In this document: positions 1-64,000 of the stretch, piece after piece
How positions within the stretch are numbered: the first letter of the stretch is position 1
How the letters are laid out: each line of letters opens with the position of its first letter
NCBI GenBank assembly: GCA_963833095.1
Contig: CAWHWQ010000004.1
Location: 206,702 to 270,701, forward strand
Length of the DNA: 64,000 bases
Source of the DNA: Vulcanimicrobiota bacterium
GTDB lineage: Bacteria; Vulcanimicrobiota; Vulcanimicrobiia; Vulcanimicrobiales; Vulcanimicrobiaceae
Reading direction: 5' to 3'
Notes under the pieces: generated by a model
Seen by the model: the letters and a program-made list of their open reading frames with translations, nothing else
Told to the model about the DNA's origin: nothing
The model's database searches: none
Program-made: the position numbers and the translations under genes

Positions 1-2
1 TC

Positions 3-290
3 GTAGCTCTGGCGGATTGCTATGTTTACGCTACGTGGTCGCCGGGACTTCTCGTCTACCAACCGGCGAATAATTCGTGCGTCACGGTAAAGCACGGATT
101 CCGATGCAAATTTGGCGCCGGAAAGACGATCTCCCTCGGTTTCGGTGGCCCGAACAGCACACGCACCGCCTGCATCGCGACGCTGCAGAACGTGGGCAGC
201 ATGTTTGCGGATAAGTGGCATCTTAGCACGAGCAGCGGCTGCAGCTTCCACTGGAAAGGTTCAAACACGGTTGAGGTCAGCCTTCGTTAG
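3..290 (+). CDS. 3' part of a Cys-rich hypothetical protein, truncated by the window edge
   Basis: Open frame from base 3 to TAG at 288-290 (VALADCYVYATWSPG...NTVEVSLR*), 5 Cys; absent from the ORF track because the start lies outside the window. Confidence 0.5.
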   Translation, partial: VALADCYVYATWSPGLLVYQPANNSCVTVKHGFRCKFGAGKTISLGFGGPNSTRTACIATLQNVGSMFADKWHLSTSSGCSFHWKGSNTVEVSLR

Positions 291-311
291 GTTAACCCTC
301 GGTAATGCCCC

Positions 312-341
312 TTGACCGGTCCACCCCGCTGCTGCTAAGGT
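312..341 (+). promoter_or_regulatory. sigma70-type promoter of the thr leader
   Basis: TTGACC (312-317), 18 nt spacer, extended -10 TGc-TAAGGT (336-341); leader ATG at 351. Confidence 0.55.
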
Positions 342-350
342 AGCCAAACC

Positions 351-428
351 ATGATCTCGATGTTCGTTTCGACGACCACGACGACCACCACCACCACGAC
401 CACTGTCGTTCGGTGCAGGTTGACGTAG
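351..428 (+). CDS. thrL: thr operon leader peptide MISMFVSTTTTTTTTTTTVVRCRLT
   Basis: 25-aa ORF with 11 consecutive Thr codons directly upstream of thrC, followed by antiterminator and terminator. Confidence 0.9.
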   Translation: MISMFVSTTTTTTTTTTTVVRCRLT

Positions 429-496
429 GCTAAAACACGAGATCAAGGACAGCTTACGAAGCCCCGCACCGATTGGTGCGGGGCTTCTTGCATTTG
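410..496 (+). terminator. attenuator: antiterminator (410-431 pairs with 451-472) and terminator hairpin (458-487) with U-rich tail
   Basis: GAAGCCCCGCACC-gatt-GGTGCGGGGCTTC-ttgcatttg; TCGGTGC...CGTAGGCT is complementary to AGCTTACG...GCACCGA. Confidence 0.88.
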
Positions 497-509
497 TTAG
501 GGAGCCAAC

Positions 510-1646
510 ATGCGCGTGGAATGTAGCGACTGCGGCGCGGTCGCCGACCCCCTGGAGATCTGCCGGTGCGGCGGGTTGCCCGAGTTCGTGCTCGAGCCGC
601 TGCGCCTCGACCCAGTCGGCCTGCGCCGCCTCGTGCGCGAGCGCCGCGCCAGCTACGAACCGCTCTTCGCCTCGGGCGTCTGGCGCTGGCGCGAACTGCT
701 GCCCGCGATCCCGGCCGACTCGATCGTGTCGCTGGCCGAAGGCAACGTCCCGCTCTACGCCTCCGAGTCGGGCGCGCGCTACGCCGGCGTCGATCGCCTG
801 GCCTATCTGCACCTCGGCATGAACCCGACCGGCTCGTTCAAGGATCTGGGCATGACGGTTGCGATCTCGGCCGCCAAAGCGTCGGGTGCGCGCGGCGTGG
901 TCTGCGCCAGCACCGGCAACACCGCCTCATCGATGGCCGCCTACGCGGCGCGCGCCGGACTCGACGCGTATGCGATCGTCCCGCGCGGTCGCGTTAGCGA
1001 TGCCAAGCTCGCGCAGATGCGTGAGTACGGCGCACAGTTGATCGAAGTCGACGGTTCGTTCGACGACGCGTTCGCGTCGCTCCAACTGGTCAGCGATGCG
1101 GCGGTGGTGAACTCGGTCAACGCCTATCGCATCGAAGGTCAGAAGTGCGCGGCCTTCGCGATCCTCGAAGCGCGCGGCTGGGATGTCCCCGACTGGGTCG
1201 TGCTGCCCGGCGGGAACCTCGGCAACATCTCGGCGATTTCCAAAGGTTTCCGCGAAGCGTTACAACTCGGCTTGATCGACAAGCTCCCGCGCCTCGCGCT
1301 GGTGCGCGCGTCACTCGGCGTCGCCACGACCGCTAGCGCGATCGCGGTCGGCAATCCGAAATCGCGCAACCGCGCCTCGCGCGCGCTCGATCGTTTCAAC
1401 GGCGTCGAACTCGCGGTCAGCGACGAGGCGATCCTCGATGCCAAAGCCCACATCGGGCGCGAAGGCATTGGCTGCGAACCGGCTTCGGCCGCGTCGCTGG
1501 CCGGCGCGCGTCGACTGCGCGAATGCGGCAAGATCGCGCCCGACGCCGACGTCGTCGCGATTCTCACCGGCCACATCCTCAAAGATGCACGCCCTTCGAG
1601 GCTCCCTTCGGTCGCACCTCAGGATGACAACTATGCAGTTGCGTGA
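510..1646 (+). CDS. thrC: threonine synthase
   Basis: NPTGSFKD PLP-lysine motif, CASTGNT, VNSVNAYRIEGQK, CEPASAA; RBS GGAG upstream. Confidence 0.95.
   Translation: MRVECSDCGAVADPLEICRCGGLPEFVLEPLRLDPVGLRRLVRERRASYEPLFASGVWRWRELLPAIPADSIVSLAEGNVPLYASESGARYAGVDRLAYLHLGMNPTGSFKDLGMTVAISAAKASGARGVVCASTGNTASSMAAYAARAGLDAYAIVPRGRVSDAKLAQMREYGAQLIEVDGSFDDAFASLQLVSDAAVVNSVNAYRIEGQKCAAFAILEARGWDVPDWVVLPGGNLGNISAISKGFREALQLGLIDKLPRLALVRASLGVATTASAIAVGNPKSRNRASRALDRFNGVELAVSDEAILDAKAHIGREGIGCEPASAASLAGARRLRECGKIAPDADVVAILTGHILKDARPSRLPSVAPQDDNYAVA
1592..1629 (-). repeat. TGTCA-type palindromic repeat inside the thrC 3' end
   Basis: Reverse complement reads TGTCATCCTGAGGTGCGACCGAAGGGAGCCTCGAAGGG; translated as PSRLPSVAPQDD. 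Confidence 0.8.
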
Positions 1647-2545
1647 TCGCTTCGTCGTCAGTGTTCCCGCCACCAGCGCCAATCTCGGGCCGGGCTTCGA
1701 TTGTGTCGGCATCGCGCTCGACCTGCGCGCCCGCGCGATGGTCGAACCCGCGAAACGGCTTCTCGCTCGAATTCAGCGGCCCGGAACAACCCACGCACAT
1801 CGGGTTCGAACGGATGATCATCGACGCGATGCACACGATCAGCAGCGAGCTGCCGCGCGTGCGCGTACACCTCAACAATGCGATTCCGCTGGGCAAGGGC
1901 GTGGGCTCCAGCGCCGCCGCAAGCGCGCTCGGCATCACCATCGCCGCGCGTGCCTACGGCCTCGAGCTCTCTCGTGACGACATCGCGGATCGCGTGTGCG
2001 CGCTCGAGGGCCATCCCGATAACGCGCTGCCCGCCGTCTACGGCGGCATCGTGATCGCCACCTCGGCACGCGCCAGCATCAAACTCCCCGCGCCGCGCGA
2101 TTTACACGCGATCGTCGTCGTGCCCGAGTTCGATCTTGCAACCGAAAAAGCGCGCGCACTGCTTCCGATCCAGTACGATCGCCGCGACGTCGTCTTCAAC
2201 ATTCAGCGCGCGGCGCTGCTCGGCGCCGCACTCGCCTCGGGCAACTGGAACCTGCTGCGCGAAGCGATGAACGACCGCTTCCACCAGCCCTATCGGGGCG
2301 AGGTCGTGCCCGGACTGGCCGACGCACTGCGCGTCGATTCACCCGAACTGATCGGCATCGCGCTCTCGGGCGCGGGGCCCAGCGTGCTAGCCATCGTCCG
2401 CGACCGTGCCGCGTGGCGCCCCATCGCCGCCCGCATCGCCGCTTGCTTCGAAGCCGCCGGCATCGCCGCCCGGAGCTACCGCCTGCCCTTCGCCGCGCGC
2501 GGCCTAGTTTCGCGCCGGCACTTGACGGAGCGCAAAGCGGCATGA
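1633..2545 (+). CDS. thrB: homoserine kinase, one apparent frameshift near 1757
   Basis: VPATSANLGPGFD in one frame; IPLGKGVGSSAAA, EGHPDN and LSGAGPS in the next. Confidence 0.92.
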
Positions 2546-2551
2546 TAGCCT
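2522..2551 (+). promoter_or_regulatory. promoter of the hom-met leader, inside the thrB 3' end
   Basis: TTGACG (2522-2527), 18 nt spacer, TGa-TAGCCT (2546-2551); leader ATG follows after 7 nt. Confidence 0.55.
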
Positions 2552-2558
2552 ACCCGAA

Positions 2559-2642
2559 ATGTTCGCGCCCACCATGATGACCTGTTCCATGTGCATTATT
2601 CAAATGAATAAGGCGGGGACTGTCATTGGGAGCACCGTGTAA
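2559..2642 (+). CDS. putative leader peptide MFAPTMMTCSMCIIQMNKAGTVIGSTV
   Basis: 27-aa ORF with 5 Met, 4 Thr, 3 Ile and 2 Cys upstream of hom-metY-metX, followed by a terminator. Confidence 0.75.
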   Translation: MFAPTMMTCSMCIIQMNKAGTVIGSTV

Positions 2643-2666
2643 AACACGGAATCGAGAAAGCACCAA

Positions 2667-2706
2667 AACGACGCCTCCGCCGATACGACGGGGGCGTCGT
2701 TCTTTT
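2667..2706 (+). terminator. attenuator terminator upstream of hom
   Basis: AACGACGCCTCCG...CGGGGGCGTCGTT-CTTTT; GGCGGGGAC at 2612-2620 can pair with its 5' arm as an antiterminator. Confidence 0.8.
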
Positions 2707-2731
2707 ACTCGGAGCTCAAAGGGAAACCATC

Positions 2732-3856
2732 ATGGACTGTACGGTTGGAATCGGATTACTCGGATGCGGCACGGTCGGCGCGTCGGTCGCGCAGCGTCTG
2801 CTCTCCGAGCGCGACGCGATCGAGCGGCGCAGCGGCGTGCGCTACAAACTCCAGGCGATCGCCATCGCCAATCCGTTAAAAGCCCGCCCGGCCGAAATCG
2901 ATCCGGCGCTCTTCACGAAGAACGCGCGCGCCGTCATCGACGATCCGCGCGTCGATCTGATCGTCGAAGCGATCGGCGGCACCCACGACGCCTCCGAACT
3001 GCTCGAATACGCGCTCGAACGCGGCCGCACGGTCGTGACCGCCAACAAAGATCTCATCGCGACGCAAGGCCCGCGCCTCTTTGCCCTGGCCCATTCGCGC
3101 GGTGCGCGCTTGCGCTACGAAGCCGCCGCCTGCGGGGCGATTCCGGTGATCCGCGTGCTCGACGACGCGCTCGCCGGCGATTACGTTCACGCCTTCGGCG
3201 GCGTGGTCAACGGCACGTGCACCTACATTCTCTCGCAGATGGAACGCGGCGAAGAGTACGACGTCGCGCTGCGCCGCGCACAAGAACTGGGCTTTGCCGA
3301 AGTCGATCCGACCAGCGACGTCGAGGGCCTCGACGCCGCGCACAAACTCGCACTGCTCATGCAGCTCGCGTTTCAAATGGCGGTGATCTCGCCGCGCTTA
3401 CGCCGCAGCGGCATCAGCGGGGTGAGCAAACGCGACGTGGCCCGCGCGCAAATGCTCGGCTATCGCATTCGCCTGGTCGCCGCCGCCACACGCAACGGCA
3501 ACGTTGCCAGCGGCGAAGTCGCCCCGGTGCTCGTACCCGAAGCGCATCCGTTTGCGCAGGCCAGCGGACCCGAAAACGTCGTGCGCGTCGTCTCGCGCGA
3601 TGCGGGTGCGCTGCTGCTCTCCGGCACCGGCGCCGGCGGTTTTCCCACCGCGTCGGCGGTGCTCGGCGACGTGGTCACGGCGCTGCGCGACATCGCCAAT
3701 CAGCGCGCGGTGAATTACCCCGCGCTCAATCCCGCGCTCGATATCGCACCGCTGTTTGCGAACCTCGCGCGCCATCCCGAACTCCCACGCTATCCGGTGT
3801 GGGATGACTCGCTCCTCGAAGCTCCGGTCTCGCAGGTTGAAACTGCGTTCTCATGA
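2732..3856 (+). CDS. hom: homoserine dehydrogenase, no obvious C-terminal ACT domain
   Basis: GCGTVG Rossmann motif, VVTANK, YEAA.CGAIP, NGTCTYIL, DVEGLDAAHKL, GAGGFPTASAV. Confidence 0.95.
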   Translation: MDCTVGIGLLGCGTVGASVAQRLLSERDAIERRSGVRYKLQAIAIANPLKARPAEIDPALFTKNARAVIDDPRVDLIVEAIGGTHDASELLEYALERGRTVVTANKDLIATQGPRLFALAHSRGARLRYEAAACGAIPVIRVLDDALAGDYVHAFGGVVNGTCTYILSQMERGEEYDVALRRAQELGFAEVDPTSDVEGLDAAHKLALLMQLAFQMAVISPRLRRSGISGVSKRDVARAQMLGYRIRLVAAATRNGNVASGEVAPVLVPEAHPFAQASGPENVVRVVSRDAGALLLSGTGAGGFPTASAVLGDVVTALRDIANQRAVNYPALNPALDIAPLFANLARHPELPRYPVWDDSLLEAPVSQVETAFS

Positions 3857-6157
<2,301 letters not shown>

Positions 6158-6266
6158 GCATCCAATGGCCGGTGAGCGTTTTGAAACGCTTCTTGCGCCT
6201 TACGACCTATTTCCGGGCCGCCTTCCACGTGGGAATGATGATATACTCGTCCCACAAGGAGCCTGC

Positions 6267-6671
6267 GTGAGCGCCGAACCCCTCGAAAGCCGGATAGCCC
6301 GTATGGAGGGCGTCAACGTCCAGATCGCCGATCGCCTGAACAGCATCGACGGGCGGCTTGATTCGCTCGACGGCCGTATCGACTCACTCGATCGTAGCTT
6401 ACGATCCGAGATTGGCGGAGTTCGCTCCGAGTTCGGCACCCTGCGCTCCGAGTTCGGCACCCTGCGCTCCGAGATGAATTCTCGCTTCACGCAGATCGAC
6501 GGTCGCTTTACGCAAATCGATGGGCGCTTTACACAAATCGACGGGCGCTTTTTGCAGATCGACGGCCGCTTCGCACAGATGGACCAAAAATTCACTTGGG
6601 TCATCGGCATTGTCGTGGCGTCTTGGACGACGAGCATGACGGCAACGCTGGCGCTATTCTTCCGCCACTGA
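6267..6671 (+). CDS. heptad-repeat coiled-coil protein with C-terminal TM anchor
   Basis: AAGGAG RBS before GTG; RSEFGTL x2 and QIDGRF x4 from 21-nt tandem repeats; hydrophobic C-terminus. Confidence 0.8.
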   Translation: MSAEPLESRIARMEGVNVQIADRLNSIDGRLDSLDGRIDSLDRSLRSEIGGVRSEFGTLRSEFGTLRSEMNSRFTQIDGRFTQIDGRFTQIDGRFLQIDGRFAQMDQKFTWVIGIVVASWTTSMTATLALFFRH

Positions 6672-6775
6672 GCGGTCGCGAGTTCGCGCATTTGTGTTGC
6701 ATTTACCCATTGTTGCAATAGTGGGGGAGCGCAACCCCCCAAGCTAAAAGCGTAAAGCATAGCTCTGCATGTGAG

Positions 6776-8734
6776 GTGCTTAAGGTGAGATGCTTTGCGA
6801 CGTCCGCTACCATCGGGATGTTAACGACTCTAGCTATTTTCGCTCCCGCAACGTCTTCGGCTGCGGATTTGTTTTCCGGACAAGTCCAAATCGGCCACGC
6901 TCCGATCCCAGGTGCGACCGTCACACTGTGGTCGGCGGGCACCGGCGCGCCGATGAAACTCGACGAGACGCGATCCGACGCAAACGGCCGCTTTAGCATC
7001 CGCAGCTTTTTTCACGGCGATCAGAAGAACTTCGATCTCTATCTGATCGCGAAGGGCGCGCGACCCGGGCTCGTGCTGGCGACCGTCCTTGGAAATCGCG
7101 CACCGCACACCGTCGTCATCAACGAGCTTACGACCGTTGCCTCGGCGTTTACCAACGCACAGTTTTATCACGGTGATGCGATCTCCGGCAATCAACTCGG
7201 GCTTCAAATCGCCGCCGGAAATGTGCCCAATCTCGTGAATCCCTCCACGGGCACTTGGGGCAAGGTGCTCTTGGATCCGCTCAACAGCACGCAAACCGCA
7301 ACGCTCGCGACATTGGATACACTGGGTTCACTGATCACCGCCTATGCAACAACCGCCGACGACACGTGGCGAGGCAGCTTCCTGAAATCCTCGGCCGACA
7401 CGCTCCAAGCGATGAGCGCTATCGCGCGCACGTCGTGGAGCGACCCCAAAGGGCTGTTCGCACTCTTCGATCAGGCGTATCCTCAACCCAAGGACGGCTC
7501 GCGCCGCGCGGCGCCGTTCGTTCCGTATCTTGCCTGGGCGCCGCCCGACTTCGCGCTGAGCCTATGCTTTGCAGGCGGTGGAACGTATTCTGCCGGCCGG
7601 CTGATGTTCGACGCAAACGGCAACCTCTGGAGCGGTCAAAACTGGATGGCCGGCTCACAGTCCGGCGTTATTCAAAGCATCGGCGGCGGCGTGGTAAAGA
7701 TGGCGCCCAACGGAACCGCGCTCTCGCCGGCGATCACCGGATTCACCGGCATGGGCGTCGATGGCGTTGGATGGGGAACCGGCGTCACGCGCAGCAACGT
7801 CTGGGCAACCAGTTTCGACGGCAAGATCTTGATCATGGATTTCAACGGGCGGCCGGTGGCTAAAGAGAGCGATTTGCCGTTCAAGCAAAAGCTGCTCGGT
7901 TTGATGGGCGTTGGTATTGCGACCAACGGCGATGTCTGGATCGCCGACGGGTCCGACAATCAGCTCCTGTACTTTCCGGGGGGTCGAATCAAGAATGGCC
8001 GCATCGTCAAAGTCGCGGGGCTTAAATCGCCATTCGATATCGTCATCGACAATCAGAATCGCGTCTGGGTCAGCAACTCGCAGTCGTATACCGTCCTGCG
8101 CTTTCCGGCGAACGATCCTTCTAAGGTCGAGACCTTTAAGGTGGGAATCAGCGTACGAGCGCTTGCACTAGACACGCAAGGCAACGTGTGGGTCGCGAGC
8201 AACGCGTCGCTCGACTTCCCCGTTCCAACGATACCCGATGGCGCATCCATCATGGAGCAATTCCGTCTTCTGGGTGCAGCCGCGCTGCGCTACAACAAAC
8301 CGACCGGCTTCGTGAGCATGATCCGTCCCGACGGCACGCAGCCCAATCCCGAAGGCTTTACGGGAGGCGGCGTTATCAACATCCCCTGGGGCTTAAATAT
8401 CGACGGCAACGGTGACGTGTGGGTCGGCAACTTCAAAGGACGCAGCGTCGTGTTGATGGCGGGCGCAACGCCGAAGGGACATGCGGCCGGTGCCAAGACC
8501 GGCGACGTTCTCCACGTGTTCAGCGGTGGCAGTATCCAAATGATCACGGATGTGTCGATCGATCCCGCAGGCAATGTGTGGGTCGCGAACAACTGGAACG
8601 CGCCGGAAGGCGCGGGTGGGAATCCGCCGCCCTTTCCGGTTTCAACGTGGGGAGGCGGCTCAGGTATTACCGTCATCTACGGCGCAGCGGCGCCGGTGAA
8701 ATCACCGCGAATGGGTCCGGTGCGACCGTATTAG
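6776..8734 (+). CDS. secreted NHL/beta-propeller repeat protein
   Basis: Signal peptide; repeated D..GNVWV blades; start codon uncertain. Confidence 0.8.
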   Translation: MLKVRCFATSATIGMLTTLAIFAPATSSAADLFSGQVQIGHAPIPGATVTLWSAGTGAPMKLDETRSDANGRFSIRSFFHGDQKNFDLYLIAKGARPGLVLATVLGNRAPHTVVINELTTVASAFTNAQFYHGDAISGNQLGLQIAAGNVPNLVNPSTGTWGKVLLDPLNSTQTATLATLDTLGSLITAYATTADDTWRGSFLKSSADTLQAMSAIARTSWSDPKGLFALFDQAYPQPKDGSRRAAPFVPYLAWAPPDFALSLCFAGGGTYSAGRLMFDANGNLWSGQNWMAGSQSGVIQSIGGGVVKMAPNGTALSPAITGFTGMGVDGVGWGTGVTRSNVWATSFDGKILIMDFNGRPVAKESDLPFKQKLLGLMGVGIATNGDVWIADGSDNQLLYFPGGRIKNGRIVKVAGLKSPFDIVIDNQNRVWVSNSQSYTVLRFPANDPSKVETFKVGISVRALALDTQGNVWVASNASLDFPVPTIPDGASIMEQFRLLGAAALRYNKPTGFVSMIRPDGTQPNPEGFTGGGVINIPWGLNIDGNGDVWVGNFKGRSVVLMAGATPKGHAAGAKTGDVLHVFSGGSIQMITDVSIDPAGNVWVANNWNAPEGAGGNPPPFPVSTWGGGSGITVIYGAAAPVKSPRMGPVRPY

Positions 8735-8827
8735 CGTGCGCATCGTGATCGTCGTCGCGACCATGCGCTCATTGCTACGGTAACTGCGCGCTGGGCGAGA
8801 ATCCGCCCTGCTTTCTCTTCTATTACA

Positions 8828-9289
8828 CTAGCTGGGTTGGTCGAAGAAGCCCGGTTTGCTTTGCCCGACTTCGATGATGTACCCATCGGGATCGCGGATG
8901 TAGCAGCGCGTCTCGCCGTACTTATCGAGCGGCTCGGTGAGAAACGTCGCGCCGCGGCTGCGCCACAATTCGTAGCACGCCGCGATGTCCGCAACGCGAA
9001 GATTCATGAAGCTGCTGATCACATGTGGGTTGGGAGTCTGGAGCGTTACGCCCGGTTTGTCCGGCGTCGGACCGCCTCCCGGGTTAAAGATGAGCCACGT
9101 GTTCGCGATTTGAACGTAGGCTGGGTCGTCGGGTCCTCTTAGGCTTTTGCGCGTAACTTTTGCGCCGAAAACCGTTTGATAGAATTGCACCGAGCGCTCG
9201 ACGTCGGTGACGGTGAGAAAGAGCGCGGCGGTAAACCCCACTTGCGGTGGTATCGTATAGTCGATCTGCGCGACCTGGACTTCATCCAT
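8828..9289 (-). CDS. VOC (glyoxalase/bleomycin-resistance) protein
   Basis: MDEVQV...FLTVTDVERS..FY, RVADI..CY, YIRDPDGYIIEV. Confidence 0.88.
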   Translation of the reverse strand: MDEVQVAQIDYTIPPQVGFTAALFLTVTDVERSVQFYQTVFGAKVTRKSLRGPDDPAYVQIANTWLIFNPGGGPTPDKPGVTLQTPNPHVISSFMNLRVADIAACYELWRSRGATFLTEPLDKYGETRCYIRDPDGYIIEVGQSKPGFFDQPS

Positions 9290-10150
9290 ACTTGAACCCC
9301 GATTTGCTTTGGCCGACTTCGATGATGTAGCCGTCAGGGTCGCGGATATAGCAACGCGTCTCGCCGTACTTGTCAGAGGTTCGGTCAGAAACGTTGCGCC
9401 GCGGCTCTTCCAGAGCTCGTAGCATGGCCTGAATATCGGCAACGCGAATATTCAAGAAACTGCTGAACTCGTTGAGGGTGGGTGGGGTTCGCAGCGTTAC
9501 CGTCGGTTTATCGGGTGTCGGGCCACCGCCAACGTTGAGAATCATCCACGTATTGGCAATCCGAATGTACGGTGGCTCACCTCCCTGGTCGCCCATGCTC
9601 ACGATTTCTCCGCCGAAGACCGTCGCGTAGAAGTTGGCGGATCGCGCTTGGGGTCGGCCACGGTGAGAAATTGCGCGATCGTCAAATCTTCGCCCGACGG
9701 CACTTCCCTGTACCCGGGCGTGCTTTGCCCGACTTCGATGATGTAACCGTCAGGATCGCGGATGTAGCAGCGCGTTTCGCCGTACTTCTCGATCGGTTCG
9801 GTGAGAAAGGTTGCGCCGCGGCTCTTCCAGAGCGTGTAGCACTTCGCAATATCCGCCACGCGGATATTCATGAAACTGCTGAACACGTTGGGGTCAGGCG
9901 GGGTTCGCAGCGTCACCGTCGGTTTGTCGGGTGTCGGGCCGCCGCCAACGTTGAGAATCATCCAGATGTTGGCGATCTTGATGTAGGGCGGGGCATTCCC
10001 GTCGCCCATGCTCACGATTTCTCCGCCGAAGACCGTTGCGTAGTATTTCGCCGAGCGCTCGAGGTCGGACACGGTGAGAAACTGCGCAATGGTGATCCCC
10101 TCGCGGGGTGGCATCTCAAAGGTCTTCTGATCGACTTGTACTTCGTCCAT
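9282..10150 (-). CDS. tandem two-domain VOC protein, apparent indels near 9640, 9425 and 9372
   Basis: Two near-identical VOC units, each ending YIRDPDGYIIEVGQS; stop overlaps the next start. Confidence 0.75.
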
Positions 10151-10215
10151 GCCCCCATCCTAGCACTACGATTTACGAGCGCAATAGGTACTAAAAGTGT
10201 GCTATTTTGGAGTCT

Positions 10216-10809
10216 ATGATTCGGCGGCTCCGCAGGCGCGATTTGCCCATCGATACGATCGAGCTTGCCCGCTTCCTGATCGGCAAAATGCTGGTGCACG
10301 ATCTTCACGGGCAGCGAACCAGCGGCCGCATCGTGGAAACCGAAGCGTATCCGGTCGGCGATGCGGCCGGGCATGCGTTCGGCGGCAAAACGAAAAGGAA
10401 CGCGTCGCTCTACCTGTCGCCCGGTCACGCCTATGTGTACTTCGTCTATGGCATGTATTATTGCATGAACGTTTCGAGCGAACGCACCGGCGTCGGTGCC
10501 GGCGTGTTGATTCGCGCGCTCGAGCCGATCGACGGAATCGACCTGATGAAGGAGCGTCGCAGCGCGTCGTCACCGCGCGATCTTGCGCGTGGGCCGGGCC
10601 GTCTCACCCTCGCAATGGCAATCGATTTGCAGTACGATGGGGTGGATTTGTGCACGGATCGCGGACTGTGGCTTGGCGTGTCTGATGCCGAATATCGCGG
10701 CGTCGTGTCAGCGACGACGCGAATCGGCCTCAGCCGCGAGCAACACCAGCCTTGGCGCTTCTATGAGCACGGCAGCACGTTCGTCAGCGGACGACTACCC
10801 CGAGAGTAG
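10216..10809 (+). CDS. mpg: 3-methyladenine DNA glycosylase, AAG/MPG family
   Basis: [37 protein letters not shown]. Confidence 0.93.
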
Positions 10810-12842
10810 AGGTCTTCGATCCTGACTGGAAGGTCGCGCACGCGCACGCCGGTCGCATGATACACGGCGGCAGTAATCGCGGGCGCGACGCCCGCCAAGC
10901 CGATCTCGCCGAGGCCGCGAGCGCCAAGCGCATTGAGCTCGTAGTCGGGATAATCCAGAAAGGTCACGTCCATCGCGGGGTGATCCGCATTCGACGCAAC
11001 CACGTAGTCGGCCAAGTTGCGATTGAGCGGCGCCGCGCTTTGCGGATCGTACCGCGTCTCTTCAAACAACGCCATGCCGACGCCAAAAACGACCGACCCT
11101 TCGATTTGGTTACGCGCCGTCATTGGGTTGATGATCCTGCCGGCATCGATCACGGTGACGGTGCGTCGCACGCGCAAACGCGCGATCTCGGGCTGCCAGG
11201 TGACTTCGACGAACTGCGCGCCGAAGCTATGGCTCGATTTCTTCGGCGTGGCGGTGTCGAGATACGTCCCGGTCGATCGGCCGATCCCGACGCCGTTTTT
11301 CAACGCTTCCGTACACGCCATAATCGTCGCGGGGATGAGCGATGCGGTCGCCATGGAGCCGCCGGACATGGGGCCGGGCGGCAGCGATGAATCGCCGATT
11401 GAAACCGTAATCCGCTCGATTGGCATTCCCAACGCGTCGCTCGCGATCTGCGCGAGCATCGTGTAGGTTCCGGTACCGATGTCTTGGGTCGCACACAAGA
11501 GGCGCGCGCTGTCATGCTGCAGCTCCACGCGCACCTCGCAGTCCAGGCTGTCGGCGATGTATGAACAGCCCGCCATGCCCCAGCCGACGATCATGCCATC
11601 TTTGCGCATCGAGCCGACCGCGGGTGTGCGTTGCTCCCACCCGAACTTCTTCGCACCCACGTCGTAGCACTCGGCGACGTGACACGACGTGAACGGGATG
11701 TCGAGGCCTTCGTCATGTTGGGGCGCGCTGCGCAAGCGCAACGCGACGGGATCCATTTTCAACAGCACGGCCAGCTCGTCGAGAGCCGACTCGGTTGCAA
11801 AGAGTCCGGGAGCTGCGCCCGGGGCGCGCATCGAAGTCGGCGCGCCCACATTGCGCTTGGCAATGCCGCTGCTAATGCGCAGATTCGACGTACTGTAGAA
11901 GTAGGGCGTGGCCTCCCAACAGTACTCGTCGTAGTCGCCGAGCATGTTGCTGTGGTTGGTGTAGTCGTGTTGCAGCGACGTCAGATCGCCGTCTGCGGTG
12001 GCGCTCACACGCATGCGCTGCACGGTGACCGGGCGGTGCCCCACGTTCATGAACATCTGCTCGCGCGCGATGACCACTTTCACGGGTTGACCGAGATTTC
12101 GCGCGGCTGCCGCGGCGAGCGGTGAATGCGTCCACGGCCACAATTTTCCGCCGAATCCCGCACCCAGGTAACGCGTGATCACGCGGACCTTCTCGACTGG
12201 AATCCCGAGCATCTGCGCCAGCACGCCGCGGTGATTTACCACCGCCATGGAGGTCTCGTGAAGCGTAACCGCGTCACCGTCCCACCTAGCAACCGTCGCG
12301 TGCAACTCCATCGGATTGTGCGTCTCGACCGGCGTGCTGTAGGTGGCGTCGAGTTTGAACTCTGCCTGTGCGAATGCTTTGTCGGGATCACCGCGCTGGC
12401 TCACGATTTTGCGCTCGCCTTGCGCGACGGTGATCGGAGCCGTCAGCGCCACGTCGGGCGCGTAGCTAATCCGGAGGTGGGCTGCGCCTTCGGCCGCTGA
12501 CTCGAGCGTCTTTGCGACCACGAGCGCGACGTACTGTCCGTAGTACGCAATCTGGTCATCCACCAGCGGTGCGCGCGTCTCGTCGGCGTACGCGACGCCC
12601 GGCGCCAGTGGCGCTGTCAGCGAATGAAGAGCGCCGATGTTGGTATGATCGTACACGGCGACGACGCCCGGCACCGCAAGCGCAGCTTCGGCATCGACGC
12701 GCAGCACCTTACCTGCAGCGATCGTGCTGCCAACCGGCACGCCGTAGAGCATCCCGTTTTCGATGCGATCCGAGGCATAGTCGGCCGCGCCGGTTACTTT
12801 GAGCCGCCCTTCGATCCGGCGGATCGGTGTTCCCACGCTCAT
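10761..12842 (-). CDS. xanthine dehydrogenase-family molybdopterin-binding subunit (YagR/PaoC-like)
   Basis: [43 protein letters not shown]. Confidence 0.9.
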
Positions 12843-12876
12843 GACGTCACCTCATGTCACAACCACTTCTACGCGG

Positions 12877-13722
12877 TCACGGAACGATGGCGTAAACGCC
12901 GAGCGCGCCTACGCCCTGGTGCGTGGCAATCGTCAGCGAGGCTTCGCGCATGTATTCCTGCGCCGGCGCGTGACCCAGTTTTGTTTCGAACATTTTTTTG
13001 AGCGCTGTTGCCGCTTCTTCAGCCTGCGTGTGACCGAATGAAACGCGAACGTTTGGCGCGTGCCCAATCGCGCGAACGACCGCCTCGACCATCAGCTCGC
13101 ACGTCTTCTCGAACGAAAAGCTCTGACCCGCCGGTACGATTACGCCATCTTCGCTAAACTTGAGCACCAACCGCACGTTTGTCAGCGAGCCGAGCGCAAC
13201 AACTGCAGCCGGCAGCCGGCCGCTGCGCCCGAGCGTCGCAAGATCGTGCATCGCAAAATACGCCGCGCTGTTGAGAGCCTTCGGGTCCACGCGCTTGGCA
13301 ATCTCGGCCAGAGAGGTACCGCCCTTGGCAAGCTCGACGGCGTAGAGCGCGAGCAGCGTCTGAGCACCCGCCGAACCCTGCGAGTCAACCACGCGCACGC
13401 GAGCGTCGAACGCTTTTGCCGCAGCGAGCGCATTTGCGTAGCTCTGCGAAATCTTTGACGAGAGCACGATCGCCACGACGTCGTCTCCGGCGTCGATCGC
13501 TTTGGCGAAGATTTCCTGAAATTGCGCCTGAGACGGGGATTCGGTCTTGGGAATCTCGCCCGCCCCAACGCGGCGAAAAAAGGTCGCGCGATCGATGTCA
13601 ATGCCGTCGCGAAAACGGTCATCTCCCAGCAATACCCACACGGGCACGATCTCGATTCCCAGGCTCGTTGCCTCGGCGCGGGAGAGATCGCTACCACTAT
13701 CGGTGACAACCGTAACGCCCAC
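12877..13722 (-). CDS. DegV family fatty-acid-binding protein
   Basis: VVTDSGSDL, LSSKISQSY, VVDSQ, LGRSGRL, H.GVGALG. Confidence 0.9.
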   Translation of the reverse strand: MGVTVVTDSGSDLSRAEATSLGIEIVPVWVLLGDDRFRDGIDIDRATFFRRVGAGEIPKTESPSQAQFQEIFAKAIDAGDDVVAIVLSSKISQSYANALAAAKAFDARVRVVDSQGSAGAQTLLALYAVELAKGGTSLAEIAKRVDPKALNSAAYFAMHDLATLGRSGRLPAAVVALGSLTNVRLVLKFSEDGVIVPAGQSFSFEKTCELMVEAVVRAIGHAPNVRVSFGHTQAEEAATALKKMFETKLGHAPAQEYMREASLTIATHQGVGALGVYAIVP

Positions 13723-13807
13723 GATTCGTTAGATCCTCGAACCTCCATCGAACGCTGTCCTAGACGACCGCCGCCGGGCCCAGTCTGCCCGCGCTATCCT
13801 CAAATGC

Positions 13808-14248
13808 ATGCGTACAATAGGTTGCCTCGCAACCCTTCTCCTTTGCCTCGCCACAGCAGTGCCGTGTCTTGCTACCGGCACTTTTCGCGTCCAGGAGAGC
13901 AACGGGCCCGTGCGCGTTTATAAGGACGTCTCGATTAAGGTCGTCCACCAAACGCTGCGCGTCACGTCCGCCGACGGCGAAGCGACCTTCGTTATCAATC
14001 ACGCGGCCTGCGCCTACGATGGCTATCTCGAGCGCTGTACTCCCATCAAAATGAGCCTCGAGCGAGACGGTACCACAAGATCGATCGATTTCACCGGCGG
14101 AACGATCTACGTCAACCCGACCCGCAGCACGCAGCAGCTCACACACTCGTCGACGCAGTTGCCGCCGCATGGCATCCTCTTCTCCATCCGTACGAAGATC
14201 GGCGCCTTCGTGTCGCTGAGCGGACAGATCGATGGGTTAGTGCGCTAG
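13808..14248 (+). CDS. secreted hypothetical protein
   Basis: N-terminal signal peptide; TATCCT -10 ends 7 nt before the ATG. Confidence 0.7.
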   Translation: MRTIGCLATLLLCLATAVPCLATGTFRVQESNGPVRVYKDVSIKVVHQTLRVTSADGEATFVINHAACAYDGYLERCTPIKMSLERDGTTRSIDFTGGTIYVNPTRSTQQLTHSSTQLPPHGILFSIRTKIGAFVSLSGQIDGLVR

Positions 14249-15157
14249 ATGCTGCACGGGCTACTGCTGGCAGTAGCGCTGCTGGCTTCGGGAACACCAA
14301 CGCCGGCGCCCTCGGCACAGCCCTTCGACCTTAGCAAACTGACGCCGCAACAGCAGGCGGCCGTCCAAGCCGCGATCGTGAAACTCTCGCAAAATCCGGT
14401 CGGAAATATCGCCGCGATTCCGTTCCAAAACAACTTCAATTTCGGCGTTGGTCCGTACGCGCGCTTTCAATATAATCTCAACGTGCAGCCGGTGATCCCC
14501 GTGGCCCTGGGTACGAGCGCGAACCTCATCCTGCGCACGATCATCCCCGTCTTGGTCCAGCCGTCGTTTGCGTCACCGGCGACCTGCGGCCGGACCGAAG
14601 TCTGCGCATCGACGTCGGGCGTCGGCGACATTCAAGAGCAAACGTTCTATGCGCCAAAAACCAAGCCGGGCGAACTGGTGTGGGGCGCGGGGCCCGTGTT
14701 TCAAATCCCAAGCGCGACGCCGGGAACACTGGGCGCCGGGAAGTGGGCGGCCGGTCCGGACCTGGTGCTCTTGGAGATGCCCGGTCGTACGGTGTTCGGA
14801 ATCCTGATGACGCAAATTTGGTCCTTTGCCGGTCAGACCAATCGGCAAAACATCAGCGCTGCGCTGTTTCAGCCCTTCTTCAACTACAACCTCAAAAACG
14901 GGTGGACGCTTTCGACCGCGCCGAGCATCACCGCGAACTGGGTCGCGGCCAAGAATAAATGGGCCGTTCCACTGGGCGCCGGCGTATCGAAAACGTTCAA
15001 AGCCGGCGATCAGGTGATGCAACTCTCCGCGCAATATTACAGCTACGTCGCGCGGCCGATCACCGCACCGCAAACCAACGTAAAAGTCTCATGGTCCCTC
15101 CTCTTCCCGATCAAACGCGGCATCGACATTGGCGAACTGATCAAGGAGAACATGTAA
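14249..15157 (+). CDS. putative outer-membrane beta-barrel/transporter
   Basis: Signal peptide; SQNPV..IPFQNN, LNVQPVIP, QPFFNYN, W.VPLG motifs. Confidence 0.7.
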   Translation: MLHGLLLAVALLASGTPTPAPSAQPFDLSKLTPQQQAAVQAAIVKLSQNPVGNIAAIPFQNNFNFGVGPYARFQYNLNVQPVIPVALGTSANLILRTIIPVLVQPSFASPATCGRTEVCASTSGVGDIQEQTFYAPKTKPGELVWGAGPVFQIPSATPGTLGAGKWAAGPDLVLLEMPGRTVFGILMTQIWSFAGQTNRQNISAALFQPFFNYNLKNGWTLSTAPSITANWVAAKNKWAVPLGAGVSKTFKAGDQVMQLSAQYYSYVARPITAPQTNVKVSWSLLFPIKRGIDIGELIKENM

Positions 15158-15158
15158 C

Positions 15159-15998
15159 ATGACGCCGGAAAAACTCGCGGTTGTCGTCTTTCTGATCTGT
15201 TTCATGCTAGTGGCCGGCTTGCAATGCGACTTCGCCGAGCTGCGTGAAGCATTTCAAAGTCCGATGCGCTTGCTGCGGATCTTCGCGGCGAATTTCGTGC
15301 TCGTTCCGATCATCGGCGTGATCGTCGTCCGGTTGTTTGCGCTCGACATCTATGTCGCGACCGGCATTCTGCTCATGGCGATCTCTCCCGGCGTTCCCTT
15401 TCTCCCGTTGATTGCCGGATCGGGCAAGGGCGGAAGTGCCGGCCTTGCAACTGGCCTCGCCGTGATCTTGCCGGCCGTCTCGATCATCACCGTTCCCATC
15501 ACCGCGCCACTGGTGCTTCCCGCCGACGCGGCTGCGCACATCACCCTCGCCTCATTCATTGCAAGCCTCCTGCTGGTCCAGTTGCTGCCGCTGTGCGTTG
15601 GTCTCGTTATCCGGGCGCGCTTCGGCAAGGTCGCCCCGATGCTCACCAAGCTCGTCGCGATTGTCCTCGCCGTCGCCGGCATCGTGGTGCTCTTCTACCT
15701 CGTTCCGCAAATGGGCAAAGCCTTTGCGGCCGTTTACGGATCGCGCGGCCTGATTGCGTCGCTCGTGATCATCGTGCTCTGCGCCGGCGTCGGTTTGCTC
15801 CTTGGCGGAAAGACGCCGGCGTACCGGGTCACCCTATCCATTTCCACGATCATGCGCAACGTTGGTCTAGCAACCCTCATCGCGACGCAGAATTTCCACG
15901 GCACGGTCGCAGGAGCGGCCGTACTCGCGTATTTCGTCATGCAATTCATCTTTGCCAACCTGATCGGCATGTACTATAAACGAAGAGAGGCCAAATGA
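15159..15998 (+). CDS. bile acid:sodium symporter family protein
   Basis: ANFVLVP, SPG.P, RNVGLA; multi-TM. Confidence 0.85.
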   Translation: MTPEKLAVVVFLICFMLVAGLQCDFAELREAFQSPMRLLRIFAANFVLVPIIGVIVVRLFALDIYVATGILLMAISPGVPFLPLIAGSGKGGSAGLATGLAVILPAVSIITVPITAPLVLPADAAAHITLASFIASLLLVQLLPLCVGLVIRARFGKVAPMLTKLVAIVLAVAGIVVLFYLVPQMGKAFAAVYGSRGLIASLVIIVLCAGVGLLLGGKTPAYRVTLSISTIMRNVGLATLIATQNFHGTVAGAAVLAYFVMQFIFANLIGMYYKRREAK

Positions 15999-16738
15999 CG
16001 CCGTTGATCTTTAGTCCGGAGTTCGGGCTGTTCACCCTTGGCACGATCGGGATCATCGATCTTATCGCCGCCACCACCAACGCGTTCAACGGAACGCTGC
16101 TCGCGCGCTCGCCCAGTCACTACAAGCATTTCACCATTGTCGGCGTAGCATTGCTGGGACTCGCGGGCGGTATCGGCGGCGGCACGTTGCGCGATATCCT
16201 CCTCAACGAAGTCCCCGCGCCGCTGGTCAACCCATGGTACATGTTCTTCTGCATCGCGGCGATCATAGTTGCGCTGTTGATCGCCTATAATGGCGGGCAA
16301 AAGTTCCGCGCCGGCCTGCTTTCGTTCATGACCGCATTTACGCTGCCATGGTATGCGATCGTCGGCGCCGACAAGGCGATGACGCACCACCTGGGATACG
16401 GCGCGGCGATTCTGATCGGCGTCATCGGCACAACCGGCGGACGCTGGATCATCGATCTCTCCTGTATGAAGATTCCCCAACAATTGGTGCGCGGCGAATT
16501 CTTTGTCGGGACGGCTGCAATGACCGCGCTGCTCTACGTCATTTTGCGCTTCTCGCTCGGCATGGATATCATTGTTGCGACCGCCATTGCGGTGCTGTTT
16601 GGTTTCGGCTTCCGCTTGCTCTCACTGTACATGGGCTGGGAAGAGTGGGAACCGTCGGAACCGGACGCGTTGCGGGCGGGCGAAAAAGAACACCACAGCC
16701 TGACCGTCGATATCCGCGAGGAATTTAGGGAAAGCTGA
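15995..16738 (+). CDS. TRIC/UPF0126 membrane protein
   Basis: GIGGGTLRDILL and GTTGG..IID repeats; ATGA overlap. Confidence 0.85.
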   Translation: MTPLIFSPEFGLFTLGTIGIIDLIAATTNAFNGTLLARSPSHYKHFTIVGVALLGLAGGIGGGTLRDILLNEVPAPLVNPWYMFFCIAAIIVALLIAYNGGQKFRAGLLSFMTAFTLPWYAIVGADKAMTHHLGYGAAILIGVIGTTGGRWIIDLSCMKIPQQLVRGEFFVGTAAMTALLYVILRFSLGMDIIVATAIAVLFGFGFRLLSLYMGWEEWEPSEPDALRAGEKEHHSLTVDIREEFRES

Positions 16739-16742
16739 GCCG

Positions 16743-17291
16743 CTACAACACTGCGTGCCGGATGATTTCGACGCCGACCGCGATGAAAAAGACGCCCAGC
16801 GCAACGTCGACGTAACGGCGGTATTGCGCGAGGTGCGCAACCTTGGGCGCCACAAACAGAATTGCCGTTGCGAGAGCTGAAAACACGACCGCGTAAATAA
16901 ACCCCACGCCGCTCGCGCGCAGCGCGCCCAGCAATGCAAACAGCGGCACGTACATCGCAACGTTGTCGATTCCGGTAGCAAACACGATGGCCGCGATCGA
17001 TGCCGAGCGCGCGGTCGCGGTTTGCTTTCCAAACGCGGTGATCACTTTGCCCAGACCAATCGCCGCCGGCACGATCCCGAGCCATGCCACATTTCCGGCC
17101 GAGATCGTGTCCATGGCAAACGAAGCGATCAGGCAAGCGATTACCAAAAGCCCAAAGGCAATCGAGGCTTCGATGCTCGCGCGTAGCCAGCGCGCTGGAG
17201 AATTGACCGCCGCCTCGGCCGCTAAGCAGCTAAAACCATCGATATTCGTGAGAACAAAGGCCATAACGAGCACGAGCATCTGGTAGTCCAT
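16743..17291 (-). CDS. CadD-like cadmium-resistance transporter family
   Basis: FV.TNID, G.DNVAMYVPLF; multi-TM. Confidence 0.7.
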   Translation of the reverse strand: MDYQMLVLVMAFVLTNIDGFSCLAAEAAVNSPARWLRASIEASIAFGLLVIACLIASFAMDTISAGNVAWLGIVPAAIGLGKVITAFGKQTATARSASIAAIVFATGIDNVAMYVPLFALLGALRASGVGFIYAVVFSALATAILFVAPKVAHLAQYRRYVDVALGVFFIAVGVEIIRHAVL

Positions 17292-17399
17292 GCTACCCAG
17301 ATCAGCCTCGACGCGGCCAATGCTGTCCTAGACAGGCATCAGTATTGACGCCGGTTATCACCTATGCTCGAAGTCCAGGACAACCTGGACAGGTGTCTT

Positions 17400-18281
17400 A
17401 TGAGTGGAGCCTTAGCAGCCTACGAAGGCCTTCTTCCCACACTGAGCATCAAAACCGTGGCGCAGATGGCCAACCTCTCGATCGACACGATACGCGCGTG
17501 GGAAAAGCGTTATCGAGCCGTCGTTCCTCAGCGCGCCCAAGGGGGCCGGCGCCAGTTCAGTAGCGGTGACGTCGAGCGGCTCGTGCTTCTACGCGAGATC
17601 GTGGCTGCCGGCACGGCGATTTCGCGCGTAGCGCACTGTTCGACCGTCGAGCTCCGCGGCATGGCACGCGTGGTCGTCGATCGTGGCGAGTCCGATGACG
17701 CCGACGTCGTGCGCTTGCTCAAGGTTATCCGTGCGCGCGACGTTTCGCGGCTGTGCGACGAATTGCTCAAGATGGCGCTCGTGCGCAGCACCGCCGAATT
17801 CGGCGACGACATTATTGCAGCCGTACTCGCCGAACTCGACCGCAACGCGGAAGCACGGCATACCGGCGAACTGCTGCTGTCGTGCGCGCTCGTTTCGATT
17901 TCATCGCGGTTGTTCGACAAGCATCCCGGCGCGCGCGGCCCCAACGTCATCTCGCTGACGCTGCCGGGCGAGCCGCACGGGATCCCTCCGCTCCTTGCGG
18001 CGCTCGTCGCCTCCGAAAACGGCTTCTGCGGTATGTATGCCGGAACGCAGATCGAACCGGCGGATGTCGAGACGCTCGCCGTCGACTTGGATGCAGTTGC
18101 AATCGTGATCCATACCGCGGTCGAGTCGTTCGAGCATATGCAAGCCGCGCTGCGGCTCGTTGAAAAACTGCCGCGAACGCGCCTCGTGATAACGGGGCGA
18201 GGTAGTCTCCTCGCCCCGCCTGGTGTTGGGGCAGCGAACTCTTTGCGCGACCTCGCGCGGGAATTTAAGAGCGTATACTAG
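17400..18281 (+). CDS. MerR-family regulator with a B12-binding-like domain (CarH/LitR-like); alternative start 17364
   Basis: SIKTVA..., TIRAWEKRY..V.PQR..GGRRQF; C-terminal PGEPH. Confidence 0.82.
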   Translation: MSGALAAYEGLLPTLSIKTVAQMANLSIDTIRAWEKRYRAVVPQRAQGGRRQFSSGDVERLVLLREIVAAGTAISRVAHCSTVELRGMARVVVDRGESDDADVVRLLKVIRARDVSRLCDELLKMALVRSTAEFGDDIIAAVLAELDRNAEARHTGELLLSCALVSISSRLFDKHPGARGPNVISLTLPGEPHGIPPLLAALVASENGFCGMYAGTQIEPADVETLAVDLDAVAIVIHTAVESFEHMQAALRLVEKLPRTRLVITGRGSLLAPPGVGAANSLRDLAREFKSVY

Positions 18282-18287
18282 CCGCAG

Positions 18288-18743
18288 CTACTCCATCGCC
18301 GTTGCGAAAAAGTTGCCGGCGCGCCAGTAACCGTACGCGATGATCTGACGACCGACCGCGACGCGACCGCTGGTTTCGCGATTGAGGGCCGGCTGATCGT
18401 TGATCACGATCGTGCGGTCAGCGAGTTGCACCGTGACGAGATGCCCGCGCACGGACGTGATCGTGCCCGCAATGCGCGCACGACGCGGACCGACCGCGTA
18501 GCCCGGGCAATGCCCGTTGGCAGTCCATACGCCGCTCACCCACGTACCACAAATGGGATCGCCGTATTGGTTGTTGGGACCAAACGCCGCCGTGTCGTTG
18601 ATGTCCGCGTCCGGATCCTTATCAACTGTGGTGGTCGTCGTGGTTGTCGTTTGTTGTGTTTGCTGAGATTGAGCAAACGCCGGCGCGGCCAGCGCTGCCC
18701 CAAGGGCCAGTGAGAGAATCGTCGCCGTAATTTCTCGTTTCAT
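18288..18743 (-). CDS. secreted hypothetical protein with Thr-rich linker and beta-rich C-terminus
   Basis: Signal peptide ending PAFA; TTTTTTTT run; two Cys. Confidence 0.7.
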   Translation of the reverse strand: MKREITATILSLALGAALAAPAFAQSQQTQQTTTTTTTTVDKDPDADINDTAAFGPNNQYGDPICGTWVSGVWTANGHCPGYAVGPRRARIAGTITSVRGHLVTVQLADRTIVINDQPALNRETSGRVAVGRQIIAYGYWRAGNFFATAME

Positions 18744-18780
18744 AGCGGCATTTCTACCCACTTTTTCGCGCTAAACCAAA

Positions 18781-19920
18781 CTAGCGCTCGTACAGCCAAC
18801 GTTTGATCGCGGCCGCAACAAGGATGTGCTCGATTGGATGCAGGCGCGACAAGAGTGCCTCTTCATCTTCGCCCGCCATTACCTGCAGCGGCTTGCGCGT
18901 CAGCACGCGTCCGCGGTCCGTCTGCGCAGTCACCTCGTGCACGCTTGCGCCGCTCCACGCGCTGCCGGCCGCAAGCGTATCGCGCACCGCGCGTGCTCCG
19001 CGAAATGCCGGGACGACCGTTCCGTCAGGCATGCCGACGCGATCCCGTGACGGGTCAAGCGGCAAGAACGACGGATGCACGTTGAGCATTTCGGGAAATG
19101 CGTCGACAAACGCCGGTTCGAGCAAATGCATCCATCCAAGCAATAACACCAGCTGCGGTTCGAACCGTGCGACCGCGCCGCGCAGCAGAGCATCGTACTG
19201 CGAGCGAGACTGGTCGCCGCGCTGCCAGGGCAGCGCGATCGCCGGAATCCCGGCGGCTTTGGCCCGTTCGATCGCGTAGGCGCCCGGCTTGTTGCAGACC
19301 AGCGCCGCGAGGTCCAGCGGCAGGCCGCCGGCGACACGATCGATCACCGCTTGAAAATTCGTCCCGCTTCCCGAAGCCAGCACGACCGTGCGAACCGGAG
19401 CCGGCGTAAGACTGCGCGGATCGTAGCGTTCGACAACGCGCGCTCCGGCGTGCCGCTCGTAGTACGGTACCAAACCCTCCGACGTCGCGGCGATCAGCGC
19501 GCGCCGATATCCACGCGCGCGCAACCCGCACAACGCCACCTGCAACAACGAAGAGCCTAAACTGTCACCCTGAGGTGCGAAGCCTCGAAGGGTCGGCTCA
19601 ACACCCAACGGACCGAAGATGCCGACATCCGGTTCGCGCGCGATTCCGCGCAGCCATGCGTAGCGCAGGCCCGTCGGATCGAACGCCGCAAAGCCGGCCG
19701 GTTTCCCGTCACGCATTGCAACCGCAGACTGCGCAACCGCGACTTCGCTGCTCCACGCGCCGCCGAAGACGTCATCGATCCATGCCAGTACCGGATCGCT
19801 TGCGCCGCCGGCAACATCGAGCGAGTATCCGGCACGTTCGACGCGTTCGCGCGCAGCGCCGTCGCCCGCGAAACGTTCGTCGAGATCGACGGCGAGATTA
19901 ACGAGCTTCGTGGATGACAA
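18781..19920 (-). CDS. purN: GNAT domain fused to phosphoribosylglycinamide formyltransferase
   Basis: C-terminal LASGSGTNFQA, LGWM.LL, NVHPSFLP, GASVH.V...DRG; N-terminal FGPLGV...G..LL..AL..L...GY...YYER. Confidence 0.88.
   Translation of the reverse strand: MSSTKLVNLAVDLDERFAGDGAARERVERAGYSLDVAGGASDPVLAWIDDVFGGAWSSEVAVAQSAVAMRDGKPAGFAAFDPTGLRYAWLRGIAREPDVGIFGPLGVEPTLRGFAPQGDSLGSSLLQVALCGLRARGYRRALIAATSEGLVPYYERHAGARVVERYDPRSLTPAPVRTVVLASGSGTNFQAVIDRVAGGLPLDLAALVCNKPGAYAIERAKAAGIPAIALPWQRGDQSRSQYDALLRGAVARFEPQLVLLLGWMHLLEPAFVDAFPEMLNVHPSFLPLDPSRDRVGMPDGTVVPAFRGARAVRDTLAAGSAWSGASVHEVTAQTDRGRVLTRKPLQVMAGEDEEALLSRLHPIEHILVAAAIKRWLYER
19563..19592 (+). repeat. 30-bp palindromic repeat in frame inside GNAT-purN
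   Basis: TGTCACCCTGAGGTGCGAAGCCTCGAAGGG, identical to 58517-58546; read on the minus strand as LRGFAPQGD. Confidence 0.88.
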
Positions 19921-20931
19921 CTTGCGGCTCGCTGCCCTCGCGCGCTTCGATCCAGCCGATGACTTTCGCGCCCGGCGCCGCCGCCGCGGCTTTGGCAGCG
20001 TCGACGAACGGCACGATCAGCGTGTATCCGACGCCCATGTTCAACGTGCGGTACTTTTCCTCGTGGGTCAAAGTGCCGCGGCGCACCAGTTCTTGCATGA
20101 TTGGCGGCACGCTCCAACGCGCTGCCTCGAAGATGGCTTTCGCGCTATCAGGCAGCGTTCGCGGCACGTTCTCGAGCAGGCCACCGCCGGTGATGTGCGA
20201 CATCGTCTTGACGCGCGCGACCTTCTGAATCGCCCGGACCTCGTCGTAGTACGAAGGGTGCGGCGCAAGCAACGCATCGGCAAACGTTGTTCCGTTGAAG
20301 GGCTTGGTCCATTCATCGCGGCGGAATCAGCGCGCGCGCAAGCGAGTAGCCGTTAGTGTGCAGCCCGATCGAGGGCAATCCGATGATTGCATCGCCGGCG
20401 CTCGACGCTCTTGGGCTTCGGAATCTCGTCAATGTCCACGATCCCGACGATCGTTCCGGCCAGATCGAAATGCCCCGGTGCGTATAATCCCGGCATCTCG
20501 GCCGTTTCACCGCCAAGCAGCGCGCATTCGTGGGCGCGGCATGCCTGCGCGCAGCCCGCGACTACCTCGGCGGCAACCGCTGGGTCGAGTTTTCCGACCG
20601 CAAAATAGTCGAGAAAGAACATCGGTGTCGCGTTTACGACGAGGATATCGTTGACGCAATGATTGACGAGATCGCGCCCGACGCCGTCGTAGCGCTGCAG
20701 TTCGGCGGCGATGAGAATCTTCGTGCCGACACCGTCGGCCGACGCGACCAGCGCACGGTCGCCCCCGCCGGGCAAGCGGAAAAGCCGCCGAAGCCGCCGA
20801 TCGCGTCGAGCTGATCGGGATGCCGCCACGCGCCCAGGACCTCGCTTGTAGCGCGCGACGGCCTCGTTGCCCGCGGCAATATCGACGCCGGCGCGCGCGT
20901 AGGCGTCTTCCGTGCGACTTTGGTCGCTCAT
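19898..20931 (-). CDS. purM: AIR synthase, several apparent indels
   Basis: YARAGVDI, DGVGTK, VNDIL, GGETAEMPG, GLHTNGYSL, HITGGG, LNMGVG spread over several frames. Confidence 0.9.
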
Positions 20932-21029
20932 AGGGCCCCCGGCGCAGGGCCAGAGCTGCGCACCAGCCGAATTGTGGTCAAAACGATCGCCATTCGGCGG
21001 TCATACTTCACCCAATCGAAAGGTAGCCC

Positions 21030-22569
<1,540 letters not shown>

Positions 22570-22588
<19 letters not shown>

Positions 22589-22842
22589 CCCATGTCATCC
22601 CGAGCGTAGTCGAGGGACCGTTACCCATCTCCGGCAACGCGGCGCGTTCACCCGCATATTTGTCATCCCGAGCGTAGTGGGTGAACGCGAAGCGTTCACC
22701 CGCGTAGTCGAGGGACCGTTACCCATCTCCGGCAACGCGGCGCGTTCACCCGCATATTTGTCATCCCGAGCGTAGTGGGTGAACGCGAGGCGTTCACCCG
22801 CGTAGTCGAGGGACCGTTACCCATCTCCGGCAACGCGGCGCG
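22570..22842 (+). repeat. tandem array of three repeat units with nested hairpins
   Basis: TGTCATCCCGAGCGTAG at 22593, 22661 and 22759 (spacing 68 and 98 bp); identical linker; GGGTGAACGC..GCGTTCACCC insert in units 2 and 3. Confidence 0.9.
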
Positions 22843-23232
22843 TCACTGCGCACTATGCGTTTCCGACGTCATTGGCTCGACCCATTGCGCGCGCCACGCC
22901 GCGGGAGCAATTGGTTCCCCGAAGTACTGAGTTTCGTGGAATACTTTGTCTCCTCGGAACTCGTGGATGCTCACCGTATACCAAGGCTTTCCGTCATACG
23001 TGATAATGACCTCGCTTACCCAAACGGGGCCGCTGCCCATTATCCGCAGCACTTTAGATATACTCGGATGACCTCGCTCTGCACGGCGCTGAGCGATCAG
23101 GTTTGCAAGGCCGCGTATTCGTTCGCCCGATTGAGGGAAGTCCCAAATGACGTCTTCCGCGTAGAGGTCGCCCGACATCGGATTCGCCCAACGCTGCTCG
23201 ATCATCGAGATCCGAATAGCAGATTCGTCCAT
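22843..23232 (-). CDS. SnoaL/NTF2-like protein
   Basis: YAEDVIWDFPQSGERIRG, WVSE, ETQYF, PA.WRAQWVE. Confidence 0.85.
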   Translation of the reverse strand: MDESAIRISMIEQRWANPMSGDLYAEDVIWDFPQSGERIRGLANLIAQRRAERGHPSISKVLRIMGSGPVWVSEVIITYDGKPWYTVSIHEFRGDKVFHETQYFGEPIAPAAWRAQWVEPMTSETHSAQ

Positions 23233-23263
23233 AAAGTACTCCTAAGAACCACCTTCGTTGATT

Positions 23264-23300
23264 TGTCATCCCGAGCGCAGCGAAGCGGAGTCGAGGGACC
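23264..23300 (+). repeat. palindromic repeat copy
   Basis: TGTCATCCCGAGCGCAGCGAAGCGGAGTCGAGGGACC. Confidence 0.85.
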
Positions 23301-23394
23301 GTTACCTACCCGTGCACCGCGAAGAAAAAGGCAACGAACGACGCCAAAATTACGGTGGTCTGCCCTACGATGCAGAATTTAAGAACCCTTAGGT

Positions 23395-23545
23395 GAGAGT
23401 CGAGCTTCCTCTCGATCCGATCGCAGCGCTCGTTGAGCGCAACCGAGAGCCAGTCGGGCTGTGCGCTCAAGGCGGTCTCCTTCTCGCCATCCTAGCCCAC
23501 CTCGCGCAGCGATAACAAGGGGCCCCTGAGGGACGCTCGCAGAAG
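23395..23545 (+). promoter_or_regulatory. structured panB leader, candidate cis-regulatory RNA
   Basis: TTGAGCGCA (23433-41) and TGCGCTCAA (23462-70) form a stem enclosing CCGAGAGCCAGTCGG; long non-coding leader. Confidence 0.35.
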
Positions 23546-23556
23546 CACAAACGGCT

Positions 23557-24387
23557 ATGGCACAGACCCGCCAACTCAAAGAAGACGCTCGCCCATACGA
23601 GCCGGCCAAGGGTCCGGCACTACGACGCGTCACCGCCGGCGCTATCAAGCGGCGCAAAGGCACAACTATCGTCCCCATGATCACCGCATACGATGCGCCG
23701 TTCGGGCGTTACGCTGAAGAAGCGGGCATCGATTGGATTCTCGTCGGTGATAGTCTCGGGAACGTCGTACTCGGATTCGACGAAACGACGCCGGTGACAA
23801 TGGATGACATGGTCCATCACACCGCCGCCGTCGTGCGCGGCACATCGCGTGCGCACATCATTGCCGACATGCCCTTCGGCTCGTATCAAGTCAGCGACGA
23901 AGAGGCGCTGCGCAACGCGATTCGCCTGGTCAAAGAAGGCGGCGCAATGTCCGTCAAACTCGAGGGTGGCAGCAACGAAGCCGCGCGCATCCGCGCCATC
24001 GCGCGTGCCGGTATTCCGGTTGTCGGTCACATCGGTATCACGCCGCAAACAGCCGGGCTTGGTCCCGGCTATCGTATGCGTACCCATCGCGATCGATTGA
24101 TGGAGGATGCGCTCGCGGTCGAAGCCGCCGGCGCCTACGCGATCGTGCTCGAAGTCGTCGATTTCGAAATCGCGCGCGAACTCACCGAAAAGCTTTCCAT
24201 TCTCACGGTCGGCATCGGTGCGGGATCACACTGCGATTCGCAAGTGCTGGTCATGCACGACGTGCTCGGCATGTACCCGCACTCGCCGCCGTTCGTCAAA
24301 CGCTTTGCCGAGATCGGCATCGCGATAACGAACGCCCTACGCGAGTATGCGAGCGCGGTAAAGGAAGGCGACTTCCCCGCCAAGTGA
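23557..24387 (+). CDS. panB: ketopantoate hydroxymethyltransferase
   Basis: MITAYD, LVGDSLG, ADMPFGSY, VKLEGG, GHIG.TPQ, GIGAG. Confidence 0.96.
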   Translation: MAQTRQLKEDARPYEPAKGPALRRVTAGAIKRRKGTTIVPMITAYDAPFGRYAEEAGIDWILVGDSLGNVVLGFDETTPVTMDDMVHHTAAVVRGTSRAHIIADMPFGSYQVSDEEALRNAIRLVKEGGAMSVKLEGGSNEAARIRAIARAGIPVVGHIGITPQTAGLGPGYRMRTHRDRLMEDALAVEAAGAYAIVLEVVDFEIARELTEKLSILTVGIGAGSHCDSQVLVMHDVLGMYPHSPPFVKRFAEIGIAITNALREYASAVKEGDFPAK

Positions 24388-25022
24388 ACGGCCCGCAGTT
24401 CGACGACGCGTTTCGCGCGCGGCTGCACGACCTTTTTCGATGGCGCCGCGACGTGCGACACTTTCGCAAGCAGCCCGTTTCGCGCGAAGACATCGAAGCG
24501 CTGGTGCGTGAAACCGCGCTCTCTCCGTCGGTTGGTTTTTCGCAACCCTGGCGCTTCGTGCGGGTCGATGCTACGGAGCGGCGCCAATCAGTCACCGCCT
24601 CATTCGAACGCGCGAACGCCGATGCACTGGCCGGGTACGCGGGCGATGACGCGCTCAAGTACGCGACCCTCAAACTTTCGGGATTGCGCAATGCGCCGGT
24701 GCACCTCGCCGTGTTTTGCGATGCCTCGACAACGACCGGCAAGGGATTGGGACGCGCCACGATGCCCGAGATGCTCGCCTATTCCGCGGCCAATGCCGTC
24801 TACACGTTTTGGCTTGCGGCTCGGGCGCGTGGGATCGGCGCCGGATGGGTCTCCATTCTCGATCCGGAAACGGTGACGCAGACGCTCGAGGTTCCGCCCG
24901 AGTGGAAGCTCATCGCGTATCTCTGCGTCGGCTATCCGGCCGACGAATCCGATTCACCCGAACTCGAACGCGCGGGCTGGGAATCGCGCGACGACCGCGC
25001 AACGACGGTGTACGAGCGCTAG
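24384..25022 (+). CDS. bluB: 5,6-dimethylbenzimidazole synthase
   Basis: WRRDVRHF, SPSVGFSQPWRF, LKLSGL, GLGRATMPE, GWVSI, PELERAGW. Confidence 0.92.
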   Translation: MNGPQFDDAFRARLHDLFRWRRDVRHFRKQPVSREDIEALVRETALSPSVGFSQPWRFVRVDATERRQSVTASFERANADALAGYAGDDALKYATLKLSGLRNAPVHLAVFCDASTTTGKGLGRATMPEMLAYSAANAVYTFWLAARARGIGAGWVSILDPETVTQTLEVPPEWKLIAYLCVGYPADESDSPELERAGWESRDDRATTVYER

Positions 25023-25060
25023 TAGTCATCCGAGCGGGCGGCTCGAGCGTACTACGAAGT

Positions 25061-25219
25061 ATGCGGTTCCTCTCGCACCTCTTCCCCGTCGTCATGGTAG
25101 TCTTCGTCGCCATCGCCGTAACGCAATTTTCACTCGCCTGGGGCAATGCGCAGCGTGGCATCCTTCTCTACGAGCGGACCTGCCCGCTCAATAGCGGTCC
25201 TGAGGCGCCTTCCCTCTAA
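25061..25219 (+). CDS. small single-TM/secreted hypothetical protein (52 aa)
   Basis: MRFLSHLFPVVMVVFVAIAV...; fills the gap between bluB and the next gene. Confidence 0.4.
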   Translation: MRFLSHLFPVVMVVFVAIAVTQFSLAWGNAQRGILLYERTCPLNSGPEAPSL

Positions 25220-25229
25220 AGCCTCGCCC

Positions 25230-26192
25230 ATGAACCGGCGTGCCTTTGCCGGGGGCGCCGCCGCCTCCGTTACCGCGAGTATGCTCGGCGGTTGTTCAGG
25301 CTCCGAACCGCGCGCGCTGCCGGGCGTTCCGCCTCGCCTTTCCTACGATGATTCGGTGCGAGCGATTCGCGCTGTGATCGCTCGCGATGCAGCCGATGCG
25401 ACGCTCATCCATGAGGCTTTGCCGCGTCTCTACGAACATGGCGGCCCGGTCGAGAACGCGGTCATTCTTTTTCATGGATTCACGAATTGCCCGCAACAGT
25501 TCGACCTGCTTGCACGGCAATTCTACGCGCGTGGCTGTAACGTCTACGTGCCGCGCATTCCGCGCCACGGGCAGAGAGACCGTGTCACCACGACGCTTGC
25601 GAACCTTACCATCGACGAGTTGGGAACGAGCACGCTGGATGCGTTTACTTTTGCGCGAGGACTCGGCCGGCGCCTGAGTTCGGTCGGCTTATCGCTCGGC
25701 GGATCGATGTCGCTGTGGCTCGCTCAAGCGATGCCGATCGATCGCGCCGTCGCCGTTTCGCCGTTTCTCATGCCGATCGGCATTCCCCGAGGCATCGGCA
25801 CGGCAGCGATGCGCACACTCTACACGATCCCGAGCATGTACTGGTGGTGGGACCCGCGCGTAAAACAACATTGCCTGCCCACCTACGCCTATCCCGGCTA
25901 TCCAACGCACGGTCTTGCTGAAGTGACGTTCTTCGGCGATAAGCTCTTCGCGTACTCACATGGCAAGCCGCTCGGAAAAAATTGTATCCTCGTTACCAAT
26001 GCGAACGAAAGCGCGGTGAACAACTCGGTGTCGCGCGACCTGCTCGCGCAATGGAAGACCAGTGGCGCAAACGTATCCGAGGTCGTGCTGAGCGGCCTGG
26101 GTCCGCCGCGCCACGATATCATCGATCCGACGACGTTTCCGCAAGGTGTGAAGTTGGTTTATCCGCGGCTCATCGACATGGTTCTTAGCTAA
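25230..26192 (+). CDS. Tat-exported lipoprotein alpha/beta hydrolase
   Basis: MNRRAF signal, LGGC lipobox, FHGFTN.P, GLSLGG, HD. Confidence 0.85.
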   Translation: MNRRAFAGGAAASVTASMLGGCSGSEPRALPGVPPRLSYDDSVRAIRAVIARDAADATLIHEALPRLYEHGGPVENAVILFHGFTNCPQQFDLLARQFYARGCNVYVPRIPRHGQRDRVTTTLANLTIDELGTSTLDAFTFARGLGRRLSSVGLSLGGSMSLWLAQAMPIDRAVAVSPFLMPIGIPRGIGTAAMRTLYTIPSMYWWWDPRVKQHCLPTYAYPGYPTHGLAEVTFFGDKLFAYSHGKPLGKNCILVTNANESAVNNSVSRDLLAQWKTSGANVSEVVLSGLGPPRHDIIDPTTFPQGVKLVYPRLIDMVLS

Positions 26193-26196
26193 GCGC

Positions 26197-27978
26197 CTAC
26201 ACATCCGCCAAGCTGCGATAGGCTTGCAGCACGTCGCGGCGTGTGACGATGCCCAGCAGATGCTCGTCGGTGGGATCCACCACCGGTAAGAGCGGCACCG
26301 GCGCATCGGCCATCAGCGTAGCCGCACGCTCCACGGTGTCATCGGCGTGCAGCACGTGGGTCATCGGTTGGACCAGACTCGAGATGCGCTCGCGCCCGCG
26401 ACCTTCGGCAACGGCGCGCGCCAAATCAGCCGACGTCACGATGCCGATAAAGCGCCGGCCGCTGCAGACCGGAACCGCCAGCTCGCCGGCCTCCCCTTCG
26501 CGCAGCGCAACGCTTGCGATCTCGTCGTTCAACTGCGCGACCACCGGCGGATCGCGTCGTATCGTGTCAACGTTGAGGCGACTGAGAAAACGTGGACGGC
26601 GGACACGCTGCCAGTCGATGCCGCGTCGAATCAACTTCATTTCGTACACCGTCGAGCCGAGCATGCGCCGCCCCAGTACCGTCGCAATTACCACGCATAC
26701 CATCAGCGGCAAAATGATCCGGTAATCGTTCGACATCTCAAAGACGATGATAATCGCCGTCATTGGCGCTTCGGATGCCGCAGCAAACAGCGCGGCCATG
26801 CCGACGAGGCCATACGCGGCGCCGGGTGCCGTCCATAGCGGGAAGACCTGATGCACGAGGCGTCCAAAAGCATCGCCCAAAAACGCGCCGGTGAAGAGCG
26901 ATGGCGCAAAGACGCCGCCCGATCCGCCCGAACCCAGCGTGAGCGACGTCGCAAGAGGCTTGGCGATCGCAAGCGCAAGCGCGCGATCCGCGCCGACATG
27001 TTGATCGAGCACCTGCTGCATCGACACGTAGCCGACGCCGAAGATCTGCGGAATCCAAATGCCGATCACGCCGACCAAGCCGAAGCCGATGCCGCCTTTG
27101 ACCCACGAGGGAATCTTGAATTCTTCGAAGCGGTCTTCAAAGAAATACAGCATGCGTACAAAGCCGGTCGCCCACACCGCGGCGATCACGCCCAGAATCG
27201 CATAGAAGAACAATTCATACGGAGAGACCAGTTCAAATCCGGCCGCCGAGAACGAGGCATGATCGCCGAAATACGCGCGGCCAATTACCGCCGAAATCAC
27301 TGACGACACCACGATCGCGGCAAACGAGCGCGGCGCGAACTCCCCGAGAATGACTTCGGCGGCAAAGAATACGCCGCCGATCGGGGCATTGAACGTCGCC
27401 GAGATTCCCGCCGCGGCGCCGCACGCGACCAGCGTTCGCACGATCGGCGCCGGCGCGCGCACCAATTGCCCAAGGAGCGAGCCGATGGTCGAACCGATCT
27501 GCACGATCGGCCCTTCCCGTCCGCAGCTTCCGCCAAAGCCGATCGAGGTCGCCGAGGCCAAGGCTTTGATGGCGATCACGCGCGGGCGCATCTTGCCGCC
27601 ACGCAGCGCGACGGCTTCCATGACTTCAGGCACGCCGTGCCCCTTGGCTTCCGGGGCGAAGGTCGATGTGATCCAGGCAGCGATGATGCCGCCGATCGCG
27701 AGCTGCACCACGATCGCCGCCACGCCGATCACTCTGCCCAGCGATGCGCCGATGACGTTGAATGCAAGAAACGTTTCGCCGGTAATGAGCGCGCGAAAGG
27801 CGACGGCTCCAAAGCCCCCGCCGAGGCCGACGATGACCGCAGTCACCATCAAAAACGTCGTCTGGGATACCGTTACGCGTCCGACGCGCAGTTGGGATCG
27901 CCCGTCTTTAAGGACGTACTCGATCACTCGGCGGCGGTTATCCGACCATCGCGCGCGCATCGTGCGCAGCGGGAACAT
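26197..27978 (-). CDS. ClC chloride channel/antiporter with CBS pair (start uncertain)
   Basis: GHGVPE, GREGP, FNAPIGG..F..E, GGVFAP, C-terminal CBS domains. Confidence 0.92.
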   Translation of the reverse strand: MFPLRTMRARWSDNRRRVIEYVLKDGRSQLRVGRVTVSQTTFLMVTAVIVGLGGGFGAVAFRALITGETFLAFNVIGASLGRVIGVAAIVVQLAIGGIIAAWITSTFAPEAKGHGVPEVMEAVALRGGKMRPRVIAIKALASATSIGFGGSCGREGPIVQIGSTIGSLLGQLVRAPAPIVRTLVACGAAAGISATFNAPIGGVFFAAEVILGEFAPRSFAAIVVSSVISAVIGRAYFGDHASFSAAGFELVSPYELFFYAILGVIAAVWATGFVRMLYFFEDRFEEFKIPSWVKGGIGFGLVGVIGIWIPQIFGVGYVSMQQVLDQHVGADRALALAIAKPLATSLTLGSGGSGGVFAPSLFTGAFLGDAFGRLVHQVFPLWTAPGAAYGLVGMAALFAAASEAPMTAIIIVFEMSNDYRIILPLMVCVVIATVLGRRMLGSTVYEMKLIRRGIDWQRVRRPRFLSRLNVDTIRRDPPVVAQLNDEIASVALREGEAGELAVPVCSGRRFIGIVTSADLARAVAEGRGRERISSLVQPMTHVLHADDTVERAATLMADAPVPLLPVVDPTDEHLLGIVTRRDVLQAYRSLADV

Positions 27979-29308
27979 TCGGATACACGCCCGTCAAACA
28001 GCCCAGGCACATCTCGTCACGCTCGCGGCCCGTCGCCGTCACGAGGCCGGCGAGCGAGAGATAGCCCAGCGAATCGGCCCCGGTCTTCTCGCGAATCTCT
28101 TCGATCGAGTAATTGGCGGCGATCAATTCGTCGTAGGTCGCCATGTCGACACCGAGGTAGCACGGATGTTTGATCGGGGGCGAGGTAATGCGCAAGTGCA
28201 CTTCTTTTGCACCCGCATCGCGCAACAGCTTGACGATCCGCGGCGTGGTGGTTCCACGCACGATCGAATCGTCGACCACGACCACGCGCTGTCCGCGCAG
28301 ATTCTCCACCACCGGGTTGAACTTCAATTGCACGCCGCGCGCGCGCAGGCCCTGATCCGGACTGATGAACGTGCGCCCGATGTAGCGGTTCTTGATCAGA
28401 CCCTCGATATACGGCAGGCCGCTTTCGGTAGCGTAGCCGATGCCGCCGGGCACGGCCGAGTCGGGGATCGCCATCACCACATCGGCGTCGACGGGATGCT
28501 CTTTTGCCAGCGCGCGGCCCATTGCGTAACGCGCCATGTAGATCGAACGACCGTTGAGCGTTGAATCGGGGCGCGCGAAGTAGATGTATTCGAACATGCA
28601 CAACGCTGGATGCGCGCGCTCGTTGACCACGATCGTCGATTCGATGCCCTCGGGCGTGATGCGAACCACTTCGCCGGGTTCGATTTCGCGCACGTATTTT
28701 GCGCCGATGGTCGGCAGCGCGCATGACTCCGATGCGACGGCGTAGCCGCCCTCGTCGAAGATGCCCAGGCACAGCGGACGCACGCCCCACGGATCGCGAA
28801 ACGCATACAACTCGTCTTTGGTGCAAAGCACGATCGAGTAGGCGCCGCGCGCGACCGACAGCACGTGTTTGATGCGGTCGAGCATGGTACCGGATGCCTC
28901 GACGATGGTCTTGGCCATCACTTCGGAATCCGAGGTGGCCTGCAGCGTGGTGCTGGGTGAAAGCGATTCGCGCAGGTCGTCCGTGTTGGTGATGTTGCCG
29001 TTGTGCGCAAAGGCGAAGTCGCCGATCTCGGTTGATTCCAGCAGCGGCTGCGCGTTGACCACGATCGAAGATCCGGTGGTGGAATAGCGGGTGTGACCGA
29101 TGGCGATGTAACCGGTCAGCTCGGCGAGCGACTCCTCGTCGAAGATCGCGCCGATGAGGCCCATATCTTTATGCGAACGAATCGTGCCGCCGTCGGCGGC
29201 AGCGATGCCGGCGGACTCTTGTCCCCGGTGCTGCAGGGCGTAAAGCCCAAAGTACGCCAAGCGTGCGGCTTCACGCCCAGGCGCCAGTATCCCCGTAATC
29301 CCGCACAT
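27938..29308 (-). CDS. purF: amidophosphoribosyltransferase
   Basis: MCGI, QHRGQESAG, GHTRYST, VDDSIVRGTT. Confidence 0.97.
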   Translation of the reverse strand: MCGITGILAPGREAARLAYFGLYALQHRGQESAGIAAADGGTIRSHKDMGLIGAIFDEESLAELTGYIAIGHTRYSTTGSSIVVNAQPLLESTEIGDFAFAHNGNITNTDDLRESLSPSTTLQATSDSEVMAKTIVEASGTMLDRIKHVLSVARGAYSIVLCTKDELYAFRDPWGVRPLCLGIFDEGGYAVASESCALPTIGAKYVREIEPGEVVRITPEGIESTIVVNERAHPALCMFEYIYFARPDSTLNGRSIYMARYAMGRALAKEHPVDADVVMAIPDSAVPGGIGYATESGLPYIEGLIKNRYIGRTFISPDQGLRARGVQLKFNPVVENLRGQRVVVVDDSIVRGTTTPRIVKLLRDAGAKEVHLRITSPPIKHPCYLGVDMATYDELIAANYSIEEIREKTGADSLGYLSLAGLVTATGRERDEMCLGCLTGVYPNVPAAHDARAMVG

Positions 29309-29320
29309 GGTCTGGCCTAG

Positions 29321-29986
29321 CTATTCGCTACGACGGCTGCCCCCACCCATGATCGACAGCAAAGCCAGAAAGATGTTGATCGAGTCGAGATAGATCGAGA
29401 CCGCTATTTGCACGGGAGTCAGGCCGTCGCCGCCCGCGCGAATACGCGCAAAGTCCACAAGCACGATCGCCGTGAAGATGACCAGGATCGCCCACGAATA
29501 GATCGTCGGCGAGAGGAAGTGCACGAAGAGCGAGATGATTCCGATGACCACCAAAGCGAGCAACGCGCCGAAAATGATCCCCGAGAAACGTCGCAGATCA
29601 AGGCCGGTCGCATACACGATCGCCCCGAGCGCAAACATCCCAAGGCCGGTCGTCAGCGCCGCATTGAACACGACCGCGCTGCCTGCGACGTGCAGGTAGT
29701 AGGTCACGATCGGCGAGATAAAGATGCCTTCGAGAAACGCGAAGAGGTAAAAGATCGCAAGCGACAGCGCGCCGTTTGCCTTCGTCGCGTTCATGACGAA
29801 GAGCAGAATGAACGATCCGAAGAACGCGATCCAGCTCGGCCCCGTGCCGACGTTCGGAAAGAGATAGACGGCAAGCGCGCTGATGCACCAGCCGAGCGCG
29901 GTGATTCCCAGCACCTGCGCAAGAAGCGACTGCGGCTTTACCGTAACGGCCGAGCCGTACGGTGCCGGTTGATATCGATAAGCCAT
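29321..29986 (-). CDS. Bax inhibitor-1/YccA family protein
   Basis: Multi-TM; IYLDSINIF..LL motif; GGAGG RBS. Confidence 0.88.
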   Translation of the reverse strand: MAYRYQPAPYGSAVTVKPQSLLAQVLGITALGWCISALAVYLFPNVGTGPSWIAFFGSFILLFVMNATKANGALSLAIFYLFAFLEGIFISPIVTYYLHVAGSAVVFNAALTTGLGMFALGAIVYATGLDLRRFSGIIFGALLALVVIGIISLFVHFLSPTIYSWAILVIFTAIVLVDFARIRAGGDGLTPVQIAVSIYLDSINIFLALLSIMGGGSRRSE

Positions 29987-30038
29987 GGCTCTTGTAGATA
30001 ACCTCCTTGCGGCCTTCGGGTTACACGTTTACGTCCCC

Positions 30039-30075
30039 GTCACCCTGAGGTGCCCGCGAAGCGGGCCTCGAAGGG
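30039..30075 (+). repeat. palindromic repeat abutting an SOS promoter
   Basis: GTCACCCTGAGGTGCCCGCGAAGCGGGCCTCGAAGGG. Confidence 0.85.
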
Positions 30076-30076
30076 C

Positions 30077-30105
30077 TTGATACGAACGTATGTTCGTATT
30101 ATACT
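30077..30105 (+). promoter_or_regulatory. promoter with a LexA (Cheo-type) box
   Basis: TTGATA, 17 nt, TATACT; CGAAC-GTAT-GTTCG (30083-30096) lies in the spacer. Confidence 0.85.
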
Positions 30106-30114
30106 GGCGGGAAC

Positions 30115-31002
30115 ATGCGCGGAGTGGAGATCGTCGAGCAGCAGGCCAAGAGCATCCTCAATGCGGTGACCGGCATGCCGTTCCGGTGGTCGATCAACCC
30201 CTATCGGGGCTGCTACCACCAGTGCCGCTTCTGCTACGCCCGCCGTACCCACACCTACCTCGAAGAGGACGGGGTCAACGGCTGGGGCTCCAAGATCTAC
30301 GTGAAGGTCAATGCGGCCGCGGTCGTGCGCACGGAGCTGGCCAAGCGAAGTTGGAAGCGCGAGACGGTGGCGATCGGCACGGTCACCGATCCGTATCAGC
30401 CGCTCGAGGGACGCTACCGGATCACCCGCGGCATCCTCGAGGCGATGCGCGACTACCAGTCGCCGGCGAACCTGATCACCCGCTCACCGCTGGTCGTGCG
30501 CGACATCGACGTACTCCAAGACCTCGCGCGCGCCGCCGGCACGCACATCTCGATCAGCATTTCGACGCTCGATGAGCAACTCGCGCGTGAAATCGAACCG
30601 ACCGTTGCGCCGCCGCGCCAGCGTCTGCGCGCAGTACGGATGCTCGCCGACGCCGGTATCGCGGTAAGCGTTGCGCTCGCGCCCGTTCTTCCGCACATCA
30701 CCGATTCGCCCGAATCGATTGACGCGGTCGTGCGCGCCGCGCGCGAAGCCGGCGCCGCCAAAGTCTGGCACAACACGTTGTATTTGCACGACATCACGCG
30801 CGACTCGTTCTTCGCGTATCTTCGCGAGTATAAACCCGAATTGATTGCTCAGTATGCGCAGGAGTATCGCGGAACGTACGCACCGCGCGCCATTGCCGAT
30901 CGAGTCAGCGCCAACGTCCACGAGGCGACCGCGCGCAATCCCGCGCGTGTCACTGCACCGCGCATTCAAACGCAAGCCGCCCTGCAGCTCTCGCTGATCT
31001 AA
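30115..31002 (+). CDS. SplB/Rv2578c-like radical SAM DNA-repair protein
   Basis: INPYRGCYHQCRFCYAR CxxxCxxC, TDPYQP.E; C-terminal QLSLI resembles a clamp-binding motif. Confidence 0.9.
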   Translation: MRGVEIVEQQAKSILNAVTGMPFRWSINPYRGCYHQCRFCYARRTHTYLEEDGVNGWGSKIYVKVNAAAVVRTELAKRSWKRETVAIGTVTDPYQPLEGRYRITRGILEAMRDYQSPANLITRSPLVVRDIDVLQDLARAAGTHISISISTLDEQLAREIEPTVAPPRQRLRAVRMLADAGIAVSVALAPVLPHITDSPESIDAVVRAAREAGAAKVWHNTLYLHDITRDSFFAYLREYKPELIAQYAQEYRGTYAPRAIADRVSANVHEATARNPARVTAPRIQTQAALQLSLI

Positions 31003-31005
31003 CCT

Positions 31006-31064
31006 TGTCATCCCGAGCGTACGTGGGTGAACGCTATGCGTTCACCCACGTAGTCGAGGGACCG
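31006..31064 (+). repeat. palindromic repeat with nested hairpin
   Basis: TGTCATCCCGAGCGT-ACGTGGGTGAACGC-tat-GCGTTCACCCACGT-AGTCGAGGGACC. Confidence 0.88.
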
Positions 31065-31066
31065 CC

Positions 31067-31207
31067 TCAAACCTCTGCGTCGGGTTGACGCCGTCGTCGC
31101 TCGATAGCCTCGAACTGCGCATCGATTCGATCGAAACGAGCCATGAACATCGCCCGAAAGTCGAGCAGAGCGTCGAGAACGTCACGCATGGTCGGTTGAT
31201 CTTCCAT
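31067..31207 (-). CDS. 46-aa putative coiled-coil microprotein
   Basis: MEDQPTMRDVLDALLDFRAMFMARFDRIDAQFEAIERRRRQPDAEV*; starts 9 nt after the upstream gene's stop. Confidence 0.5.
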   Translation of the reverse strand: MEDQPTMRDVLDALLDFRAMFMARFDRIDAQFEAIERRRRQPDAEV

Positions 31208-31216
31208 GGGCACAGT

Positions 31217-31591
31217 CTACCGCGCGAACACGAGCAGAATCAACGTAACAAATGTTGTAGCGTGGAGGATCAAATGCTGCGTGTTTGGCGTGACGCGCGT
31301 GCGAGCCGGCCGCGCACGCGCCGGGATGAGATAGGGAATCCACCAGGCCTGGATTTGCCCAAGGAAGAGCGCACCGTAGCTGATCCATAGCCACGCGTAG
31401 AGCCAGCCTGGATACGGTGTATAGCGAAAGAACGCGCTACACAGCAGACCAAAGGCAAATGGCAGCGTTTGGACCGCGGTCACCGTCACCATGTGCCGCA
31501 GCGTCTTTTGCGCGCGAATGTCCATCGCGAGGAGAGCGACTTGCAATCCTTGCAGCGCAAGCAGCAGATCCCGCGCGACCACACCGTTCAT
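31217..31591 (-). CDS. membrane hypothetical protein
   Basis: Hydrophobic helices, AWWIPYL, PNT.H; start abuts the purD stop. Confidence 0.65.
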   Translation of the reverse strand: MNGVVARDLLLALQGLQVALLAMDIRAQKTLRHMVTVTAVQTLPFAFGLLCSAFFRYTPYPGWLYAWLWISYGALFLGQIQAWWIPYLIPARARPARTRVTPNTQHLILHATTFVTLILLVFAR

Positions 31592-32859
31592 CAGAACGAC
31601 GCGATGTCGGTGCGAAACGTGAGATCCTTGGTCCCGATGCGGTTGGCGAGTGCGCGTACGGCATCGTAGGCGCGTGCGCGCGCTGCTCCAAGATCGTCGC
31701 CAAGCGCGCTCACGGTGAGCACGCGTCCGCCGTTGCTGCGAACCGCTCCGGAATCGAGCGAACTTGCACCCCAGAACGCCTGCACGCCGTCACCGAGTGC
31801 GACGTCGGGATTGAGTCCCGCAAGCGGTGTGCTCGTTCGCGGATAGTCGCTCGTAGCAAGCACCACGCCGACGCACGCTTGGTCCGAAAGCGATGACAGG
31901 CTTAGGTCCATGGCGCCGTCCGCACACGATTTCAAGAGACCGGCGAAGTCGCCGCGCATGCGCGGCATCAATACTTGCGTTTCGGGATCGCCGAAGCGGG
32001 CGTTGAATTCGATTACCGATGGGCCATCCTTGGTCCACATCAGCCCGCAATAGAGCACGCCGATGTATTGCTCGCTCTCGGCGAGCAAGCCGCGCAGTAC
32101 CGGCGCAAGAATCGCTTCGCGCACTCGATCGAAGAGATCGTCGGGAAAGCCGTGCGGCGGTGAGTAGGCGCCCATGCCGCCGGTGTTTGGACCGGTGTCG
32201 CCGTCGCCCGCGCGTTTGTAGTCGCACGCTGCGGCCAGCGGCACCATAGCTCGCCCATCCGCGAGAGCAAAGACGCTCACTTCGCGCCCTTCGAGCCGCT
32301 CTTCGAGCAACACGTCGCTGCCGCCGCCGGGAATCTTATTCTTGCCGTACCAGTCGGCGAGCACCGCGCGCGCTTCACCGACGGTGTCGCATACGACCAC
32401 GCCTTTACCCGCGGCGAGTCCATCGGCTTTGACGACGACTCCGGTGCCGCTCCAATCCTCGAGCGCCGTATTGGCGGCTTGGAGTGAGTGCACGATCGCG
32501 GCCTTTGCCGTCGGCACGCCGTGGCGCTGCATGAAGCGCTTCGAAAACGTCTTGCTCGATTCGAGCCGGCCGCCCGAACGATTCGGACCAAAGACCGGCA
32601 CGCCCGCATCGCGCAACCGGTCTCCGACGCCGGCGGCGATTGCCGATTCGGGCCCGAGCACCACGAGATCGATTTTCTCGGCGAAGACGCGCTCGAGAAG
32701 CGCTTTGCCGTCGGTTGCCCCGATGTCCCAATTTTGCGCGCGCGAGGCGGTGCCGGCGTTGCCCGGCGCAACGAAGAGCGCCTCGCATGACGGCGACTGC
32801 GCGAGTTTCCACGACAGCGCATCTTCGCGCGCGCCGTTGCCTACGACGAGAATTCTCAT
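31591..32859 (-). CDS. purD: phosphoribosylamine-glycine ligase
   Basis: MRILVVGNGARE, KADGLAAGKGV, GPNTGGMGAYSP, EFNARFGDPE. Confidence 0.96.
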   Translation of the reverse strand: MRILVVGNGAREDALSWKLAQSPSCEALFVAPGNAGTASRAQNWDIGATDGKALLERVFAEKIDLVVLGPESAIAAGVGDRLRDAGVPVFGPNRSGGRLESSKTFSKRFMQRHGVPTAKAAIVHSLQAANTALEDWSGTGVVVKADGLAAGKGVVVCDTVGEARAVLADWYGKNKIPGGGSDVLLEERLEGREVSVFALADGRAMVPLAAACDYKRAGDGDTGPNTGGMGAYSPPHGFPDDLFDRVREAILAPVLRGLLAESEQYIGVLYCGLMWTKDGPSVIEFNARFGDPETQVLMPRMRGDFAGLLKSCADGAMDLSLSSLSDQACVGVVLATSDYPRTSTPLAGLNPDVALGDGVQAFWGASSLDSGAVRSNGGRVLTVSALGDDLGAARARAYDAVRALANRIGTKDLTFRTDIASF

Positions 32860-32860
32860 C

Positions 32861-34405
32861 TTACTCCCACTCAACCGTTGCGGGCGGCTTGGAGGTAATG
32901 TCGTAGGCGACGCGATTGACGCCCTGCACTTCGTTGACGATGCGCGTCGAGATCCGTTCGAGCAGTTCGTGCGGCAGACGCGCCCAGTCGGCGGTCATTC
33001 CGTCTTCGCTGGTGATCGCGCGCACCGCAACCAGGTTGGCGTAGGTGCGTCCGTCGCCCATCACGCCGACGCTGCGCACTGGGGTCAGCACGGCGAAGTA
33101 CTGCCAGGGATGCGGGTCCAGGCCTTTGGCGTTATCGATCTCGTCGCGCACGATCGCGTCGGCGTCGCGCACGATCTCCAAGCGATCCGGCGTAATGTCG
33201 CCGATGATCCGCACCGCGAGGCCTGGCCCAGGAAACGGCTGACGTTGCACGATGTGCTCGGGCAGACCCAGCACGCGACCGAGCGCGCGCACTTCATCTT
33301 TGAACAACGCGCGCAGTGGTTCGATCAGCGAAAAATCCATCTCTTCGGGCAGACCGCCGACGTTGTGATGCGATTTGATCTTGTGTCCAGCCTTGCTGTC
33401 CGGCGTTTTGGATTCGATCACGTCGGGATAGAGCGTCCCTTGCACGAGATATTTCACGCCCGGAATCTTTTTTGCTTCTTCTTCGAACACGGCGATGAAC
33501 TCGTGACCGATGATGATGCGCTTGCGTTCGGGATCTTCGACACCGGCAAGCTTGGTCAAAAATCGTTCGCGCGCGTCGATCGCGATAACCGAAAGGTGCA
33601 TTACGTCGCGAAACGCAGCCAGCACCGATTGCGCTTCGCCCTTGCGCAGCAGACCATGATCGACGAAGACGCAGGTGAGCTGCTCGCCGATCGCGCGCGA
33701 GACCAGCGTTGCGGCGACGGCCGAATCGACGCCGCCCGAGAGCGCGCAGATGACCTTGTCGCGCCCGACCTTTGCGCGAATCTCCTCGATCGCGCGATCG
33801 ACGAACGACTCCATCTTCCAATCGTCGGCCAGCCCCGCAATCCGATGCAAGAAGTTGGCAAGGATCGTCGTTCCGGCTTTGGTGTGCACCACTTCGGGGT
33901 GAAATTGCACGCCATAGATCTTGCGCTGCGCATCGCCCATCGCGGCGACGTTGCAGCGCGGCGTCGATCCAAGCGCTGAAAAGCCCCGCGGAAGTTTGAC
34001 CACCGAATCACCGTGCGACATCCACACGCGCGATTGCTCGGGCACGGCCTGCCAGAACGGCGAATTATGCTCCACGATCGTCAGCGTTGCCGGACCGTAT
34101 TCAGCGTGATCGAGTTTGACCAGTTCCGCGCCGAGATGGCGCGCAACCAGTTGCATGCCGTAGCAAATGCCCAAAAGCGGTAGCCCGCTCTGCAAGATCG
34201 CCGGATCGAAATCGGGTGCGCCGTCAACCAGTGTGCTTTCCGGGCCGCCCGACAGAATGATCGCCGCGGGATTGCGCGGCGCAAGCGTCGTCCACGCGAC
34301 GTCGTAGGGAACGATCTCGCAGTACACGCCCAGTTCGCGCGTCCGGCGCGCGATCAGCTGGCTATACTGCGCGCCGAAGTCGAGGATAAAAACCGTGGGG
34401 GGCAT
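32861..34405 (-). CDS. guaA: GMP synthase
   Basis: LDFGAQY, GICYGMQ, FHPEV, SGGVDS, KPPATVEWE. Confidence 0.98.
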   Translation of the reverse strand: MPPTVFILDFGAQYSQLIARRTRELGVYCEIVPYDVAWTTLAPRNPAAIILSGGPESTLVDGAPDFDPAILQSGLPLLGICYGMQLVARHLGAELVKLDHAEYGPATLTIVEHNSPFWQAVPEQSRVWMSHGDSVVKLPRGFSALGSTPRCNVAAMGDAQRKIYGVQFHPEVVHTKAGTTILANFLHRIAGLADDWKMESFVDRAIEEIRAKVGRDKVICALSGGVDSAVAATLVSRAIGEQLTCVFVDHGLLRKGEAQSVLAAFRDVMHLSVIAIDARERFLTKLAGVEDPERKRIIIGHEFIAVFEEEAKKIPGVKYLVQGTLYPDVIESKTPDSKAGHKIKSHHNVGGLPEEMDFSLIEPLRALFKDEVRALGRVLGLPEHIVQRQPFPGPGLAVRIIGDITPDRLEIVRDADAIVRDEIDNAKGLDPHPWQYFAVLTPVRSVGVMGDGRTYANLVAVRAITSEDGMTADWARLPHELLERISTRIVNEVQGVNRVAYDITSKPPATVEWE

Positions 34406-34468
34406 CGACCGCCCATTCGGCTCGAATTAGCCGGTCCCTAGCCTGTCGTGCCCCCCAAAAGCCTCGAG

Positions 34469-35005
34469 TTATTTTGCCGCCGCTTGGGCAGCCTTGATGA
34501 CCGCATCGTAGTTGGGCTCGTGACTAATGTCGGGCACCATCTCGACATACGTCAGTTTCTTGTCCTTGCCGATGATGAAGATCGAGCGCATCAGCAGGCT
34601 GTTCTCTTTGATTCGCACACCGTAGGCGTAGCCGAAACTATGATCCCGGTAGTCCGAGAGATTTTCCAGCGTGACGCCCTCGGCACCGCACCAGCGCACC
34701 ATAGCAAAGGGCAGATCGAGACTCACGATGTACGGCTTCACGCCCTCGGGCAGTTCGCCCAAGCGCTTGTTGAAGGTGCGGGATTCAATCGCGCACGTCG
34801 GCGTATCGAGCGAGGGAACCACGATCAAAAGCGCCGCGCGTTTGCCATGATCGGTGAGATCGTCGAGGGTCAGAACCGACATATTGGTCGCGGTGAGGTG
34901 CACCTCAGGAGCCTGGTCACCGGCTTTGAGTTCTGGGCCCAGCAGCGTGAGGGGGTTGCCGCGCGCGGTAACGACGCCGGCGCGCTCGATGGTTTGTGTG
35001 GCCAT
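34469..35005 (-). CDS. tpx: thiol peroxidase
   Basis: VPSLDTPTC, SLDLPFA..RWC, EPNYD; GGAGG RBS. Confidence 0.93.
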   Translation of the reverse strand: MATQTIERAGVVTARGNPLTLLGPELKAGDQAPEVHLTATNMSVLTLDDLTDHGKRAALLIVVPSLDTPTCAIESRTFNKRLGELPEGVKPYIVSLDLPFAMVRWCGAEGVTLENLSDYRDHSFGYAYGVRIKENSLLMRSIFIIGKDKKLTYVEMVPDISHEPNYDAVIKAAQAAAK

Positions 35006-35043
35006 TTCTACCTCCGAAGGCGATTACGTGAGAGACTAGTACA

Positions 35044-35628
35044 ATGCATCGTCATTCGCATACCGGCGCCAAGCAGCCGCACATCTTCTCCCATGAGAAG
35101 GCCGATTGGCTGGACGAGCCGCAGCGCGAAGGATGGCTACCCACCCCGACGCTGTTGGACCTGCTCGAGGTTGCGCCTGGGATGCGCGTTTTGGATTTTG
35201 GTGCCGGAACCGGTCGCTATGCGCTGGCACTCGCGGAGCAGTATACACAGACCCGCGTAGTCGCCTTGGACATCCAGCCTGAGTTCCTCGCTATCATTAC
35301 CCAGCGGATCGCCGAGCACAATCTTGCGAACATTCGCGCCACCGATCGCATCGACGGACGATTCGACCGAATTTTTGCTTTAAACGTTCTGCATGAGATC
35401 GGTGACGACGATCTGCGGGTCATCCGCGGGGCCTTGCGGCCGGGCGCCTTTGCGTTGTTCGTGGATTGGAACGCGACGATCAACCGTCCCACCGGACCGC
35501 CGCGCGAACATGCGCACGCGCCGGGTGAAGCGCGCGAGCGCCTGCGCGCTGCCGGCTTCGCCAGTACAAAACACATAGAGGAGCCGAAGCTCCCCTATCA
35601 TTTTGTCTTCCGCGCCAGTTTGTTATAA
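35044..35628 (+). CDS. class I SAM-dependent methyltransferase
   Basis: VLDFGAGTG, VALDI, VLHEI, GPP. Confidence 0.88.
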   Translation: MHRHSHTGAKQPHIFSHEKADWLDEPQREGWLPTPTLLDLLEVAPGMRVLDFGAGTGRYALALAEQYTQTRVVALDIQPEFLAIITQRIAEHNLANIRATDRIDGRFDRIFALNVLHEIGDDDLRVIRGALRPGAFALFVDWNATINRPTGPPREHAHAPGEARERLRAAGFASTKHIEEPKLPYHFVFRASLL

Positions 35629-36308
35629 CGCTTTATCACGCGGGCGCATTGCGGCCAGAATCTGTGCACCCGCGACGGCGGCTCGGCATCATCGTAGCGG
35701 CGAAAGCTCATGTCTCCGTCCGCAAAAATTCCCCGCGCCGGCAGCGGTCGTATGAAACGATAGGCGACGTCCGCGTCCGGCACGCCCAGCGTGTTCGTGA
35801 GCCGCGATAGACCCTCATCGGCATTGGGGTCGAATGCAGCAGTGACCGCAAACGACCATGTGTACGGTTTGGCCGGGCCCCACAGCGTTGCAACATTTGG
35901 CGGAACCGTCACCGCAAGCTCAACGTCGGCAACGCGGCGCTCGGGGTCGAACGCGTAGGTGCCGTCGTACATACCGCCCGCCATGTCGAACCCGTAGGCG
36001 ACCCCGCGGTCAAGCGTGAGCGTGCACCAACCCGGAAGTCCTAAAGACGAATAGCTCATCAGAAACACGCCATCGCGCATAATAACCCCTCGACCCTTCG
36101 CCCGCCCAATCTCTAGCTGGCGGCCATACTCGGACAACTGTGCAAAGAGCCTTGTGTAGGCCTCGGCTGGTCCAGGTATGTCCGATCCTCCCTCGGCTAG
36201 CCAAGATGAAACGGAACGCAGAGAAGCGCCAACCATCTTTGCGAAGTCGTCCTGCGAGAGCTGGTACCGCTTCAGGAAGTCGCGCAATTCTGCGTGTTTC
36301 ATATGCAA
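35598..36308 (-). CDS. XRE-type HTH fused to a GrlR-like beta domain
   Basis: LSQDDFAKMVGASLRSVSSW helix-turn-helix; MRDGVF...G.D..G.YDGTY resembles GrlR family. Confidence 0.6.
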   Translation of the reverse strand: MHMKHAELRDFLKRYQLSQDDFAKMVGASLRSVSSWLAEGGSDIPGPAEAYTRLFAQLSEYGRQLEIGRAKGRGVIMRDGVFLMSYSSLGLPGWCTLTLDRGVAYGFDMAGGMYDGTYAFDPERRVADVELAVTVPPNVATLWGPAKPYTWSFAVTAAFDPNADEGLSRLTNTLGVPDADVAYRFIRPLPARGIFADGDMSFRRYDDAEPPSRVHRFWPQCARVIKRYNKLARKTK

Positions 36309-36351
36309 CTATTGTGCGCCTCTAACACGCAGACTGTCAAGGGGCTTCCAC

Positions 36352-36394
36352 AACAAAAAAGAGCCCGCACGGATGTGCGAGCCCTTTTCCGTTT
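36352..36394. terminator. probable intrinsic terminator
   Basis: AAAAAAGAGCCCGCAC-ggat-GTGCGAGCCCTTTT hairpin with A/T tails. Confidence 0.6.
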
Positions 36395-36408
36395 GCGTTT
36401 CTAAGCGC

Positions 36409-36738
36409 TTAGCGGTACGACGGACGCGATTGGAAACAATCGCGGCAGTAGACCGGTTTGTCGCCGCGCGGTTGGAACGGCACTTCGGCCACACCGCCGC
36501 ACTGGCTGCAGGTTGCGCGGAACATTTCGCGCTGGCCACCGCCACCGCCATTGCCGCCGCCGCCGGTACGACCGGCACCACCGCGGCCACCGCCGGCTGC
36601 CTTACGGGCTGCACGACAATCGGGGCAACGGTTGGGCTTGTTGGCAAAGCCCTTCATGGCGAAAAACTCTTGCTCGCCGGCCGAAAACGTGAACTGGCGC
36701 GAACAATCAACGCAGTTCAAATATTCATCTTGATACAT
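36409..36738 (-). CDS. zinc-ribbon + CxxC-x17-CxxC protein
   Basis: CVDC..F.F...EQEFF..KGF.NKP.RCPDC, Gly-rich linker, CSQC..VPFQPRGDKPVYCRDC; AAGGAG RBS. Confidence 0.92.
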   Translation of the reverse strand: MYQDEYLNCVDCSRQFTFSAGEQEFFAMKGFANKPNRCPDCRAARKAAGGGRGGAGRTGGGGNGGGGGQREMFRATCSQCGGVAEVPFQPRGDKPVYCRDCFQSRPSYR

Positions 36739-36919
36739 TGGTAAACGAGGACTCCTTGGACTTACTGGTAGCTATTTGTTCTCGGAATCGACTCGTTTAG
36801 CCCAATCAATGGGAACCAGACCGCGAAACCTAGACGCCTGTAGCCTACCATGTCCAGGCTGAAACCACAACCTTCCCTGCGGCAAGTGTCGCAGGTACCG
36901 AGCGAGAAGAGGCCGGGCA

Positions 36920-37384
36920 ATGGAAGCACACGATCGGCTCACTACCGCCGAGCTATTGGCCTTGCTCGAGATCCCGACCGACGGCCGGATATTGGCCTTC
37001 GGCTCCTCGAGCGCGGTCCACGCGCTCGAAATTGCAGCGGCTCGCCCCGACGTGCTGATCGTGGTGTGCGATATCGAGTCGGAAACGACCACCGAAGTCT
37101 CCGAACGCGCCGTCGCCGAGCGGCTCGAAAACCTGGTGGTGGGTGATACGCCCGCCGGTCCCTTGGTCGACCGCGCACTCTGCATCGACAGCCTTGCGAC
37201 GATGCAACCCGCGCATCTGGTCACCATTCGCACCGCGATGCTGCCGGGCGGATACGCCGTGTTCGTCGAGTCCACCGAGCCGCCGCCCGAACCGCTCACC
37301 GAGAAACTGCACGGCGTGGGTTACGCCGTCGCCGACGCGCTCGACGGTGCGCTGGCCGGCTCAACCGTCATCCGCGCCAGGTAA
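36920..37384 (+). CDS. degenerate methyltransferase-fold protein
   Basis: ILAFGS in place of LDxGxG, VVCDI, LPGG..VFVE; layout resembles the 35044 gene. Confidence 0.55.
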   Translation: MEAHDRLTTAELLALLEIPTDGRILAFGSSSAVHALEIAAARPDVLIVVCDIESETTTEVSERAVAERLENLVVGDTPAGPLVDRALCIDSLATMQPAHLVTIRTAMLPGGYAVFVESTEPPPEPLTEKLHGVGYAVADALDGALAGSTVIRAR

Positions 37385-37396
37385 GAACGCCAGTTC

Positions 37397-38530
37397 TCAC
37401 GTGAGTATGTCAGCCAGTCTCTCCTGATCTCTTGCCATCACCACTTCCATCGCAATGCGTTCACCGACCGACACGTCGCGGCCCCAACGATAGGCGGAGT
37501 ACGGCGTGTAGCGCGTGCCCGGCGAACCCGGGATGCGCAGCGAGACGTCGTAACACACGAATTCCTTCGGCGGCCCGGCAACGATAATGCATTGCAGCGC
37601 AAACGGCCCGATGATTCCCGGCGCATTGGCTTCGCGCGCCGCGCTAACGAAACGTTCCCCCATCTCAAACGCCTGCTCGAGGGTCGATTCGGTCAAGGTC
37701 GCCGCAATGTGTCCGGCTTCTTCCAACCGCATCGGGACGTCGCGCAACGCCTCGAAGACCGCAGGCGGCACGTTACGGAAGCCTTCGAGATTGGTCTGAC
37801 GGCGCGTGTCCGTCCCCATCAATTCGAGTTCACCTAGCAGCGGCGAATAGAAGAAATTCAGATTGATCGAGGGTCCAAGAAGATACTCCTCGATGACCGA
37901 GTCGTGCAAACCCTCGGCGGTGAGCATCCCCTCGCGAATAAGCCGTTCCGCGGTCCTACGATACTCCTGCGGTGATGAGACCAGAAAAAACGCGCGCTCG
38001 AAACTGATCTTGGCGTGCGGGGCCTTCACCATCACGAGGCGATCGATCTCATTGGGCGACGCAAATTGGCGCGGATAGCGGATGCCGGCGCGCTGCATTA
38101 GCGTATATTGATTGCCCGCTTCGTTGCGCTCTTCAGCGCGCAAGAGGTACCGATTCCCGAAAAACGGGACCCGCATGCCGCGTTCGATCTGATCGTAGCT
38201 GAACTTTTGATGCAGGTAGACTTCGAACGAGCGATTGGCCACGAAGATCGCGCTACGCTCCAGCAGCGCTTGCTGCACCTTCTCGTCGAGGAGATCGGTG
38301 AACGCGTCGAGGTCGATCGTCTCGTCGACGCAGCCGCGCGCAACCGGCATCTCGCGCCGGGCAAAGTGCTCGGTGTAGGTGCGCTCGCGCCCCTTCGCTG
38401 TGATGACCAGATTGCGCAAACCCTGCGCGCGCGCTCCGTACGCCACGTCCAGCGCCGAATGGCTGCCGATCGAGCATAGCGTCAATTCAGAACGGTTGTA
38501 GGTCGCAAGCGCGGCAGAAACGTAGTCCAC
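37397..38530 (-). CDS. purP: PurP-like ATP-grasp protein, paralog 2
   Basis: IGSHSALDV..GA...G, NRSF..Y, GNR.LL..EER, ERAFF, FFYSPL, GPFALQ, RIPGSP; GTG start inferred. Confidence 0.85.
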   Translation of the reverse strand: MDYVSAALATYNRSELTLCSIGSHSALDVAYGARAQGLRNLVITAKGRERTYTEHFARREMPVARGCVDETIDLDAFTDLLDEKVQQALLERSAIFVANRSFEVYLHQKFSYDQIERGMRVPFFGNRYLLRAEERNEAGNQYTLMQRAGIRYPRQFASPNEIDRLVMVKAPHAKISFERAFFLVSSPQEYRRTAERLIREGMLTAEGLHDSVIEEYLLGPSINLNFFYSPLLGELELMGTDTRRQTNLEGFRNVPPAVFEALRDVPMRLEEAGHIAATLTESTLEQAFEMGERFVSAAREANAPGIIGPFALQCIIVAGPPKEFVCYDVSLRIPGSPGTRYTPYSAYRWGRDVSVGERIAMEVVMARDQERLADILT

Positions 38531-38540
38531 GTGCGCCGGG

Positions 38541-39527
38541 TTAATCCTCGATGACGACCTTTCCCGCCATCTGCCGCATGACGAACGTGCCATAGATGAC
38601 CACGACGACGAGCGCGACGATGACGACCGTGAGCGCGCTTGCGAGCGCAACCGGTCCGGGTGACGCGTCAAAGATCGAGATGCCCCCTTGGCGTGGCGGA
38701 AGGCTCGGCAAAAGGTACGGGTACATCGTGACCGAGGCTTGCAGCAAGAGCGACGCTAGAAACACCGATGACGCTGCAAAAGCGCGGTGCTCGCGTTTGC
38801 TCAGCGAAAGGAACAGCAACGCTACCAGCGATCCGAGGCTCAGCAGCGGAATGAAATCGATCCACGAGAGACCGATCCCGCGTTCGGACACCGTCGCCGC
38901 CGAAATCGCGAGGTAGAGCACCAGCACCACCGGCCACAGACGCGGTACCAGTCGCCGAGCGCGCTCCGTGGACGGCCCTTCCGTGCGCATAACCAAGAAC
39001 GTCGTGCCATGCAGCGCCAACGCAGCAACGGCAAAGATTCCCACCAGCAACGCGTAGGGATTGAGGAGCTCGTCGAACGTCCCCTCAAAATAGCCCTGGG
39101 GCCCCAGCGGCACGCCATGCAGCAAGTTGCCTAGCGCGACGCCAAAAAGCAAGATCAACAACGCGCTGGATGCGGCAAAGCAGAAATCCCAAAACTGATG
39201 CCAGATCTCACTTGGGATGTGCGAACGCAATTCCATCGCGATGCCGCGAAACATCAAGAGCCACAGCACGATGATCAAGGGAAGATAAAATCCCGAGAAC
39301 GACGATGCATAGGCTTTTGGAAAGAGCGCAAAGAGCGCACCTCCCGCGGCGATGAGCCACACCTCGTTTCCATTCCAGAACGGGCCGATGCTTTGCATCG
39401 AACCTTCGCGCTGACGATCGCTGCGCGCAACCAGCGGTGTGATCGTCGCAACGCCGAGATCGAACCCGTCGAGCAGAACGTAGACGGTGAGCATGAACGC
39501 AATAACGACAAATGCCGCAACGCTCAT
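38541..39527 (-). CDS. cydB: cytochrome bd oxidase subunit II
   Basis: LDGFDLG, GPFWNGNEVWL, FP.AY. Confidence 0.96.
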   Translation of the reverse strand: MSVAAFVVIAFMLTVYVLLDGFDLGVATITPLVARSDRQREGSMQSIGPFWNGNEVWLIAAGGALFALFPKAYASSFSGFYLPLIIVLWLLMFRGIAMELRSHIPSEIWHQFWDFCFAASSALLILLFGVALGNLLHGVPLGPQGYFEGTFDELLNPYALLVGIFAVAALALHGTTFLVMRTEGPSTERARRLVPRLWPVVLVLYLAISAATVSERGIGLSWIDFIPLLSLGSLVALLFLSLSKREHRAFAASSVFLASLLLQASVTMYPYLLPSLPPRQGGISIFDASPGPVALASALTVVIVALVVVVIYGTFVMRQMAGKVVIED

Positions 39528-40831
39528 GCCGGGCCGTGACCGATCTCGCGAAGCGTCAGAAACAAGAAGAGAAAGCCTAGCAAGAAGTACATTCCGATAA
39601 AGCCGATGAGCGTGAAGATCGTTTCACCGCTGGCAACGGTCGGTGAGGCGCCGCTCGCCGTGCGCATCAACCCATAGATGATCCACGGTTGACGTCCGAC
39701 CTCGGTCGTGACCCATCCGGCTTCGTTCGCAATGTACGGAAAGGGCATCACGAGCAGCAACAGCCAGAGCAGCGGACGCGTCTCAAAGAGCTGTTTTCGC
39801 CAGAGGAACAGCGCGCAGAGTCCTGCGATGCCGGTGAAGATCGTGCCGAGCCCGACCATCACATGGTATGCGTAATAGGTCAAATCCACCGGCGGCCACA
39901 GCTCGGTCGCATACGCGCTCAAACCCTTGACGTTTGCGGTGAAATTGCCGTAGGCAAGAAAGCTCAGGAGATCGGGCACAAAGATTGGGTCGATCAAGCT
40001 GCGCGTGTGCGAATCCGGCATACCGATAATCGCCAGCGGCGCATCTTGCGTCGAGCGGAAGAGTCCTTCCATCGCGGCGAGCTTGATCGGCTGGTACTTG
40101 GTCACTTCGTCGCCGTTGCGATCGCCCGTCGGAAACACGGCAAGCACCGCAAAGACCAACGCCACGATTACGCCGATATCAACGAAACGCTGCGCCAAGA
40201 TCGTCTCGCGTTTCGAAAGCAGATAGTATGCGCCCACACCGGCAATGATGAACCCGCCGGCAACCATCGCGCCGCACAGCACGTGCGCGTATTGCCACCA
40301 GGCAAAGGGCGAGAGCAGCAGCGCCGGCAGGCTGGTGAGTTCGATTTTGCCACCCGGTGCAAGCGCGTATCCGACGGGATGTTGCATCCACGCGTCGGTC
40401 GCGACGATGAAAAATCCCGAGAGCCACGAGCCCACCCACACTGCGACCGCGGAGGTCGAGTAGAGCCACGGCGCGACGCGGTCTTTGCCCCACAAGAGGA
40501 CACCCAGGAAGATCGACTCGAGGAAGAACGCGTAGGCGCCTTCCATCGCAAGCGGTTGCCCGATGACCGCGCCCGCCGCCGCAGAGAACGCCGCCCAATT
40601 CGTCCCGAATTCGAACTCCATCGGAATGCCGGTTACGACCCCGACCGCGAAGTTGATCGCGAAGATCCGGGTCCAAAAGGTCGCCGCCCGCGCGGCATCG
40701 CGATCGCCCCGCGCCGCTTCGATGGTGTAGAGCGCGACAAACGGCGCCAACCCGATCGTCGTGATCGGGAACAAGTAATGGAACATGATGGTGAACGCGA
40801 ACTGCAGCCGGTCGGCTGTTACGACATCCAT
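39524..40831 (-). CDS. cydA: cytochrome bd oxidase subunit I
   Basis: HYLF, GVVTGI..EFEFGTNW, QP.KLAAMEG, EVGRQPW. Confidence 0.97.
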   Translation of the reverse strand: MDVVTADRLQFAFTIMFHYLFPITTIGLAPFVALYTIEAARGDRDAARAATFWTRIFAINFAVGVVTGIPMEFEFGTNWAAFSAAAGAVIGQPLAMEGAYAFFLESIFLGVLLWGKDRVAPWLYSTSAVAVWVGSWLSGFFIVATDAWMQHPVGYALAPGGKIELTSLPALLLSPFAWWQYAHVLCGAMVAGGFIIAGVGAYYLLSKRETILAQRFVDIGVIVALVFAVLAVFPTGDRNGDEVTKYQPIKLAAMEGLFRSTQDAPLAIIGMPDSHTRSLIDPIFVPDLLSFLAYGNFTANVKGLSAYATELWPPVDLTYYAYHVMVGLGTIFTGIAGLCALFLWRKQLFETRPLLWLLLLVMPFPYIANEAGWVTTEVGRQPWIIYGLMRTASGASPTVASGETIFTLIGFIGMYFLLGFLFLFLTLREIGHGPA

Positions 40832-40956
40832 ACCCCGCTATTCTATGACAACGCGGTGCAAGAAGCGACCGCCTTGTGTCGATCTATGCGCCCGCTTGGT
40901 CGAACCGGGCATGGGTCGTGACAGCGCCCACTCGGCGCATTATGATAGCTCGTACC

Positions 40957-42213
40957 ATGAAGCTTCGCTCGCTATGTGCCCTGGCGGTGCTCTCGCTGGT
41001 AACCATCACCGGATGCTCGAAGCCCCAGGAGCAGCCCTCGCCCGCCCCGGTGGCCACGTCGGTGGCGAAGGAGGCGACGCTCGCGCCAACCGAGCTGTTG
41101 GCCGGCACGATCGCGCCCTTTCAGAACATCGCAATCACCTCGTCGCTGGCCGAACCGACGCTGACGGTCAACGTCAACGAAGGCGATATCGTCCGTCGCG
41201 GCGAGGTTCTCGCCCGCTTAAATACCGACGATCTGCAGGCCGACTACCGGCAGTATATGGCGTCGGCGCAAGGCAGCGGCGCAACCACCACGCAAGACGT
41301 CTACACCGCGACGCAGACGATAACCACGGCGGGACAGACCTTGCTTTCTGCGCGAGCCGCCCTTCATCAAGCCCAACAGACGCTGGCAAATGACTCGGCC
41401 AACCTCAAGATCGACGAGTCGCTGCTGCAGAACGGCTACGTTTCGCAGCAAACCGTCTTCACGCAGCGCACCCTCGTCGCCAACGATCAGCAGTCGGTCC
41501 GTTCGTACCAGGCGTCGCTTACCAGCGCGATGGCTGCGCGCACCGCCGCCGGTACGATGAGCAAGGGCGTCCCGGCTTCGATGATTCAAGCGCAAGAGGC
41601 AGCGCAACAAGAAGCTTACGCGCAGGCCGATCAATATCGCGCGCAAATCGCGCGCGGAACGATCGTTTCGCCGATCGACGGGATCGTCGTCAATCGCTAC
41701 CTCAATCCCGGTGAATATCCCGGAACCCGCCAGCTCTTTACAATCCAGCAGCTCAATCCGGTGTATGCGGTCTTCGACGCGTCTGATGCGCAACTCGTCG
41801 GCGTGCGCAAAGGCGCAACGATCGCGTTCACGACCACCGACGCACCGAATCGAAAGTATCAAGCCAAGATCGTCGCCATACTCGGTCAGGTCGAGCCGGG
41901 TTCGACCAGTTTTGTGGTCAAGGCCGTCTTACCCAACCCGCATTACGCCTTGACCTCCGGCATGGCGATCTCGGGGATCGTTGCGCTTGCCCCCGTGCGC
42001 GGCATCAGCATTCCGGTCACCGCCTTTCTCGACGACTCGCATTCGTCGGTGATGGTCGTTTCATCCGACGGCACCGTGCACACGACGGCGGTTCGTCAGA
42101 TTGGGGCAGCCACGCAAACCGCCGCCGTCGTCACCGGTCTTGCGGCCGGAACACCGGTCATTGCAAACGGGCAACTCGGGCTCGCCGACGGTCAGAAAGT
42201 CGCCGTGCACTAG
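40957..42213 (+). CDS. RND membrane fusion lipoprotein
   Basis: ITGC lipobox, V.EGD.V..G.VLA, SPIDGIV. Confidence 0.9.
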   Translation: MKLRSLCALAVLSLVTITGCSKPQEQPSPAPVATSVAKEATLAPTELLAGTIAPFQNIAITSSLAEPTLTVNVNEGDIVRRGEVLARLNTDDLQADYRQYMASAQGSGATTTQDVYTATQTITTAGQTLLSARAALHQAQQTLANDSANLKIDESLLQNGYVSQQTVFTQRTLVANDQQSVRSYQASLTSAMAARTAAGTMSKGVPASMIQAQEAAQQEAYAQADQYRAQIARGTIVSPIDGIVVNRYLNPGEYPGTRQLFTIQQLNPVYAVFDASDAQLVGVRKGATIAFTTTDAPNRKYQAKIVAILGQVEPGSTSFVVKAVLPNPHYALTSGMAISGIVALAPVRGISIPVTAFLDDSHSSVMVVSSDGTVHTTAVRQIGAATQTAAVVTGLAAGTPVIANGQLGLADGQKVAVH

Positions 42214-42214
42214 C

Positions 42215-45200
42215 ATGGGCCTGACCAAAGTCTTTCTCGAACGCCCGACGTTAGCATTCGTTCTGATCGCGCTCATCTTTCTCGCCGGTTTCATGGCGCT
42301 GCGCTCGCTCGTGCAACAGCAATTCCCCAATGTCGTTCAGCCCACGATCACCGTCACGGCGAACTATTCCGGCGCTCCGGCGACCGTGATGCGCGACGAC
42401 GTCGTGATGCCGATCGAAGATCAACTCGCCGGCGCGCTCGACCTGTACCGCATCAACTCCGTCGTTCAGAGCGGAACGGCGCGAATCAGCGCCGTGTTCA
42501 CACTGACCTCCGACACGTCGACCGATCTTGCCAATACGCTCAAAGCGGTGCAAGCCGCTTCGTCCCAGCTCCCCAAAAATATGCTCGCGCCCACCGTGCA
42601 AATCAACGATCCCAGCGAGTCCACGGTGGTAACGCTCGAAGCGTCCTCGGCAACGTTACCCCTCTCCCAACTCTCGATGCTGGTGATCAACCGAATCGGA
42701 CCAGCAATTCAGCAGGTCCCCGGTGTTTCGCTCGTCAGCGAAAACGGAACCGTCACGCCAGCCTACGAGGTCGTGGTCAACCCGTTTCGTTTGGCGGCCG
42801 CGAACCTCACGCTCAACGACATCTACAACGTCGTCAGCGCTGATAACCAGCGCTTGCCCGGCGGCTACGTCTACAGCGCCAATCGTCAAACGCAAGTCGA
42901 CATCCGCGGCGACGTGCAGACACCGCAGTCGATCGCGTACCTCCTAATCGCACCACCGAGCGGCGTCGCGCCGCTACCCGGCATAAACCCCCCGGTCGGT
43001 TCGGTGAATCCCTGGACCGTTGGGAACACCGTGCACCGCATCGGGGATGTCGCATCGGTCGTTAACGGCAACGAGCCGCGGCTGCAAATCGCTGAAATCA
43101 ACGGACAATCGGCGGTTCTTCTCTCGGTTCAAAAGACCGACGCCGCGAGCGAAGTCAACGCTTCAAATGCGGTGATCGCCGCATTGCCCAGACTCGAGCG
43201 CGAGTTTCCCGCGGTCTCGTTCCGCGTCATCAACGTCGAGTCGCGCTTTACCGAGCAGCAGATCTCCGGCGTCGAGCGGACGCTCATGGAGGGAATCGTC
43301 CTCACCGGGATCGTGATGCTCTTCTTCTTGGCAACTCCTGGCGACGCCATCGTCGTGTTGATCGCCATTCCGACGTCGCTCTGCGTCGCGCTCTTCGTGA
43401 TGAAGATGCTCGACTTGACGCTGGACACGTTTCGCTCTTGGCCATGACGCTGGTCATCGGAATCCTCGTCGACGACTCGACGGTCACGCTCGAGAATATC
43501 GCGCGCCACTATAAGCTCGGGGAAGATCCCTGCGATGCCGCGCTCGAGGCCGCAGCGAGATCGGCATGGCCGCGATCGTCATCACGCTCGTCGACGTGGT
43601 CGTCTTTCTTCCGATCGCATTCATCCGGGGCAGTCGGACGGTTTCTCCAAGAGTTCGGCATCGTCGTGACGATTTCAACGCTCACCTCGCTTTTCGTCTC
43701 CTTTACGATCACGCCCACGCTCGCCGGCCTCTGGGCGCTCGAGTCGACGTGGAAACCTTGGCGAATCATTCGCGTCTTCGAAGCCGGGGTCGCGCGCGTG
43801 ACGGACTGGTACGCCACTCACGTCTTACGGTGGGGCCTCGCGCACCCGTGGCTCGTGCTCGGTGTTTGTGTTGCGTCGTTCGTCGTGTCCGTCTCCCTGG
43901 TTCCGCTGGGCGCTATCGGCGAAGAATTCATTCCGCCCGAAGACCGCGGCGAGATTTTCTTGCAGTTCGCGTATCCCAGTGGCACGCCGCTGGCAACCGT
44001 ACAAGCCGCAGCGATAAAGATCGAGCAAGTCGTCGATCAGAGCCCGGATCTCTTTGCTGATGCGACTATCGCCGGCGCGTATGCGGCTCCGTTCGGCGGA
44101 TTCGTCTCACAGATCAACGTGGGTCAAGTCCACGCCTTCCTCAAGGCCGGCCGCAAGCACTCGACGTCGTATTGGGTTCAGTATTACCGCACGCATATTC
44201 CGCAATTGGTGCCGGAGGCGAACGTAACGGTCGTTCCCGTAACCAACATCAATGGTGGGAACTCTCAACCGTTCGACATGATCGTCAGCGATATCTCAGG
44301 CGGCGATCCGACGTCGTGGGCGATCAAACTCTTCGGGATACTGCAGGGCACGCCGGGCGCAACCGATGCCAATAGCACCGCCGCCTCGCTCGCCCCGGAG
44401 ATCGAACTCGAGTTCAATCGTGCCCGGGCGCGCGCACTCGACGTCGACATCGGTCAGGCCTCGCTCGCAGCGGAAGCGGCCTTCGGAGGTGCGATCGCAA
44501 CGTCATTCGAGCGCCCTACCGGCGAAGAGCAAGTGCAGATCATCTATCCAATCAGCGCTCAGCACCAAGTCGCTCAGCTTCTCAACATTCCAGTTCGAAC
44601 GACCAACGGCAACATCGTGCACATGGGAGACTTCGCGCACGTCACCGAGGATCCGCAACCCCCGCTGATCATACGCATCGATCTCAACAACGCCGTGCAC
44701 CTCTTGGCAAACCCGGATGCAAAGACGTCGCTCGGGCAACTCACCAACGCCTTCCTCAAACGCGCCGCGTCCGTGCATCTCCCAAGCAATATCACGCTGA
44801 CCGCGGCACCGCTGGGTCAGGGCGATTTCATGAACCAGTTGCTCGCGGGAATGGGCGCCGGGCTGATTCTCTCGGTCGTTCTCGTCTTTTTGTTGATGGT
44901 CGCGCTGTACAACAGTTACATCTCGCCGTTCATCATCATGTTCTCGGTCCCCGTGGCGGCCGTTGGCGGCATCTTCGCGCTGTTCCTAACGCACGAGACG
45001 TTGAACATGTTCTCGTTGATCGGCTGCGTGCTGCTGGTCGGGATCGCGGCCAAGAACGGCATCCTGTTGGTGGATTATGCGAACACGCTGCGCGAACGCG
45101 GTGAAGCAAAGCTCGTGGCCATTCAGGAGAGCGCGCGCACCCGTTTTCGTCCGATCGTGATGACCAGTCTTTCGGTCATTGCCGGCAACATTCCATTGGC

Positions 45201-45423
45201 GCTGGCGCTCGAACCCGGGTCGAGCGTTCGCAGCAGCCTTGGTGTCGTGGTGTGCGGCGGCGCATTTAGCTCACTCGTGCTCACACTGGTGTTGGTTCCC
45301 GTCATGTACATGTGGCTCGCGCCCGAAACATTGCCGGTGGTTCACCACGGCGAGGAGAACGGCATTACCCAGCCGGCGCCAAGACCTTCCGCGCCTCCGG
45401 TGAGTCCTGGTATTCCACGGTAA
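42215..45423 (+). CDS. AcrB-family RND permease, indels near 43430-43625
   Basis: FP.V..P, GILVDDS.V.LENI, KNGILLVDY, RFRPIVMT. Confidence 0.92.
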
Positions 45424-46495
45424 GAATCGAGCGCAGGTGCGCCGCGGCGGTTTTGGCGTCGTCTGAATCCATCCGCTGCAACGTGTTCAGGCAGCTCAAA
45501 AGCAGCATCGGCATGTCGCGATCGCGCGGGTACACCTTGTGCATGTCGTCGATGGACTGCGCCACGAGCACGGTTTGCGCCGCCTCGCGGTTACCGTAGT
45601 TGTAGTCGAGCATGAAGTTGATGTGTTTGAGCTCGTTCTCGATGCCGAGAATCGAGTACCCCATCTGCCCGAAGTACTCGTCTGCAGGCGCAAGCGTGGT
45701 GAGATATTTATCGTGCGGCATCGCCGAGACGCTCGCGATGATCAGCAGCGAGGGCAGATTCTTGATCCGCTCCGCGATGATATTTGCATTGGTTCGATCG
45801 CCTTGCGTAAAATCGCCGGTCGTGCTCGCTTGCGCGATTTGAACCGCGCGCACGAACTCCGGCCCGTAGGTCGTCGGAAGGTGCGCCAGCGGAAAGTTCG
45901 GATTCGCGGCCTTTTGAAAGGCCAGCGAACGCCAGGAACGATCGCCGGTGAGCACCCACGCGCGCCAATTGGCTTCGACGGTTTGCAGTCGCGTATTGAC
46001 GTCGGCGGGATAGGCTGCGGCATTGGCTTGCGCATCCTCGTCGGCGAGACGCGCGAGATTCTGCGGATTGTCTTCGGAGTTGACGCGCTCCAGTAAGCCG
46101 TTGGCATCCGCGACAAGGGCCGGATCGGTGCTGTTGCGACTCACCCATACCGCGGCTTCGCGAACGTACCACACGGCCGCGTCGTGATTGGTCAATGGAT
46201 TGTAGTGGAGACCCGAGCCGATTTGCACGGTCAAGGTCTCGAGTTCGCGGAACGCCGGATCGTCGGGTCGCTGGAGCGAGTACGCGCGCCCCGCGTTGAA
46301 GATCGTCGAGAGATAGAGTTCCTGATCGACGAAATCCCACTGCGCGGCCGACGCCTTATCGTAGGCGGTCTTCATTTGCGCGTAGAGTACGCTTGGATCA
46401 GCCTCCAGGGCCGCGCGCGCCGGAAGCGCTAACGCTGCGATGACCGCGATCGCGAGGCACCCCGGAAGAACTGCGTTAAAGAACCGAACCATCAT
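45365..46495 (-). CDS. secreted helical hypothetical protein at the end of the pur run
   Basis: Signal peptide; APADEYFG; start overlaps the purP end. Confidence 0.7.
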   Translation of the reverse strand: MMVRFFNAVLPGCLAIAVIAALALPARAALEADPSVLYAQMKTAYDKASAAQWDFVDQELYLSTIFNAGRAYSLQRPDDPAFRELETLTVQIGSGLHYNPLTNHDAAVWYVREAAVWVSRNSTDPALVADANGLLERVNSEDNPQNLARLADEDAQANAAAYPADVNTRLQTVEANWRAWVLTGDRSWRSLAFQKAANPNFPLAHLPTTYGPEFVRAVQIAQASTTGDFTQGDRTNANIIAERIKNLPSLLIIASVSAMPHDKYLTTLAPADEYFGQMGYSILGIENELKHINFMLDYNYGNREAAQTVLVAQSIDDMHKVYPRDRDMPMLLLSCLNTLQRMDSDDAKTAAAHLRSILTVEYQDSPEARKVLAPAG

Positions 46496-47498
46496 CTAAG
46501 ACCAAACGCAGATTGTTGGTCAAAAGTGCGTTCTTGATTTCCCGAGCGATTCGCCGTCCGGTCGACATCGGTTCGGAGTAGTTGAGATACGAATACGGCG
46601 ATCCGTCGATGAAGAGGTTGGTTCCGGCGACGATTCGCGCCGAGATTTCCATACAGTAAAAATGCATATCGGGTGTAATGATTGACTCGATGCAAAACGC
46701 GCCGAAAAGGCCCTTGGGCCCGGCAATTTCCTTGCTCACTCGTACCACATTTTCGCCCATCCGTAACGCTTCGGCCAGCATCGATTCGCGCAGGCTCACC
46801 GGCTGGTTACCGACGACCACGTAGGACGGGCTCACATCCATGCCTTCTTGCGCAGCGGCTGGAATGCGGCCAAGCGAATCGACGTTGGTCTCGTAGCGGC
46901 GGTCCATCGACATGATCTCGAGCCGGTCTTCCAGCGGCGAATAGAAATAGTGGATGTAGAGCGGAACGCCGATGATGTACTCCTGGATCGTGTAGGCTTT
47001 CTTGAGTTCCTTCGAGCGCTTCTCGAAGTCGGCCGCGTCCCGGATAAACATGTAACCCTTGCCGCCGCCGGCACCGTAGAGCTTCACGATCACCGGACGA
47101 TCGATTTCGGCCCCGGTCTTGAATTGACGCGGCATCGTGATGTCGGCCCGCGTGAGCCACTCGCGCTGCAATTCGCGGCTCGCCTCCCAATCGAGGACGG
47201 CCTTGTTCCCGAAATACGGAATCGTCATCTTCTTGTGCTCGTCGAGCGACAGATATGCGACGAACGAACCGTGCGGCACGATGATCACCTTACGCCGCTC
47301 CAGCTCGCCGACCAAATTGGGAAATTCCGAGTAGCTATCGACCGCCATGACCTCATCGATGAACGCAAACGAACGGTAGAGACGTTCGGTTTGGCGGCTC
47401 GCGACCGCAAGCGTATGAAAGCCCTCGTCGTGCGCGCCTTTGAGAATCTGCAGCGCCGAATGGGAGCCCAGTGTCGCAATCGTGTACGGTCGATTCAT
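46476..47498 (-). CDS. purP: formate-dependent FAICAR synthetase (archaeal type)
   Basis: IATLGSHSALQILKGA..EGF, PHGSFVAY, GAGGGKGY, DRRYE.N.D, EISARIVAGTN. Confidence 0.93.
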   Translation of the reverse strand: MNRPYTIATLGSHSALQILKGAHDEGFHTLAVASRQTERLYRSFAFIDEVMAVDSYSEFPNLVGELERRKVIIVPHGSFVAYLSLDEHKKMTIPYFGNKAVLDWEASRELQREWLTRADITMPRQFKTGAEIDRPVIVKLYGAGGGKGYMFIRDAADFEKRSKELKKAYTIQEYIIGVPLYIHYFYSPLEDRLEIMSMDRRYETNVDSLGRIPAAAQEGMDVSPSYVVVGNQPVSLRESMLAEALRMGENVVRVSKEIAGPKGLFGAFCIESIITPDMHFYCMEISARIVAGTNLFIDGSPYSYLNYSEPMSTGRRIAREIKNALLTNNLRLVLDDGSVL

Positions 47499-47887
47499 TT
47501 CGGGAAAATAGCCCTTTCAATGGCGGGATTGCAGAGAAGGCGTTCCGCGGCCTGCGCAAGCACGGTCGCGTTCGCAGGCGCACCCGAAGCGCCGAAGAGA
47601 CGCCAGCCGACGGGCCGCTCGGCATCATCTTGCACGATCCAGACTTCACCGGGCCGCGGCGCATCCTCATCGAGCACGGTGACGCGGTGCTTGTTGGGAT
47701 TGTAGAGTGATTCGTCGCGTTCGATCTGCGCGATCAACGCCTTGGGCTCGGGCGCGTCCGCGACACGAACGATCTCGCAGCGCTCGACACCGGCGACCTC
47801 GACGCCAAGGCGCCGCAGGGTGACAAGCGCGGTGTACGCCGCGTTGTCGGGTATCTTGAGGTTGATGGCGATGGCGCGGTGACTCAC
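47495..47887 (-). CDS. purS: atypical long PurS-like subunit
   Basis: Directly after purQ; LKIPD..A, YNPNKH, C-terminal LLCNPAIE. Confidence 0.7.
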   Translation of the reverse strand: MSHRAIAINLKIPDNAAYTALVTLRRLGVEVAGVERCEIVRVADAPEPKALIAQIERDESLYNPNKHRVTVLDEDAPRPGEVWIVQDDAERPVGWRLFGASGAPANATVLAQAAERLLCNPAIERAIFPK

Positions 47888-48654
47888 GTGCGTCGTACCG
47901 CCTCGACAAAACTGCGAAAGAATACCGCTCCGCCCGACGGCGCAAGGATCGCATCACCACGACGCCGGTCGGGATGATTGAAGGTCCACGCATCGCGCTC
48001 GGGGTGCGGCATCAGCGCGAGCACGTTCCCGTCGCGATTGACGAGTCCGGCAACGCCGAGCGCGGATTGGTTGGGGCTGGCGGAATCGTCGACGCTGCCG
48101 TCTTCGTGCGCGTAGACGAACGCGATGTGATTACCGTCCTGCAGTTCGTGCAAATGCTCCGCGCTGGCCGCGAGGCGGCCCTCTGCGTTTGCGGTCCACG
48201 ACGGAATTACCACATCGTGCGGAAGCAGCGCCGTAATCGCCGAGCGCGTCGGATCGACGCAAAGCTTCGCATGCACGTGGGTACAAACGAAATGCGGGAC
48301 CGGTCCGTTGCGCGTGAAGGCTGCGGTGGGACGGCGGATCTCGCCGGTCCCCGGAACCAAACCGGCTTCGAGCAAGATTTGCGCGCCGTTGCAGATCCCG
48401 AGCACGAGCTTCCCCTTCTGCGCTCCGGCAATCACATGGTCCATCGCCACATCGTGCGCAGCGATGGCTCCGGCACGAATGCGATCCTCGTAGGCAAAGC
48501 CCCCAGGTAACACGTAGGCATCGAAGTTGGGGAGTTGCTGCGCGCCGCTCCAATGCACGAGGTACGCATCGCCGCCGCAATCGCGCAGCAATCGGGCCGT
48601 TTCTTCCTCTGAGTTTGTGCCGGGAAAGACCAGCACCGCGATGCGTTTGCTCAC
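47884..48654 (-). CDS. purQ: FGAM synthase glutaminase subunit
   Basis: FPGTN, PGGFAYED..RAG, GICNG.QIL, MPHPER. Confidence 0.95.
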   Translation of the reverse strand: MSKRIAVLVFPGTNSEEETARLLRDCGGDAYLVHWSGAQQLPNFDAYVLPGGFAYEDRIRAGAIAAHDVAMDHVIAGAQKGKLVLGICNGAQILLEAGLVPGTGEIRRPTAAFTRNGPVPHFVCTHVHAKLCVDPTRSAITALLPHDVVIPSWTANAEGRLAASAEHLHELQDGNHIAFVYAHEDGSVDDSASPNQSALGVAGLVNRDGNVLALMPHPERDAWTFNHPDRRRGDAILAPSGGAVFFRSFVEAVRRT

Positions 48655-50915
48655 GGATACACCTCGCGCAACGGCGCCAGCCAGATGTCGCGCAACCGAT
48701 GAAGATCGAAGGCTTGATCGTCCACGACGAAGATCGGACGATCGATCGTCACCCCGATTTCGTAAACGCCGCTCACGTCGTCGGCGAGGCCTTCAAACGT
48801 TTCCACATCATCGGCGGCAACCTCAACGACGAAGCCGCCGGATTCGCCGAAGTAGGCCTCCAGATCGCCTGCGCCGCCGTGCGTCCACTGCCACGCATCG
48901 TCGATCTGCACACCGACGTGCGCGCGGCCCTGGCGCATTGTCGCGAACGCCATTTCACACATCGCCGCGATCAATCCGCCGTTGCCGATCGCGTGCGCCG
49001 AGCGAAACAGTCGCGCTTGCGCCGCTTCATACATCAGGTCGTGCTGCGCGAGGATCACGTCGTACTCGATGCGCGGCAGATGCGGGTCGCTGCGGCCCAA
49101 GACGTCGAGCAGCACCGAACCGCCGAGCGCGCCTTGCGGCGCACCAATGAGATACAATACCGAACCGGCCTGCTTGAGCGGCATCGTCACCACCGTGTCG
49201 ATATCGCTAAACGCGCCGACGCATGCGACGATCGGCGAGGCCGGAATCGCCCGCCCGTTCGCGGATTCGTTATAAAGGCTGACATTACCCGAAACGAACG
49301 GGGTGCCGAAGCGCTCGGAAGCGCGCGCGAGGCCGTCGATCGCCGCAACCAATTCGTTGTAGTGCTCGATCTTGCGCGGATTGCCGAAATTCAAGCAATC
49401 CGTCAGCCCGATCGCGCGCGCACCCGTCGCCACCACTTTGCGCACGGCCTCATAGACCGCGTGTTCGGCGGCGAGACGCACGGCGATGTGACTGTAGCGT
49501 GGATTCCCCGCGACGGCCAGCGCGACACCGAGCGGGCTTCCGGGTACCGGCGCGAGCACGCCGGCACCCGCCGCGCCGCGCGGAATCACCGTGCAGCCGC
49601 GTACCACGGAATCGTAGCGGCGGTACAGCGGCTCGCGCGAGCAGACATCCGGGTGCGCGAGCACGCGCTCGATCAATTCATCGAGCTGCACCCCGGTGAC
49701 CAGAGGCCGCTCGCTCGACACCTGCAGCGCCGGAATCTCCGCAAACGGTAAATCGTCGCGAATCGATCCGGTGAGAAATTCGATATCGACGTCCATCACG
49801 GTCTCACCACGATAGTTGAGCGTATAGCGTTTCTGCGCCGTCACAGTGCCGATTTTCGTGGCGCGCGCGTTGTACGCGATCTCGGGCAGCGTGAATTCTT
49901 CGTTATAGATACGCAAAAGCTCGGGCGTTACCGCGGGCGGCACGACCCAAAGCAGCCGCTCTTGCGTTTCGCCGACGGCAATCACTTCGGGGCGCATGCC
50001 GTCAACCGCGACATTTACCGCGTCCAGATCGATGCGCGCGCCGAACCCGCCGGCAGAAACGATCTCGGCCGAACAGCCCATGATGCCGCCCGCGCCGAGA
50101 TCCTTGAACCCGACGGTCAAACGTTGCTCGTGCAAGAACCGGAAAACCCGGTAGCTGGCGCGCATGATGACGCTCTTGAGGAACGGATCGGGAACTTGCA
50201 CCGCACCTTTGTTTGAATCTTCGTCTTGCGCGTCGAGCGTAAGCGACGAGAACGAGGCGCCGCCGAAACCGCTTGGATCGGTCGCCTTGCCCACCAGCAC
50301 GATGTCCCACCCGTCGGCGCCGGGCGGCGCATACGAATGAATGACTTCCGATTCCTTGACGATTCCCATCGCCACGACGTTGACCAAGCAATTGTCGTCG
50401 AAGCGCTCGTCGAAATACAGATCGCCTGCGATATTCGGCACGCCGATCGCATTGCCGTACGCGCTGATCCCGTCGACGACGCCCTGCGCGACGTAGCGCT
50501 GGTGCGAATGCGCGTCTTCGACCCGCCCAAATCGAAGCGGATCCGCGACGGCGATCACCTGCGCGCCCATGCAGAGCACGTCGCGCACGATGCCGCCAAT
50601 ACCGGTTGCCGCACCTTCGAACGGTACGACCTGCGAGGGATGATTGTGCGACTCGTGCGCGATGACGATGCCGTAACGCTCGCCGTTCCACTCACCCAAG
50701 TGCAGGATGCCCGAGTCTTCGGCCGGACCCAGCACGACCGCGGTTCCCGATGTCGGCAGACGCTTGAGCAGATGGCGGCTCGATTTATAGCTGCAGTGCT
50801 CGCTCCACTGCGCATCAAATGCGTGCAGCTCCACGGCCGACGGCTCCCGTCCGAGCCGTTCGCGAATGCGCGTCAGTTCGTCTGAGCGCAGTGCGACGCC
50901 GGCAATCTCAGCCAA
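48651..50915 (-). CDS. purL: FGAM synthase subunit PurL
   Basis: WSEHCSYKSS, ESHNHPS, GAATGIGGIVRD, DCLNFGNP, SGNVSLYNE. Confidence 0.97.
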   Translation of the reverse strand: MAEIAGVALRSDELTRIRERLGREPSAVELHAFDAQWSEHCSYKSSRHLLKRLPTSGTAVVLGPAEDSGILHLGEWNGERYGIVIAHESHNHPSQVVPFEGAATGIGGIVRDVLCMGAQVIAVADPLRFGRVEDAHSHQRYVAQGVVDGISAYGNAIGVPNIAGDLYFDERFDDNCLVNVVAMGIVKESEVIHSYAPPGADGWDIVLVGKATDPSGFGGASFSSLTLDAQDEDSNKGAVQVPDPFLKSVIMRASYRVFRFLHEQRLTVGFKDLGAGGIMGCSAEIVSAGGFGARIDLDAVNVAVDGMRPEVIAVGETQERLLWVVPPAVTPELLRIYNEEFTLPEIAYNARATKIGTVTAQKRYTLNYRGETVMDVDIEFLTGSIRDDLPFAEIPALQVSSERPLVTGVQLDELIERVLAHPDVCSREPLYRRYDSVVRGCTVIPRGAAGAGVLAPVPGSPLGVALAVAGNPRYSHIAVRLAAEHAVYEAVRKVVATGARAIGLTDCLNFGNPRKIEHYNELVAAIDGLARASERFGTPFVSGNVSLYNESANGRAIPASPIVACVGAFSDIDTVVTMPLKQAGSVLYLIGAPQGALGGSVLLDVLGRSDPHLPRIEYDVILAQHDLMYEAAQARLFRSAHAIGNGGLIAAMCEMAFATMRQGRAHVGVQIDDAWQWTHGGAGDLEAYFGESGGFVVEVAADDVETFEGLADDVSGVYEIGVTIDRPIFVVDDQAFDLHRLRDIWLAPLREVYP

Positions 50916-52101
50916 GCGACGCTCCCGGCGGGCCGCTTTGCTGCTGCAGCCCGGCGTCCGCGTGCAGCACGGCAGATCGCGCGTTGGCTTGCATCAAGAG
51001 CGTGCGGCCATAGAGCACCGTATCGTCGAGCGCCAAGAGCTTCGAGCACTGCAGCGCAAGCGCGGCGCTGTCGCCGCTCCATCCAATGACCGGTGCCGAC
51101 GAGGCCGCGTCGAGCATATCGCGCAGCACATCGTCGCCGACGGCAACGAAGAACAACCGCGCAAAGGTCGCTTCGAGCTGTTGCACGACTTGCAGCACGA
51201 AACCCGGCGTGCGCGCGGGGCTGGCGATATGGCGAATCGTCGGCAGGCCCAGCGACTGCAGCGTCGCCGCCACGGTATTGAGCGCTTCGCCCCGTTCGGG
51301 TCCATCGGCGACGATCGCCGCCATCCCCGGTCGCATCACCGGAAACGTTCCGACCAGATCGGCGACTTCTTCGTATGCCGCTTTGACGGTAGCGAGCGCC
51401 GCGTCATCGACGGTCTCCAGATTGCGATAGAGCTGCTTGTCGAGCATCCGGTCTTCGCGGCCCTGCGGCCAAATGCGCCACGAGTCGTTGTCGATCACGT
51501 CGGCTATAACGAGTTGTCCTTTTTCGTTTCCGGCCGTCAAGCGCCCGAACTCGACCTTGAGGTCGACCAGCAGCACATCCCGGCGGCGCCAGGCGTGCGA
51601 AAGAATATCGAAGGTGAGGCGCGCGAGCTCACTCATCGCCCCAACTTCTGCGGGCGTTGCCATGCCGCGCGCAACGATCTCGTCGGGCGCGATCTGCGGA
51701 TCGTGATTCGCGTCGTCCTTGACGAAGAACTCGATCACGCGCGGGACGAGCAACATACCGCGGGTGACTCCCGGATTGCGCCGCACAAACGATCCCGCGG
51801 CGACGCCGCGCACCACGACTTCGAGCGGCAACATATTGCAGCGCCGCACGAGCATCTCATTGTTGTCGTCGTCTTCGCCGCCGCTCAAATAATGCGTCGG
51901 CAGACCGCATAAGTTGAGCAACCGGAAAACCCGCGCCGTCGTCTGCGCCGCAAGACGTCCTTTGCCGGCGATCTCATTGCGCCGCGCACCATCGCCTGCC
52001 GAGATCGCATCCGTCTGCGCAACCACAAGCTGATCGGGATGCCCAGGATTCTCGTAGAGAATCTTGGTCTTGCCCGAGGCAATCTCCACGCCTTTATTCA
52101 T
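50908..52101 (-). CDS. purC: SAICAR synthetase with degenerate C-terminal PurE-like domain
   Basis: GKTK, LEVVVR..A.GS, DLKVEFG, LVIADVIDNDSWRIW, LDKQ.YR; extra C-terminal ~140 aa. Confidence 0.9.
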   Translation of the reverse strand: MNKGVEIASGKTKILYENPGHPDQLVVAQTDAISAGDGARRNEIAGKGRLAAQTTARVFRLLNLCGLPTHYLSGGEDDDNNEMLVRRCNMLPLEVVVRGVAAGSFVRRNPGVTRGMLLVPRVIEFFVKDDANHDPQIAPDEIVARGMATPAEVGAMSELARLTFDILSHAWRRRDVLLVDLKVEFGRLTAGNEKGQLVIADVIDNDSWRIWPQGREDRMLDKQLYRNLETVDDAALATVKAAYEEVADLVGTFPVMRPGMAAIVADGPERGEALNTVAATLQSLGLPTIRHIASPARTPGFVLQVVQQLEATFARLFFVAVGDDVLRDMLDAASSAPVIGWSGDSAALALQCSKLLALDDTVLYGRTLLMQANARSAVLHADAGLQQQSGPPGASLG

Positions 52102-52105
52102 GCTT

Positions 52106-52452
52106 TGTCATCCCGAGCGTAGCTTCCCCATTTGTCATCCCGAGCGTAGGCGCGAAGCGCCGTAGTCGAGGGACCGGCGCAGCCCTGTTGTTGCCGAGCG
52201 AAGGCTCGAAGTTTTGCGCCATTCGCAGGATGCGAACTTCGTTTGGACGTGGCGCAAAACTCGCGCAGCAGGAGCGGCACACGAGGTGCCGCGAGGAGCG
52301 TCTTCGCGGGCAGCAACAGGGTTGCGCCGGTCCCTCGACTACGCTCACTGCGTTCGCTACGCTCGGGATGACAACCGGTCCCTCGACTACGCTCACTGCG
52401 TTCGCTACGCTCGGTGATGACAACCGGTCCCTCGACTACGCTCGGGAGGACA
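52106..52452. repeat. composite inverted repeat cluster between purB and purC
   Basis: Two forward copies (52106, 52133) and three reverse copies (52328-52452); long inverted arms; inner GTTTTGCGCCA/TGGCGCAAAAC stem. Confidence 0.9.
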
Positions 52453-52456
52453 AGGT

Positions 52457-53872
52457 TCATACTTCTACCTTCTTCTGCTTGGGAAACTCAGCCAACGCGT
52501 CGATGCGATCGGCCAGCGCGCGGGCGCGTTGCGGTGCGGTGCCGACGTGTTTGCCCGGATCGAGCAACCGCCGGATCTCGGCCGGGTCGAGCAGCGCCGT
52601 TAGACTGGCGTCGCCGGCGAGCGTTTGCGCGAGCGGATTATCTTGGCCGCGTGCAAGTGCGGCCCAGGCTTCCATCGCGGCTTCGCGGATTCGTTCGTGC
52701 AGCACCTGACGATCGCCGCCGGCGCGCGCCGCTTCCATCATCACCGCTTCGGTTCCGGCGAAGGGCCCGTACACGCGCAGATTGTGCGCGATCCGGCGTT
52801 CCTCGACGCGCAGGCCGTCGATCACTTTGCGCGCGAGGGTGACGATTTCGTCGGCACACAGAATCGCCTCGGGAAGAATCGTCCGCCGATTGGCGCTGTC
52901 GTCGAGGGTGCGCTCCAAATAATTTGTCGCGGCATTCTGCCATGCGACGTCGCTGTAGCTCACCAGAAGGCGCGCCAGCGAGTCAATGCGCTCGCACAGA
53001 ATGGGATTGCGCTTGAAGGGCATCGCCGAACTGCCGACTTGGGAGCGTCCGAAGGGCTCAGCGAGTTCGCCGAATTCGGGGCTACTGAGAATGCGCACGT
53101 CGGCGGCGAATTTTGAAAGCGACGCGCCGAGTCCGGCAAGTCCGCTGAGCAGCAAGTAGTCGAGTTTGCGCGGATAGGTCTGGGTGCTCACGTCGCGCGC
53201 GCGCAGACCGAACTGCTCGAGGACGTGCTCTTCGAACATCGCCGAGGTGCCCTGGTGGTCCAGCAGATGCTCGTACGACGCTGCTGTCCCGACCGCGCCG
53301 CGCAGCCCTTTGGTAGTGAGCTGGTCGAAGACGAAGCGCAGGTTGGTATCGTCGATCAAACAGTCTTGCGCGTAAACGCCGAGCCGATAGCCGAGCGTCG
53401 TCGGCTCGGCCGGCTGCAAATGGGTAAACGCCATGCAAACCAAATCGGCGTACTGTCGTATCTTCGCGGCAAAGCTCTGCAACAGGCCATGGAGATTCGC
53501 GCCCACCGCGGCCAAGCCCAAACGCAGCCGGTACGTCTCGACCGTGTCCTCGATATCCATCGAGGTCGCTCCAAGATGCAGTTTTCCACCACCGACCTTC
53601 GCCTGCGAGGCAAAGACGCGAATTTCGGCCATCAGATCGTGGTGAATCTCCCGCTCGATGGCCAGCGCCGCCTCGATGTCGACTTCGTGCGCGTGCGCGC
53701 GCAGGTCGGAGACTTCGGCGTCGGTGATCAGCCCGGCGCGCGCCTGCGCCTGCGCGAGCGCAACCCAGACCGCACGCCAAAGTTTACGGCGTTCTTCCTC
53801 GGAAAAGAGCGTGCGTAGCTCGGCGCTGCCGTATCTCCAAGAGAACGGCGAGGCGTACGTACGATAATTCAT
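52457..53872 (-). CDS. purB: adenylosuccinate lyase
   Basis: SPFSWRY, HLGATS, THLQPA, GSSAMPFKRNP, LERTLDDSA. Confidence 0.96.
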   Translation of the reverse strand: MNYRTYASPFSWRYGSAELRTLFSEEERRKLWRAVWVALAQAQARAGLITDAEVSDLRAHAHEVDIEAALAIEREIHHDLMAEIRVFASQAKVGGGKLHLGATSMDIEDTVETYRLRLGLAAVGANLHGLLQSFAAKIRQYADLVCMAFTHLQPAEPTTLGYRLGVYAQDCLIDDTNLRFVFDQLTTKGLRGAVGTAASYEHLLDHQGTSAMFEEHVLEQFGLRARDVSTQTYPRKLDYLLLSGLAGLGASLSKFAADVRILSSPEFGELAEPFGRSQVGSSAMPFKRNPILCERIDSLARLLVSYSDVAWQNAATNYLERTLDDSANRRTILPEAILCADEIVTLARKVIDGLRVEERRIAHNLRVYGPFAGTEAVMMEAARAGGDRQVLHERIREAAMEAWAALARGQDNPLAQTLAGDASLTALLDPAEIRRLLDPGKHVGTAPQRARALADRIDALAEFPKQKKVEV

Positions 53873-53898
53873 GGGACGAAGGCGCTCTTCGCCTCCGC

Positions 53899-56043
53899 CT
53901 AGAGCGCTGCCTCGTCGCCTTTGGTCGGAGCGTCGGGGGGCGCGGCGCGACGCGCGAAGTCTTCCAGCTCGACCGTAACGTGCTCGGGAGTTCCCGCGTC
54001 GATCGCGCGCAGTGCCGCCGCGCGGCCGGCCTCATCCACAAAGTGCCGTAGCTGCTCCTCGGTCATCCCAGCGGTCCGCGCTTCGAGGTCGTCCAGCGCT
54101 GCGGAAAGGTCGAAGCCCAGCGGTTTGCCGTCGAGCAGCGCATGCAGCGCATCACGGCGAGCCTGCGGCGTCAATTCGGTCAAATCCACGAATTCGGGGA
54201 ACCGGTTGCGCAATTCCGGGTCGATCGTGGCCGCGTCGAGCGTCTCGCCCACGATAAAGAGCGGCTCCTTGTACTGGGTCAGCCGATCGATCGTCACCGC
54301 GAGGTGCGCGATCGACCCGGGATCGCCGTACGCCGGGATCTCCACCACCACGATCGCGTGAGCGCTCGCTCGCGCCCGATCGAGCGCTTCATCGAGCGCA
54401 TCGATGTTGGCCGGAATCACCGGCAAGCCGGTCTGATCGGCCAAGCTCTTGATCGCGCTCATACGCGCGTCGGCCGACGGGCCGGCGATAAGCACCGCCC
54501 GCGGTACGGTGATGCCCTGCGACTCCATCGTCGCCACATGGGCGAACATTGCGGCCAGCATGCGCGTGCGCTTTTGCACCGGCTCGGGCAGATCGTTGTC
54601 GATTGCCTCGAGCGGAATCTGCGCCACCGCTTCGGCGTCCTCGGTGTCGATGGGAACCGTCGCGGCTCCCGCGCCGAACGTGGGCGGTACGAGATCGACC
54701 ACCGCGCCGAAGCGCGCGATGATCCCTTCGTCGAGGCCCTCGTGCGTCGCCGCGCCGGCGATCACCCACACGTCTTCTCGTCCTTCGAGCTGCTCCCACT
54801 CGCTCCAAAGTGCTTGCACGACTTCCTTGCGCATCGCTTCGTACGCGGCCGAACCCGTCGTGGTAAAGAACCGCTCCGCTTCGTCAATAAAGATGATGGA
54901 GCGCGCGCGTTTTGCGGTTGCGAAGATACGCGAAACCGTGGCTGCGCCCTGACCGACGTATCCGATCTTGATCTGCGAGAACGACAGATGCAGCAGCGTC
55001 GCGGCCGACGCGCGCGAAATCGCCTGCATGACGTCGGTCAGATCGATGCGCTCGCCGCTCTGAATGAAGAGCCCGCGCCGGATCGCCGGATCACCGAGCC
55101 GGAAAAGAACGATTTGACGGATCAACTGGTTGCGAACGGTCGCGGGCAGAGCCAGAGCTTTGACGATCGCCGCCGTGGCGTCGTATTCACGCAGCTCTTC
55201 TTCCATCCGCCGAACGCGTTCGTCGAGGTCCTTGCGCGCGCCCGAGTGTGCGACGATCTCGCGATATTCCGTGGCTTGCGTGGCGACTTGCGGCAAGTGG
55301 CGCTCGAGCGCGCGTTGGAAGAATACACCGTACGACCGAATGAACGGATTTTCGAGATCGGCGTGTACGAGCGTCGGCTTCCTATCCGGAAAGCGCGTGA
55401 GGAGCACGTTGCTGCGCCGCTCGTCGATAACCTCGACGAAGGTTTCATCCAGCGCGTCTTTCTCTCGCACGCCTGGGATTTTCCACGCGCGATCCTCGAG
55501 CACGCCGTCGATCGGACCGTCGTATCCGATCAGCGGATGATTGAGGCCCGGTTCATACCGCGTGAACGCGACAAAGCGAACGTCTTTACCGTCGCTGCCC
55601 AAATACGAGGCGCGCGCCTTCTTTATCGGTGCGAGGCATTGCTCGCGCGCGATGAAGTAGCCAATGAACGCAAGCGCCAGGTAGAGCGCGATCGCGAGGA
55701 GCAGTCCGCTGGCTTGGAGCGCGTAGATCATGCCGGCCGCAACCACCACGAATCCGCCGACGGCGAAGAGCTGATAGGGTCCGGTCCAGCCCAGCAATAG
55801 GGCCTGGGAGATGGTGTCGCGCTCGCGCATGCGTTGCTGTTGCCCGTAAACGTCGCGCCATGCCGCGCCGACCATCGTGTCGAGCGAGGCCCGAATGGCA
55901 GCAAGCCGCTCTCGATCTGCGGCAATCTGCCGATCGAGATCGTCGCGTTCGGCCCGTACGCGATCGACGTCGTCCTTAAGCCATTGCTTCGGGTCGACAT
56001 CGGGCGAGTCGGTCGGGGGTGGGTCGACGACGTCCATAACCAA
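53899..56043 (-). CDS. membrane-anchored tandem AAA+-like protein with degenerate Walker A motifs
   Basis: Two TM helices, GYVG pore loop, IIFIDEAE Walker B, LD..I..RF; no GxxxxGKT. Confidence 0.7.
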   Translation of the reverse strand: MVMDVVDPPPTDSPDVDPKQWLKDDVDRVRAERDDLDRQIAADRERLAAIRASLDTMVGAAWRDVYGQQQRMRERDTISQALLLGWTGPYQLFAVGGFVVVAAGMIYALQASGLLLAIALYLALAFIGYFIAREQCLAPIKKARASYLGSDGKDVRFVAFTRYEPGLNHPLIGYDGPIDGVLEDRAWKIPGVREKDALDETFVEVIDERRSNVLLTRFPDRKPTLVHADLENPFIRSYGVFFQRALERHLPQVATQATEYREIVAHSGARKDLDERVRRMEEELREYDATAAIVKALALPATVRNQLIRQIVLFRLGDPAIRRGLFIQSGERIDLTDVMQAISRASAATLLHLSFSQIKIGYVGQGAATVSRIFATAKRARSIIFIDEAERFFTTTGSAAYEAMRKEVVQALWSEWEQLEGREDVWVIAGAATHEGLDEGIIARFGAVVDLVPPTFGAGAATVPIDTEDAEAVAQIPLEAIDNDLPEPVQKRTRMLAAMFAHVATMESQGITVPRAVLIAGPSADARMSAIKSLADQTGLPVIPANIDALDEALDRARASAHAIVVVEIPAYGDPGSIAHLAVTIDRLTQYKEPLFIVGETLDAATIDPELRNRFPEFVDLTELTPQARRDALHALLDGKPLGFDLSAALDDLEARTAGMTEEQLRHFVDEAGRAAALRAIDAGTPEHVTVELEDFARRAAPPDAPTKGDEAAL

Positions 56044-56055
56044 AGTTATCGGCAG

Positions 56056-57042
56056 TTAGCGCCGACTCAAGCCGGAGAGTTCGGCGGTGATGCGTTCGAC
56101 GAGCGTGCGGTGATCGTCAGGATCGCTCCCGGCCGCACCCGTAACAATCGATTCGACGCCGTGAACGGCCCGTTCGTACGCGATCCGGGCGCGCCGTTCG
56201 CCGACCCTCCCCGCGATCGGCCGCAGGATGCGTTCGCGCCATTTGGCTCGCGCGGGAAGCTCCCCGCCGGGCCGGGCCAACTCCCAGAGCAGCCCGCATT
56301 CCGTCGCCAGCGCCGAGAGCAGCGGAATCGCGGCACCGCGCGGATCGTTTGCAAAAAACTCGTGGGCGATACCCAGAGCTTCGCCGACGCGTCCCTCGAC
56401 CAGCGCGCTTGCGTACCGGTAGGCCTTGGGATCCTCGATCGACAGCGACTCGCCCTCGAGGTCTTTGTAGGTAATTTTCTTGCCCGCAAGCGAGAGTTTT
56501 TCGAGGTCGTTGCGCACGCTAGCCAGATCGGCTTCGCTGCGCGCAAGCTCGCTGCGGACGCGCGGCTCTGCGCTTGCGCCCAGCGCCACCAACACTTCGT
56601 CGACGTAGCGGGCCCGCGTCTCTTCATTCGCGGTCGTATCGATGCGCAGCGCGGCGCGACCGGCCTGCGCGCCCAGCGGCTGCGGTCGCTGCGAGCGCGG
56701 CGAAAGCAAATCGAGCACAACGAGCGTGTTGCCGTCGGGAACCGATTCCATGACTTCAAAGAGATCGCGTCGCGGTTGCGCGCGCAGCGTCTGTGCGTCG
56801 CTCACCACGACCACGCGCCGATCGGCAAGAAACGGCATTGCCGAAACCGCTTCGCGCGCGCGCGTAGCGTCGTTCCACTCCGATGCGGCGATACGCTCGA
56901 GATTGAGCTCCCGCATGTCGGACGGGAGTACGCGATCGAGAAGAACCTCGAGCGCGCGCTCCGCCAGCGCGCGCTCGGTGCCTTCGATGACCACCAGATT
57001 GCCGATCTTCGGCGCTTTATCAATGAACTCGTAGAATTTCAC
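56056..57042 (-). CDS. holA: DNA polymerase III delta subunit
   Basis: G.E..L, MPFLADRRVVVV, NDLEKL. Confidence 0.8.
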   Translation of the reverse strand: MKFYEFIDKAPKIGNLVVIEGTERALAERALEVLLDRVLPSDMRELNLERIAASEWNDATRAREAVSAMPFLADRRVVVVSDAQTLRAQPRRDLFEVMESVPDGNTLVVLDLLSPRSQRPQPLGAQAGRAALRIDTTANEETRARYVDEVLVALGASAEPRVRSELARSEADLASVRNDLEKLSLAGKKITYKDLEGESLSIEDPKAYRYASALVEGRVGEALGIAHEFFANDPRGAAIPLLSALATECGLLWELARPGGELPARAKWRERILRPIAGRVGERRARIAYERAVHGVESIVTGAAGSDPDDHRTLVERITAELSGLSRR

Positions 57043-57052
57043 GAGGAGTATT

Positions 57053-58078
57053 TCACGTTACGAATGCGCTCGCGTTCGGACGCAATTCCAGCGCCGGGAT
57101 CGCTTCGTAATACGGCGCGCGAATCACGCCGTACTCCGTCACGAAAGCCGTGACGAGGTGTCCGGGCGTAACATCGAATGCCGGATTAAACACGTGCGCG
57201 CCCGCCGGCGCGACCGCCGTGCCGCCGAACGCGGTCACCTCGCTTGCCGCGCGCTCTTCGATCTGAATCGACGCGCCCGATTCGATGCTGAAGTCGAACG
57301 TCGAGCGCGGCGCTGCGACATAGAACGGAATGCCGTGGTGCGCAGCTAGAATCGCAAGGCCGTAGGTACCGATTTTATTAGCCGTATCGCCGTTGCGCGC
57401 GATGCGATCGGCGCCGACGATCACAAGGTCGATGTTTTTTCGCGCCATTGCGAGGGCGGCAGCGCCGTCGACCTGCAGCGTCGCGTCGACGCCCGCCTGC
57501 GCAAGCTCGAAATAGGTCAAGCGCGCGCCTTGCAACAGCGGGCGTGTCTCGTCGACAAAAACGTGCGGATGCTTCCCGGCGCGCTGCGCCGCGATGATCA
57601 CACCCAGCGCCGTCCCACCGCCGGCGGTCGCGATGGGTCCGGTATTGCAATGGGTGAGGATCCGGGCGCCCTTGGGGATCAGGTCGAGGCCGGCATCGGC
57701 TATCGCGACGTCCATCGCGAGCTGCTCGCGGTGAATAGAGCGCGCTTCGGACTGCATGTCATCGGCGGCGAGCACGCGGTCGACCGCCCACGCGAGGTTC
57801 ACGGCCGTCGGACGCGCATCGCGGATGCGCCGCGCGGCCGCATGAAATTCTTCGTCGCTAGCCAGGGCGTCGCGCAACATCGCCACGCCGTACGCTCCAA
57901 AAACGCCGATAGCCGGAGCGCCGCGAACCGCCAGCGTCTTGATCGCCTCTTCGATATCGTCGACGGTGCGTGCGCGCTTGCGTTCGATCGCATGCGGAAT
58001 CAGCCGCTGATCGACATAGGTCAACGCCTCGCCGTCGAAAGCGACGGCTGAGAGTTCATCCGGAGAGGGGGTGGCCAT
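57053..58078 (-). CDS. mtnA: methylthioribose-1-phosphate isomerase
   Basis: DQR.IP, VRGAPAIG, RPTAVNL, THCNTG, ETRPLLQGARLT, ANKIGTY. Confidence 0.95.
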   Translation of the reverse strand: MATPSPDELSAVAFDGEALTYVDQRLIPHAIERKRARTVDDIEEAIKTLAVRGAPAIGVFGAYGVAMLRDALASDEEFHAAARRIRDARPTAVNLAWAVDRVLAADDMQSEARSIHREQLAMDVAIADAGLDLIPKGARILTHCNTGPIATAGGGTALGVIIAAQRAGKHPHVFVDETRPLLQGARLTYFELAQAGVDATLQVDGAAALAMARKNIDLVIVGADRIARNGDTANKIGTYGLAILAAHHGIPFYVAAPRSTFDFSIESGASIQIEERAASEVTAFGGTAVAPAGAHVFNPAFDVTPGHLVTAFVTEYGVIRAPYYEAIPALELRPNASAFVT

Positions 58079-58107
58079 GGTGGGAATCCTTTCGGGATTC
58101 CCAGCCG

Positions 58108-58407
58108 TCAAACCCCGGCCGGAACTTGGGCGGTGTAACAGGTGCGGCAGTACACCGGCCGATCGCCGCGCGGGCGGAACGGGACCGTGGTGTTGACGCC
58201 GCACGAGGCACAGACGGCCTCGAAACTGGGACGAGCTCCAGACGGAGCGGGCGCGTGCTCGCCGTTCTGCGTCCTGCGCGCCTGACGGCATTCGCGGCAA
58301 CGCTGGGGTTGATTCTGAAAACCTTTTTCGGCAAAGAACTGCTGCTCGCGAGCGGTAAAGGCGAACTGGTTCCCACAGTCCTTGCACGTGATCATCTTGT
58401 CTTCCAC
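58108..58407 (-). CDS. zinc-ribbon + CxxC-x17-CxxC protein (paralog of 36409)
   Basis: CKDC..F.F...EQQFF..KGF..QPQRCREC...CASC...VPFRPRGDRPVYCRTC. Confidence 0.92.
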   Translation of the reverse strand: MEDKMITCKDCGNQFAFTAREQQFFAEKGFQNQPQRCRECRQARRTQNGEHAPAPSGARPSFEAVCASCGVNTTVPFRPRGDRPVYCRTCYTAQVPAGV

Positions 58408-58460
58408 AGGGTCGGAGCCTCCGGAGCTAATCTACCGTTAAGGCCTGGTAAAGTGCTACT

Positions 58461-59249
58461 TTGGTAAGCGCGCTCCCTCCCAGGACAGAGCGATTCCCCA
58501 GCTCTTCTTCGCTCTCTGTCACCCTGAGGTGCGAAGCCTCGAAGGGTCTTAAAGTGATGATCCCATGGGTGCCCACGGTGGTCGTCGGCGACCGATTGCC
58601 GGCCAATCCGCAGTTGCTCGATCAGTCCGGCCGCGCGCTTCGCTGGAGCCAACTGAACGGTCGGGCCTTTGCCGTGACCTTCATCTACACGCGCTGCCGC
58701 GAGAGCGCCGAGTGCCCCGCGACATCGGCCAAGTTCGCACGGCTTCAGCACGAGATTCCCAGCAACGCGCGCCTGCTCGAGGTGACCATCGATCCGAGCT
58801 ACGATCGCCCCTCCGTCCTGCGTCGCTACGGTGCAATGTTCGGCGCCGATCCGGCTCGCTGGACGCTCGCCACCGGCGATCCGCAGACAGTGCTCACGCT
58901 CGCGAAGCGATTCAACGTGATCGTTTCACCCGGGCCGCGCGCGGGCCGGCTGGAACACGGCGAGGCGATCGCCGTGTTCGATACGCAAGAACGGCTCGTG
59001 TCTCTCACCGCCGGCAACAGCTGGCAGCCGCGTGAAATTCTCGCCGAATTGCAAACCGCGAGTGGCATGCGCGGCGGTTTGCTCGATCGATTCACGCTGT
59101 GGTTTCGCAATTTCGGGATTGCGTGCGGCGCCGTGCTGACCGTCGGCGATCGATTGTCGCGTCCGCTCGCTGGCCTGATTCTGGTCGCGCTGCTTGTCCT
59201 GATCGTGGGCGCGTCTGCCGTGCTGCTGCGCGGGCTGCGCGGGGTTTAG
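58461..59249 (+). CDS. SCO/SenC copper chaperone family (start uncertain, may be 58558)
   Basis: TFIYTRCRESAECP, TIDP.YD.P, W.LATG, EH; C-terminal TM. Confidence 0.82.
   Translation: MVSALPPRTERFPSSSSLSVTLRCEASKGLKVMIPWVPTVVVGDRLPANPQLLDQSGRALRWSQLNGRAFAVTFIYTRCRESAECPATSAKFARLQHEIPSNARLLEVTIDPSYDRPSVLRRYGAMFGADPARWTLATGDPQTVLTLAKRFNVIVSPGPRAGRLEHGEAIAVFDTQERLVSLTAGNSWQPREILAELQTASGMRGGLLDRFTLWFRNFGIACGAVLTVGDRLSRPLAGLILVALLVLIVGASAVLLRGLRGV
58517..58546 (+). repeat. palindromic repeat at or in the SCO 5' end
   Basis: Identical to 19563-19592. Confidence 0.88.
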
Positions 59250-59325
59250 GCGAATCGCGTCACGATTTCCGCCAACCCGAACAGGATCATCGGCGCCCCG
59301 ATGACCGCAATGTCGCGTGGCGGCT

Positions 59326-59736
59326 TTATAGGGCGTGCTCTCTGCGCCATACGAGGAATCCGCGGCCGAGTCGTTCGCCCTGTCCCGGCATCGTTTGCTC
59401 GGCGCTGGTAATCCGGAGCTCATCCCCGTCGATTTCGAAGTAGCGAACCTGTTTCGTCCCGAGCCAACTCGGATGCCACGACAGATCAACGTCGGTGACA
59501 AACCGATTCCCTTCGGTCGTGAAGTGACCCGAGTACGCAGCCACACCGCCGAACAGTCTGGCCGGATCGTCGGCAGCCGTTCGCTGCGTATCGGTAAGGA
59601 GCGCGATCACGCGGTTTCCGGGCAAGAAGGCGATAAGTCCGGCCGGAGCAGCTCCCATCAGGTCCGCCGTTTCACCGGTGTCTGAAAATCGCTGCTTGCA
59701 CTCCACCAAGCGCCAAAGGCCCAAGAGTGGCTCCAT
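59326..59736 (-). CDS. lipocalin-like domain protein
   Basis: LLGLWRLV, AYSG.F, P.WLGT.QVR, LVWRR. Confidence 0.8.
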   Translation of the reverse strand: MEPLLGLWRLVECKQRFSDTGETADLMGAAPAGLIAFLPGNRVIALLTDTQRTAADDPARLFGGVAAYSGHFTTEGNRFVTDVDLSWHPSWLGTKQVRYFEIDGDELRITSAEQTMPGQGERLGRGFLVWRREHAL

Positions 59737-59741
59737 CGGTG

Positions 59742-60242
59742 TTACGAGCGAAAGCCTGCGCGCGGAAGTTTACTCGGAATGTTGACCAGCGTAGCTGCAG
59801 CAATCGCCGCTTCGTAGCCTTTATCGCCGCGCGCCGGATCGGCACGCTCTTGCGCTTGCGCGAGATTCTCGGTGGTGAGCACGCCAAAGCCGATCGGCAC
59901 CGCAGTCGCTAGCTGCACCTCCATGATGCCGCGCGCACATTCGCCCGCCACGAAATCAAAATGCGGCGTCTCGCCGCGAATCACGACTCCAAGGGCAACG
60001 ATCGCGTCGTAGCGATCGGCTTCGATCAGCTTACGGCACGCAAGCGGCAATTCGAAACAGCCCGGAACTTCGACCACGTCGATCTCGTCGCGCTCGACCC
60101 CGCAATCGGCGAGCGCACGCTGCGCGCCGTCGATCATCCAGTCGGTCAAGTCGCGATAAAAGCGTGCGGCAACGATCGCAAAGCGGCGGCCCGCGCATTG
60201 CGGCGCAGGTACGCGCTTGCCGTTGCCCTCGCGCGGTTTCAC
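59742..60242 (-). CDS. ribH: lumazine synthase
   Basis: IVAARF, VPGCFELP, VIRGETPHF, FGVLT, KG.EAA. Confidence 0.96.
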   Translation of the reverse strand: MKPREGNGKRVPAPQCAGRRFAIVAARFYRDLTDWMIDGAQRALADCGVERDEIDVVEVPGCFELPLACRKLIEADRYDAIVALGVVIRGETPHFDFVAGECARGIMEVQLATAVPIGFGVLTTENLAQAQERADPARGDKGYEAAIAAATLVNIPSKLPRAGFRS

Positions 60243-61648
60243 GACGCGACGGTTTCGTCGAACATGTGGCCCAGCTTAGCGCGTTTGGTGGCCATGTATT
60301 TCTTGTTGTGCACGGTCGGCGCGGTTTGCATCGAGACCCGGCCGACGATCTTGATCCCATAGCCTTCCAGGCCGAAGATCTTGCGCGGGTTGTTGGTAAT
60401 GAGGCGCAATTCTTTGATGCCGAGGTCGGCGAGGATCTGCGAACCGATGCCGTAGTCGCGCTTGTCAACGGGCAGGCCTAGCGCGAGGTTGGCCTCGACC
60501 GTGTCCGCGCCATGATCTTGCAACTCGTAGGCGCGCAACTTGTTGGCTAGACCAATACCACGGCCTTCTTGACGCAAATACAGGAAGACACCGCGCCCTT
60601 CTTTGGCGATCATTTCCATCGCACCGTCGCGCTGCGCGGCGCAATCGCAGCGAATCGAGTGCAGTGCATCACCGGTCAAACATTCGGAGTGCACGCGAAC
60701 GAGCACGTCTTTCCCGCTGCTGATGTCGCCCATGATCAAGGCAACGTGGGTGTTTCCATCGATGGTCGTTTCGTACGCGACGCCCTTCCAGTCTCCGGTG
60801 GTGGTCGGCAGGTTGAATTCGGCGACGCGTTTGACAAGTTTTTCGGTACGCATACGGTACGCAATGAGATCCTTCACGGTGATGAGCCGAAGATTGTGTC
60901 GATCGGCATACACCCGTAACCCGTCGAGACGTTCCATCGTTCCGTCCTCGGCCATGATTTCGCAGATCACTCCTGCGGGATAGAGTCCGGCCATGCGCGC
61001 GAGATCGACCGATGCCTCGGTTTGCCCCGCACGCACCAGGACGCCGCCCGCTCGCGCGCGCAGCGGAAAGGTGTGACCCGGTCGCAAGAAATCCGCTGGC
61101 ACGGCGTCGGGGTCGAGCAGCTTCTTGACTGTCGCCGCGCGATCGTGCGCCGAAATTCCCGTCGTCGTGACACCACGCGCTTCGACCGAAACGGTGAACG
61201 CCGTTTCGTGCACGGCGGTATTGTCGCGAACCATTTGCGGAATCTGCAAATCGTCCAAGCGCGATCCCAGCAGCGGAACGCAAATCAATCCGCCGGCTTC
61301 TTTGCGCATGAAGTTGATCGCGTCGGGCGTGATCTTCTCCGCGGCCATCACCAGATCGCCTTCGTTTTCGCGATCCTCGTCATCGAGTACGACCACCATT
61401 TTGCCGGCGCGAATATCCTCGAGCGCATCCGGGATCGTATCGAAGGGCGAAGCGCGTTCGGCGGGCGCGGGAGCCAACTCGGGCAGCACGGCGGTCAAGC
61501 GCTGCAAGGTCCGGTAGGACGGCTCACGGCGTCCGGCCCGCAAAAGGGACACCGCCGACTCGGTTACTCCCGCCTTGAGCGCAAGCTCGGAGGCCGAGAG
61601 ACCGGCGGCCTCAAGTGCGGCGTTGAGGTTCGCGGCAAATTCGCTCAT
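60239..61648 (-). CDS. ribBA: N-terminal XRE HTH fused to DHBP synthase/GTP cyclohydrolase II
   Basis: LSASELALKAGVTESAVSLLRAGRREPS, then DDEDRENEGDL, RVHSECLTGD, QEGRGIGL, TNNP.K. Confidence 0.95.
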   Translation of the reverse strand: MSEFAANLNAALEAAGLSASELALKAGVTESAVSLLRAGRREPSYRTLQRLTAVLPELAPAPAERASPFDTIPDALEDIRAGKMVVVLDDEDRENEGDLVMAAEKITPDAINFMRKEAGGLICVPLLGSRLDDLQIPQMVRDNTAVHETAFTVSVEARGVTTTGISAHDRAATVKKLLDPDAVPADFLRPGHTFPLRARAGGVLVRAGQTEASVDLARMAGLYPAGVICEIMAEDGTMERLDGLRVYADRHNLRLITVKDLIAYRMRTEKLVKRVAEFNLPTTTGDWKGVAYETTIDGNTHVALIMGDISSGKDVLVRVHSECLTGDALHSIRCDCAAQRDGAMEMIAKEGRGVFLYLRQEGRGIGLANKLRAYELQDHGADTVEANLALGLPVDKRDYGIGSQILADLGIKELRLITNNPRKIFGLEGYGIKIVGRVSMQTAPTVHNKKYMATKRAKLGHMFDETVAS

Positions 61649-61657
61649 AGGACCTCA

Positions 61658-61687
61658 ACCCTATGCCCGGACTTGACAAATGTCAAG
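61658..61687 (-). promoter_or_regulatory. ribBA promoter overlapped by palindrome CTTGACA-AA-TGTCAAG
   Basis: Minus strand: TTGACA (61686-81), 17 nt, TAGGGT (61663-58); ATG at 61648. Confidence 0.55.
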
Positions 61688-63978
61688 ATGATATATCTGA
61701 CTCACCTTAGGGAAAGTGCTCGGGTCTGCTCTCCGAGGCGGGCGACAACCCTACTGGGCGGCGAAAAGGGGCAGGGGTGGAAATAATGAACGCTCGCCCG
61801 CATCGGACGAAACCGCAATGGTCGTAGGTCCGGGTTTGATGATCTGTCTGAGCTTAGGTGTGATCGCGGGCGGGACCTACAATCCTTCGCCGCCAGCGTT
61901 CGCCGCTGGTATGCACAATGGTGGTGGTGGCCGCTTATTTCCGTCCTAAGCCTGTTGACGCTGCCGGGCGGAATATTTCTCGGCTACTTTCCTCCCGCAC
62001 ATGAGTCTGGCTTTCGGGGCGGCTGTGCCGTGGTATTTTGTGACTAAAAGAGCAAAAAAAAGCGCGACTACCATCACATAATATTCAGGCCGATGAAACT
62101 TACCGGCATATTGCACAACAGCGTGATAGAGCTCGAACGGCGGTAAAGGTTATTTAAGCCTTAAAACAAAAAGGAGCGCGATGGGGCTACGCCGAGAGTT
62201 TGAAACTGCCGTTCCGAAACAAGTCTTTGACGCAATGAAAACAGGTCGGGGAGAATGCCGAAAAAACGCGCGGCGAGGCGCTGAATGAAAAAATGCGGCA
62301 GTGAATAAGAAGTGGGCGATGGTCGTTCATAACATTGATTAGCTACTATCGCTATAGTTGACTTGCTGCCAAGTCTTGATTGGAAGTCCTCAAGAGGGAT
62401 GGAGGCGCGCGAGCCATCGAAACGTGAATTCGAGCGGAGACCCTGTTACAGACTTCATGGTGATGCAGGACGCTAACGAAAAAGACTTTTAGCACAATAC
62501 GTCCGCAGATCATTAAAGTTATGCGTGAACTACAATTTAACCATGGCCTCTATAACTACGCGCTTAGTGATACCAAGATCGGAAGCATCGTTAACGACCC
62601 GATAATAGAGTTGCCGAGATGATGGCTGGCTTTGGTGACCCTCGGATTTATACGCTACTCGCGAAGCATAATCGCCGAGTCCGCGATAGTGGCATGTCCC
62701 GAAGCGAGCTTACGTGCTGCAGAGCGCGAAGAACCAGCGCTAAGAATGCAAGGAGACAACAATAAAGGGCGAGGACGCCATGAAGCGCTTCGAGGACTTT
62801 CCTCTTTGGGTCGGCGTAATCCGCGCTGGGGAAAAAGGAAGGGGCCGAAGAGGTCAGAGAAGTCATTGAAGATGCCATCCCGAACCTACGGAGAAACCCG
62901 AGGCCGATGAATAGGTCCGCGCTGGTTAATCCGCAGTTCGGCGTTCGTGCAACGCAGCGCCATCATACGTCAAGCGGCTGTCCATCCGTACCCTTGAGGA
63001 CCGTTGCGAAGCGCCCAGCGTCGTCTCTTCCCTCGCGAGCGTTGAACCGGAACACCTGCTCGTCAACGTAGGCGTCAAGATGGAACGGAACGCGGTGCAA
63101 ATGTACGTCCCGTGAAGCGTGCGCTTGAAGCAGCCCCAGAAGTTCTCAATCGTGTTGGTATGCACGTCGGCCTTCGCAGTACGTCACCCAATGGTCGATG
63201 AAGGCGTGCGCGTAGCCAATGTCGGGAAGCCCGCGATACGGTCCCCATCGCATCGGTGTAGATCGTCGCGTTCGGAAACACGTTTGGCGCGAATATGCGG
63301 TAAACAGCGTCGAACGCTTGCGATCAGGCTATAACCATCGCTTTGAACTTTGGCACTGGCTGCGTCCCTTCGTTGCGGCCATGCCGAGTACCATCGTCTT
63401 GCCCTCGAACGGATACACGCTCTTTACGGTTCTGGTACTTGTTACGGCCAAGCCCATCGTTGGCGATGTTTGCGAGCACCGACGAAGGTTTCGTCAACTT
63501 CAACTTCGCCCTCGAACTTTGTGGGCTCCACCATCGCGCATCGCTTCACGAACGCGGTGCAGCATGAACCACGCCGTCTTTTGCGTTACGCCGAGCGCCC
63601 GCGCAAGTTCGTGCGAGGACGTTCCGTTCTTGGTGTTCGCCAGGAGCCAAAGAGCCGGGAGCCATTGCCAAAACGAGATCGGGCTCTTCCTCAAAGATCG
63701 TCCCGGTCTTAGCCGAGAAACACGCGCTTGCAATCTTTGCAGCGCCAGGTCTTGCGGGTCGAGGATGAACTGCACGGCAGCCGAGCCGCAACCCATCCGG
63801 GGGCACGCAACCGCGTGCGGCCAGCGGACCTTAACGAAGTGGGCCCAGGCCCGCTCGGGGTCCGAGAAGTAGGTCACGGCTTCGAGGAGGGTCGTCGGCT
63901 GCTTGTCCATACCCTGAGCATGTACTCGCCCGGTGACACCTGGGTGGCATCAGAAGGTGAGTCAGGTATATCATCCGG
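61684..63978 (-). mobile_element. IS1595-family element with passenger DNA
   Basis: Ends CAAGATGATATATCTGACTCACCTT and CCGGATGATATACCTGACTCACCTT (revcomp); 8-bp direct repeat ACAAATGT at 61676-83 and 63979-86; lower-GC interior. Confidence 0.9.
62926..63910 (-). CDS. IS1595-family transposase, multiple indels; 3' end approximate
   Basis: RWP...CP..CG zinc ribbon, GTIFE, LAR.LGVTQKTAWFMLHR.R, EVDETF, IYTD, HTNTIENFW..FKR. Confidence 0.88.
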
Positions 63979-63986
63979 ACAAATGT

Positions 63987-64000
63987 CAAGATGATATATC
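63987..64000. mobile_element. start of a second identical IS end
   Basis: CAAGATGATATATC is identical to 61684-61697; truncated by the window edge. Confidence 0.6.

Follow-up and report, generated by a model that had tools for sequence, protein, structure and literature searches.

A dispersed hairpin repeat translated within core enzymes of an Eremiobacterota genome is associated with a small GIY-YIG nuclease gene

How does a hairpin repeat come to be read as part of core enzymes, and what carries it from place to place? A sequence-only reading of a 64,000-nucleotide stretch (the window) of a 2.8-Mb Eremiobacterota MAG (G000) raised this question when it described an imperfect hairpin at 10 loci, several of them translated, and took it for a recently active element that adds peptide to proteins. 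We searched for TGTCAYCCYGAG with at most one mismatch and found 16 matches in the window compared to 0.78 expected, a number reached in 0 of 100 shuffles; 13 of these matches were exact, the 10 loci were mapped, and exact matches numbered 138 genome-wide. Two copies lying 39 kb apart are indeed identical, over 33 nt (19562-19594 and 58516-58548). One further match, at 47814, has a single mismatch, lacks the right arm, lies inside an ORF without a Pfam match and looks like native sequence.

Each unit consists of a non-palindromic YGTCAY tag, mostly TGTC, followed by an imperfect stem (CCYGAG...TCGARGG) with a GA bulge and frequently by a second, variable inner hairpin. Major, minor (TTGTCATCCTGAGGTGCG..CCTCGAAGGG) and short subtypes were recognized, dispersed in three forms: solo units, tandem left-arm arrays, and long-palindrome composites resembling MITEs. 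Most units measure 24-55 bp (8-18 aa) and the composites 230-250 bp. Most copies are intergenic, with no coding flank for 71 of 99 units. The description as a hairpin held very strongly for the composite in the purC-purB spacer (52130-52376, 247 nt), which folds as DNA at -173.4 kcal/mol compared to -102.7 ± 5.1 in shuffles (z = -13.95), and weakly for single units, most of which are no more stable than shuffles (z = -0.6, -0.56, -2.0, -1.8, +0.18, and +1.1; -3.3 for a unit with a long inner stem). No Rfam family reached the gathering score in the window, where the composite gave only a chance-level match, and literature searches found no description of the repeat for Eremiobacterota or Acidobacteria. 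The motif family is present in both Eremiobacterota and Acidobacteriota with a patchy copy number, genera of one family having 0 or up to 288 copies.

Table 1. Repeat copies and host genes in the window (positions count from the first nucleotide of the window).
Feature	Position	Strand	Evidence or remark
thrC (PALP domain), last 19 codons mostly repeat-derived	510..1646	+	Pfam domain, ortholog alignment
Minor-type unit, ThrC C-terminal tail between LKDAR and YAVA*	1592..1630	-	short-read contig X2 record 10 spans 1347-2373, 0 mismatches
metX (homoserine O-acetyltransferase), one unit in loop, stop codon from another unit	5174..6130	+	ortholog alignment
Short-type unit TGTCACCCTGAGCTTGTCGAAGGG, read as CHPELVEG (MetX residues 81-88)	5414..5437	+	coil, pLDDT 77-84
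Major-type unit, first GTAG gives metX stop TAG at 6128-6130	6114..6156	+	
GNAT-PurN fusion gene	18781..19920	-	
Minor-type unit, minus-strand reading TLRGFAPQGD in GNAT motif-A loop	19563..19592	+	short-read contig X4 record 32 spans 19317-19922, 1 mismatch, 0 gaps
Three intergenic major-type units (22593-22617, 22661-22715, 22759-22813), downstream of pepA; last two form a ~98-bp tandem	22593..22813	+	
Major-type unit, intergenic between divergent genes, upstream of panB	23264..23298	+	
Intergenic minor-type unit, CGTCACCC variant	30038..30075	+	empty in G009, G002, G006; filled in G010
Intergenic major-type unit, long inner hairpin, directly 3' of radical-SAM gene stop codon	31006..31061	+	
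purC-purB spacer cluster	52106..52452	.	lone left arm 52106-52117; composite; two more inverted units ~52376-52416, ~52428-52452
Long-palindrome composite in purC-purB spacer, ~245-247 nt	~52131-52375	.	unit + 115-bp core + inverted unit
Minor-type unit 11 nt upstream of SCO1/SenC start (ATG 58557), untranslated	58517..58546	+	

Alignment with same-genus orthologs revealed clean in-frame insertions in the MetX loop, the acetyl-CoA loop of GNAT-PurN and the ThrC tail (Table 1). Shared peptides in orthologs from repeat-free genomes would have spoken against this reading; the opposite was found, since orthologs within the genus lack the peptides or carry another subtype at the same place, which supports the overall reading of an element that adds peptide to proteins. 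The MetX copy is translated as CHPELVEG, and among 16 genus orthologs this loop holds a repeat in 7, none in 7, and is deleted in 2. The invariant Ser120, Asp258, and His286 columns are kept, and in a predicted fold with a mean pLDDT of 91.9 the insert falls in a coil. The metX stop codon does come from another copy. The 749-aa ORF at 3881-6130 is not a single gene; it comprises metY, with an assembly frameshift near 4604-4606, and then metX from ~5174. As proposed, copies are also translated in the ThrC tail (PSRLPSVAPQDD), where the repeat is present in 9 of 12 genus orthologs and absent in 3, and in GNAT-PurN (TLRGFAPQGD), whose insertion occurs in 3 of 15. The suggested translation of a copy in SCO was not borne out: the Met of ATG 58557 is where orthologs begin, and stops precede it in two of them, which places this copy 5' of the gene.

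In-frame copies were also found elsewhere in the genome. DnaE contains a complete palindromic composite of 234 bp, which adds 78 aa in frame and corresponds to a 78-aa gap at residues 637/639 of Taq Pol III alpha. This placement comes from an alignment to the solved Pol III alpha, since the DnaE fragment model was unusable (mean pLDDT 42, pTM 0.30). The insert is absent from 7 of 15 genus orthologs, and the DnaE alleles form a series that decays in many different ways, 22 of 22 being open and in frame regardless of insert state. Single units account for a 16-aa insertion before WTTTPWT in IleRS, lie in frame in a squalene/phytoene synthase-like protein, and are carried by a PMT_2 protein. The codon-usage screen for in-frame copies is conservative and noisy, and it missed GNAT-PurN and ThrC. 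A Cys_Met_Meta_PP gene on contig C6 picked up by this screen was set aside as probably native, because no insertion interrupts its full-length Pfam match.

The insertion states also differ between sister species. In the tree, G000 and G002 are sisters, and they carry a short and a minor subtype, respectively, in the MetX loop, while the ThrC tail repeat is present in one and absent in the other, indicating turnover that is recent relative to the divergence of species. The notion of a recently active element stands in this sense; it derives from interspecies differences, with no movement observed, and at the orthologous sites compared there was no sign of transposition, target-site duplication or excision products. 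We infer that the inserted peptides are neutral passengers.

Palindromes inserted in frame are already known from the Rickettsia palindromic elements (RPEs) and the CGTC-tagged REPs. According to the available parts of the sources, RPEs lie in frame in unrelated housekeeping genes, including DnaE, are translated, and vary in presence among related species (PMC10969869, PMC3733652). The copies described here behave likewise, in that the repeat is missing from orthologs, the frame is kept and the host genes look functional. Compared to RPEs, most units are much shorter, only the 78-aa composite being RPE-sized; the host belongs to a free-living soil phylum, and a candidate partner gene was found. 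The CGTC-tagged REPs (Di Nocera et al. 2013), of which R. conorii RPE-4 and RPE-6 are members, are described in the accessible text of PMC3733652 as short stem-loops in which one end bears an unpaired (C)GTC tag and with which no transposase is associated; they occur as monomers, dimers, and clusters, some give stop codons, and some lie within ORFs, including tRNA synthetase and polymerase genes. All of these traits recur here, with the differences that our tag is mostly TGTC and that Acidobacteria and Eremiobacterota are not among the taxa listed for the family in that text.

The sequence-only reading had suggested looking for a RAYT/HUH or GIY-YIG gene flanked by the repeat, and the search was positive for the latter. 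Outside the window, at C2:304952-305284, G000 encodes a 111-aa protein with GIY-YIG as its only Pfam domain (E = 8.8e-15), whose best PDB matches are the UPF0213 proteins 1YWL and 1ZG2 (~100 aa). Flanking this gene are motif copies in both orientations: 3 forward, of which two are full units and one is a left arm, and 4 inverted units. A single inner hairpin is common to the full units. A decayed second GIY-YIG copy lies between minor-type units at C5:230509-230658. The bracketed layout recurs in an Acidobacteriaceae genome and in G094; among 30 GIY-YIG loci, 22 have the motif both before and after the gene at a distance of up to 450 bp, 5 have it on a single side, and 3, all distant homologs, have it on neither. 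At the genome level, a close homolog (E <= 1e-17) was detected in 24 of 32 repeat-rich genomes (at least 30 motif copies) and in 2 of 89 repeat-poor ones out of 121 of the phylum, counts that are not phylogenetically independent and come mostly from one family. The other 8 repeat-rich genomes have no close homolog, and the complete genomes G002 and G006, of the same genus and with repeats and in-frame insertions, gave no GIY-YIG homolog at E <= 0.001. A Neisseriaceae homolog (33% identity, E = 3.2e-7) has the published NTS sequence on both sides.

These features point to the Ssn enzymes, small single-domain GIY-YIG nucleases of the cd10448 (GIY-YIG_unchar_3) group that, in the available part of PMC11893778, cut single-stranded DNA beside hairpin repeats that flank their own genes and occur in hundreds of copies. 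The N. meningitidis NTS is described there as a longer form of dRS3, the Neisseria NTS/SsnA pair as modulating natural transformation, and the spread of repeats by Ssn as a hypothesis only. The likeness extends to a ~100-aa single-domain GIY-YIG gene within inverted hairpin repeats, repeats in which a (C/T)GTCAT tag precedes a CCCG...CGGGA-type stem, dispersal in tens to hundreds of copies, co-occurrence of gene and repeats by genome, and a patchy distribution across phyla. Among the Acidobacteria rows shown in Supplementary Data 4 of that paper, 4 of 5 have an ssnA homolog, with an SRM enrichment of only ~1.1-1.7-fold. The stem of our units differs in its GA bulge and in the variable inner hairpin that is often present, and tandem left-arm arrays, 230-250-bp composites, and in-frame coding copies go unmentioned in the accessible text, where 'intragenic' appears 0 times. 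The published SRM pattern, HGTCWYN(0-2)YYVSBRHN(0-5)WNVSBRGN(0-2)RNCYNB, matched 0 of 99 units exactly, 2 with one mismatch, and 14 with two; its genome total was 16 compared to 21-27 in shuffles, and only the HGTCWY tag and the overall hairpin architecture agree. The motif family is divergent from the published SRM and is missed by the published search pattern. By analogy, the repeats and the GIY-YIG gene appear to be of the Ssn kind with SRM/NTS, and cleavage of these motifs is predicted.

Could a faulty assembly, a chimeric bin or pseudogenes produce the in-frame copies? Frameshifts do occur in metY, thrB, purM, and pepA of the assembly, the MAG is 80.7% complete in 8 contigs, and ~23 kb of the window has a second copy on contig C5 that is 85-95% identical. 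Short-read contigs from other runs nevertheless match the GNAT insertion and the ThrC tail (Table 1), and the same insertions are present in independently assembled genomes, so that we give an artefact practically no weight. The short-read contigs depart from the assembly at 4604-4606 and 20322, in each case by single-base indels, and this marks the frameshifts, not the repeats, as errors; uncovered bins and repeat-induced joints were given no weight. No sequencing run contained half or more of the sampled words, and one RNA run contained 5%. A classical REP/REPIN family mobilized by a RAYT (Y1 HUH) transposase is very hard to credit as well. Such a family would share with ours the hairpin repeats, the inverted dimers, the lack of target duplication, a small nuclease gene inside its own repeats and, as postulated, action on single-stranded DNA, traits also of IS200/IS605, and it would be consistent with the frequent inverted pairs of units and with the one or two GTAG tetranucleotides beside the inner hairpin of major-type units (at least two in 47 of 75). 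Here, however, the bracketed gene is a GIY-YIG gene. PF01797 had 0 matches in G000, one marginal match in 18 genomes of the genus and none in the repeat-rich G099 and G094, and where Y1 genes do occur (G050, G143, and G144) none of 12 loci has flanking motif copies. Other partners were also rejected. An IS3-like IS, considered as a MITE source, has ends (TGACCTGAGGTGGC) with only CCTGAGGTG in common with the minor subtype and occurs within the family in 16 of 30 repeat-rich and 10 of 15 repeat-poor genomes; TnpB is present once, where contig C5 begins, and has no repeats nearby; and DDE_Tnp_1 gave one sub-threshold match. Genome self-BLAST showed no multi-copy element larger than ~1.2 kb besides IS and the C4/C5 duplicate region, and other genes bracketed by inverted arms under a loose pattern were mostly noise, with one clean pair around an ordinary TauE/SafE gene.

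The nuclease and its motifs could instead be a domesticated host system that serves the cell, for instance in controlling incoming or single-stranded DNA, in termination or in mRNA stability, with motif copies kept by selection and coding copies incidental. The precedent of NTS/SsnA in transformation, the preponderance of units without a coding flank, and the frequent location of copies directly after stop codons (31006 and the metX stop) would fit this explanation. We consider it unlikely in view of copies in all types of intergenic region, those between divergent genes among them (23264, 30038, and 58517), the very patchy distribution, the many ways in which alleles decay (the DnaE series), and the genomes that have repeats and no nuclease gene. 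Spread without any enzyme, by hairpin-promoted template switching or gene conversion between copies seeded at arm-like places, would account for the two subtypes at one MetX site in sister species and for the lack of target duplication at the sites compared. 'Empty' or outgroup sites often hold part of a left arm: sister-order DnaE has CATCCCGAGC or CACCCCGAGCG (M/I-HPE) exactly at the insertion point, the SCO upstream region of G010 has TCTGTCATCCTGA, and a lone left arm lies downstream of pepA in G002. These are a handful of sites picked after the fact, however, the partial arms are equally readable as deletion scars, and the tight bracketing of the GIY-YIG gene is left unexplained, which makes this explanation quite improbable on its own; being compatible with nuclease-initiated repair, it is more a refinement than an exclusive alternative.

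We therefore regard it as probable that the repeats are Ssn-related (SRM/NTS-like) hairpin motifs of a small GIY-YIG nuclease element, with surviving coding copies in frame. Such motifs, paired in inverted orientation, enclose the single-domain gene, and the dispersed copies would be gene-less derivatives or target motifs of the element. The predicted nuclease, by analogy with the characterized Ssn enzymes, would bind single-stranded DNA at the hairpin and cleave next to it, so acting on the motifs and driving their spread, and gain, loss, and exchange of copies may follow where DNA is cut or replicating. Selection would remove gene-breaking copies, and the intragenic survivors would be those that are in frame, free of stops and placed in tolerant loops or tails, where they would be translated as 8-78 extra residues. 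We also infer a link between the CGTC-tagged REPs and Ssn that is stated by neither paper in its available text. A bolder and more doubtful extension, which we advance tentatively, is that Ssn-type GIY-YIG elements may be the missing mobilizers of 'transposase-less' (C/T)GTC-tagged palindromes, including RPE-like coding insertions; in these soil phyla, single-strand cutting at the hairpin would allow copies to be rewritten repeatedly into the same short arm-like sequences (e.g., the His-Pro-Glu codons CAYCCNGAG), so that essential proteins such as DnaE, IleRS, and MetX could acquire, swap, and shed loops at fixed hot spots.

The findings join two literatures left unconnected in the papers cited, that of palindromes translated inside housekeeping proteins and that of the newly described Ssn nuclease and hairpin-motif pairs, and they define a divergent motif family common to Eremiobacterota and Acidobacteriota that escapes the published search. 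DnaE, MetX, and ThrC, with several insertion states each within one genus, provide natural series of alleles, with the frame kept throughout, that show how a peptide insertion arises, is inverted or nested, and is trimmed or erased, making the tolerance of enzymes to insertions and the spreading by Ssn of its own motifs testable questions.

The 12-mer TGTCAYCCYGAG, allowing at most one mismatch, is enriched in the window, with 16 matches against a mean of 0.78 in shuffled sequence (0 of 100 shuffles reached 16), and exact copies number 138 in the whole source genome, G000 (2.8 Mb, 8 contigs). Repeat units were found at all ten loci where the sequence-only reading had placed them, and two window copies 39 kb apart, described there as identical, are so over 33 nt. 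In each unit the left arm reads (cc)yTTGTCAYCCYGAG and the right arm TCGARGGRCCG, with a variable stretch between them. Among the 99 units with both arms exact, 75 belong to a major type (TGTCATCCCGAGCGTAG, an inner hairpin, often GCGAAGC, then CGTAGTCGAGGGA), 11 to a minor type (..CCTGAGGTGCG..GCCTCGAAGGG), 6 to a short type (..GAGCTTGTCGAAGGG) and 7 to other types. Single units fold poorly as hairpins, except where the inner stem is present. The left arm alone also forms tandem arrays, and units build composites of 230-250 bp in which a conserved 115-bp core is enclosed by two inverted units; G000 has at least five full composites and one shorter variant, and the window composite folds at -173.4 kcal/mol compared with -102.7 ± 5.1 for shuffles. 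Elsewhere in the window, two major-type units and a spacer, CGTTACCCATCTCCGGCAACGCGGCGCGTTCACCCGCATATT, which duplicates half of the unit's inner hairpin, make up a ~98-bp tandem. In several genomes of the phylum sample, single-contig ones included, the motif is much commoner in one orientation than in the other (forward/reverse counts of, e.g., 143/78, 91/37, 200/88), a possible sign of bias by strand or by direction of replication.

Coordinates of features in the window and on other contigs (C numbers) of G000
Feature	Location	Strand	Detail
thrB	window 1633-2545		split by frameshift
metY	window 3881-5147		split by frameshift
metY + metX ORF	window 3881-6130		749 aa; metX start near 5174
metX stop	window 6128-6130		TAG inside the repeat unit at 6114
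GNAT-PurN	window 18781-19920	-	fusion gene
purM	window 19898-20931		split by frameshift
pepA	window 21216-22588		split by frameshift
Tandem of major-type units	window 22661-22830		~98 bp
Stretch with second copy	window 38540-61703		copy at C5:1565-24756
purC-purB spacer	window 52102-52456
Composite	window 52130-52376
SCO start	window 58557		ATG
dnaE	C1:138199-141591		contains whole composite
Left-arm array	C1:575957		24-bp copies x10
GIY-YIG gene	C2:304952-305284		111 aa
IS3-like IS	C2:331983-333177; C3:20-34 kb		several partly decayed copies
TnpB-like gene	C5:1-1435		open frame 438 aa

The proposal that repeat copies are inserted in frame into proteins is supported by the genus orthologs of MetX, ThrC and GNAT-PurN, among which the insertions are present or absent, and falls only for SCO (SCO1/SenC). 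In MetX, a short unit lies between the conserved motifs GSTGP and FPRISVRD, where it is read in frame as CHPELVEG. This loop contains repeat-derived sequence in 7 of 16 genus orthologs, in at least four forms: the short type in G000, G003, and G014, the major type in G017 and G008, the minor type in G002 (the sister species of G000), and a reversed unit with tandem half-units in G013. It is repeat-free and short (STRPEQRV-like) in another 7 and deleted in 2, while the canonical loop, GPASPAADGRPYGSRFP, occurs in the sister order and likewise in solved MetX structures. The invariant Ser120, Asp258, and His286 columns are retained, and in the predicted model (mean pLDDT 91.9) the insert is a coil (pLDDT 77-84) and the repeat-coded C-terminus is disordered. 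A repeat copy does supply the metX stop, as had been claimed; from DNA read by eye, G009, G006, and G010 have, where metX ends, an in-frame TAG at the same left-arm position of the unit, and the G002 frame apparently continues through the unit to a later TAG.

Three genus orthologs of ThrC without a unit end in LKDAR-VSS-YAVA and the stop codon, and in nine others a unit separates LKDAR from the terminal (Y/H)AVA, always in one orientation yet of varying type (major, minor or short). Repeat-coded peptides also occur at a second ThrC hot spot in three species. The GNAT-PurN unit is in frame in 3 of 15 orthologs (G000, G007, G010), within the R-x-x-G-x-G/A loop, and the domain bearing it scores as Acetyltransf_1: one ortholog passes the cut-off with 22.9 bits, and G000 reaches 17.2 bits. 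The fusion itself is genus-specific; in other families, the PurN and GNAT-like parts match at separate genome places. The SCO copy is not translated and forms the 5′ flank, orthologs beginning at the Met of the start codon listed in the table and two of them having stops upstream.

The G000 assembly is 80.7% complete and contains frameshifts in metY, thrB, purM, and pepA. Four other public runs gave short-read contigs that agree near-exactly with the window over kilobases and differ from it by single-base indels at 4604-4606 and 20322 and one gap within 1347-2373. The frameshifts are thus errors of the consensus and do not mark pseudogenes, and the 749-aa ORF is therefore metY plus metX. These contigs span the GNAT insertion (19317-19922) with 1 mismatch and no gap, and the ThrC tail (1347-2373) with no mismatch. 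A collinear second copy of part of the window, 85-95% identical, lies at the start of contig C5; it lacks the purC-purB spacer repeat cluster and the SCO region, has breakpoints in common with G002, and probably comes from another strain or species in the bin, not from a true duplication.

Repeat units are mostly intergenic. A conservative codon-usage screen of the 99 units found 71 without a coding flank within 150 nt, 18 with one, and 4 in frame between coding flanks. Screening ORFs and then matching them to Pfam yielded four more in-frame cases: DnaE, which gains 78 residues from the whole composite between its DNA_pol3_alpha and finger domains, aligned between residues 637 and 639 of Thermus aquaticus Pol III alpha, which has nothing opposite the insert; IleRS, in which a major unit gives ~16 extra residues directly before WTTTPWT; a squalene/phytoene synthase, which gains ~9 residues; and a PMT_2 glycosyltransferase, with a unit within the domain. 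Another Pol III alpha-like gene (38% identity) is present in G000, and either of the two could be the replicase.

The DnaE composite is intact in G000 and G012, has its core inverted in G002 and holds further nested units in G015. Trimming has left one unit of it in G004, and G006 and G008 retain recognisable scraps. In G013 a different palindrome takes its place, and in 7 other genus members it is unrecognisable. All 22 DnaE alleles examined, outgroups included, are open and in frame. The G013 palindrome (locus L210), unrelated, near-perfect, and ~170 bp long, is translated in frame at the position of the other species' composite. In a two-protein tree the sister of G000 is G002, followed by G009 and then G012, so close relatives differ in MetX, ThrC, and DnaE state. 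Target duplications were seen at none of the filled/empty site pairs compared. Several empty or outgroup sites hold part of the left arm, and DnaE of the sister order has CATCCCGAGC exactly at the insertion point; such pieces, at few sites picked post hoc, could be homing seeds or deletion scars. The purC-purB spacer of G002 and of contig C5 is occupied by another element, 159 bp long, whose ends are TTTGTCATCGCG...CGCGATGACAAA and of which only the TTGTCATC terminus is common to the repeat family.

Both a RAYT/HUH and a GIY-YIG gene had been envisaged as repeat-flanked partners, and only the latter was found. Y1 transposases were found neither in G000 nor in two repeat-rich genomes, with 1 marginal match in 18 genus genomes, and the motif flanked 0 of 12 Y1 loci in other genomes, so a RAYT-type REP identity was rejected. 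An IS3-like IS (rve domain; ends TGACCTGAGGTGGC) partly resembles the minor subtype at its ends, yet does not co-vary with the repeat and was rejected as partner. A 90%-identical copy of this IS occurs in G142, a genome without the hairpin motif, and contig C5 opens with a TnpB-like gene (Cas12f1-like_TNB, E = 2.4e-24). The single-domain GIY-YIG gene of G000 has the motif on both sides, as three forward copies (two full units and one lone left arm) and four inverted units, and one specific inner hairpin is common to all the full units. In the phylum sample of 121 genomes, close homologs (E <= 1e-17) were present in 24 of 32 repeat-rich genomes (at least 30 motif copies) versus 2 of 89 others. 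The motif lies within 450 bp on both sides of the gene at 22 of 30 loci, one flank being forward and the other inverted independent of gene direction, and on one side at 5; the remaining 3, without motif, are all distant homologs in repeat-poor genomes. A simple master-element model is disfavoured, because no homolog was found in the complete genomes of G002 and G006, though repeats and insertions are present there, and a close homolog is absent from 8 of the 32 repeat-rich genomes. Beyond the phylum, two Acidobacteriota genomes contain many motif copies (113 and 184), compared with only 1-2 in three others tested. In the Acidobacteriota the motif has the form TGTCATCCTGAGCGAAGCGAAGGAYC and often occurs as inverted pairs of ~80 bp; tandem left arms recur there too, and in an Acidobacteriaceae genome the motif also brackets a GIY-YIG homolog.

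This layout is that of the Ssn nucleases, described in 2025 as small single-domain GIY-YIG proteins (cd10448) with genes flanked by hairpin "Ssn-related motifs" (SRMs); the enzymes are reported to cleave ssDNA beside the motif, and repeat mobility by Ssn is presented there as a hypothesis only (PMC11893778). The Neisseria SRM, or NTS, is CGTCATTCCCGCGMAVGCGGGAATCYRG, with hundreds of copies (PMC11893778). A Neisseriaceae homolog of the G000 protein is 33% identical and has NTS on both flanks, and the G000 repeat and NTS have in common a (C/T)GTCAT tag with a CCCG...CGGGA-type stem after it. However, the published degenerate SRM pattern fails to detect the G000 family. SRM enrichment is ~1.1-1.7-fold in the 4 ssnA-bearing Acidobacteria rows, of 5 shown in that paper's table (PMC11893778), and from this low enrichment we take it that the pattern does not capture their cognate motif. 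In-frame palindromes are already known from the Rickettsia RPEs (PMC10969869), and GTAG- and CGTC-tagged REPs are described inside ORFs, polymerase and tRNA synthetase genes included, the CGTC-tagged class being reported with no associated transposase (PMC3733652); we infer that the CGTC-tagged REPs correspond to Ssn motifs.

These observations establish a repeat family with in-frame copies that turn over between species and that brackets a predicted nuclease gene. The GIY-YIG nuclease would recognise the hairpins in single-stranded DNA, and its cuts may lead to gain, loss, and exchange of repeat copies. The repeat is best regarded as a divergent family of Ssn-related motifs, with a predicted nuclease and RPE-like behaviour.

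Follow-up and report, generated by a model that had tools for sequence, protein, structure and literature searches.

The window, a stretch of 64,000 nucleotides, originates from an uncultured soil bacterium of the Candidatus Eremiobacterota (Baltobacteraceae), whose assembly comprises 2.8 Mb with a completeness of 80.7%. It contains the genes hom, metY and metX, preceded by a short open reading frame (ORF) with a promoter and a terminator. In the window's genus, this leader directly adjoins thrB on its upstream side. Promoter, 27-codon ORF and terminator occupy about 185 nt altogether. The following features were assigned.

312..487, plus strand: putative attenuator of thrC-thrB, a sister element with TTGACC (312-317), TAAGGT (336-341), an ORF (351-428, MISMFVSTTTTTTTTTTTVVRCRLT) and a terminator (458-487), from sequence scans.
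2522..2527, plus strand: -35 hexamer TTGACG within the 3' end of thrB, read from the sequence.
2546..2551, plus strand: -10 hexamer TAGCCT, directly 3' of the thrB stop codon (2543-2545), read from the sequence.
2559..2642, plus strand: leader ORF of 27 codons with ATG start, MFAPTMMTCSMCIIQMNKAGTVIGSTV, putatively leaderless, from the sequence and the ORF list.
2574..2579, plus strand: codons Met6-Met7, 5' strand of the predicted anti-antiterminator helix (helix columns 25-29 with 78-82; window folds).
2577..2594, plus strand: predicted region 1, the anti-antiterminator, pairing with 2613-2630 if free of a ribosome (MFE folds; covariation of helix 2).
2583..2594, plus strand: codons Cys9-Ser10-Met11-Cys12, with the near-invariant alignment columns A31, T32, G33, G35 and C36.
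2596..2611, plus strand: inner hairpin UUAUUC-AAAU-GAAUAA, including the codons Ile13, Ile14 and Met16 (fold; covariation of helix 3).
2612..2624, plus strand: predicted region 2, the antiterminator 5' strand GGCGGGG..UGUC, pairing with 2670-2681 (ribosome-masked folds).
2635..2649, plus strand: predicted small hairpin, its loop at the UAA stop codon (2640-2642), from window folds.
2667..2706, plus strand: intrinsic terminator, a hairpin (2667-2701) with the U tract TTCTTTT (2700-2706) (folds, RNAalifold).
2732..3856, plus strand: hom, homoserine dehydrogenase, 374 aa (Pfam and NCBIfam matches).
3881..5147, plus strand: metY, O-acetylhomoserine sulfhydrylase (NCBIfam profile and alignment with the closest relative, G002).
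5144..6130, plus strand: metX, homoserine O-acetyltransferase (NCBIfam MetX match).

The hom gene is the only hom match in the assembly and starts 25 nt behind the U tract. The NCBIfam metY profile matches in the frame of 3881 and is limited to its positions 4-240 of 431, while the C-terminal half of the protein lies in the frame of the ORF 4692-5147. Alignment with G002 locates a 2-nt deletion near 4607, representing either an assembly error or operon decay in the window's strain. The MetX match covers residues 423-737 of a 749-aa open frame, and the GTG start was read from the alignment with G002.

The leader peptide MFAPTMMTCSMCIIQMNKAGTVIGSTV holds five Met residues (start counted), four Thr, three Ile and two Cys. 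A recount at 2559-2642 confirmed the 14 of 27 Met/Thr/Ile/Cys residues given by the sequence-only reading, which had proposed a leader peptide sensing these four amino acids before hom-metY-metX. Internal Met codons number only four and Cys codons two, with one adjacent pair, a point against the attenuator reading. The promoter hexamers TTGACG and TAGCCT are spaced by 18 nt, the leader ATG follows after 7 nt, and a Shine-Dalgarno (SD) sequence is absent. RNA synthesis would begin at or next to the leader ATG, resulting in leaderless translation. The earlier claim of an own promoter with the ATG at about +1 is borne out in its geometry; the start itself we infer. Among 49 detected leaders of the class, TTGAC(N) with a spacer of 17-18 nt is present in all 49, the TTG part by construction, as the detector required it. 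The distance from -10 to ATG is 7 nt in 47 of the 49 loci, with a detector allowing 4-10 nt. An SD-like 4-mer is found upstream of none of 47 leaders versus 45 of 47 hom genes.

A generic promoter scan did not list the TTGACG/TAGCCT promoter, because its -10 rule wants four of six matches to TATAAT. It was listed by a dedicated pattern scan demanding TTG at -35 and TAnnnT at -10, a pattern which therefore misses variants (L057, L027), the SD-led leader L088 and weak U tracts. When the 2.8-Mb assembly was scanned for the combination of a promoter, a start codon 4-10 nt away, an ORF of 8-50 codons and a terminator, only five hits emerged, four of them preceding amino-acid operons. In a separate genome-wide search for Met-rich small ORFs, the window's leader alone was convincing among 17 hits. 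The other hits resemble out-of-frame coding sequence.

Structural conservation was evaluated on 47 aligned leaders. All 47 are followed by a covarying terminator with U tract. The terminator (helix 4) is paired in 94.8% of cells; RNAalifold predicts 11 pairs, 8 of them with compensatory changes, in agreement with the GC-rich terminator and U tail noticed before. Helix 2, formed by regions 1 and 2 (1:2), is paired in 78.3% of cells, and 6 of its 10 pairs are altered on both sides. The inner hairpin (helix 3) reaches 87.6%, with 5 of 9 pairs altered on both sides; U-A pairs of the window are replaced by G-C pairs in other genera. Taken together, the 1:2 helix, the inner hairpin and the terminator are paired in 84.9% of cells versus 34-53% in slid controls. 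Changes on both sides affect 21 of these 32 pairs, so that the stem covariation proposed as a check is present, and none of 500 shuffles attained the same pairing. The leader region folds with z = -4.7 relative to 200 shuffles. The Met11 codon (2589-2591) is at least 90% conserved, the highest value among the leader codons, and is unpaired in the model. Columns A31, T32, G33, G35 and C36 fall outside all model helices. In most genera, two of the Met codons form the arms of the inner hairpin (AUGC..GCAU), so part of the ATG excess described below could serve structure.

The competing arm proposed in the sequence-only reading was recovered in predicted folds. It consists of GGCGGGG (2612-2618) and UGUC (2621-2624), and its partner 2670-2681 is the 5' arm of the terminator. 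In folds of the window sequence, nascent RNA without a ribosome adopts the 1:2 pairing and the terminator arm stays single-stranded, while a ribosome mask at Met6/7 or Met11 leads to the antiterminator. Ribosome-masked folds with the antiterminator have energies of -29.8 and -27.0 kcal/mol. The antiterminator pairing is compatible with 85.3% of cells versus 43-66% in slid controls. Its sequence is nearly invariant and shows no covariation; therefore, covariation neither supports nor refutes it. Folding all 47 leaders separated the states weakly and is not counted as support: pairing between the terminator arm and the ORF region arose in all 47 masked leaders and also in 27 of 47 unmasked ones. 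Shuffled controls averaged 0.63 versus 0.79, and the C-rich arm finds partners in G-rich shuffles, too.

For ribosome stalling and the switch itself, we infer the following course. RNA polymerase would initiate at position 2559, the first base of the start codon, or next to it, with leaderless translation of the ORF. With ample Met-tRNA and Cys-tRNA, the ribosome would read through to the stop codon at 2640. Region 1 (2577-2594), which contains the codons from Met6-Met7 to Cys9-Ser10-Met11-Cys12, could then pair with region 2 (2613-2630). This would leave the 5' arm of the terminator free to form the hairpin 2667-2701, and transcription would end at 2700-2706. If charged Met-tRNA, and probably Cys-tRNA, became scarce, the ribosome would stall on Met or Cys codons and mask region 1. 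GGCGGGG..UGUC (2612-2624) would pair with 2670-2681, the terminator would not form and transcription would read on into hom-metY-metX. In the window's genus, read-on transcripts from thrC-thrB also reach the leader terminator.

Conservation of the leader was assessed at 102 hom loci in 85 genomes of the class. A Met/Cys leader ORF is present at 50 of 68 hom-metY/metX loci (48 found by a strict detector, two by eye: L057 and the SD-led L088) versus 1 of 34 loci at which hom is not followed by met genes. This distribution supports the earlier proposal that a leader-peptide attenuator controls hom-metY-metX. The leaders represent 17 genera and 47 distinct peptides, with ORF, promoter geometry and terminator conserved. 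Internal Met accounts for 199 of 1150 residues in the 47 leaders, 17.3% against a background of 1.69% (10.2-fold), and Cys for 7.9% against 0.9% (8.8-fold). The background is approximate, being derived from six-frame ORFs of at least 400 aa. With one leader per genus, the enrichment is 9.4-fold for Met and 11.5-fold for Cys. Codon enrichment among orthologs, a further check proposed from the sequence, thus extends over the 17 genera for Met and Cys. It does not for the other two residues, Thr being at 1.3-fold and Ile at 0.6-fold of background across the 47 leaders. Sensing of Thr and Ile is accordingly unsupported, and the four-residue specificity narrows to Met and probably Cys. The hairpin encoding Ile13-Ile14 in this genus is made up of different codons elsewhere, with covariation of its arms, and Thr positions differ within the genus. 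Among its 12 leaders, Thr and Ile each reach about twice the background, at variable positions. A multivalent Met/Thr/Ile leader, considered for this genus with its sole hom behind thrCB, was rejected as unsupported, although these values leave it a small probability. Ile/Thr-rich leaders do exist in the family, in front of other, stand-alone hom paralogues (L026, L027, L089). Some leaders have a stop codon 6 nt after GCGGCGGGG. In the first half of the ORF, most alignment gaps span 3 columns; some blocks comprise 5 or 8.

Several sister leaders of the same build, likewise putatively leaderless, were identified. The thrC-thrB leader of the window contains 11 Thr codons, and Thr-run leaders precede thrC in 5 of the 15 family loci read. 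The window's genome also harbors a leader of the Leu/Val/Ile type (MILASLLLVVLALIS..) before ilvB-ilvC-ilvD and a Pro-rich leader before proC. Another leader of the Met/Cys type (MSNLHIMCHMC..) precedes ssuA-ssuC-ssuB; it was missed by the promoter-pattern scan and found by the covariance model R1 alone. In relatives, 20 secondary R1 hits were read. Twelve represent Met/Cys leaders, all preceding sulfur genes: ssuA in four cases, an NMT1/SsuA-like gene in one, Cys/Met-PLP enzymes in six and hom in one. Three Trp/Tyr/Phe leaders are located before aroA or pheA-DAHP synthase, and one hit before a DAP/ornithine decarboxylase. The remaining four of the 20, as well as G000:C1:861567, were spurious, matching an ileS-like gene on its antisense strand. 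Leader composition thus tracks the downstream pathway among paralogous elements (Thr, Leu/Val/Ile, Pro, Met/Cys, Trp/Tyr/Phe). The equal design before the sulfonate importer suggests that stalling at Cys and Met codons is a general sulfur-starvation signal.

The strong nucleotide conservation could also indicate a new metabolite-binding riboswitch, e.g. for SAM or methionine, or a protein-binding RNA, in which the hairpins and GCGGCGGGG form an aptamer and the ORF is incidental. Hairpin and GCGGCGGGG are highly conserved across genera, helices within the ORF covary, and the 3' tail of the ORF is kept as RNA rather than as peptide: past GCGGCG, the frame shifts by one base between genera. Against this stands the reading frame itself. 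ATG triplets are distributed 199:23:1 over the ORF frame, +1 and +2 (66, 5 and 1 if each genus is represented once), and all 47 aligned leaders keep the start ATG, at its fixed 7 nt from the -10 hexamer. The best-conserved Met codon is the unpaired one. Leaders that cannot be aligned (L024, the SD-led L088, L070/L076, L163, L172 and L177) share the Met/Cys bias in equal measure, and a ligand fold would not explain the matching of Thr, Leu/Val/Ile, Pro and Trp/Tyr/Phe codons to pathways in the sister elements. Known RNA families were not recognized either. An Rfam scan of 2300-2900 with E-values up to 10 found no SAM riboswitch or T-box. The whole window gave no match at the gathering score, Thr_leader and other leader families included, even for the Thr11 leader at 351-428, and 20 related loci gave none. 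The exclusion of SAM and T-box models advised by the sequence-only reading is thereby achieved. A mir-934 match on the terminator (E 1.4) was due to chance. SAM-I (RF00162) and SAM-IV (RF00634) were not found in the assembly; the search for SAM-II (RF00521) is void, since the control genomes were silent. A riboswitch or protein-binding RNA is considered very unlikely, and the Met/Cys-reading attenuator is preferred.

The position directly behind thrB in the window's genus would also allow a simpler origin, a mere terminator of thrC-thrB with an ORF in a chance frame; hom-metY-metX would depend on constitutive read-through or on a promoter that escaped notice. Contigs from four metatranscriptome runs cover 2481-2820 with 0-4 differences, and three of them bridge the terminator into hom; being assembled contigs, they carry no 5' or 3' ends, strand or expression level. 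Those from X15 and X16 extend past the leader ATG on its 5' side, starting at 2507 and 2481; therefore, some of the RNA, or carried-over DNA, is thrB read-through and not leaderless, in line with a plain thrC-thrB terminator. Contig pile-ups at 370-403 and 1590-1628 were discarded as low-complexity matches (ACC runs) to other organisms. Most genera, however, have the leader before hom without thrB; outside the window's genus, a thrB match upstream of hom was found at the leader loci L035 and L036 only. All 17 genera retain the ORF together with its own promoter and its bias for Met and Cys, and the 25 nt between U tract and hom are too short for a promoter. A terminator with a chance ORF is scarcely credible, less so than a riboswitch.

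A third explanation assigns the function to the peptide, e.g. as a Met/Cys metal- or redox-active product, or places control mainly at translation or Rho. Mycobacterial poly-Cys leaderless sORFs, as presented in the passages on them, have consecutive Cys codons at the 3' end and act by masking the SD sequence, without an intrinsic terminator (bioRxiv 10.1101/834739). According to the same passages, they share with the window's leader a leaderless sensory sORF reading Cys-tRNA before sulfur-metabolism genes. In contrast, the Met and Cys codons of the window's leader are dispersed, with the Cys codons at C9 and C12, and none of the alternative pairings predicted there involves the hom SD. In other genera, hom is preceded by a conserved CCUCGCUUUCCCAUC..AGGAGG stretch that might contribute additional control at translation. 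The tail of the peptide is not conserved and shifts in frame between genera, however, and the covarying terminators behind the aligned leaders argue for termination. Control by the peptide product, or mainly at translation or Rho, is highly improbable. The preferred reading is a ribosome-mediated transcription attenuator of hom-metY-metX, with a rough probability of 0.85, which senses Met-tRNA and probably Cys-tRNA. It is directly supported by the ORF, the codon bias, the promoter geometry, the covariation of terminator and 1:2 helix, and the link between composition and pathway.

Control of met genes is known from SAM riboswitches, T-boxes and MetJ/MetR, and characterized leader-peptide attenuation concerns Trp, His, Leu, Thr, Ile/Val and Phe. 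The enterobacterial attenuators trpL, thrL, hisL, leuL, ilvL and pheL consist of a short ORF with regulatory codons and its own SD sequence. Regions 1:2, 2:3 and 3:4 pair alternatively ahead of an intrinsic terminator, and a stalled ribosome selects the antiterminator. The window's leader shares the regulatory-codon ORF, the predicted alternative regions and the terminator, and the Thr11 leader of thrC-thrB parallels thrL. The leader of hom-metY-metX differs in its probably leaderless translation and its Met and Cys specificity, and lacks similarity in sequence or Rfam model. SAM riboswitches and Met T-boxes share the location in the 5' leader of met genes and the output by termination or read-through, but respond directly to SAM or uncharged tRNA, and their models find no match in the leader.

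In a literature search for methionine leader peptides, no publication came up that describes one in front of genes for methionine biosynthesis. The metXZ element of beta-proteobacteria is described, in the part of the source concerned with it, as an RNA element and not as a leader peptide (PMC4239095). Leaderless leader peptides whose ATG is the mapped transcription start have been predicted in Deinococcus deserti (de Groot et al., 2014, PMC4007540). Table S9 of that paper lists a Met-rich leader of metG, a Cys leader of cysS, and leaders of ilvB, leuA, trpE, DAHP synthase and asd. These are likewise short ORFs rich in the cognate residue before genes of amino-acid biosynthesis or tRNA ligases, with predicted attenuation. 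They differ in belonging to another phylum and, as far as the table shows, in that none precedes hom, metY, metX or a sulfonate transporter; the metG leader has 15 aa. All are predictions, and the passages on them contain no analysis of alternative structures or conservation (PMC4007540). The earlier statement that no Met-codon attenuator had been characterized therefore stands as to experiments, while a predicted Met-rich metG leader is already in print in that table.

Most likely, a textbook control principle is applied here to amino acids for which it has hardly been documented. A conserved Met/Cys-codon attenuator would extend the stalling principle to sulfur amino acids, even though Met also initiates translation. 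The leaders provide a first regulatory map, operon versus amino acid, for a candidate phylum of which very few members are in culture, and their compact parts offer a testbed for the coupling of leaderless translation to transcription. A lineage-wide network is a tentative extension, held at somewhat less than even confidence: leaderless attenuators for Thr, Leu/Val/Ile, Pro, aromatic amino acids and Met/Cys would run much of amino-acid biosynthesis, and a Met/Cys sulfur regulon would replace SAM riboswitches. If so, this regulon would comprise hom-metY-metX, separate metY and metB/C-like genes, and the sulfonate importer ssuACB. With the sensing ORF at +1, ribosomes would load onto the 5' end as it emerges from the polymerase. 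The supply of Met-tRNA would in that case matter at two points, initiation and the internal Met codons, and leaders with the stop codon 6 nt past GCGGCGGGG may be 'on by default' upon failed initiation.

The 186-nt spacer between thrB and hom carries a promoter, a 27-codon ORF and a terminator, all present in 2522-2706 as the sequence-only reading had described them. This unit before hom-metY-metX (Met leader) is, with a probability of about 0.85, a trp-type attenuator reading charged Met-tRNA. The assembly holding it (G000) comprises 8 contigs and 2.8 Mb and is 80.7% complete. The features of the locus are:

312-487: Thr leader of thrC-thrB; TTGACC-18-TAAGGT, 9 nt, ORF MISMFVSTTTTTTTTTTTVVRCRLT at 351-428, terminator at 458-487
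510-1646: thrC, 5′ of thrB
1643-2545: thrB, followed by the 186-nt spacer
2522-2551: promoter of the Met leader; TTGACG at 2522-2527, 18-nt spacer, TAGCCT at 2546-2551
2559-2642: leader ORF, 27 codons, MFAPTMMTCSMCIIQMNKAGTVIGSTV; ATG 7 bases after TAGCCT
2667-2706: terminator; G+C-rich hairpin at 2667-2701 and TTCTTTT at 2700-2706
2732-3856: hom, 3′ of the spacer
3881-6130: metY and metX, 3′ of hom

The peptide MFAPTMMTCSMCIIQMNKAGTVIGSTV contains 5 Met, 4 Thr, 3 Ile and 2 Cys. TTCTTTT lies 25 nt before the hom start, and 2556-2735 folds with -66.5 kcal/mol (z = -4.7 relative to 200 shuffled sequences). A 749-aa 'MetY-MetX fusion' ORF was rejected as an artefact: compared with the closest genome (G002), metY lacks 2 nt near 4607. 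Its C-terminal half continues in the frame of ORF 4692-5147, and metX starts at about 5144. Either the gene is decaying or the assembly is wrong at this point; metY of another genome, G009, is likewise in two pieces.

The leader proposed from the sequence recurs in relatives. The hom gene was located in 41 relatives and 151 genomes of the class, and 102 loci from 85 genomes were read with a strict detector (TTG..-35, 16-19 nt spacer, TAnnnT, 4-10 nt, start codon, ORF of 8-60 codons). A Met/Cys leader precedes 50 of the 68 hom loci with adjacent metY and/or metX (the strict detector picked up 48; L057 and L088, which is SD-led, were recognised by eye), but only one of the 34 loci without met genes next to hom (L009, from the genus of the window). 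Among the 18 leader-free hom-met loci, the leader is cleanly deleted in two (L050, L059), while in the other 16 the 5′ region differs and matches nothing in Rfam. In several genera (L067-L075, L018-L021), hom-metY lacks the leader ORF; a strong promoter is followed there by another type of conserved 5′ region, without a match to any Rfam family, and hom is N-terminally extended (..LTQPAHW..). The 47 distinct leader peptides, e.g. MFTTTAMMCPMCCMQMHAAWAVVERTV, MSQNATSMMFSMGCMPMHAAGPS, MSMSMTSMFCMCCCMRAAGLLRT and MKRRRTCCTMMTGTRREFRSRCMREE, are spread over 17 genera.

Their composition was compared with the long ORFs of the G000 genome:

Amino acid content of the leaders (leaders; background; enrichment; enrichment with one leader per genus)
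Internal Met: 17.3% (199/1150); 1.69%; 10.2x; 9.4x
Cys: 7.9%; 0.9%; 8.8x; 11.5x
Thr: 7.6%; 5.99%; 1.3x; 1.5x
Ile: 3.2%; 5.07%; 0.6x; 0.5x

ATG triplets within the leader ORFs are in frame 199 times and out of frame 23 and 1 times (66 against 5 and 1 when each genus contributes a single leader). Among internal codons, conservation is highest at the Met11 equivalent (2589-2591), outside all model helices. In the 3′ tail of the ORF, the RNA is conserved and the peptide is not, and the frame past GCGGCG varies between genera. ATG is the start codon in 47/47 leaders, located 7 nt from the -10 at 47 of 49 loci, where the detector permitted 4-10 nt. An SD-like word precedes none of 47 leaders versus 45 of 47 hom genes. 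Leaderless initiation of the Met leader is thus likely, judged from this geometry. Metatranscriptome contigs from four runs, belonging to four studies, align over 2481-2820 at 0-4 differences; three span the terminator into hom, the contigs revealing neither ends nor strand. Two start upstream of the leader ATG (2507, 2481), and therefore thrB read-through or library DNA is present.

In the free nascent RNA, the Met/Cys codons at 2577-2594 would pair with 2613-2630 (1:2 helix); a ribosome at Met6/7 or Met11/Cys12 would leave the antiterminator to form with 2670-2681. The unmasked window fold contains the 1:2 helix with the 5′ arm of the terminator open (-34.6 kcal/mol), and ribosome masks at the two positions yield GGCGGGG..UGUC paired with 2670-2681 (-29.8 and -27.0). 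RNAalifold recovered the terminator from the 47 sequences, with compensatory changes in 8 of 11 pairs. A self-specified structure of 1:2 helix, inner hairpin and terminator had 84.9% of cells paired versus 34-53% with slid partners. The stem covariation that the sequence-only reading had proposed to test was found here: 21 of 32 pairs changed on both sides, and 0/500 shuffles scored as high as the structure. The antiterminator columns (2612-2618 with 2675-2681) are paired in 85.3% of cells versus 43-66% when slid, and are near-invariant, so that covariation is silent. Masking paired the arm in 47/47 leaders compared with 27/47 unmasked, which is a weak test (shuffles average 0.63 versus 0.79). 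In many leaders paired without mask, the stop codon lies just 6 nt past GCGGCGGGG; there, a terminating ribosome would itself cover the antiterminator 5′ strand (the equivalent of 2612-2624).

Cys-tRNA is probably read too, since MetY fixes sulfide directly and a sister leader of Met/Cys type also controls sulfonate uptake. NCBIfam relatives of MetY are annotated as bifunctional O-acetylhomoserine/O-acetylserine sulfhydrylases. The additional sensing of Thr and Ile suggested earlier is unlikely in the genus of the window: Thr positions differ within the genus, and across the 47 leaders the two residues reach 1.3x and 0.6x of background. Two Ile codons of the window leader sit in the inner hairpin, where their U-A pairs are replaced elsewhere by G-C with other codons. 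Ile/Thr-rich leaders (MTAHAAIMGISTITSS.., MSARCITSTIMCATSITWK.., MSRWMIRSITIITGS.. at L026, L027, L089) precede separate hom paralogues without met genes in three genera, so the hom copies of the family appear split between Met/Cys-type and Thr/Ile-type control.

Known RNA families were searched for, as the earlier reading had proposed. Under permissive settings, Rfam returned for 2300-2900 a single chance microRNA match, on the terminator, and nothing else; at gathering score, the whole window and 20 related loci had no match. The SAM-I and SAM-IV models had none in the G000 assembly. A ligand-binding RNA does not explain why leader composition follows the pathway. Scanning G000 for promoter, near start, short ORF and terminator gave five matches, four of them convincing: the Met leader and those of thrC-thrB, ilvB-ilvC-ilvD and proC. 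The thrC-thrB leader with its 11 consecutive Thr is a putative leaderless Thr-codon attenuator and did not match the Rfam Thr_leader model; among 15 family loci read, 5 have Thr-run counterparts before thrC. When 151 genomes were searched with a covariance model (R1) built on the Met leader, the best E was <= 4e-9 in 60, many belonging to its training set and one (G150) unpublished. R1 also revealed a second Met/Cys leader in G000, kept in four same-genus genomes (L159-L162). The sister leaders are:

G000 C5 455610-455693 (-), L031: leaderless MILASLLLVVLALISRSSPNRLGLTTA before ilvB-ilvC-ilvD, strong terminator
G000 C5 336657-336719 (-), L032: leaderless MTYVHIPPCPPQPHQEMPVR (6/20 Pro) before proC, strong terminator
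G000 C5 569992-570133, L158 193-334: leaderless MSNLHIMCHMCPVPAPDRRRLASRISK with terminator and the promoter geometry of the Met leader, before ssuA, ssuC and an ABC ATPase gene (ssuB), an aliphatic-sulfonate importer
L170, L171, L178, other genera of the family: leaderless Trp/Tyr/Phe-rich leaders with terminators, e.g. MSRPYLLAWYFGCTALVSVELGNA, MLNVCAYAYWHGWGRLPDRRGWRLREE, before aroA (EPSP synthase) or a prephenate dehydratase-DAHP synthase fusion gene

Twenty secondary R1 matches were read in relatives. Twelve are Met/Cys leaders, every one before sulfur genes (four ssuA, one NMT1/SsuA-like binding protein, six Cys/Met-PLP enzymes, one hom); three are the aromatic leaders, and one precedes a DAP/ornithine decarboxylase. 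Four (L165, L166, L168, L173) were discarded as antisense to an ileS-like coding stretch, as was G000 C1 861567-861650, antisense to an ileS-like class-I aminoacyl-tRNA synthetase gene (..PPYANG..H.GH..). As Thr, Leu/Val/Ile, Pro, aromatic and Met/Cys leaders precede matching genes, composition tracks the downstream pathway, a hallmark of leader-peptide attenuation.

A highly conserved stretch, UCCUCGCUUUCCCAUC(N)CA(N)CAGGAGG, lies between terminator and hom start in L033-L079 and others. The hom loci of the window's genus lack it; in G000 it precedes ssuA. L050 and L059 have kept it despite their leader deletion. Its CCUCGC, which repeats part of the 5′ strand of the terminator hairpin, is similar to an anti-SD. 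Involvement in first-gene translation is possible.

Among published cases, Deinococcus deserti comes closest: dRNA-seq mapped the transcription starts of 13 predicted leader peptides to the A of their ATG. In Table S9 of that study, leaders stand before metG (a Met-rich 15-mer), cysS (a Cys leader), ilvB, leuA, trpE, the DAHP synthase gene and asd (PMC4007540). Thus, neither leaderless architecture nor a leader with Met codons is new in itself. The earlier statement that no Met-codon attenuator was characterised holds for experiments, the metG leader being a prediction. Before methionine biosynthesis genes, the accessible parts of surveys on Actinobacteria (PMC1262725), attenuators in general (PMC2965389), RNA regulons (PMC3766115) and proteobacterial methionine regulation (PMC4239095) contain no such leader; a full-text literature search likewise found none. 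Mycobacterial poly-Cys leaderless sORFs, as far as the available text describes them, respond to cysteine by controlling translation and have no terminator (bioRxiv 10.1101/834739), whereas the Met leader has one. By sequence comparison, the Met leader is real and well supported. The principle itself is not new; new are the Met/Cys specificity, the control of methionine biosynthesis together with sulfonate uptake, and the occurrence in a candidate phylum.

What the first reader, a model, noticed from the sequence alone, without database searches (positions are those of the whole stretch)
60239..61687. HTH-RibBA: a possible enzyme-repressor in place of an FMN riboswitch
Seen: an XRE HTH of about 60 aa is in frame with full RibBA. 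The predicted near-leaderless promoter leaves no room for a riboswitch, and CTTGACA-AA-TGTCAAG covers the -35. Known: BirA, NadR and PutA are enzyme-regulator fusions. Inference: riboflavin autoregulation by the biosynthetic enzyme itself. Caveat: the last four bases of the palindrome fall in the IS end as I delimit it.
Basis: partly seen in the sequence, partly recalled or inferred. Interest (0 to 1): 0.75.

Follow-up and report, generated by a model that had tools for sequence, protein, structure and literature searches.

The report
Riboflavin enzyme fused to DNA-binding domain
The enzyme that starts vitamin B2 synthesis in this soil-bacterium lineage carries a built-in DNA-binding domain, and a matching conserved DNA palindrome sits on its own promoter, so the enzyme probably switches off its own gene; no experiment has tested this.

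Summary
Window 60239-61648 (-) is one 469-aa ORF with HTH_3 (10-55), DHBP_synthase and GTP_cyclohydro2 domains. The palindrome CTTGACAAATGTCAAG lies at 61672-61687.

The fusion is conserved. In family f1 (source names: Candidatus Baltobacteraceae) 112 of 113 sampled genomes have ribBA, and almost all listed matches start at residue 1-4. Its order-mate f2 has it in 3 of 3. Fifteen class-mates (f3) lack the HTH.

A 16-bp palindrome CTTnACA-NN-TGTnAAG covers the -35 in 52 unique upstream regions whose flanks are otherwise unrelated. It is usually the only such site in a genome. It is missing upstream of all 19 assessable HTH-less orthologs.

An IS1595-family element (61684-63978, 8-bp duplication ACAAATGT) supplies the palindrome's last four bases and rebuilds it. 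Orthologs with no element there have the same palindrome.

Best reading (0.62): autorepression of a leaderless ribBA-ribH operon by the enzyme. DNA binding and any ligand are untested. No FMN riboswitch was found in 151 genomes of the phylum, including HTH-less lineages, so "in place of a riboswitch" is not specific to the fusion.

This is a new variant of the BirA/NadR/PutA/RbkR kind. Interest 0.68.

The parts
60239..61648 (-). HTH-ribBA gene: one 469-aa ORF
   Evidence: It is the only RibB/RibA homologue in the genome apart from a 99%-identical second copy on contig C5.
61484..61648 (-). XRE/Cro-C1-type HTH domain, residues 1-55. The recognition helix lies around residues 30-37 (TESAVSLL, followed by RAGRREPS).
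   Evidence: Pfam HTH_3 32.9 bits. AlphaFold2 helices 2-15, 19-26, 30-37 and 45-54 at pLDDT 84-91. The motif TE[SAG]AIS[LY]LRSGRRxPS is nearly invariant in 53 orthologues. Weak PDB matches to DBP48 and SinR.
61442..61483 (-). Pro/Ala-rich linker, residues 56-69
   Evidence: pLDDT below 50 for residues 60-69. Amino-acid identity among orthologues is 0.43, against 0.70 for the HTH and 0.87 for the enzyme domains.
60857..61429 (-). DHBP synthase (RibB) domain, residues 74-264
   Evidence: Pfam PF00926, full length 2-191 of 191.
60335..60829 (-). GTP cyclohydrolase II (RibA) domain, residues 274-438
   Evidence: Pfam PF00925, 2-164 of 165.
61672..61687 (.). 16-bp palindrome CTTGACAAATGTCAAG, the candidate operator. 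The last 4 bases (61684-61687) are the tip of the IS.
61681..61686 (-). -35 hexamer TTGACA, which is the left half-site in gene orientation
61658..61663 (-). -10-like hexamer TAGGGT, 17 nt after the -35 and 9 nt before the ATG
   Evidence: Not called by the strict scan.
59742..60242 (-). ribH (lumazine synthase); overlaps the ribBA stop by 4 nt and is co-transcribed by inference
   Evidence: Pfam DMRL_synthase 179 bits
59326..59736 (-). Lipocalin_5-family gene, 5 nt downstream of ribH on the same strand; a possible third operon member
61684..63978 (.). IS1595-family insertion sequence, 2,295 bp. Left inverted repeat CAAGATGATATATCTGACTCACCTT (61684-61708); right inverted repeat 63954-63978. 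The transposase is a pseudogene.
   Evidence: 37-nt inverted repeat. 8-bp direct repeat. Transposase match at window 62966-63904 (-) with 3 TGA and 1 TAG. Zn_ribbon_IS1595 at 20.4 bits, below the cut-off. Intact relatives carry Zn_ribbon_IS1595 plus DDE_Tnp_IS1595.
61676..61683 (.). Left copy of the 8-bp target-site duplication ACAAATGT (the centre of the palindrome)
63979..63986 (.). Right copy of the 8-bp target-site duplication
63975..63990 (.). Second, imperfect palindrome CCGGACAAATGTCAAG rebuilt at the right IS end. It is followed by the start of another element end, where the contig stops.

Best explanation
HTH-RibBA is both an enzyme and a transcription factor. It is the cell's only GTP cyclohydrolase II / DHBP synthase, the two entry steps of riboflavin synthesis. 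Through a flexible linker it carries an N-terminal Cro/C1-type helix-turn-helix domain.

Mechanism proposed:
- RibBA enzymes are dimers (recalled from the enzyme literature, not tested here), so two HTH domains would be held together.
- They bind the two half-sites of the 16-bp palindrome CTTnACA-NN-TGTnAAG.
- The palindrome covers the -35 hexamer and the first part of the spacer of the gene's own promoter, so binding blocks RNA polymerase. The more enzyme there is, the less ribBA-ribH is transcribed.
- The transcript starts at or within a few bases of the start codon. There is no leader for a riboswitch, so control has to act at initiation.

Shown by sequence: the fusion, its conservation, purifying selection on the HTH, the conserved palindrome and its position, its near-uniqueness per genome, and its absence where the HTH is absent.

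Inferred: that this HTH, and not another protein, binds the palindrome; that binding represses; and that the mRNA is leaderless. Whether a flavin, GTP, ribulose 5-phosphate or a reaction product modulates binding is unknown.
For: Architecture and conservation
- Domain architecture.
- Of the best 120 hits, 119 carry PF01381 with the RibBA domains, both for residues 1-110 and for residues 1-66.
- In family f1, 112 of 113 genomes have ribBA. Among the listed rows only 4 start at residue 57-71; the rest start at 1-4. Family f2: 3 of 3 with the HTH. Family f3: 15 of 15 without.
- No free-standing relative of this HTH was found. The 'shorter' search gave 14 hits, mostly truncated pieces that still carry DHBP_synthase. 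About 10 of 1.84 billion cluster representatives span both the HTH and the start of RibB.
- Purifying selection on the HTH in 32 full-length genes: amino-acid identity 0.70; codon positions 1+2 0.79 against position 3 0.44.

Operator footprint in 52 unique upstream regions from 53 loci
- Left half: C 42, T 51, T 51, G 51, A 52, C 52, A 47 of 52.
- Right half: T 49, G 52, T 50, N, A 52, A 52, G 43 of 52.
- The right half lies in the promoter spacer, where sigma-70 needs no sequence.
- The sequence further upstream is unrelated between genera, and the neighbouring genes differ.

Uniqueness
- TTGACANNTGTHAA gives 46 distinct sites in 40 of 61 genomes (one per genus), against 5 hits for the reversed control pattern.
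- 28 sites can be placed directly upstream of ribBA, 3 lie elsewhere and 15 were not placed.
- In the window's own genome the motif occurs only at the two ribBA copies.

Co-absence
- 0 of 20 HTH-less loci have the motif; one of them is cut by a contig end.
- G077 lost the HTH and keeps TTGACA-17-TAGCCT-6-ATG, but its right half-site is gone.

Symmetry independent of the -35
- L151 has GTTAACGTCTGTTAAC. The left half departs from the -35 consensus and matches the right half.

Promoter geometry. HTH fold confident, linker disordered.
Against: - No experiment and no RNA data support the reading.
- The strict promoter scan calls nothing here.
- 10 of 52 regions lack TANNNT at 16-18 nt.
- G-rich runs such as GGAGG just before the start codon in several orthologues could be short-spaced Shine-Dalgarno sites of a transcript that starts further upstream.
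- The palindrome is also tied to a mobile element. An IS1595-family IS and a non-autonomous relative abut it in many genera and rebuild it with their own tips. Part of its apparent 'conservation' at the outer 4 bases is therefore IS-derived in those genomes.
- Co-variation between a recognition-helix residue (L/Y35) and operator position 11 looks strong in raw counts: Y with T/G in 13 of 13, L with A/C in 34 of 39. It rests on only 3-4 independent contrasts and cannot reach significance.
- HTH-less relatives also lack an FMN riboswitch, so the HTH is not needed merely because the riboswitch is missing.
- ribD and ribE carry no site in this genome, so the control would cover only ribBA-ribH.
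Confidence: 0.62

Rival explanations
1. The palindrome is the binding site of another, unlinked transcription factor. The HTH of RibBA binds elsewhere or has a non-DNA role.
For: No direct link between this HTH and this site has been shown. XRE-family regulators are numerous in any genome. The co-variation test is underpowered.
Against: The site is essentially single-copy and sits at ribBA. No conserved regulator gene neighbours it, and the upstream genes differ between genera. The right half-site is lost in the one lineage (G077) that kept the promoter but deleted the HTH. Another factor's regulon would be expected to include further sites.
Confidence: 0.12
2. The palindrome is only a promoter -35 plus a mobile-element feature. 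It would be either the preferred target or the abutted tips of IS1595-family ends, which carry an outward-facing TTG(ACA). On this reading the HTH is a passenger with no regulatory role.
For: - IS ends abut the palindrome in G000, G118, G061, G053 and G148, and IS copies lie within about 2 kb upstream of ribBA in 8 of the 30 genomes that hold this IS family.
- The IS tip (CAAG, or CTTG on the other strand) rebuilds the outer 4 bases. In G118 a variant tip, CGAG, gives the only TCGACA -35 in the set.
- Palindromes flanked by element ends occur away from ribBA in G201, G209 and G237.
Against: - 91 of 121 family genomes have no match to this transposase at E <= 1e-20.
- Across the sampled orthologues the palindrome is present, including many with no element end beside it, for example L087-L090, L093, L096, L100, L103, L105 and L106.
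- A scar would decay, but the spacer-side half TGTnAAG is nearly invariant.
- The HTH is under purifying selection.
- IS copies elsewhere in G220, G043, G137, G199 and G120 have no strict palindrome recorded at those places.
Confidence: 0.08
3. HTH-RibBA binds the palindrome but activates or tunes transcription rather than repressing it, as proposed for archaeal RbkR.
For: RbkR, the closest functional analogue, was proposed to be an activator (passages of PMC5397151). The -10 is weak (3 of 6), which would fit a promoter that needs help.
Against: The site centre is about -28.5 and covers a perfect -35 hexamer with a 16-18-nt spacer. This geometry is typical of steric repression. It does not fit class I/II activators, and it does not fit MerR-type activation, which uses 19-20-nt spacers (established knowledge, recalled).
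Confidence: 0.1

Closest known systems
RbkR (archaeal riboflavin kinase fused to a winged HTH; PMC5397151, abstract and passages read)
   Same: A riboflavin-pathway enzyme fused to a DNA-binding domain. It recognises palindromic sites upstream of riboflavin genes in lineages that have no FMN riboswitch, and it was found by the same kind of comparative genomics.
   Different: RbkR is archaeal. Its enzyme is the CTP-dependent kinase at the end of the pathway, its DNA-binding domain is a winged HTH, its regulon covers several rib and transporter genes, and it was proposed to activate. Here the organism is bacterial, the enzyme is the entry enzyme RibBA, the domain is a Cro/C1-type HTH, there is a single autoregulated operon, and the geometry suggests repression. 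The two are not homologous.
BirA, NadR and PutA (bacterial enzyme-repressor fusions; named in PMC5397151; details recalled)
   Same: One polypeptide is both a metabolic enzyme and the repressor of its own pathway's genes. In BirA the DNA-binding domain is N-terminal.
   Different: The enzymes, DNA-binding folds and ligands all differ. In BirA the reaction intermediate drives dimerisation and DNA binding (recalled). No ligand dependence is known here.
FMN riboswitch (RF00050), the usual bacterial control of rib genes
   Same: It would provide negative feedback on the same genes (ribB / the rib operon).
   Different: It was not found in the window, in the genome or in 151 genomes of the phylum. 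A leaderless transcript would have no room for it.
SinR / phage 434 repressor-type HTH_3 proteins
   Same: The same small HTH fold by Pfam. Weak sequence matches: SinR E 0.016-0.048, 434 repressor 0.63, 434 Cro 0.92. These proteins bind palindromic or repeated operators as dimers (recalled).
   Different: They are stand-alone regulators with their own oligomerisation domains. Here a metabolic enzyme would supply the dimer scaffold.

Membership tests
Cro/C1-type (XRE, Pfam HTH_3) DNA-binding domain | Sequence match to the family profile above the curated cut-off | tested here: met
   PF01381 32.9 bits against a cut-off of 23, residues 10-55. HTH_31 at 23.2 bits is below its cut-off of 27.
Cro/C1-type (XRE, Pfam HTH_3) DNA-binding domain | Compact helical domain with a helix-turn-helix | tested here: met
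   AlphaFold2 helices 2-15, 19-26, 30-37 and 45-54 at pLDDT 84-91. The whole model is poor (mean pLDDT 60), and no fold search was run.
Cro/C1-type (XRE, Pfam HTH_3) DNA-binding domain | Sequence-specific DNA binding | not testable with these tools
   Indirect only: the conserved palindrome.
Bifunctional RibBA (DHBP synthase / GTP cyclohydrolase II) | Both catalytic domains present at full length | tested here: met
   PF00926 covers 2-191 of 191 and PF00925 covers 2-164 of 165. The enzyme part is 86-87% identical among orthologues. C323, C334 and C336 are invariant; their role as zinc ligands is recalled, not tested.
Bifunctional RibBA (DHBP synthase / GTP cyclohydrolase II) | Rib-operon context | tested here: met
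   ribH follows with a 4-nt overlap. In HTH-less relatives ribBA directly follows a ribE-like reading frame (my reading of the C-terminal motif).
Enzyme-repressor fusions (BirA/NadR/PutA/RbkR kind) | DNA-binding domain and an active enzyme in one polypeptide | tested here: met
   There is no stop and no conserved internal start at the junction.
Enzyme-repressor fusions (BirA/NadR/PutA/RbkR kind) | Operator at the promoter of its own or its pathway's genes | tested here: inconclusive
   A conserved, near-unique palindrome sits on the -35. Binding is not shown.
Enzyme-repressor fusions (BirA/NadR/PutA/RbkR kind) | Metabolite-dependent DNA binding | not testable with these tools
   No data.
FMN riboswitch (RF00050) | Covariance-model match upstream of rib genes | tested here: not met
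   0 hits in the window, 0 in the genome and 0 of 151 genomes of the phylum. The same search found it in 7 of 14 control genomes.
IS1595-family insertion sequence (the element next to the operator) | Transposase with an N-terminal Zn-ribbon and a DDE_Tnp_IS1595 domain | tested here: inconclusive
   Window copy: Zn_ribbon_IS1595 at 20.4 bits, below the cut-off of 25.4; the DDE part is broken by 4 stops, and its fragments gave no Pfam hit. Intact relatives next to ribBA in other genera carry both domains.
IS1595-family insertion sequence (the element next to the operator) | Terminal inverted repeats and an 8-bp target duplication | tested here: met
   Inverted repeats. ACAAATGT is repeated in the window, and ACATCTGT flanks a 1,929-bp copy in G118. 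The family 'usually' has 8-bp duplications (PMC8101967, Introduction passage).

The most novel reading that the evidence does not exclude
HTH-RibBA is a one-component flux sensor. Occupancy of its catalytic sites by GTP, ribulose 5-phosphate or a product, or an allosteric flavin, changes how its two HTH domains are presented, so that the entry enzyme of vitamin B2 synthesis sets its own transcription according to pathway demand.

In addition, an IS1595-family element has evolved to home to this single-copy operator as a safe harbour. It inserts in the operator's centre and rebuilds the -35 and the palindrome with its own terminal four bases, so the essential gene keeps its promoter.
Probability: 0.3. 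Interest if true: 0.82.

Novelty: new variant of a known kind. Interest (0 to 1): 0.68.

Why it matters
In bacteria, riboflavin synthesis is described as controlled by FMN riboswitches. The one protein regulator of the pathway that my searches turned up is archaeal (RbkR). My searches found no paper on an HTH-RibBA fusion or on protein-level control of rib genes in this phylum.

If the reading is right, a large and mostly uncultured soil and peat lineage controls vitamin B2 synthesis with the biosynthetic enzyme itself. That would add a new, independently evolved member to the small set of enzyme-repressors. It would also be a compact case: one protein, one operator and one promoter.

The prediction can be tested directly with a purified protein and a 16-bp site.

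The repeated, operator-rebuilding IS insertions are a second point of interest for transposon target choice.

Current database names for these proteins mention only the enzyme.

Tried and rejected
- RNA evidence: no RNA holder was listed for window 59700-61703.
- The strict sigma-70 scan found 0 promoters in 59200-61800.
- AlphaFold2 on a shallow 33-sequence alignment gave a poor model of the enzyme domains (mean pLDDT 60). I ran no fold search and no complex prediction.
- The PDB sequence search with the HTH gave only weak hits (best E 0.0027).
- I first read the motif GAGTCAGRTATATCATC next to the palindrome as an UP element or second operator. I rejected this: it is the terminal inverted repeat of the IS1595-family element and of a non-autonomous relative.
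- I first delimited the IS as 61704-63958, from the point where it diverges from the C5 copy. I rejected this in favour of 61684-63978, from the 8-bp duplication. The C5 copy is itself abutted by a related element end, so it is not insertion-free.
- Extra palindromes upstream of aldo/keto reductase genes in G201 and G209 were considered as regulon members. They carry the same element end, so they may simply be other insertion sites. Left open.
- The weaker site at C1:855287 lies inside a 292-aa ORF. The extra site in G045 lies upstream of a FUR-family gene among TTTACA repeats. I treat both as chance.
- X-motif hits with 2 mismatches at 8 other loci are chance matches with no palindrome beside them.
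- No terminal inverted repeats were found around the ribBA-adjacent transposase genes in L174-L177.
- RibBA's HTH and the transposase HTH share only a generic 21-residue stretch (E 0.017). This gives no support for a common origin.
- Co-variation of helix residues with operator bases was tested on a tree and is underpowered. Dropped before that test: L097, L102 and L157 (regex miss), L002 (duplicate) and L092 (no upstream sequence).
- Earlier findings of this scan: nothing to show.
- The search for related loci on named genomes returned 80 loci, of which only 3 (L005, L006, L008) include the HTH.
Full report
**1. What is in the window**

Window 60239..61648 (-) is one 469-aa ORF. Pfam finds three domains:
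- HTH_3 at residues 10-55 (32.9 bits, cut-off 23)
- DHBP_synthase at 74-264 (full length)
- GTP_cyclohydro2 at 274-438 (full length)

ribH follows with a 4-nt overlap (59742..60242), and a Lipocalin_5 gene comes after it (59326..59736). AlphaFold2 on 33 orthologues gives a poor overall model (mean pLDDT 60). It does give a confident N-terminal four-helix domain (helices 2-15, 19-26, 30-37 and 45-54; pLDDT 84-91) and a low-confidence linker at 60-69.

The perfect palindrome CTTGACAAATGTCAAG is at 61672-61687. On the gene's strand the layout is:
- -35 TTGACA at 61686..61681
- a 17-nt spacer
- TAGGGT at 61663..61658
- 9 nt, then the ATG

The tool's strict promoter scan does not call this promoter, because the -10 matches the consensus at only 3 of 6 positions.

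There is no Rfam family in the window and no FMN riboswitch in the genome, which is 80.7% complete.

**2. The fusion is conserved in a clade**

- Searching with residues 1-110 gave a best-120 list in which 119 proteins carry PF01381 together with the RibBA domains, at 68-100% identity.
- Residues 1-66 alone found 238 proteins of similar length. Of the 120 listed, 119 carry PF01381 and all carry RibBA domains.
- The 'shorter' search found 14 hits. Most are truncated pieces that still carry DHBP_synthase, so I see no free-standing family. Source names include Candidatus Baltobacteraceae and Candidatus Cybelea. NCBI taxonomy files that family as Vulcanimicrobiaceae, phylum Vulcanimicrobiota.
- Against 1.84 billion cluster representatives, only about ten span both the HTH and the start of RibB (Pfam checks).

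In a sample of 201 genomes of the phylum:
- Family f1 has ribBA in 112 of 113 genomes.
- Among the listed rows the match starts at residue 1-4, except in G018 (cut by a contig end), G077, G162 and G145, where it starts at 57-71. A few genes are split.
- Order-mate f2 has the full form in 3 of 3.
- Class-mates f3 (15 of 15) and the other families start at about residue 50-70, so they have no HTH.
- These tallies include two genomes flagged unpublished, G178 and G128.

In 32 full-length genes, identity by region is:

| Region | Amino acids | Codon pos. 1+2 | Codon pos. 3 |
|---|---|---|---|
| HTH | 0.70 | 0.79 | 0.44 |
| Linker | 0.43 | 0.57 | 0.43 |
| Enzyme domains | 0.86-0.87 | 0.91-0.92 | 0.55-0.58 |

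The HTH is therefore under purifying selection. The stretch TE[SAG]AIS[LY]LRSGRRxPS is nearly invariant.

**3. The palindrome is a conserved footprint on the promoter**

I took the upstream DNA of 53 HTH-bearing loci, 52 of them unique. Anchored on the motif, the counts out of 52 are:
- Left half: C 42, T 51, T 51, G 51, A 52, C 52, A 47
- Two free bases
- Right half: T 49, G 52, T 50, one free base (C 15, A 19, T 16, G 2), A 52, A 52, G 43

Of the 53 loci, 42 match all 11 fixed positions of TTGACANNTGTNAA.

The anchoring itself selects for the motif. Even so, an 11-of-11 match in a 50-nt search space is expected about once in 10^5 tries (my arithmetic).

The left half is the -35. The right half lies in the spacer, where sigma-70 needs no specific sequence, and it is conserved just as strongly.

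Upstream of the palindrome the sequences and neighbouring genes differ between genera. They include a divergent TetR-like gene with an MFS-like gene, a ribE-like frame followed by two further ORFs, a methylase-like ORF, and transposases. These ORF names are my reading of the translations; only the transposases were run through Pfam.

TANNNT follows the -35 at 16-18 nt in 42 of 52 regions, and the start codon follows 6-10 nt later in 41 of those 42. Start codons are ATG in 30 and GTG in 16. That geometry fits a leaderless mRNA. It is an inference.

**4. One site per genome, at ribBA**

- In the window's genome TTGACANNTGTMAA occurs only at the two ribBA copies. A weaker match at C1:855287 lies inside an ORF.
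- ribE (C5:30555-31253) and ribD (C8) have no site.
- In 61 genomes, one per genus of f1, TTGACANNTGTHAA gives 46 distinct sites in 40 genomes, against 5 hits of the reversed control pattern. This tally includes four unpublished genomes.
- 28 sites can be placed directly upstream of ribBA from coordinates. One of these, G203:C227, is a contig-end fragment that I read as a ribBA N-terminus.
- 3 sites lie elsewhere: two upstream of aldo/keto reductase genes (G201, G209) and one upstream of a FUR-family gene (G045).
- 15 sites were not placed.
- The 21 genomes without a strict match include variants seen (TGTGAA, TTGACG) and the HTH-less G077, G162 and G145.

**5. Where the HTH is absent, the palindrome is absent**

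- None of 20 HTH-less loci has the motif within 300 nt; one of them is cut by a contig end. In most of them ribBA directly follows a ribE-like reading frame.
- G077 is the most telling case. The HTH is deleted and the promoter TTGACA-17-TAGCCT-6-ATG is kept, but the right half-site now reads CCGTTTGC.
- L151 has GTTAACGTCTGTTAAC. Its left half departs from the -35 consensus in the direction that keeps the symmetry.
- In raw counts, recognition-helix residue 35 tracks operator base 11: Y with T/G in 13 of 13, and L with A/C in 34 of 39. On a tree of the enzyme part (49 rows) there are only 3-4 independent contrasts, none going the wrong way, and a sign test cannot reach 0.05. I count this as suggestive only.

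**6. The insertion sequence**

- The element is an IS1595-family IS spanning 61684-63978.
- Its inverted repeats are CAAGATGATATATCTGACTCACCTT and its partner.
- It is flanked by the 8-bp direct repeat ACAAATGT. That is the duplication length usual for this family (PMC8101967, Introduction passage).
- Its transposase is broken by four stop codons.
- It inserted in the centre of the palindrome. Its tip, CAAG, restores the outer four bases, so a palindrome stands at each end. The second one, CCGGACAAATGTCAAG, is at 63975-63990, and the contig then ends in another element end.

Other genomes show the same pattern:
- In G118 a 1,929-bp intact copy is flanked by ACATCTGT. Its variant tip CGAG gives that genome the only TCGACA -35 in the set.
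- The second ribBA copy of this genome (contig C5) is abutted at the same point by a non-autonomous element with the same 17-nt tip and roughly 20-nt sub-terminal repeats. It is therefore not insertion-free either.
- Truly insertion-free orthologues keep the full palindrome, for example L087-L090, L093, L096, L100, L103, L105 and L106.
- The IS family is present in 30 of 121 family genomes (protein search, E <= 1e-20), and 8 of those 30 have a copy within about 2 kb upstream of ribBA (with coordinates).
- 91 of 121 have no match. The transposase therefore cannot be what keeps the palindrome conserved.
- RibBA's HTH and the transposase share only a generic 21-residue stretch.

**7. The riboswitch claim**

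RF00050 was found in 0 of 151 genomes of the phylum, while the same search found it in 7 of 14 control genomes. HTH-less lineages lack it too. The HTH is therefore not a one-for-one replacement. The lineage as a whole does without the riboswitch, and one clade added protein-level control to its entry enzyme.

**8. Mechanism and its standing**

I commit to autorepression. A dimer of the enzyme presents two HTH domains to the palindrome centred at about -28.5. This occludes the -35 and lowers ribBA-ribH transcription as the enzyme accumulates.

- Shown: the architecture, conservation, selection, footprint, uniqueness and co-absence.
- Inferred: the identity of the binding protein, the sign of the effect, the leaderless start, and the dimer scaffold (recalled for RibBA enzymes).
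- Unknown: any ligand.

Confidence is 0.62. The rivals are another factor binding the site (0.12), activation rather than repression (0.10), and a purely promoter/IS feature (0.08).

**9. Literature**

- RibBA + helix-turn-helix + riboflavin: 2 unrelated papers.
- 'riboflavin biosynthesis' + XRE + autoregulat*: 0 papers.
- Eremiobacterota + riboflavin: 9 unrelated papers, judged from the listing only.
- RbkR: the archaeal riboflavin kinase/regulator paper (PMC5397151; abstract and passages read). It names BirA, NadR and PutA as the other enzyme-regulator fusions.
- Supplements were not consulted.

I found nothing in print on this fusion in the library searched. Subscription journals are not covered.

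Noticed in passing
window 61684-63978; also L173 (G118), L174 (G061), L175 (G053), L176 (G148): An IS1595-family element inserts repeatedly at the ribBA operator in different genera. 8 of the 30 genomes that carry the family have a copy within about 2 kb upstream of ribBA. In the two resolved cases it sits in the palindrome's centre with an 8-bp duplication and rebuilds the palindrome and the -35 with its own 4-base tip. This looks like target-site homing to a single-copy operator.
   Followed up: partly
G000 contig C5:20223-24701 (L002) versus window 56056-61648: The genome holds two copies of the holA-like / mtnA-like / ribH / ribBA stretch; RibBA is 99% identical between them. The window copy has three extra genes between mtnA and ribH: a small Cys-rich ORF at 58108-58407, an SCO1/SenC gene at 58461-59249 and the Lipocalin_5 gene at 59326-59736. 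This could be two strains in one bin (contamination 3.12%) or a real duplication.
   Followed up: partly
L002 (C5) about 1545-1640, C5:25527-25565, and L086, L094, L104, L108, L154, L005 upstream of ribBA: A non-autonomous element abuts the operator in several genera. It carries the same 17-nt tip as the IS, two or three direct repeats about 20 nt apart (TTAWTGGGCAA...), and, in C5, a hairpin GGGCAAAGCC-ATCTGACTC-GGCTTTGCCC. Its other end and its size were not resolved.
   Followed up: partly
L159 (G201:C129:513) and L160 (G209:C41:1581): A second perfect palindrome with the same element end lies upstream of an aldo/keto reductase gene in two genera. It is either a second target of HTH-RibBA or just another insertion site of the element.
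   Followed up: partly
L095, L097, L107, L110, L113, L114, L006, about 60-110 nt upstream of ribBA: A different conserved palindrome of about 28 bp, CATACTTGAAACGnnCGTTTCAAGTATG, lies between ribBA and a divergent TetR-like gene followed by an MFS-like gene. It is presumably that regulator's own operator.
   Followed up: no
window 61709-62900 (interior of the IS): About 1.2 kb of the element has no ORF with a Pfam match and reads AT-richer than its surroundings by eye. It may be passenger DNA or decayed sequence of unknown origin.
   Followed up: no
G199:C1:823174-824563, G220:C4:68073-69471, G160, G150, G169: In several relatives ribBA matches in two adjacent or separate pieces, through frameshifts or contig breaks. 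These could be assembly errors or real splits between the RibB and RibA halves.
   Followed up: no
L144, L145, L148, L149, L157: In the more divergent genera an extra half-site-like TGTCAAC / GTCAAG lies about 20-25 nt upstream of the main palindrome. It may be an auxiliary site.
   Followed up: no
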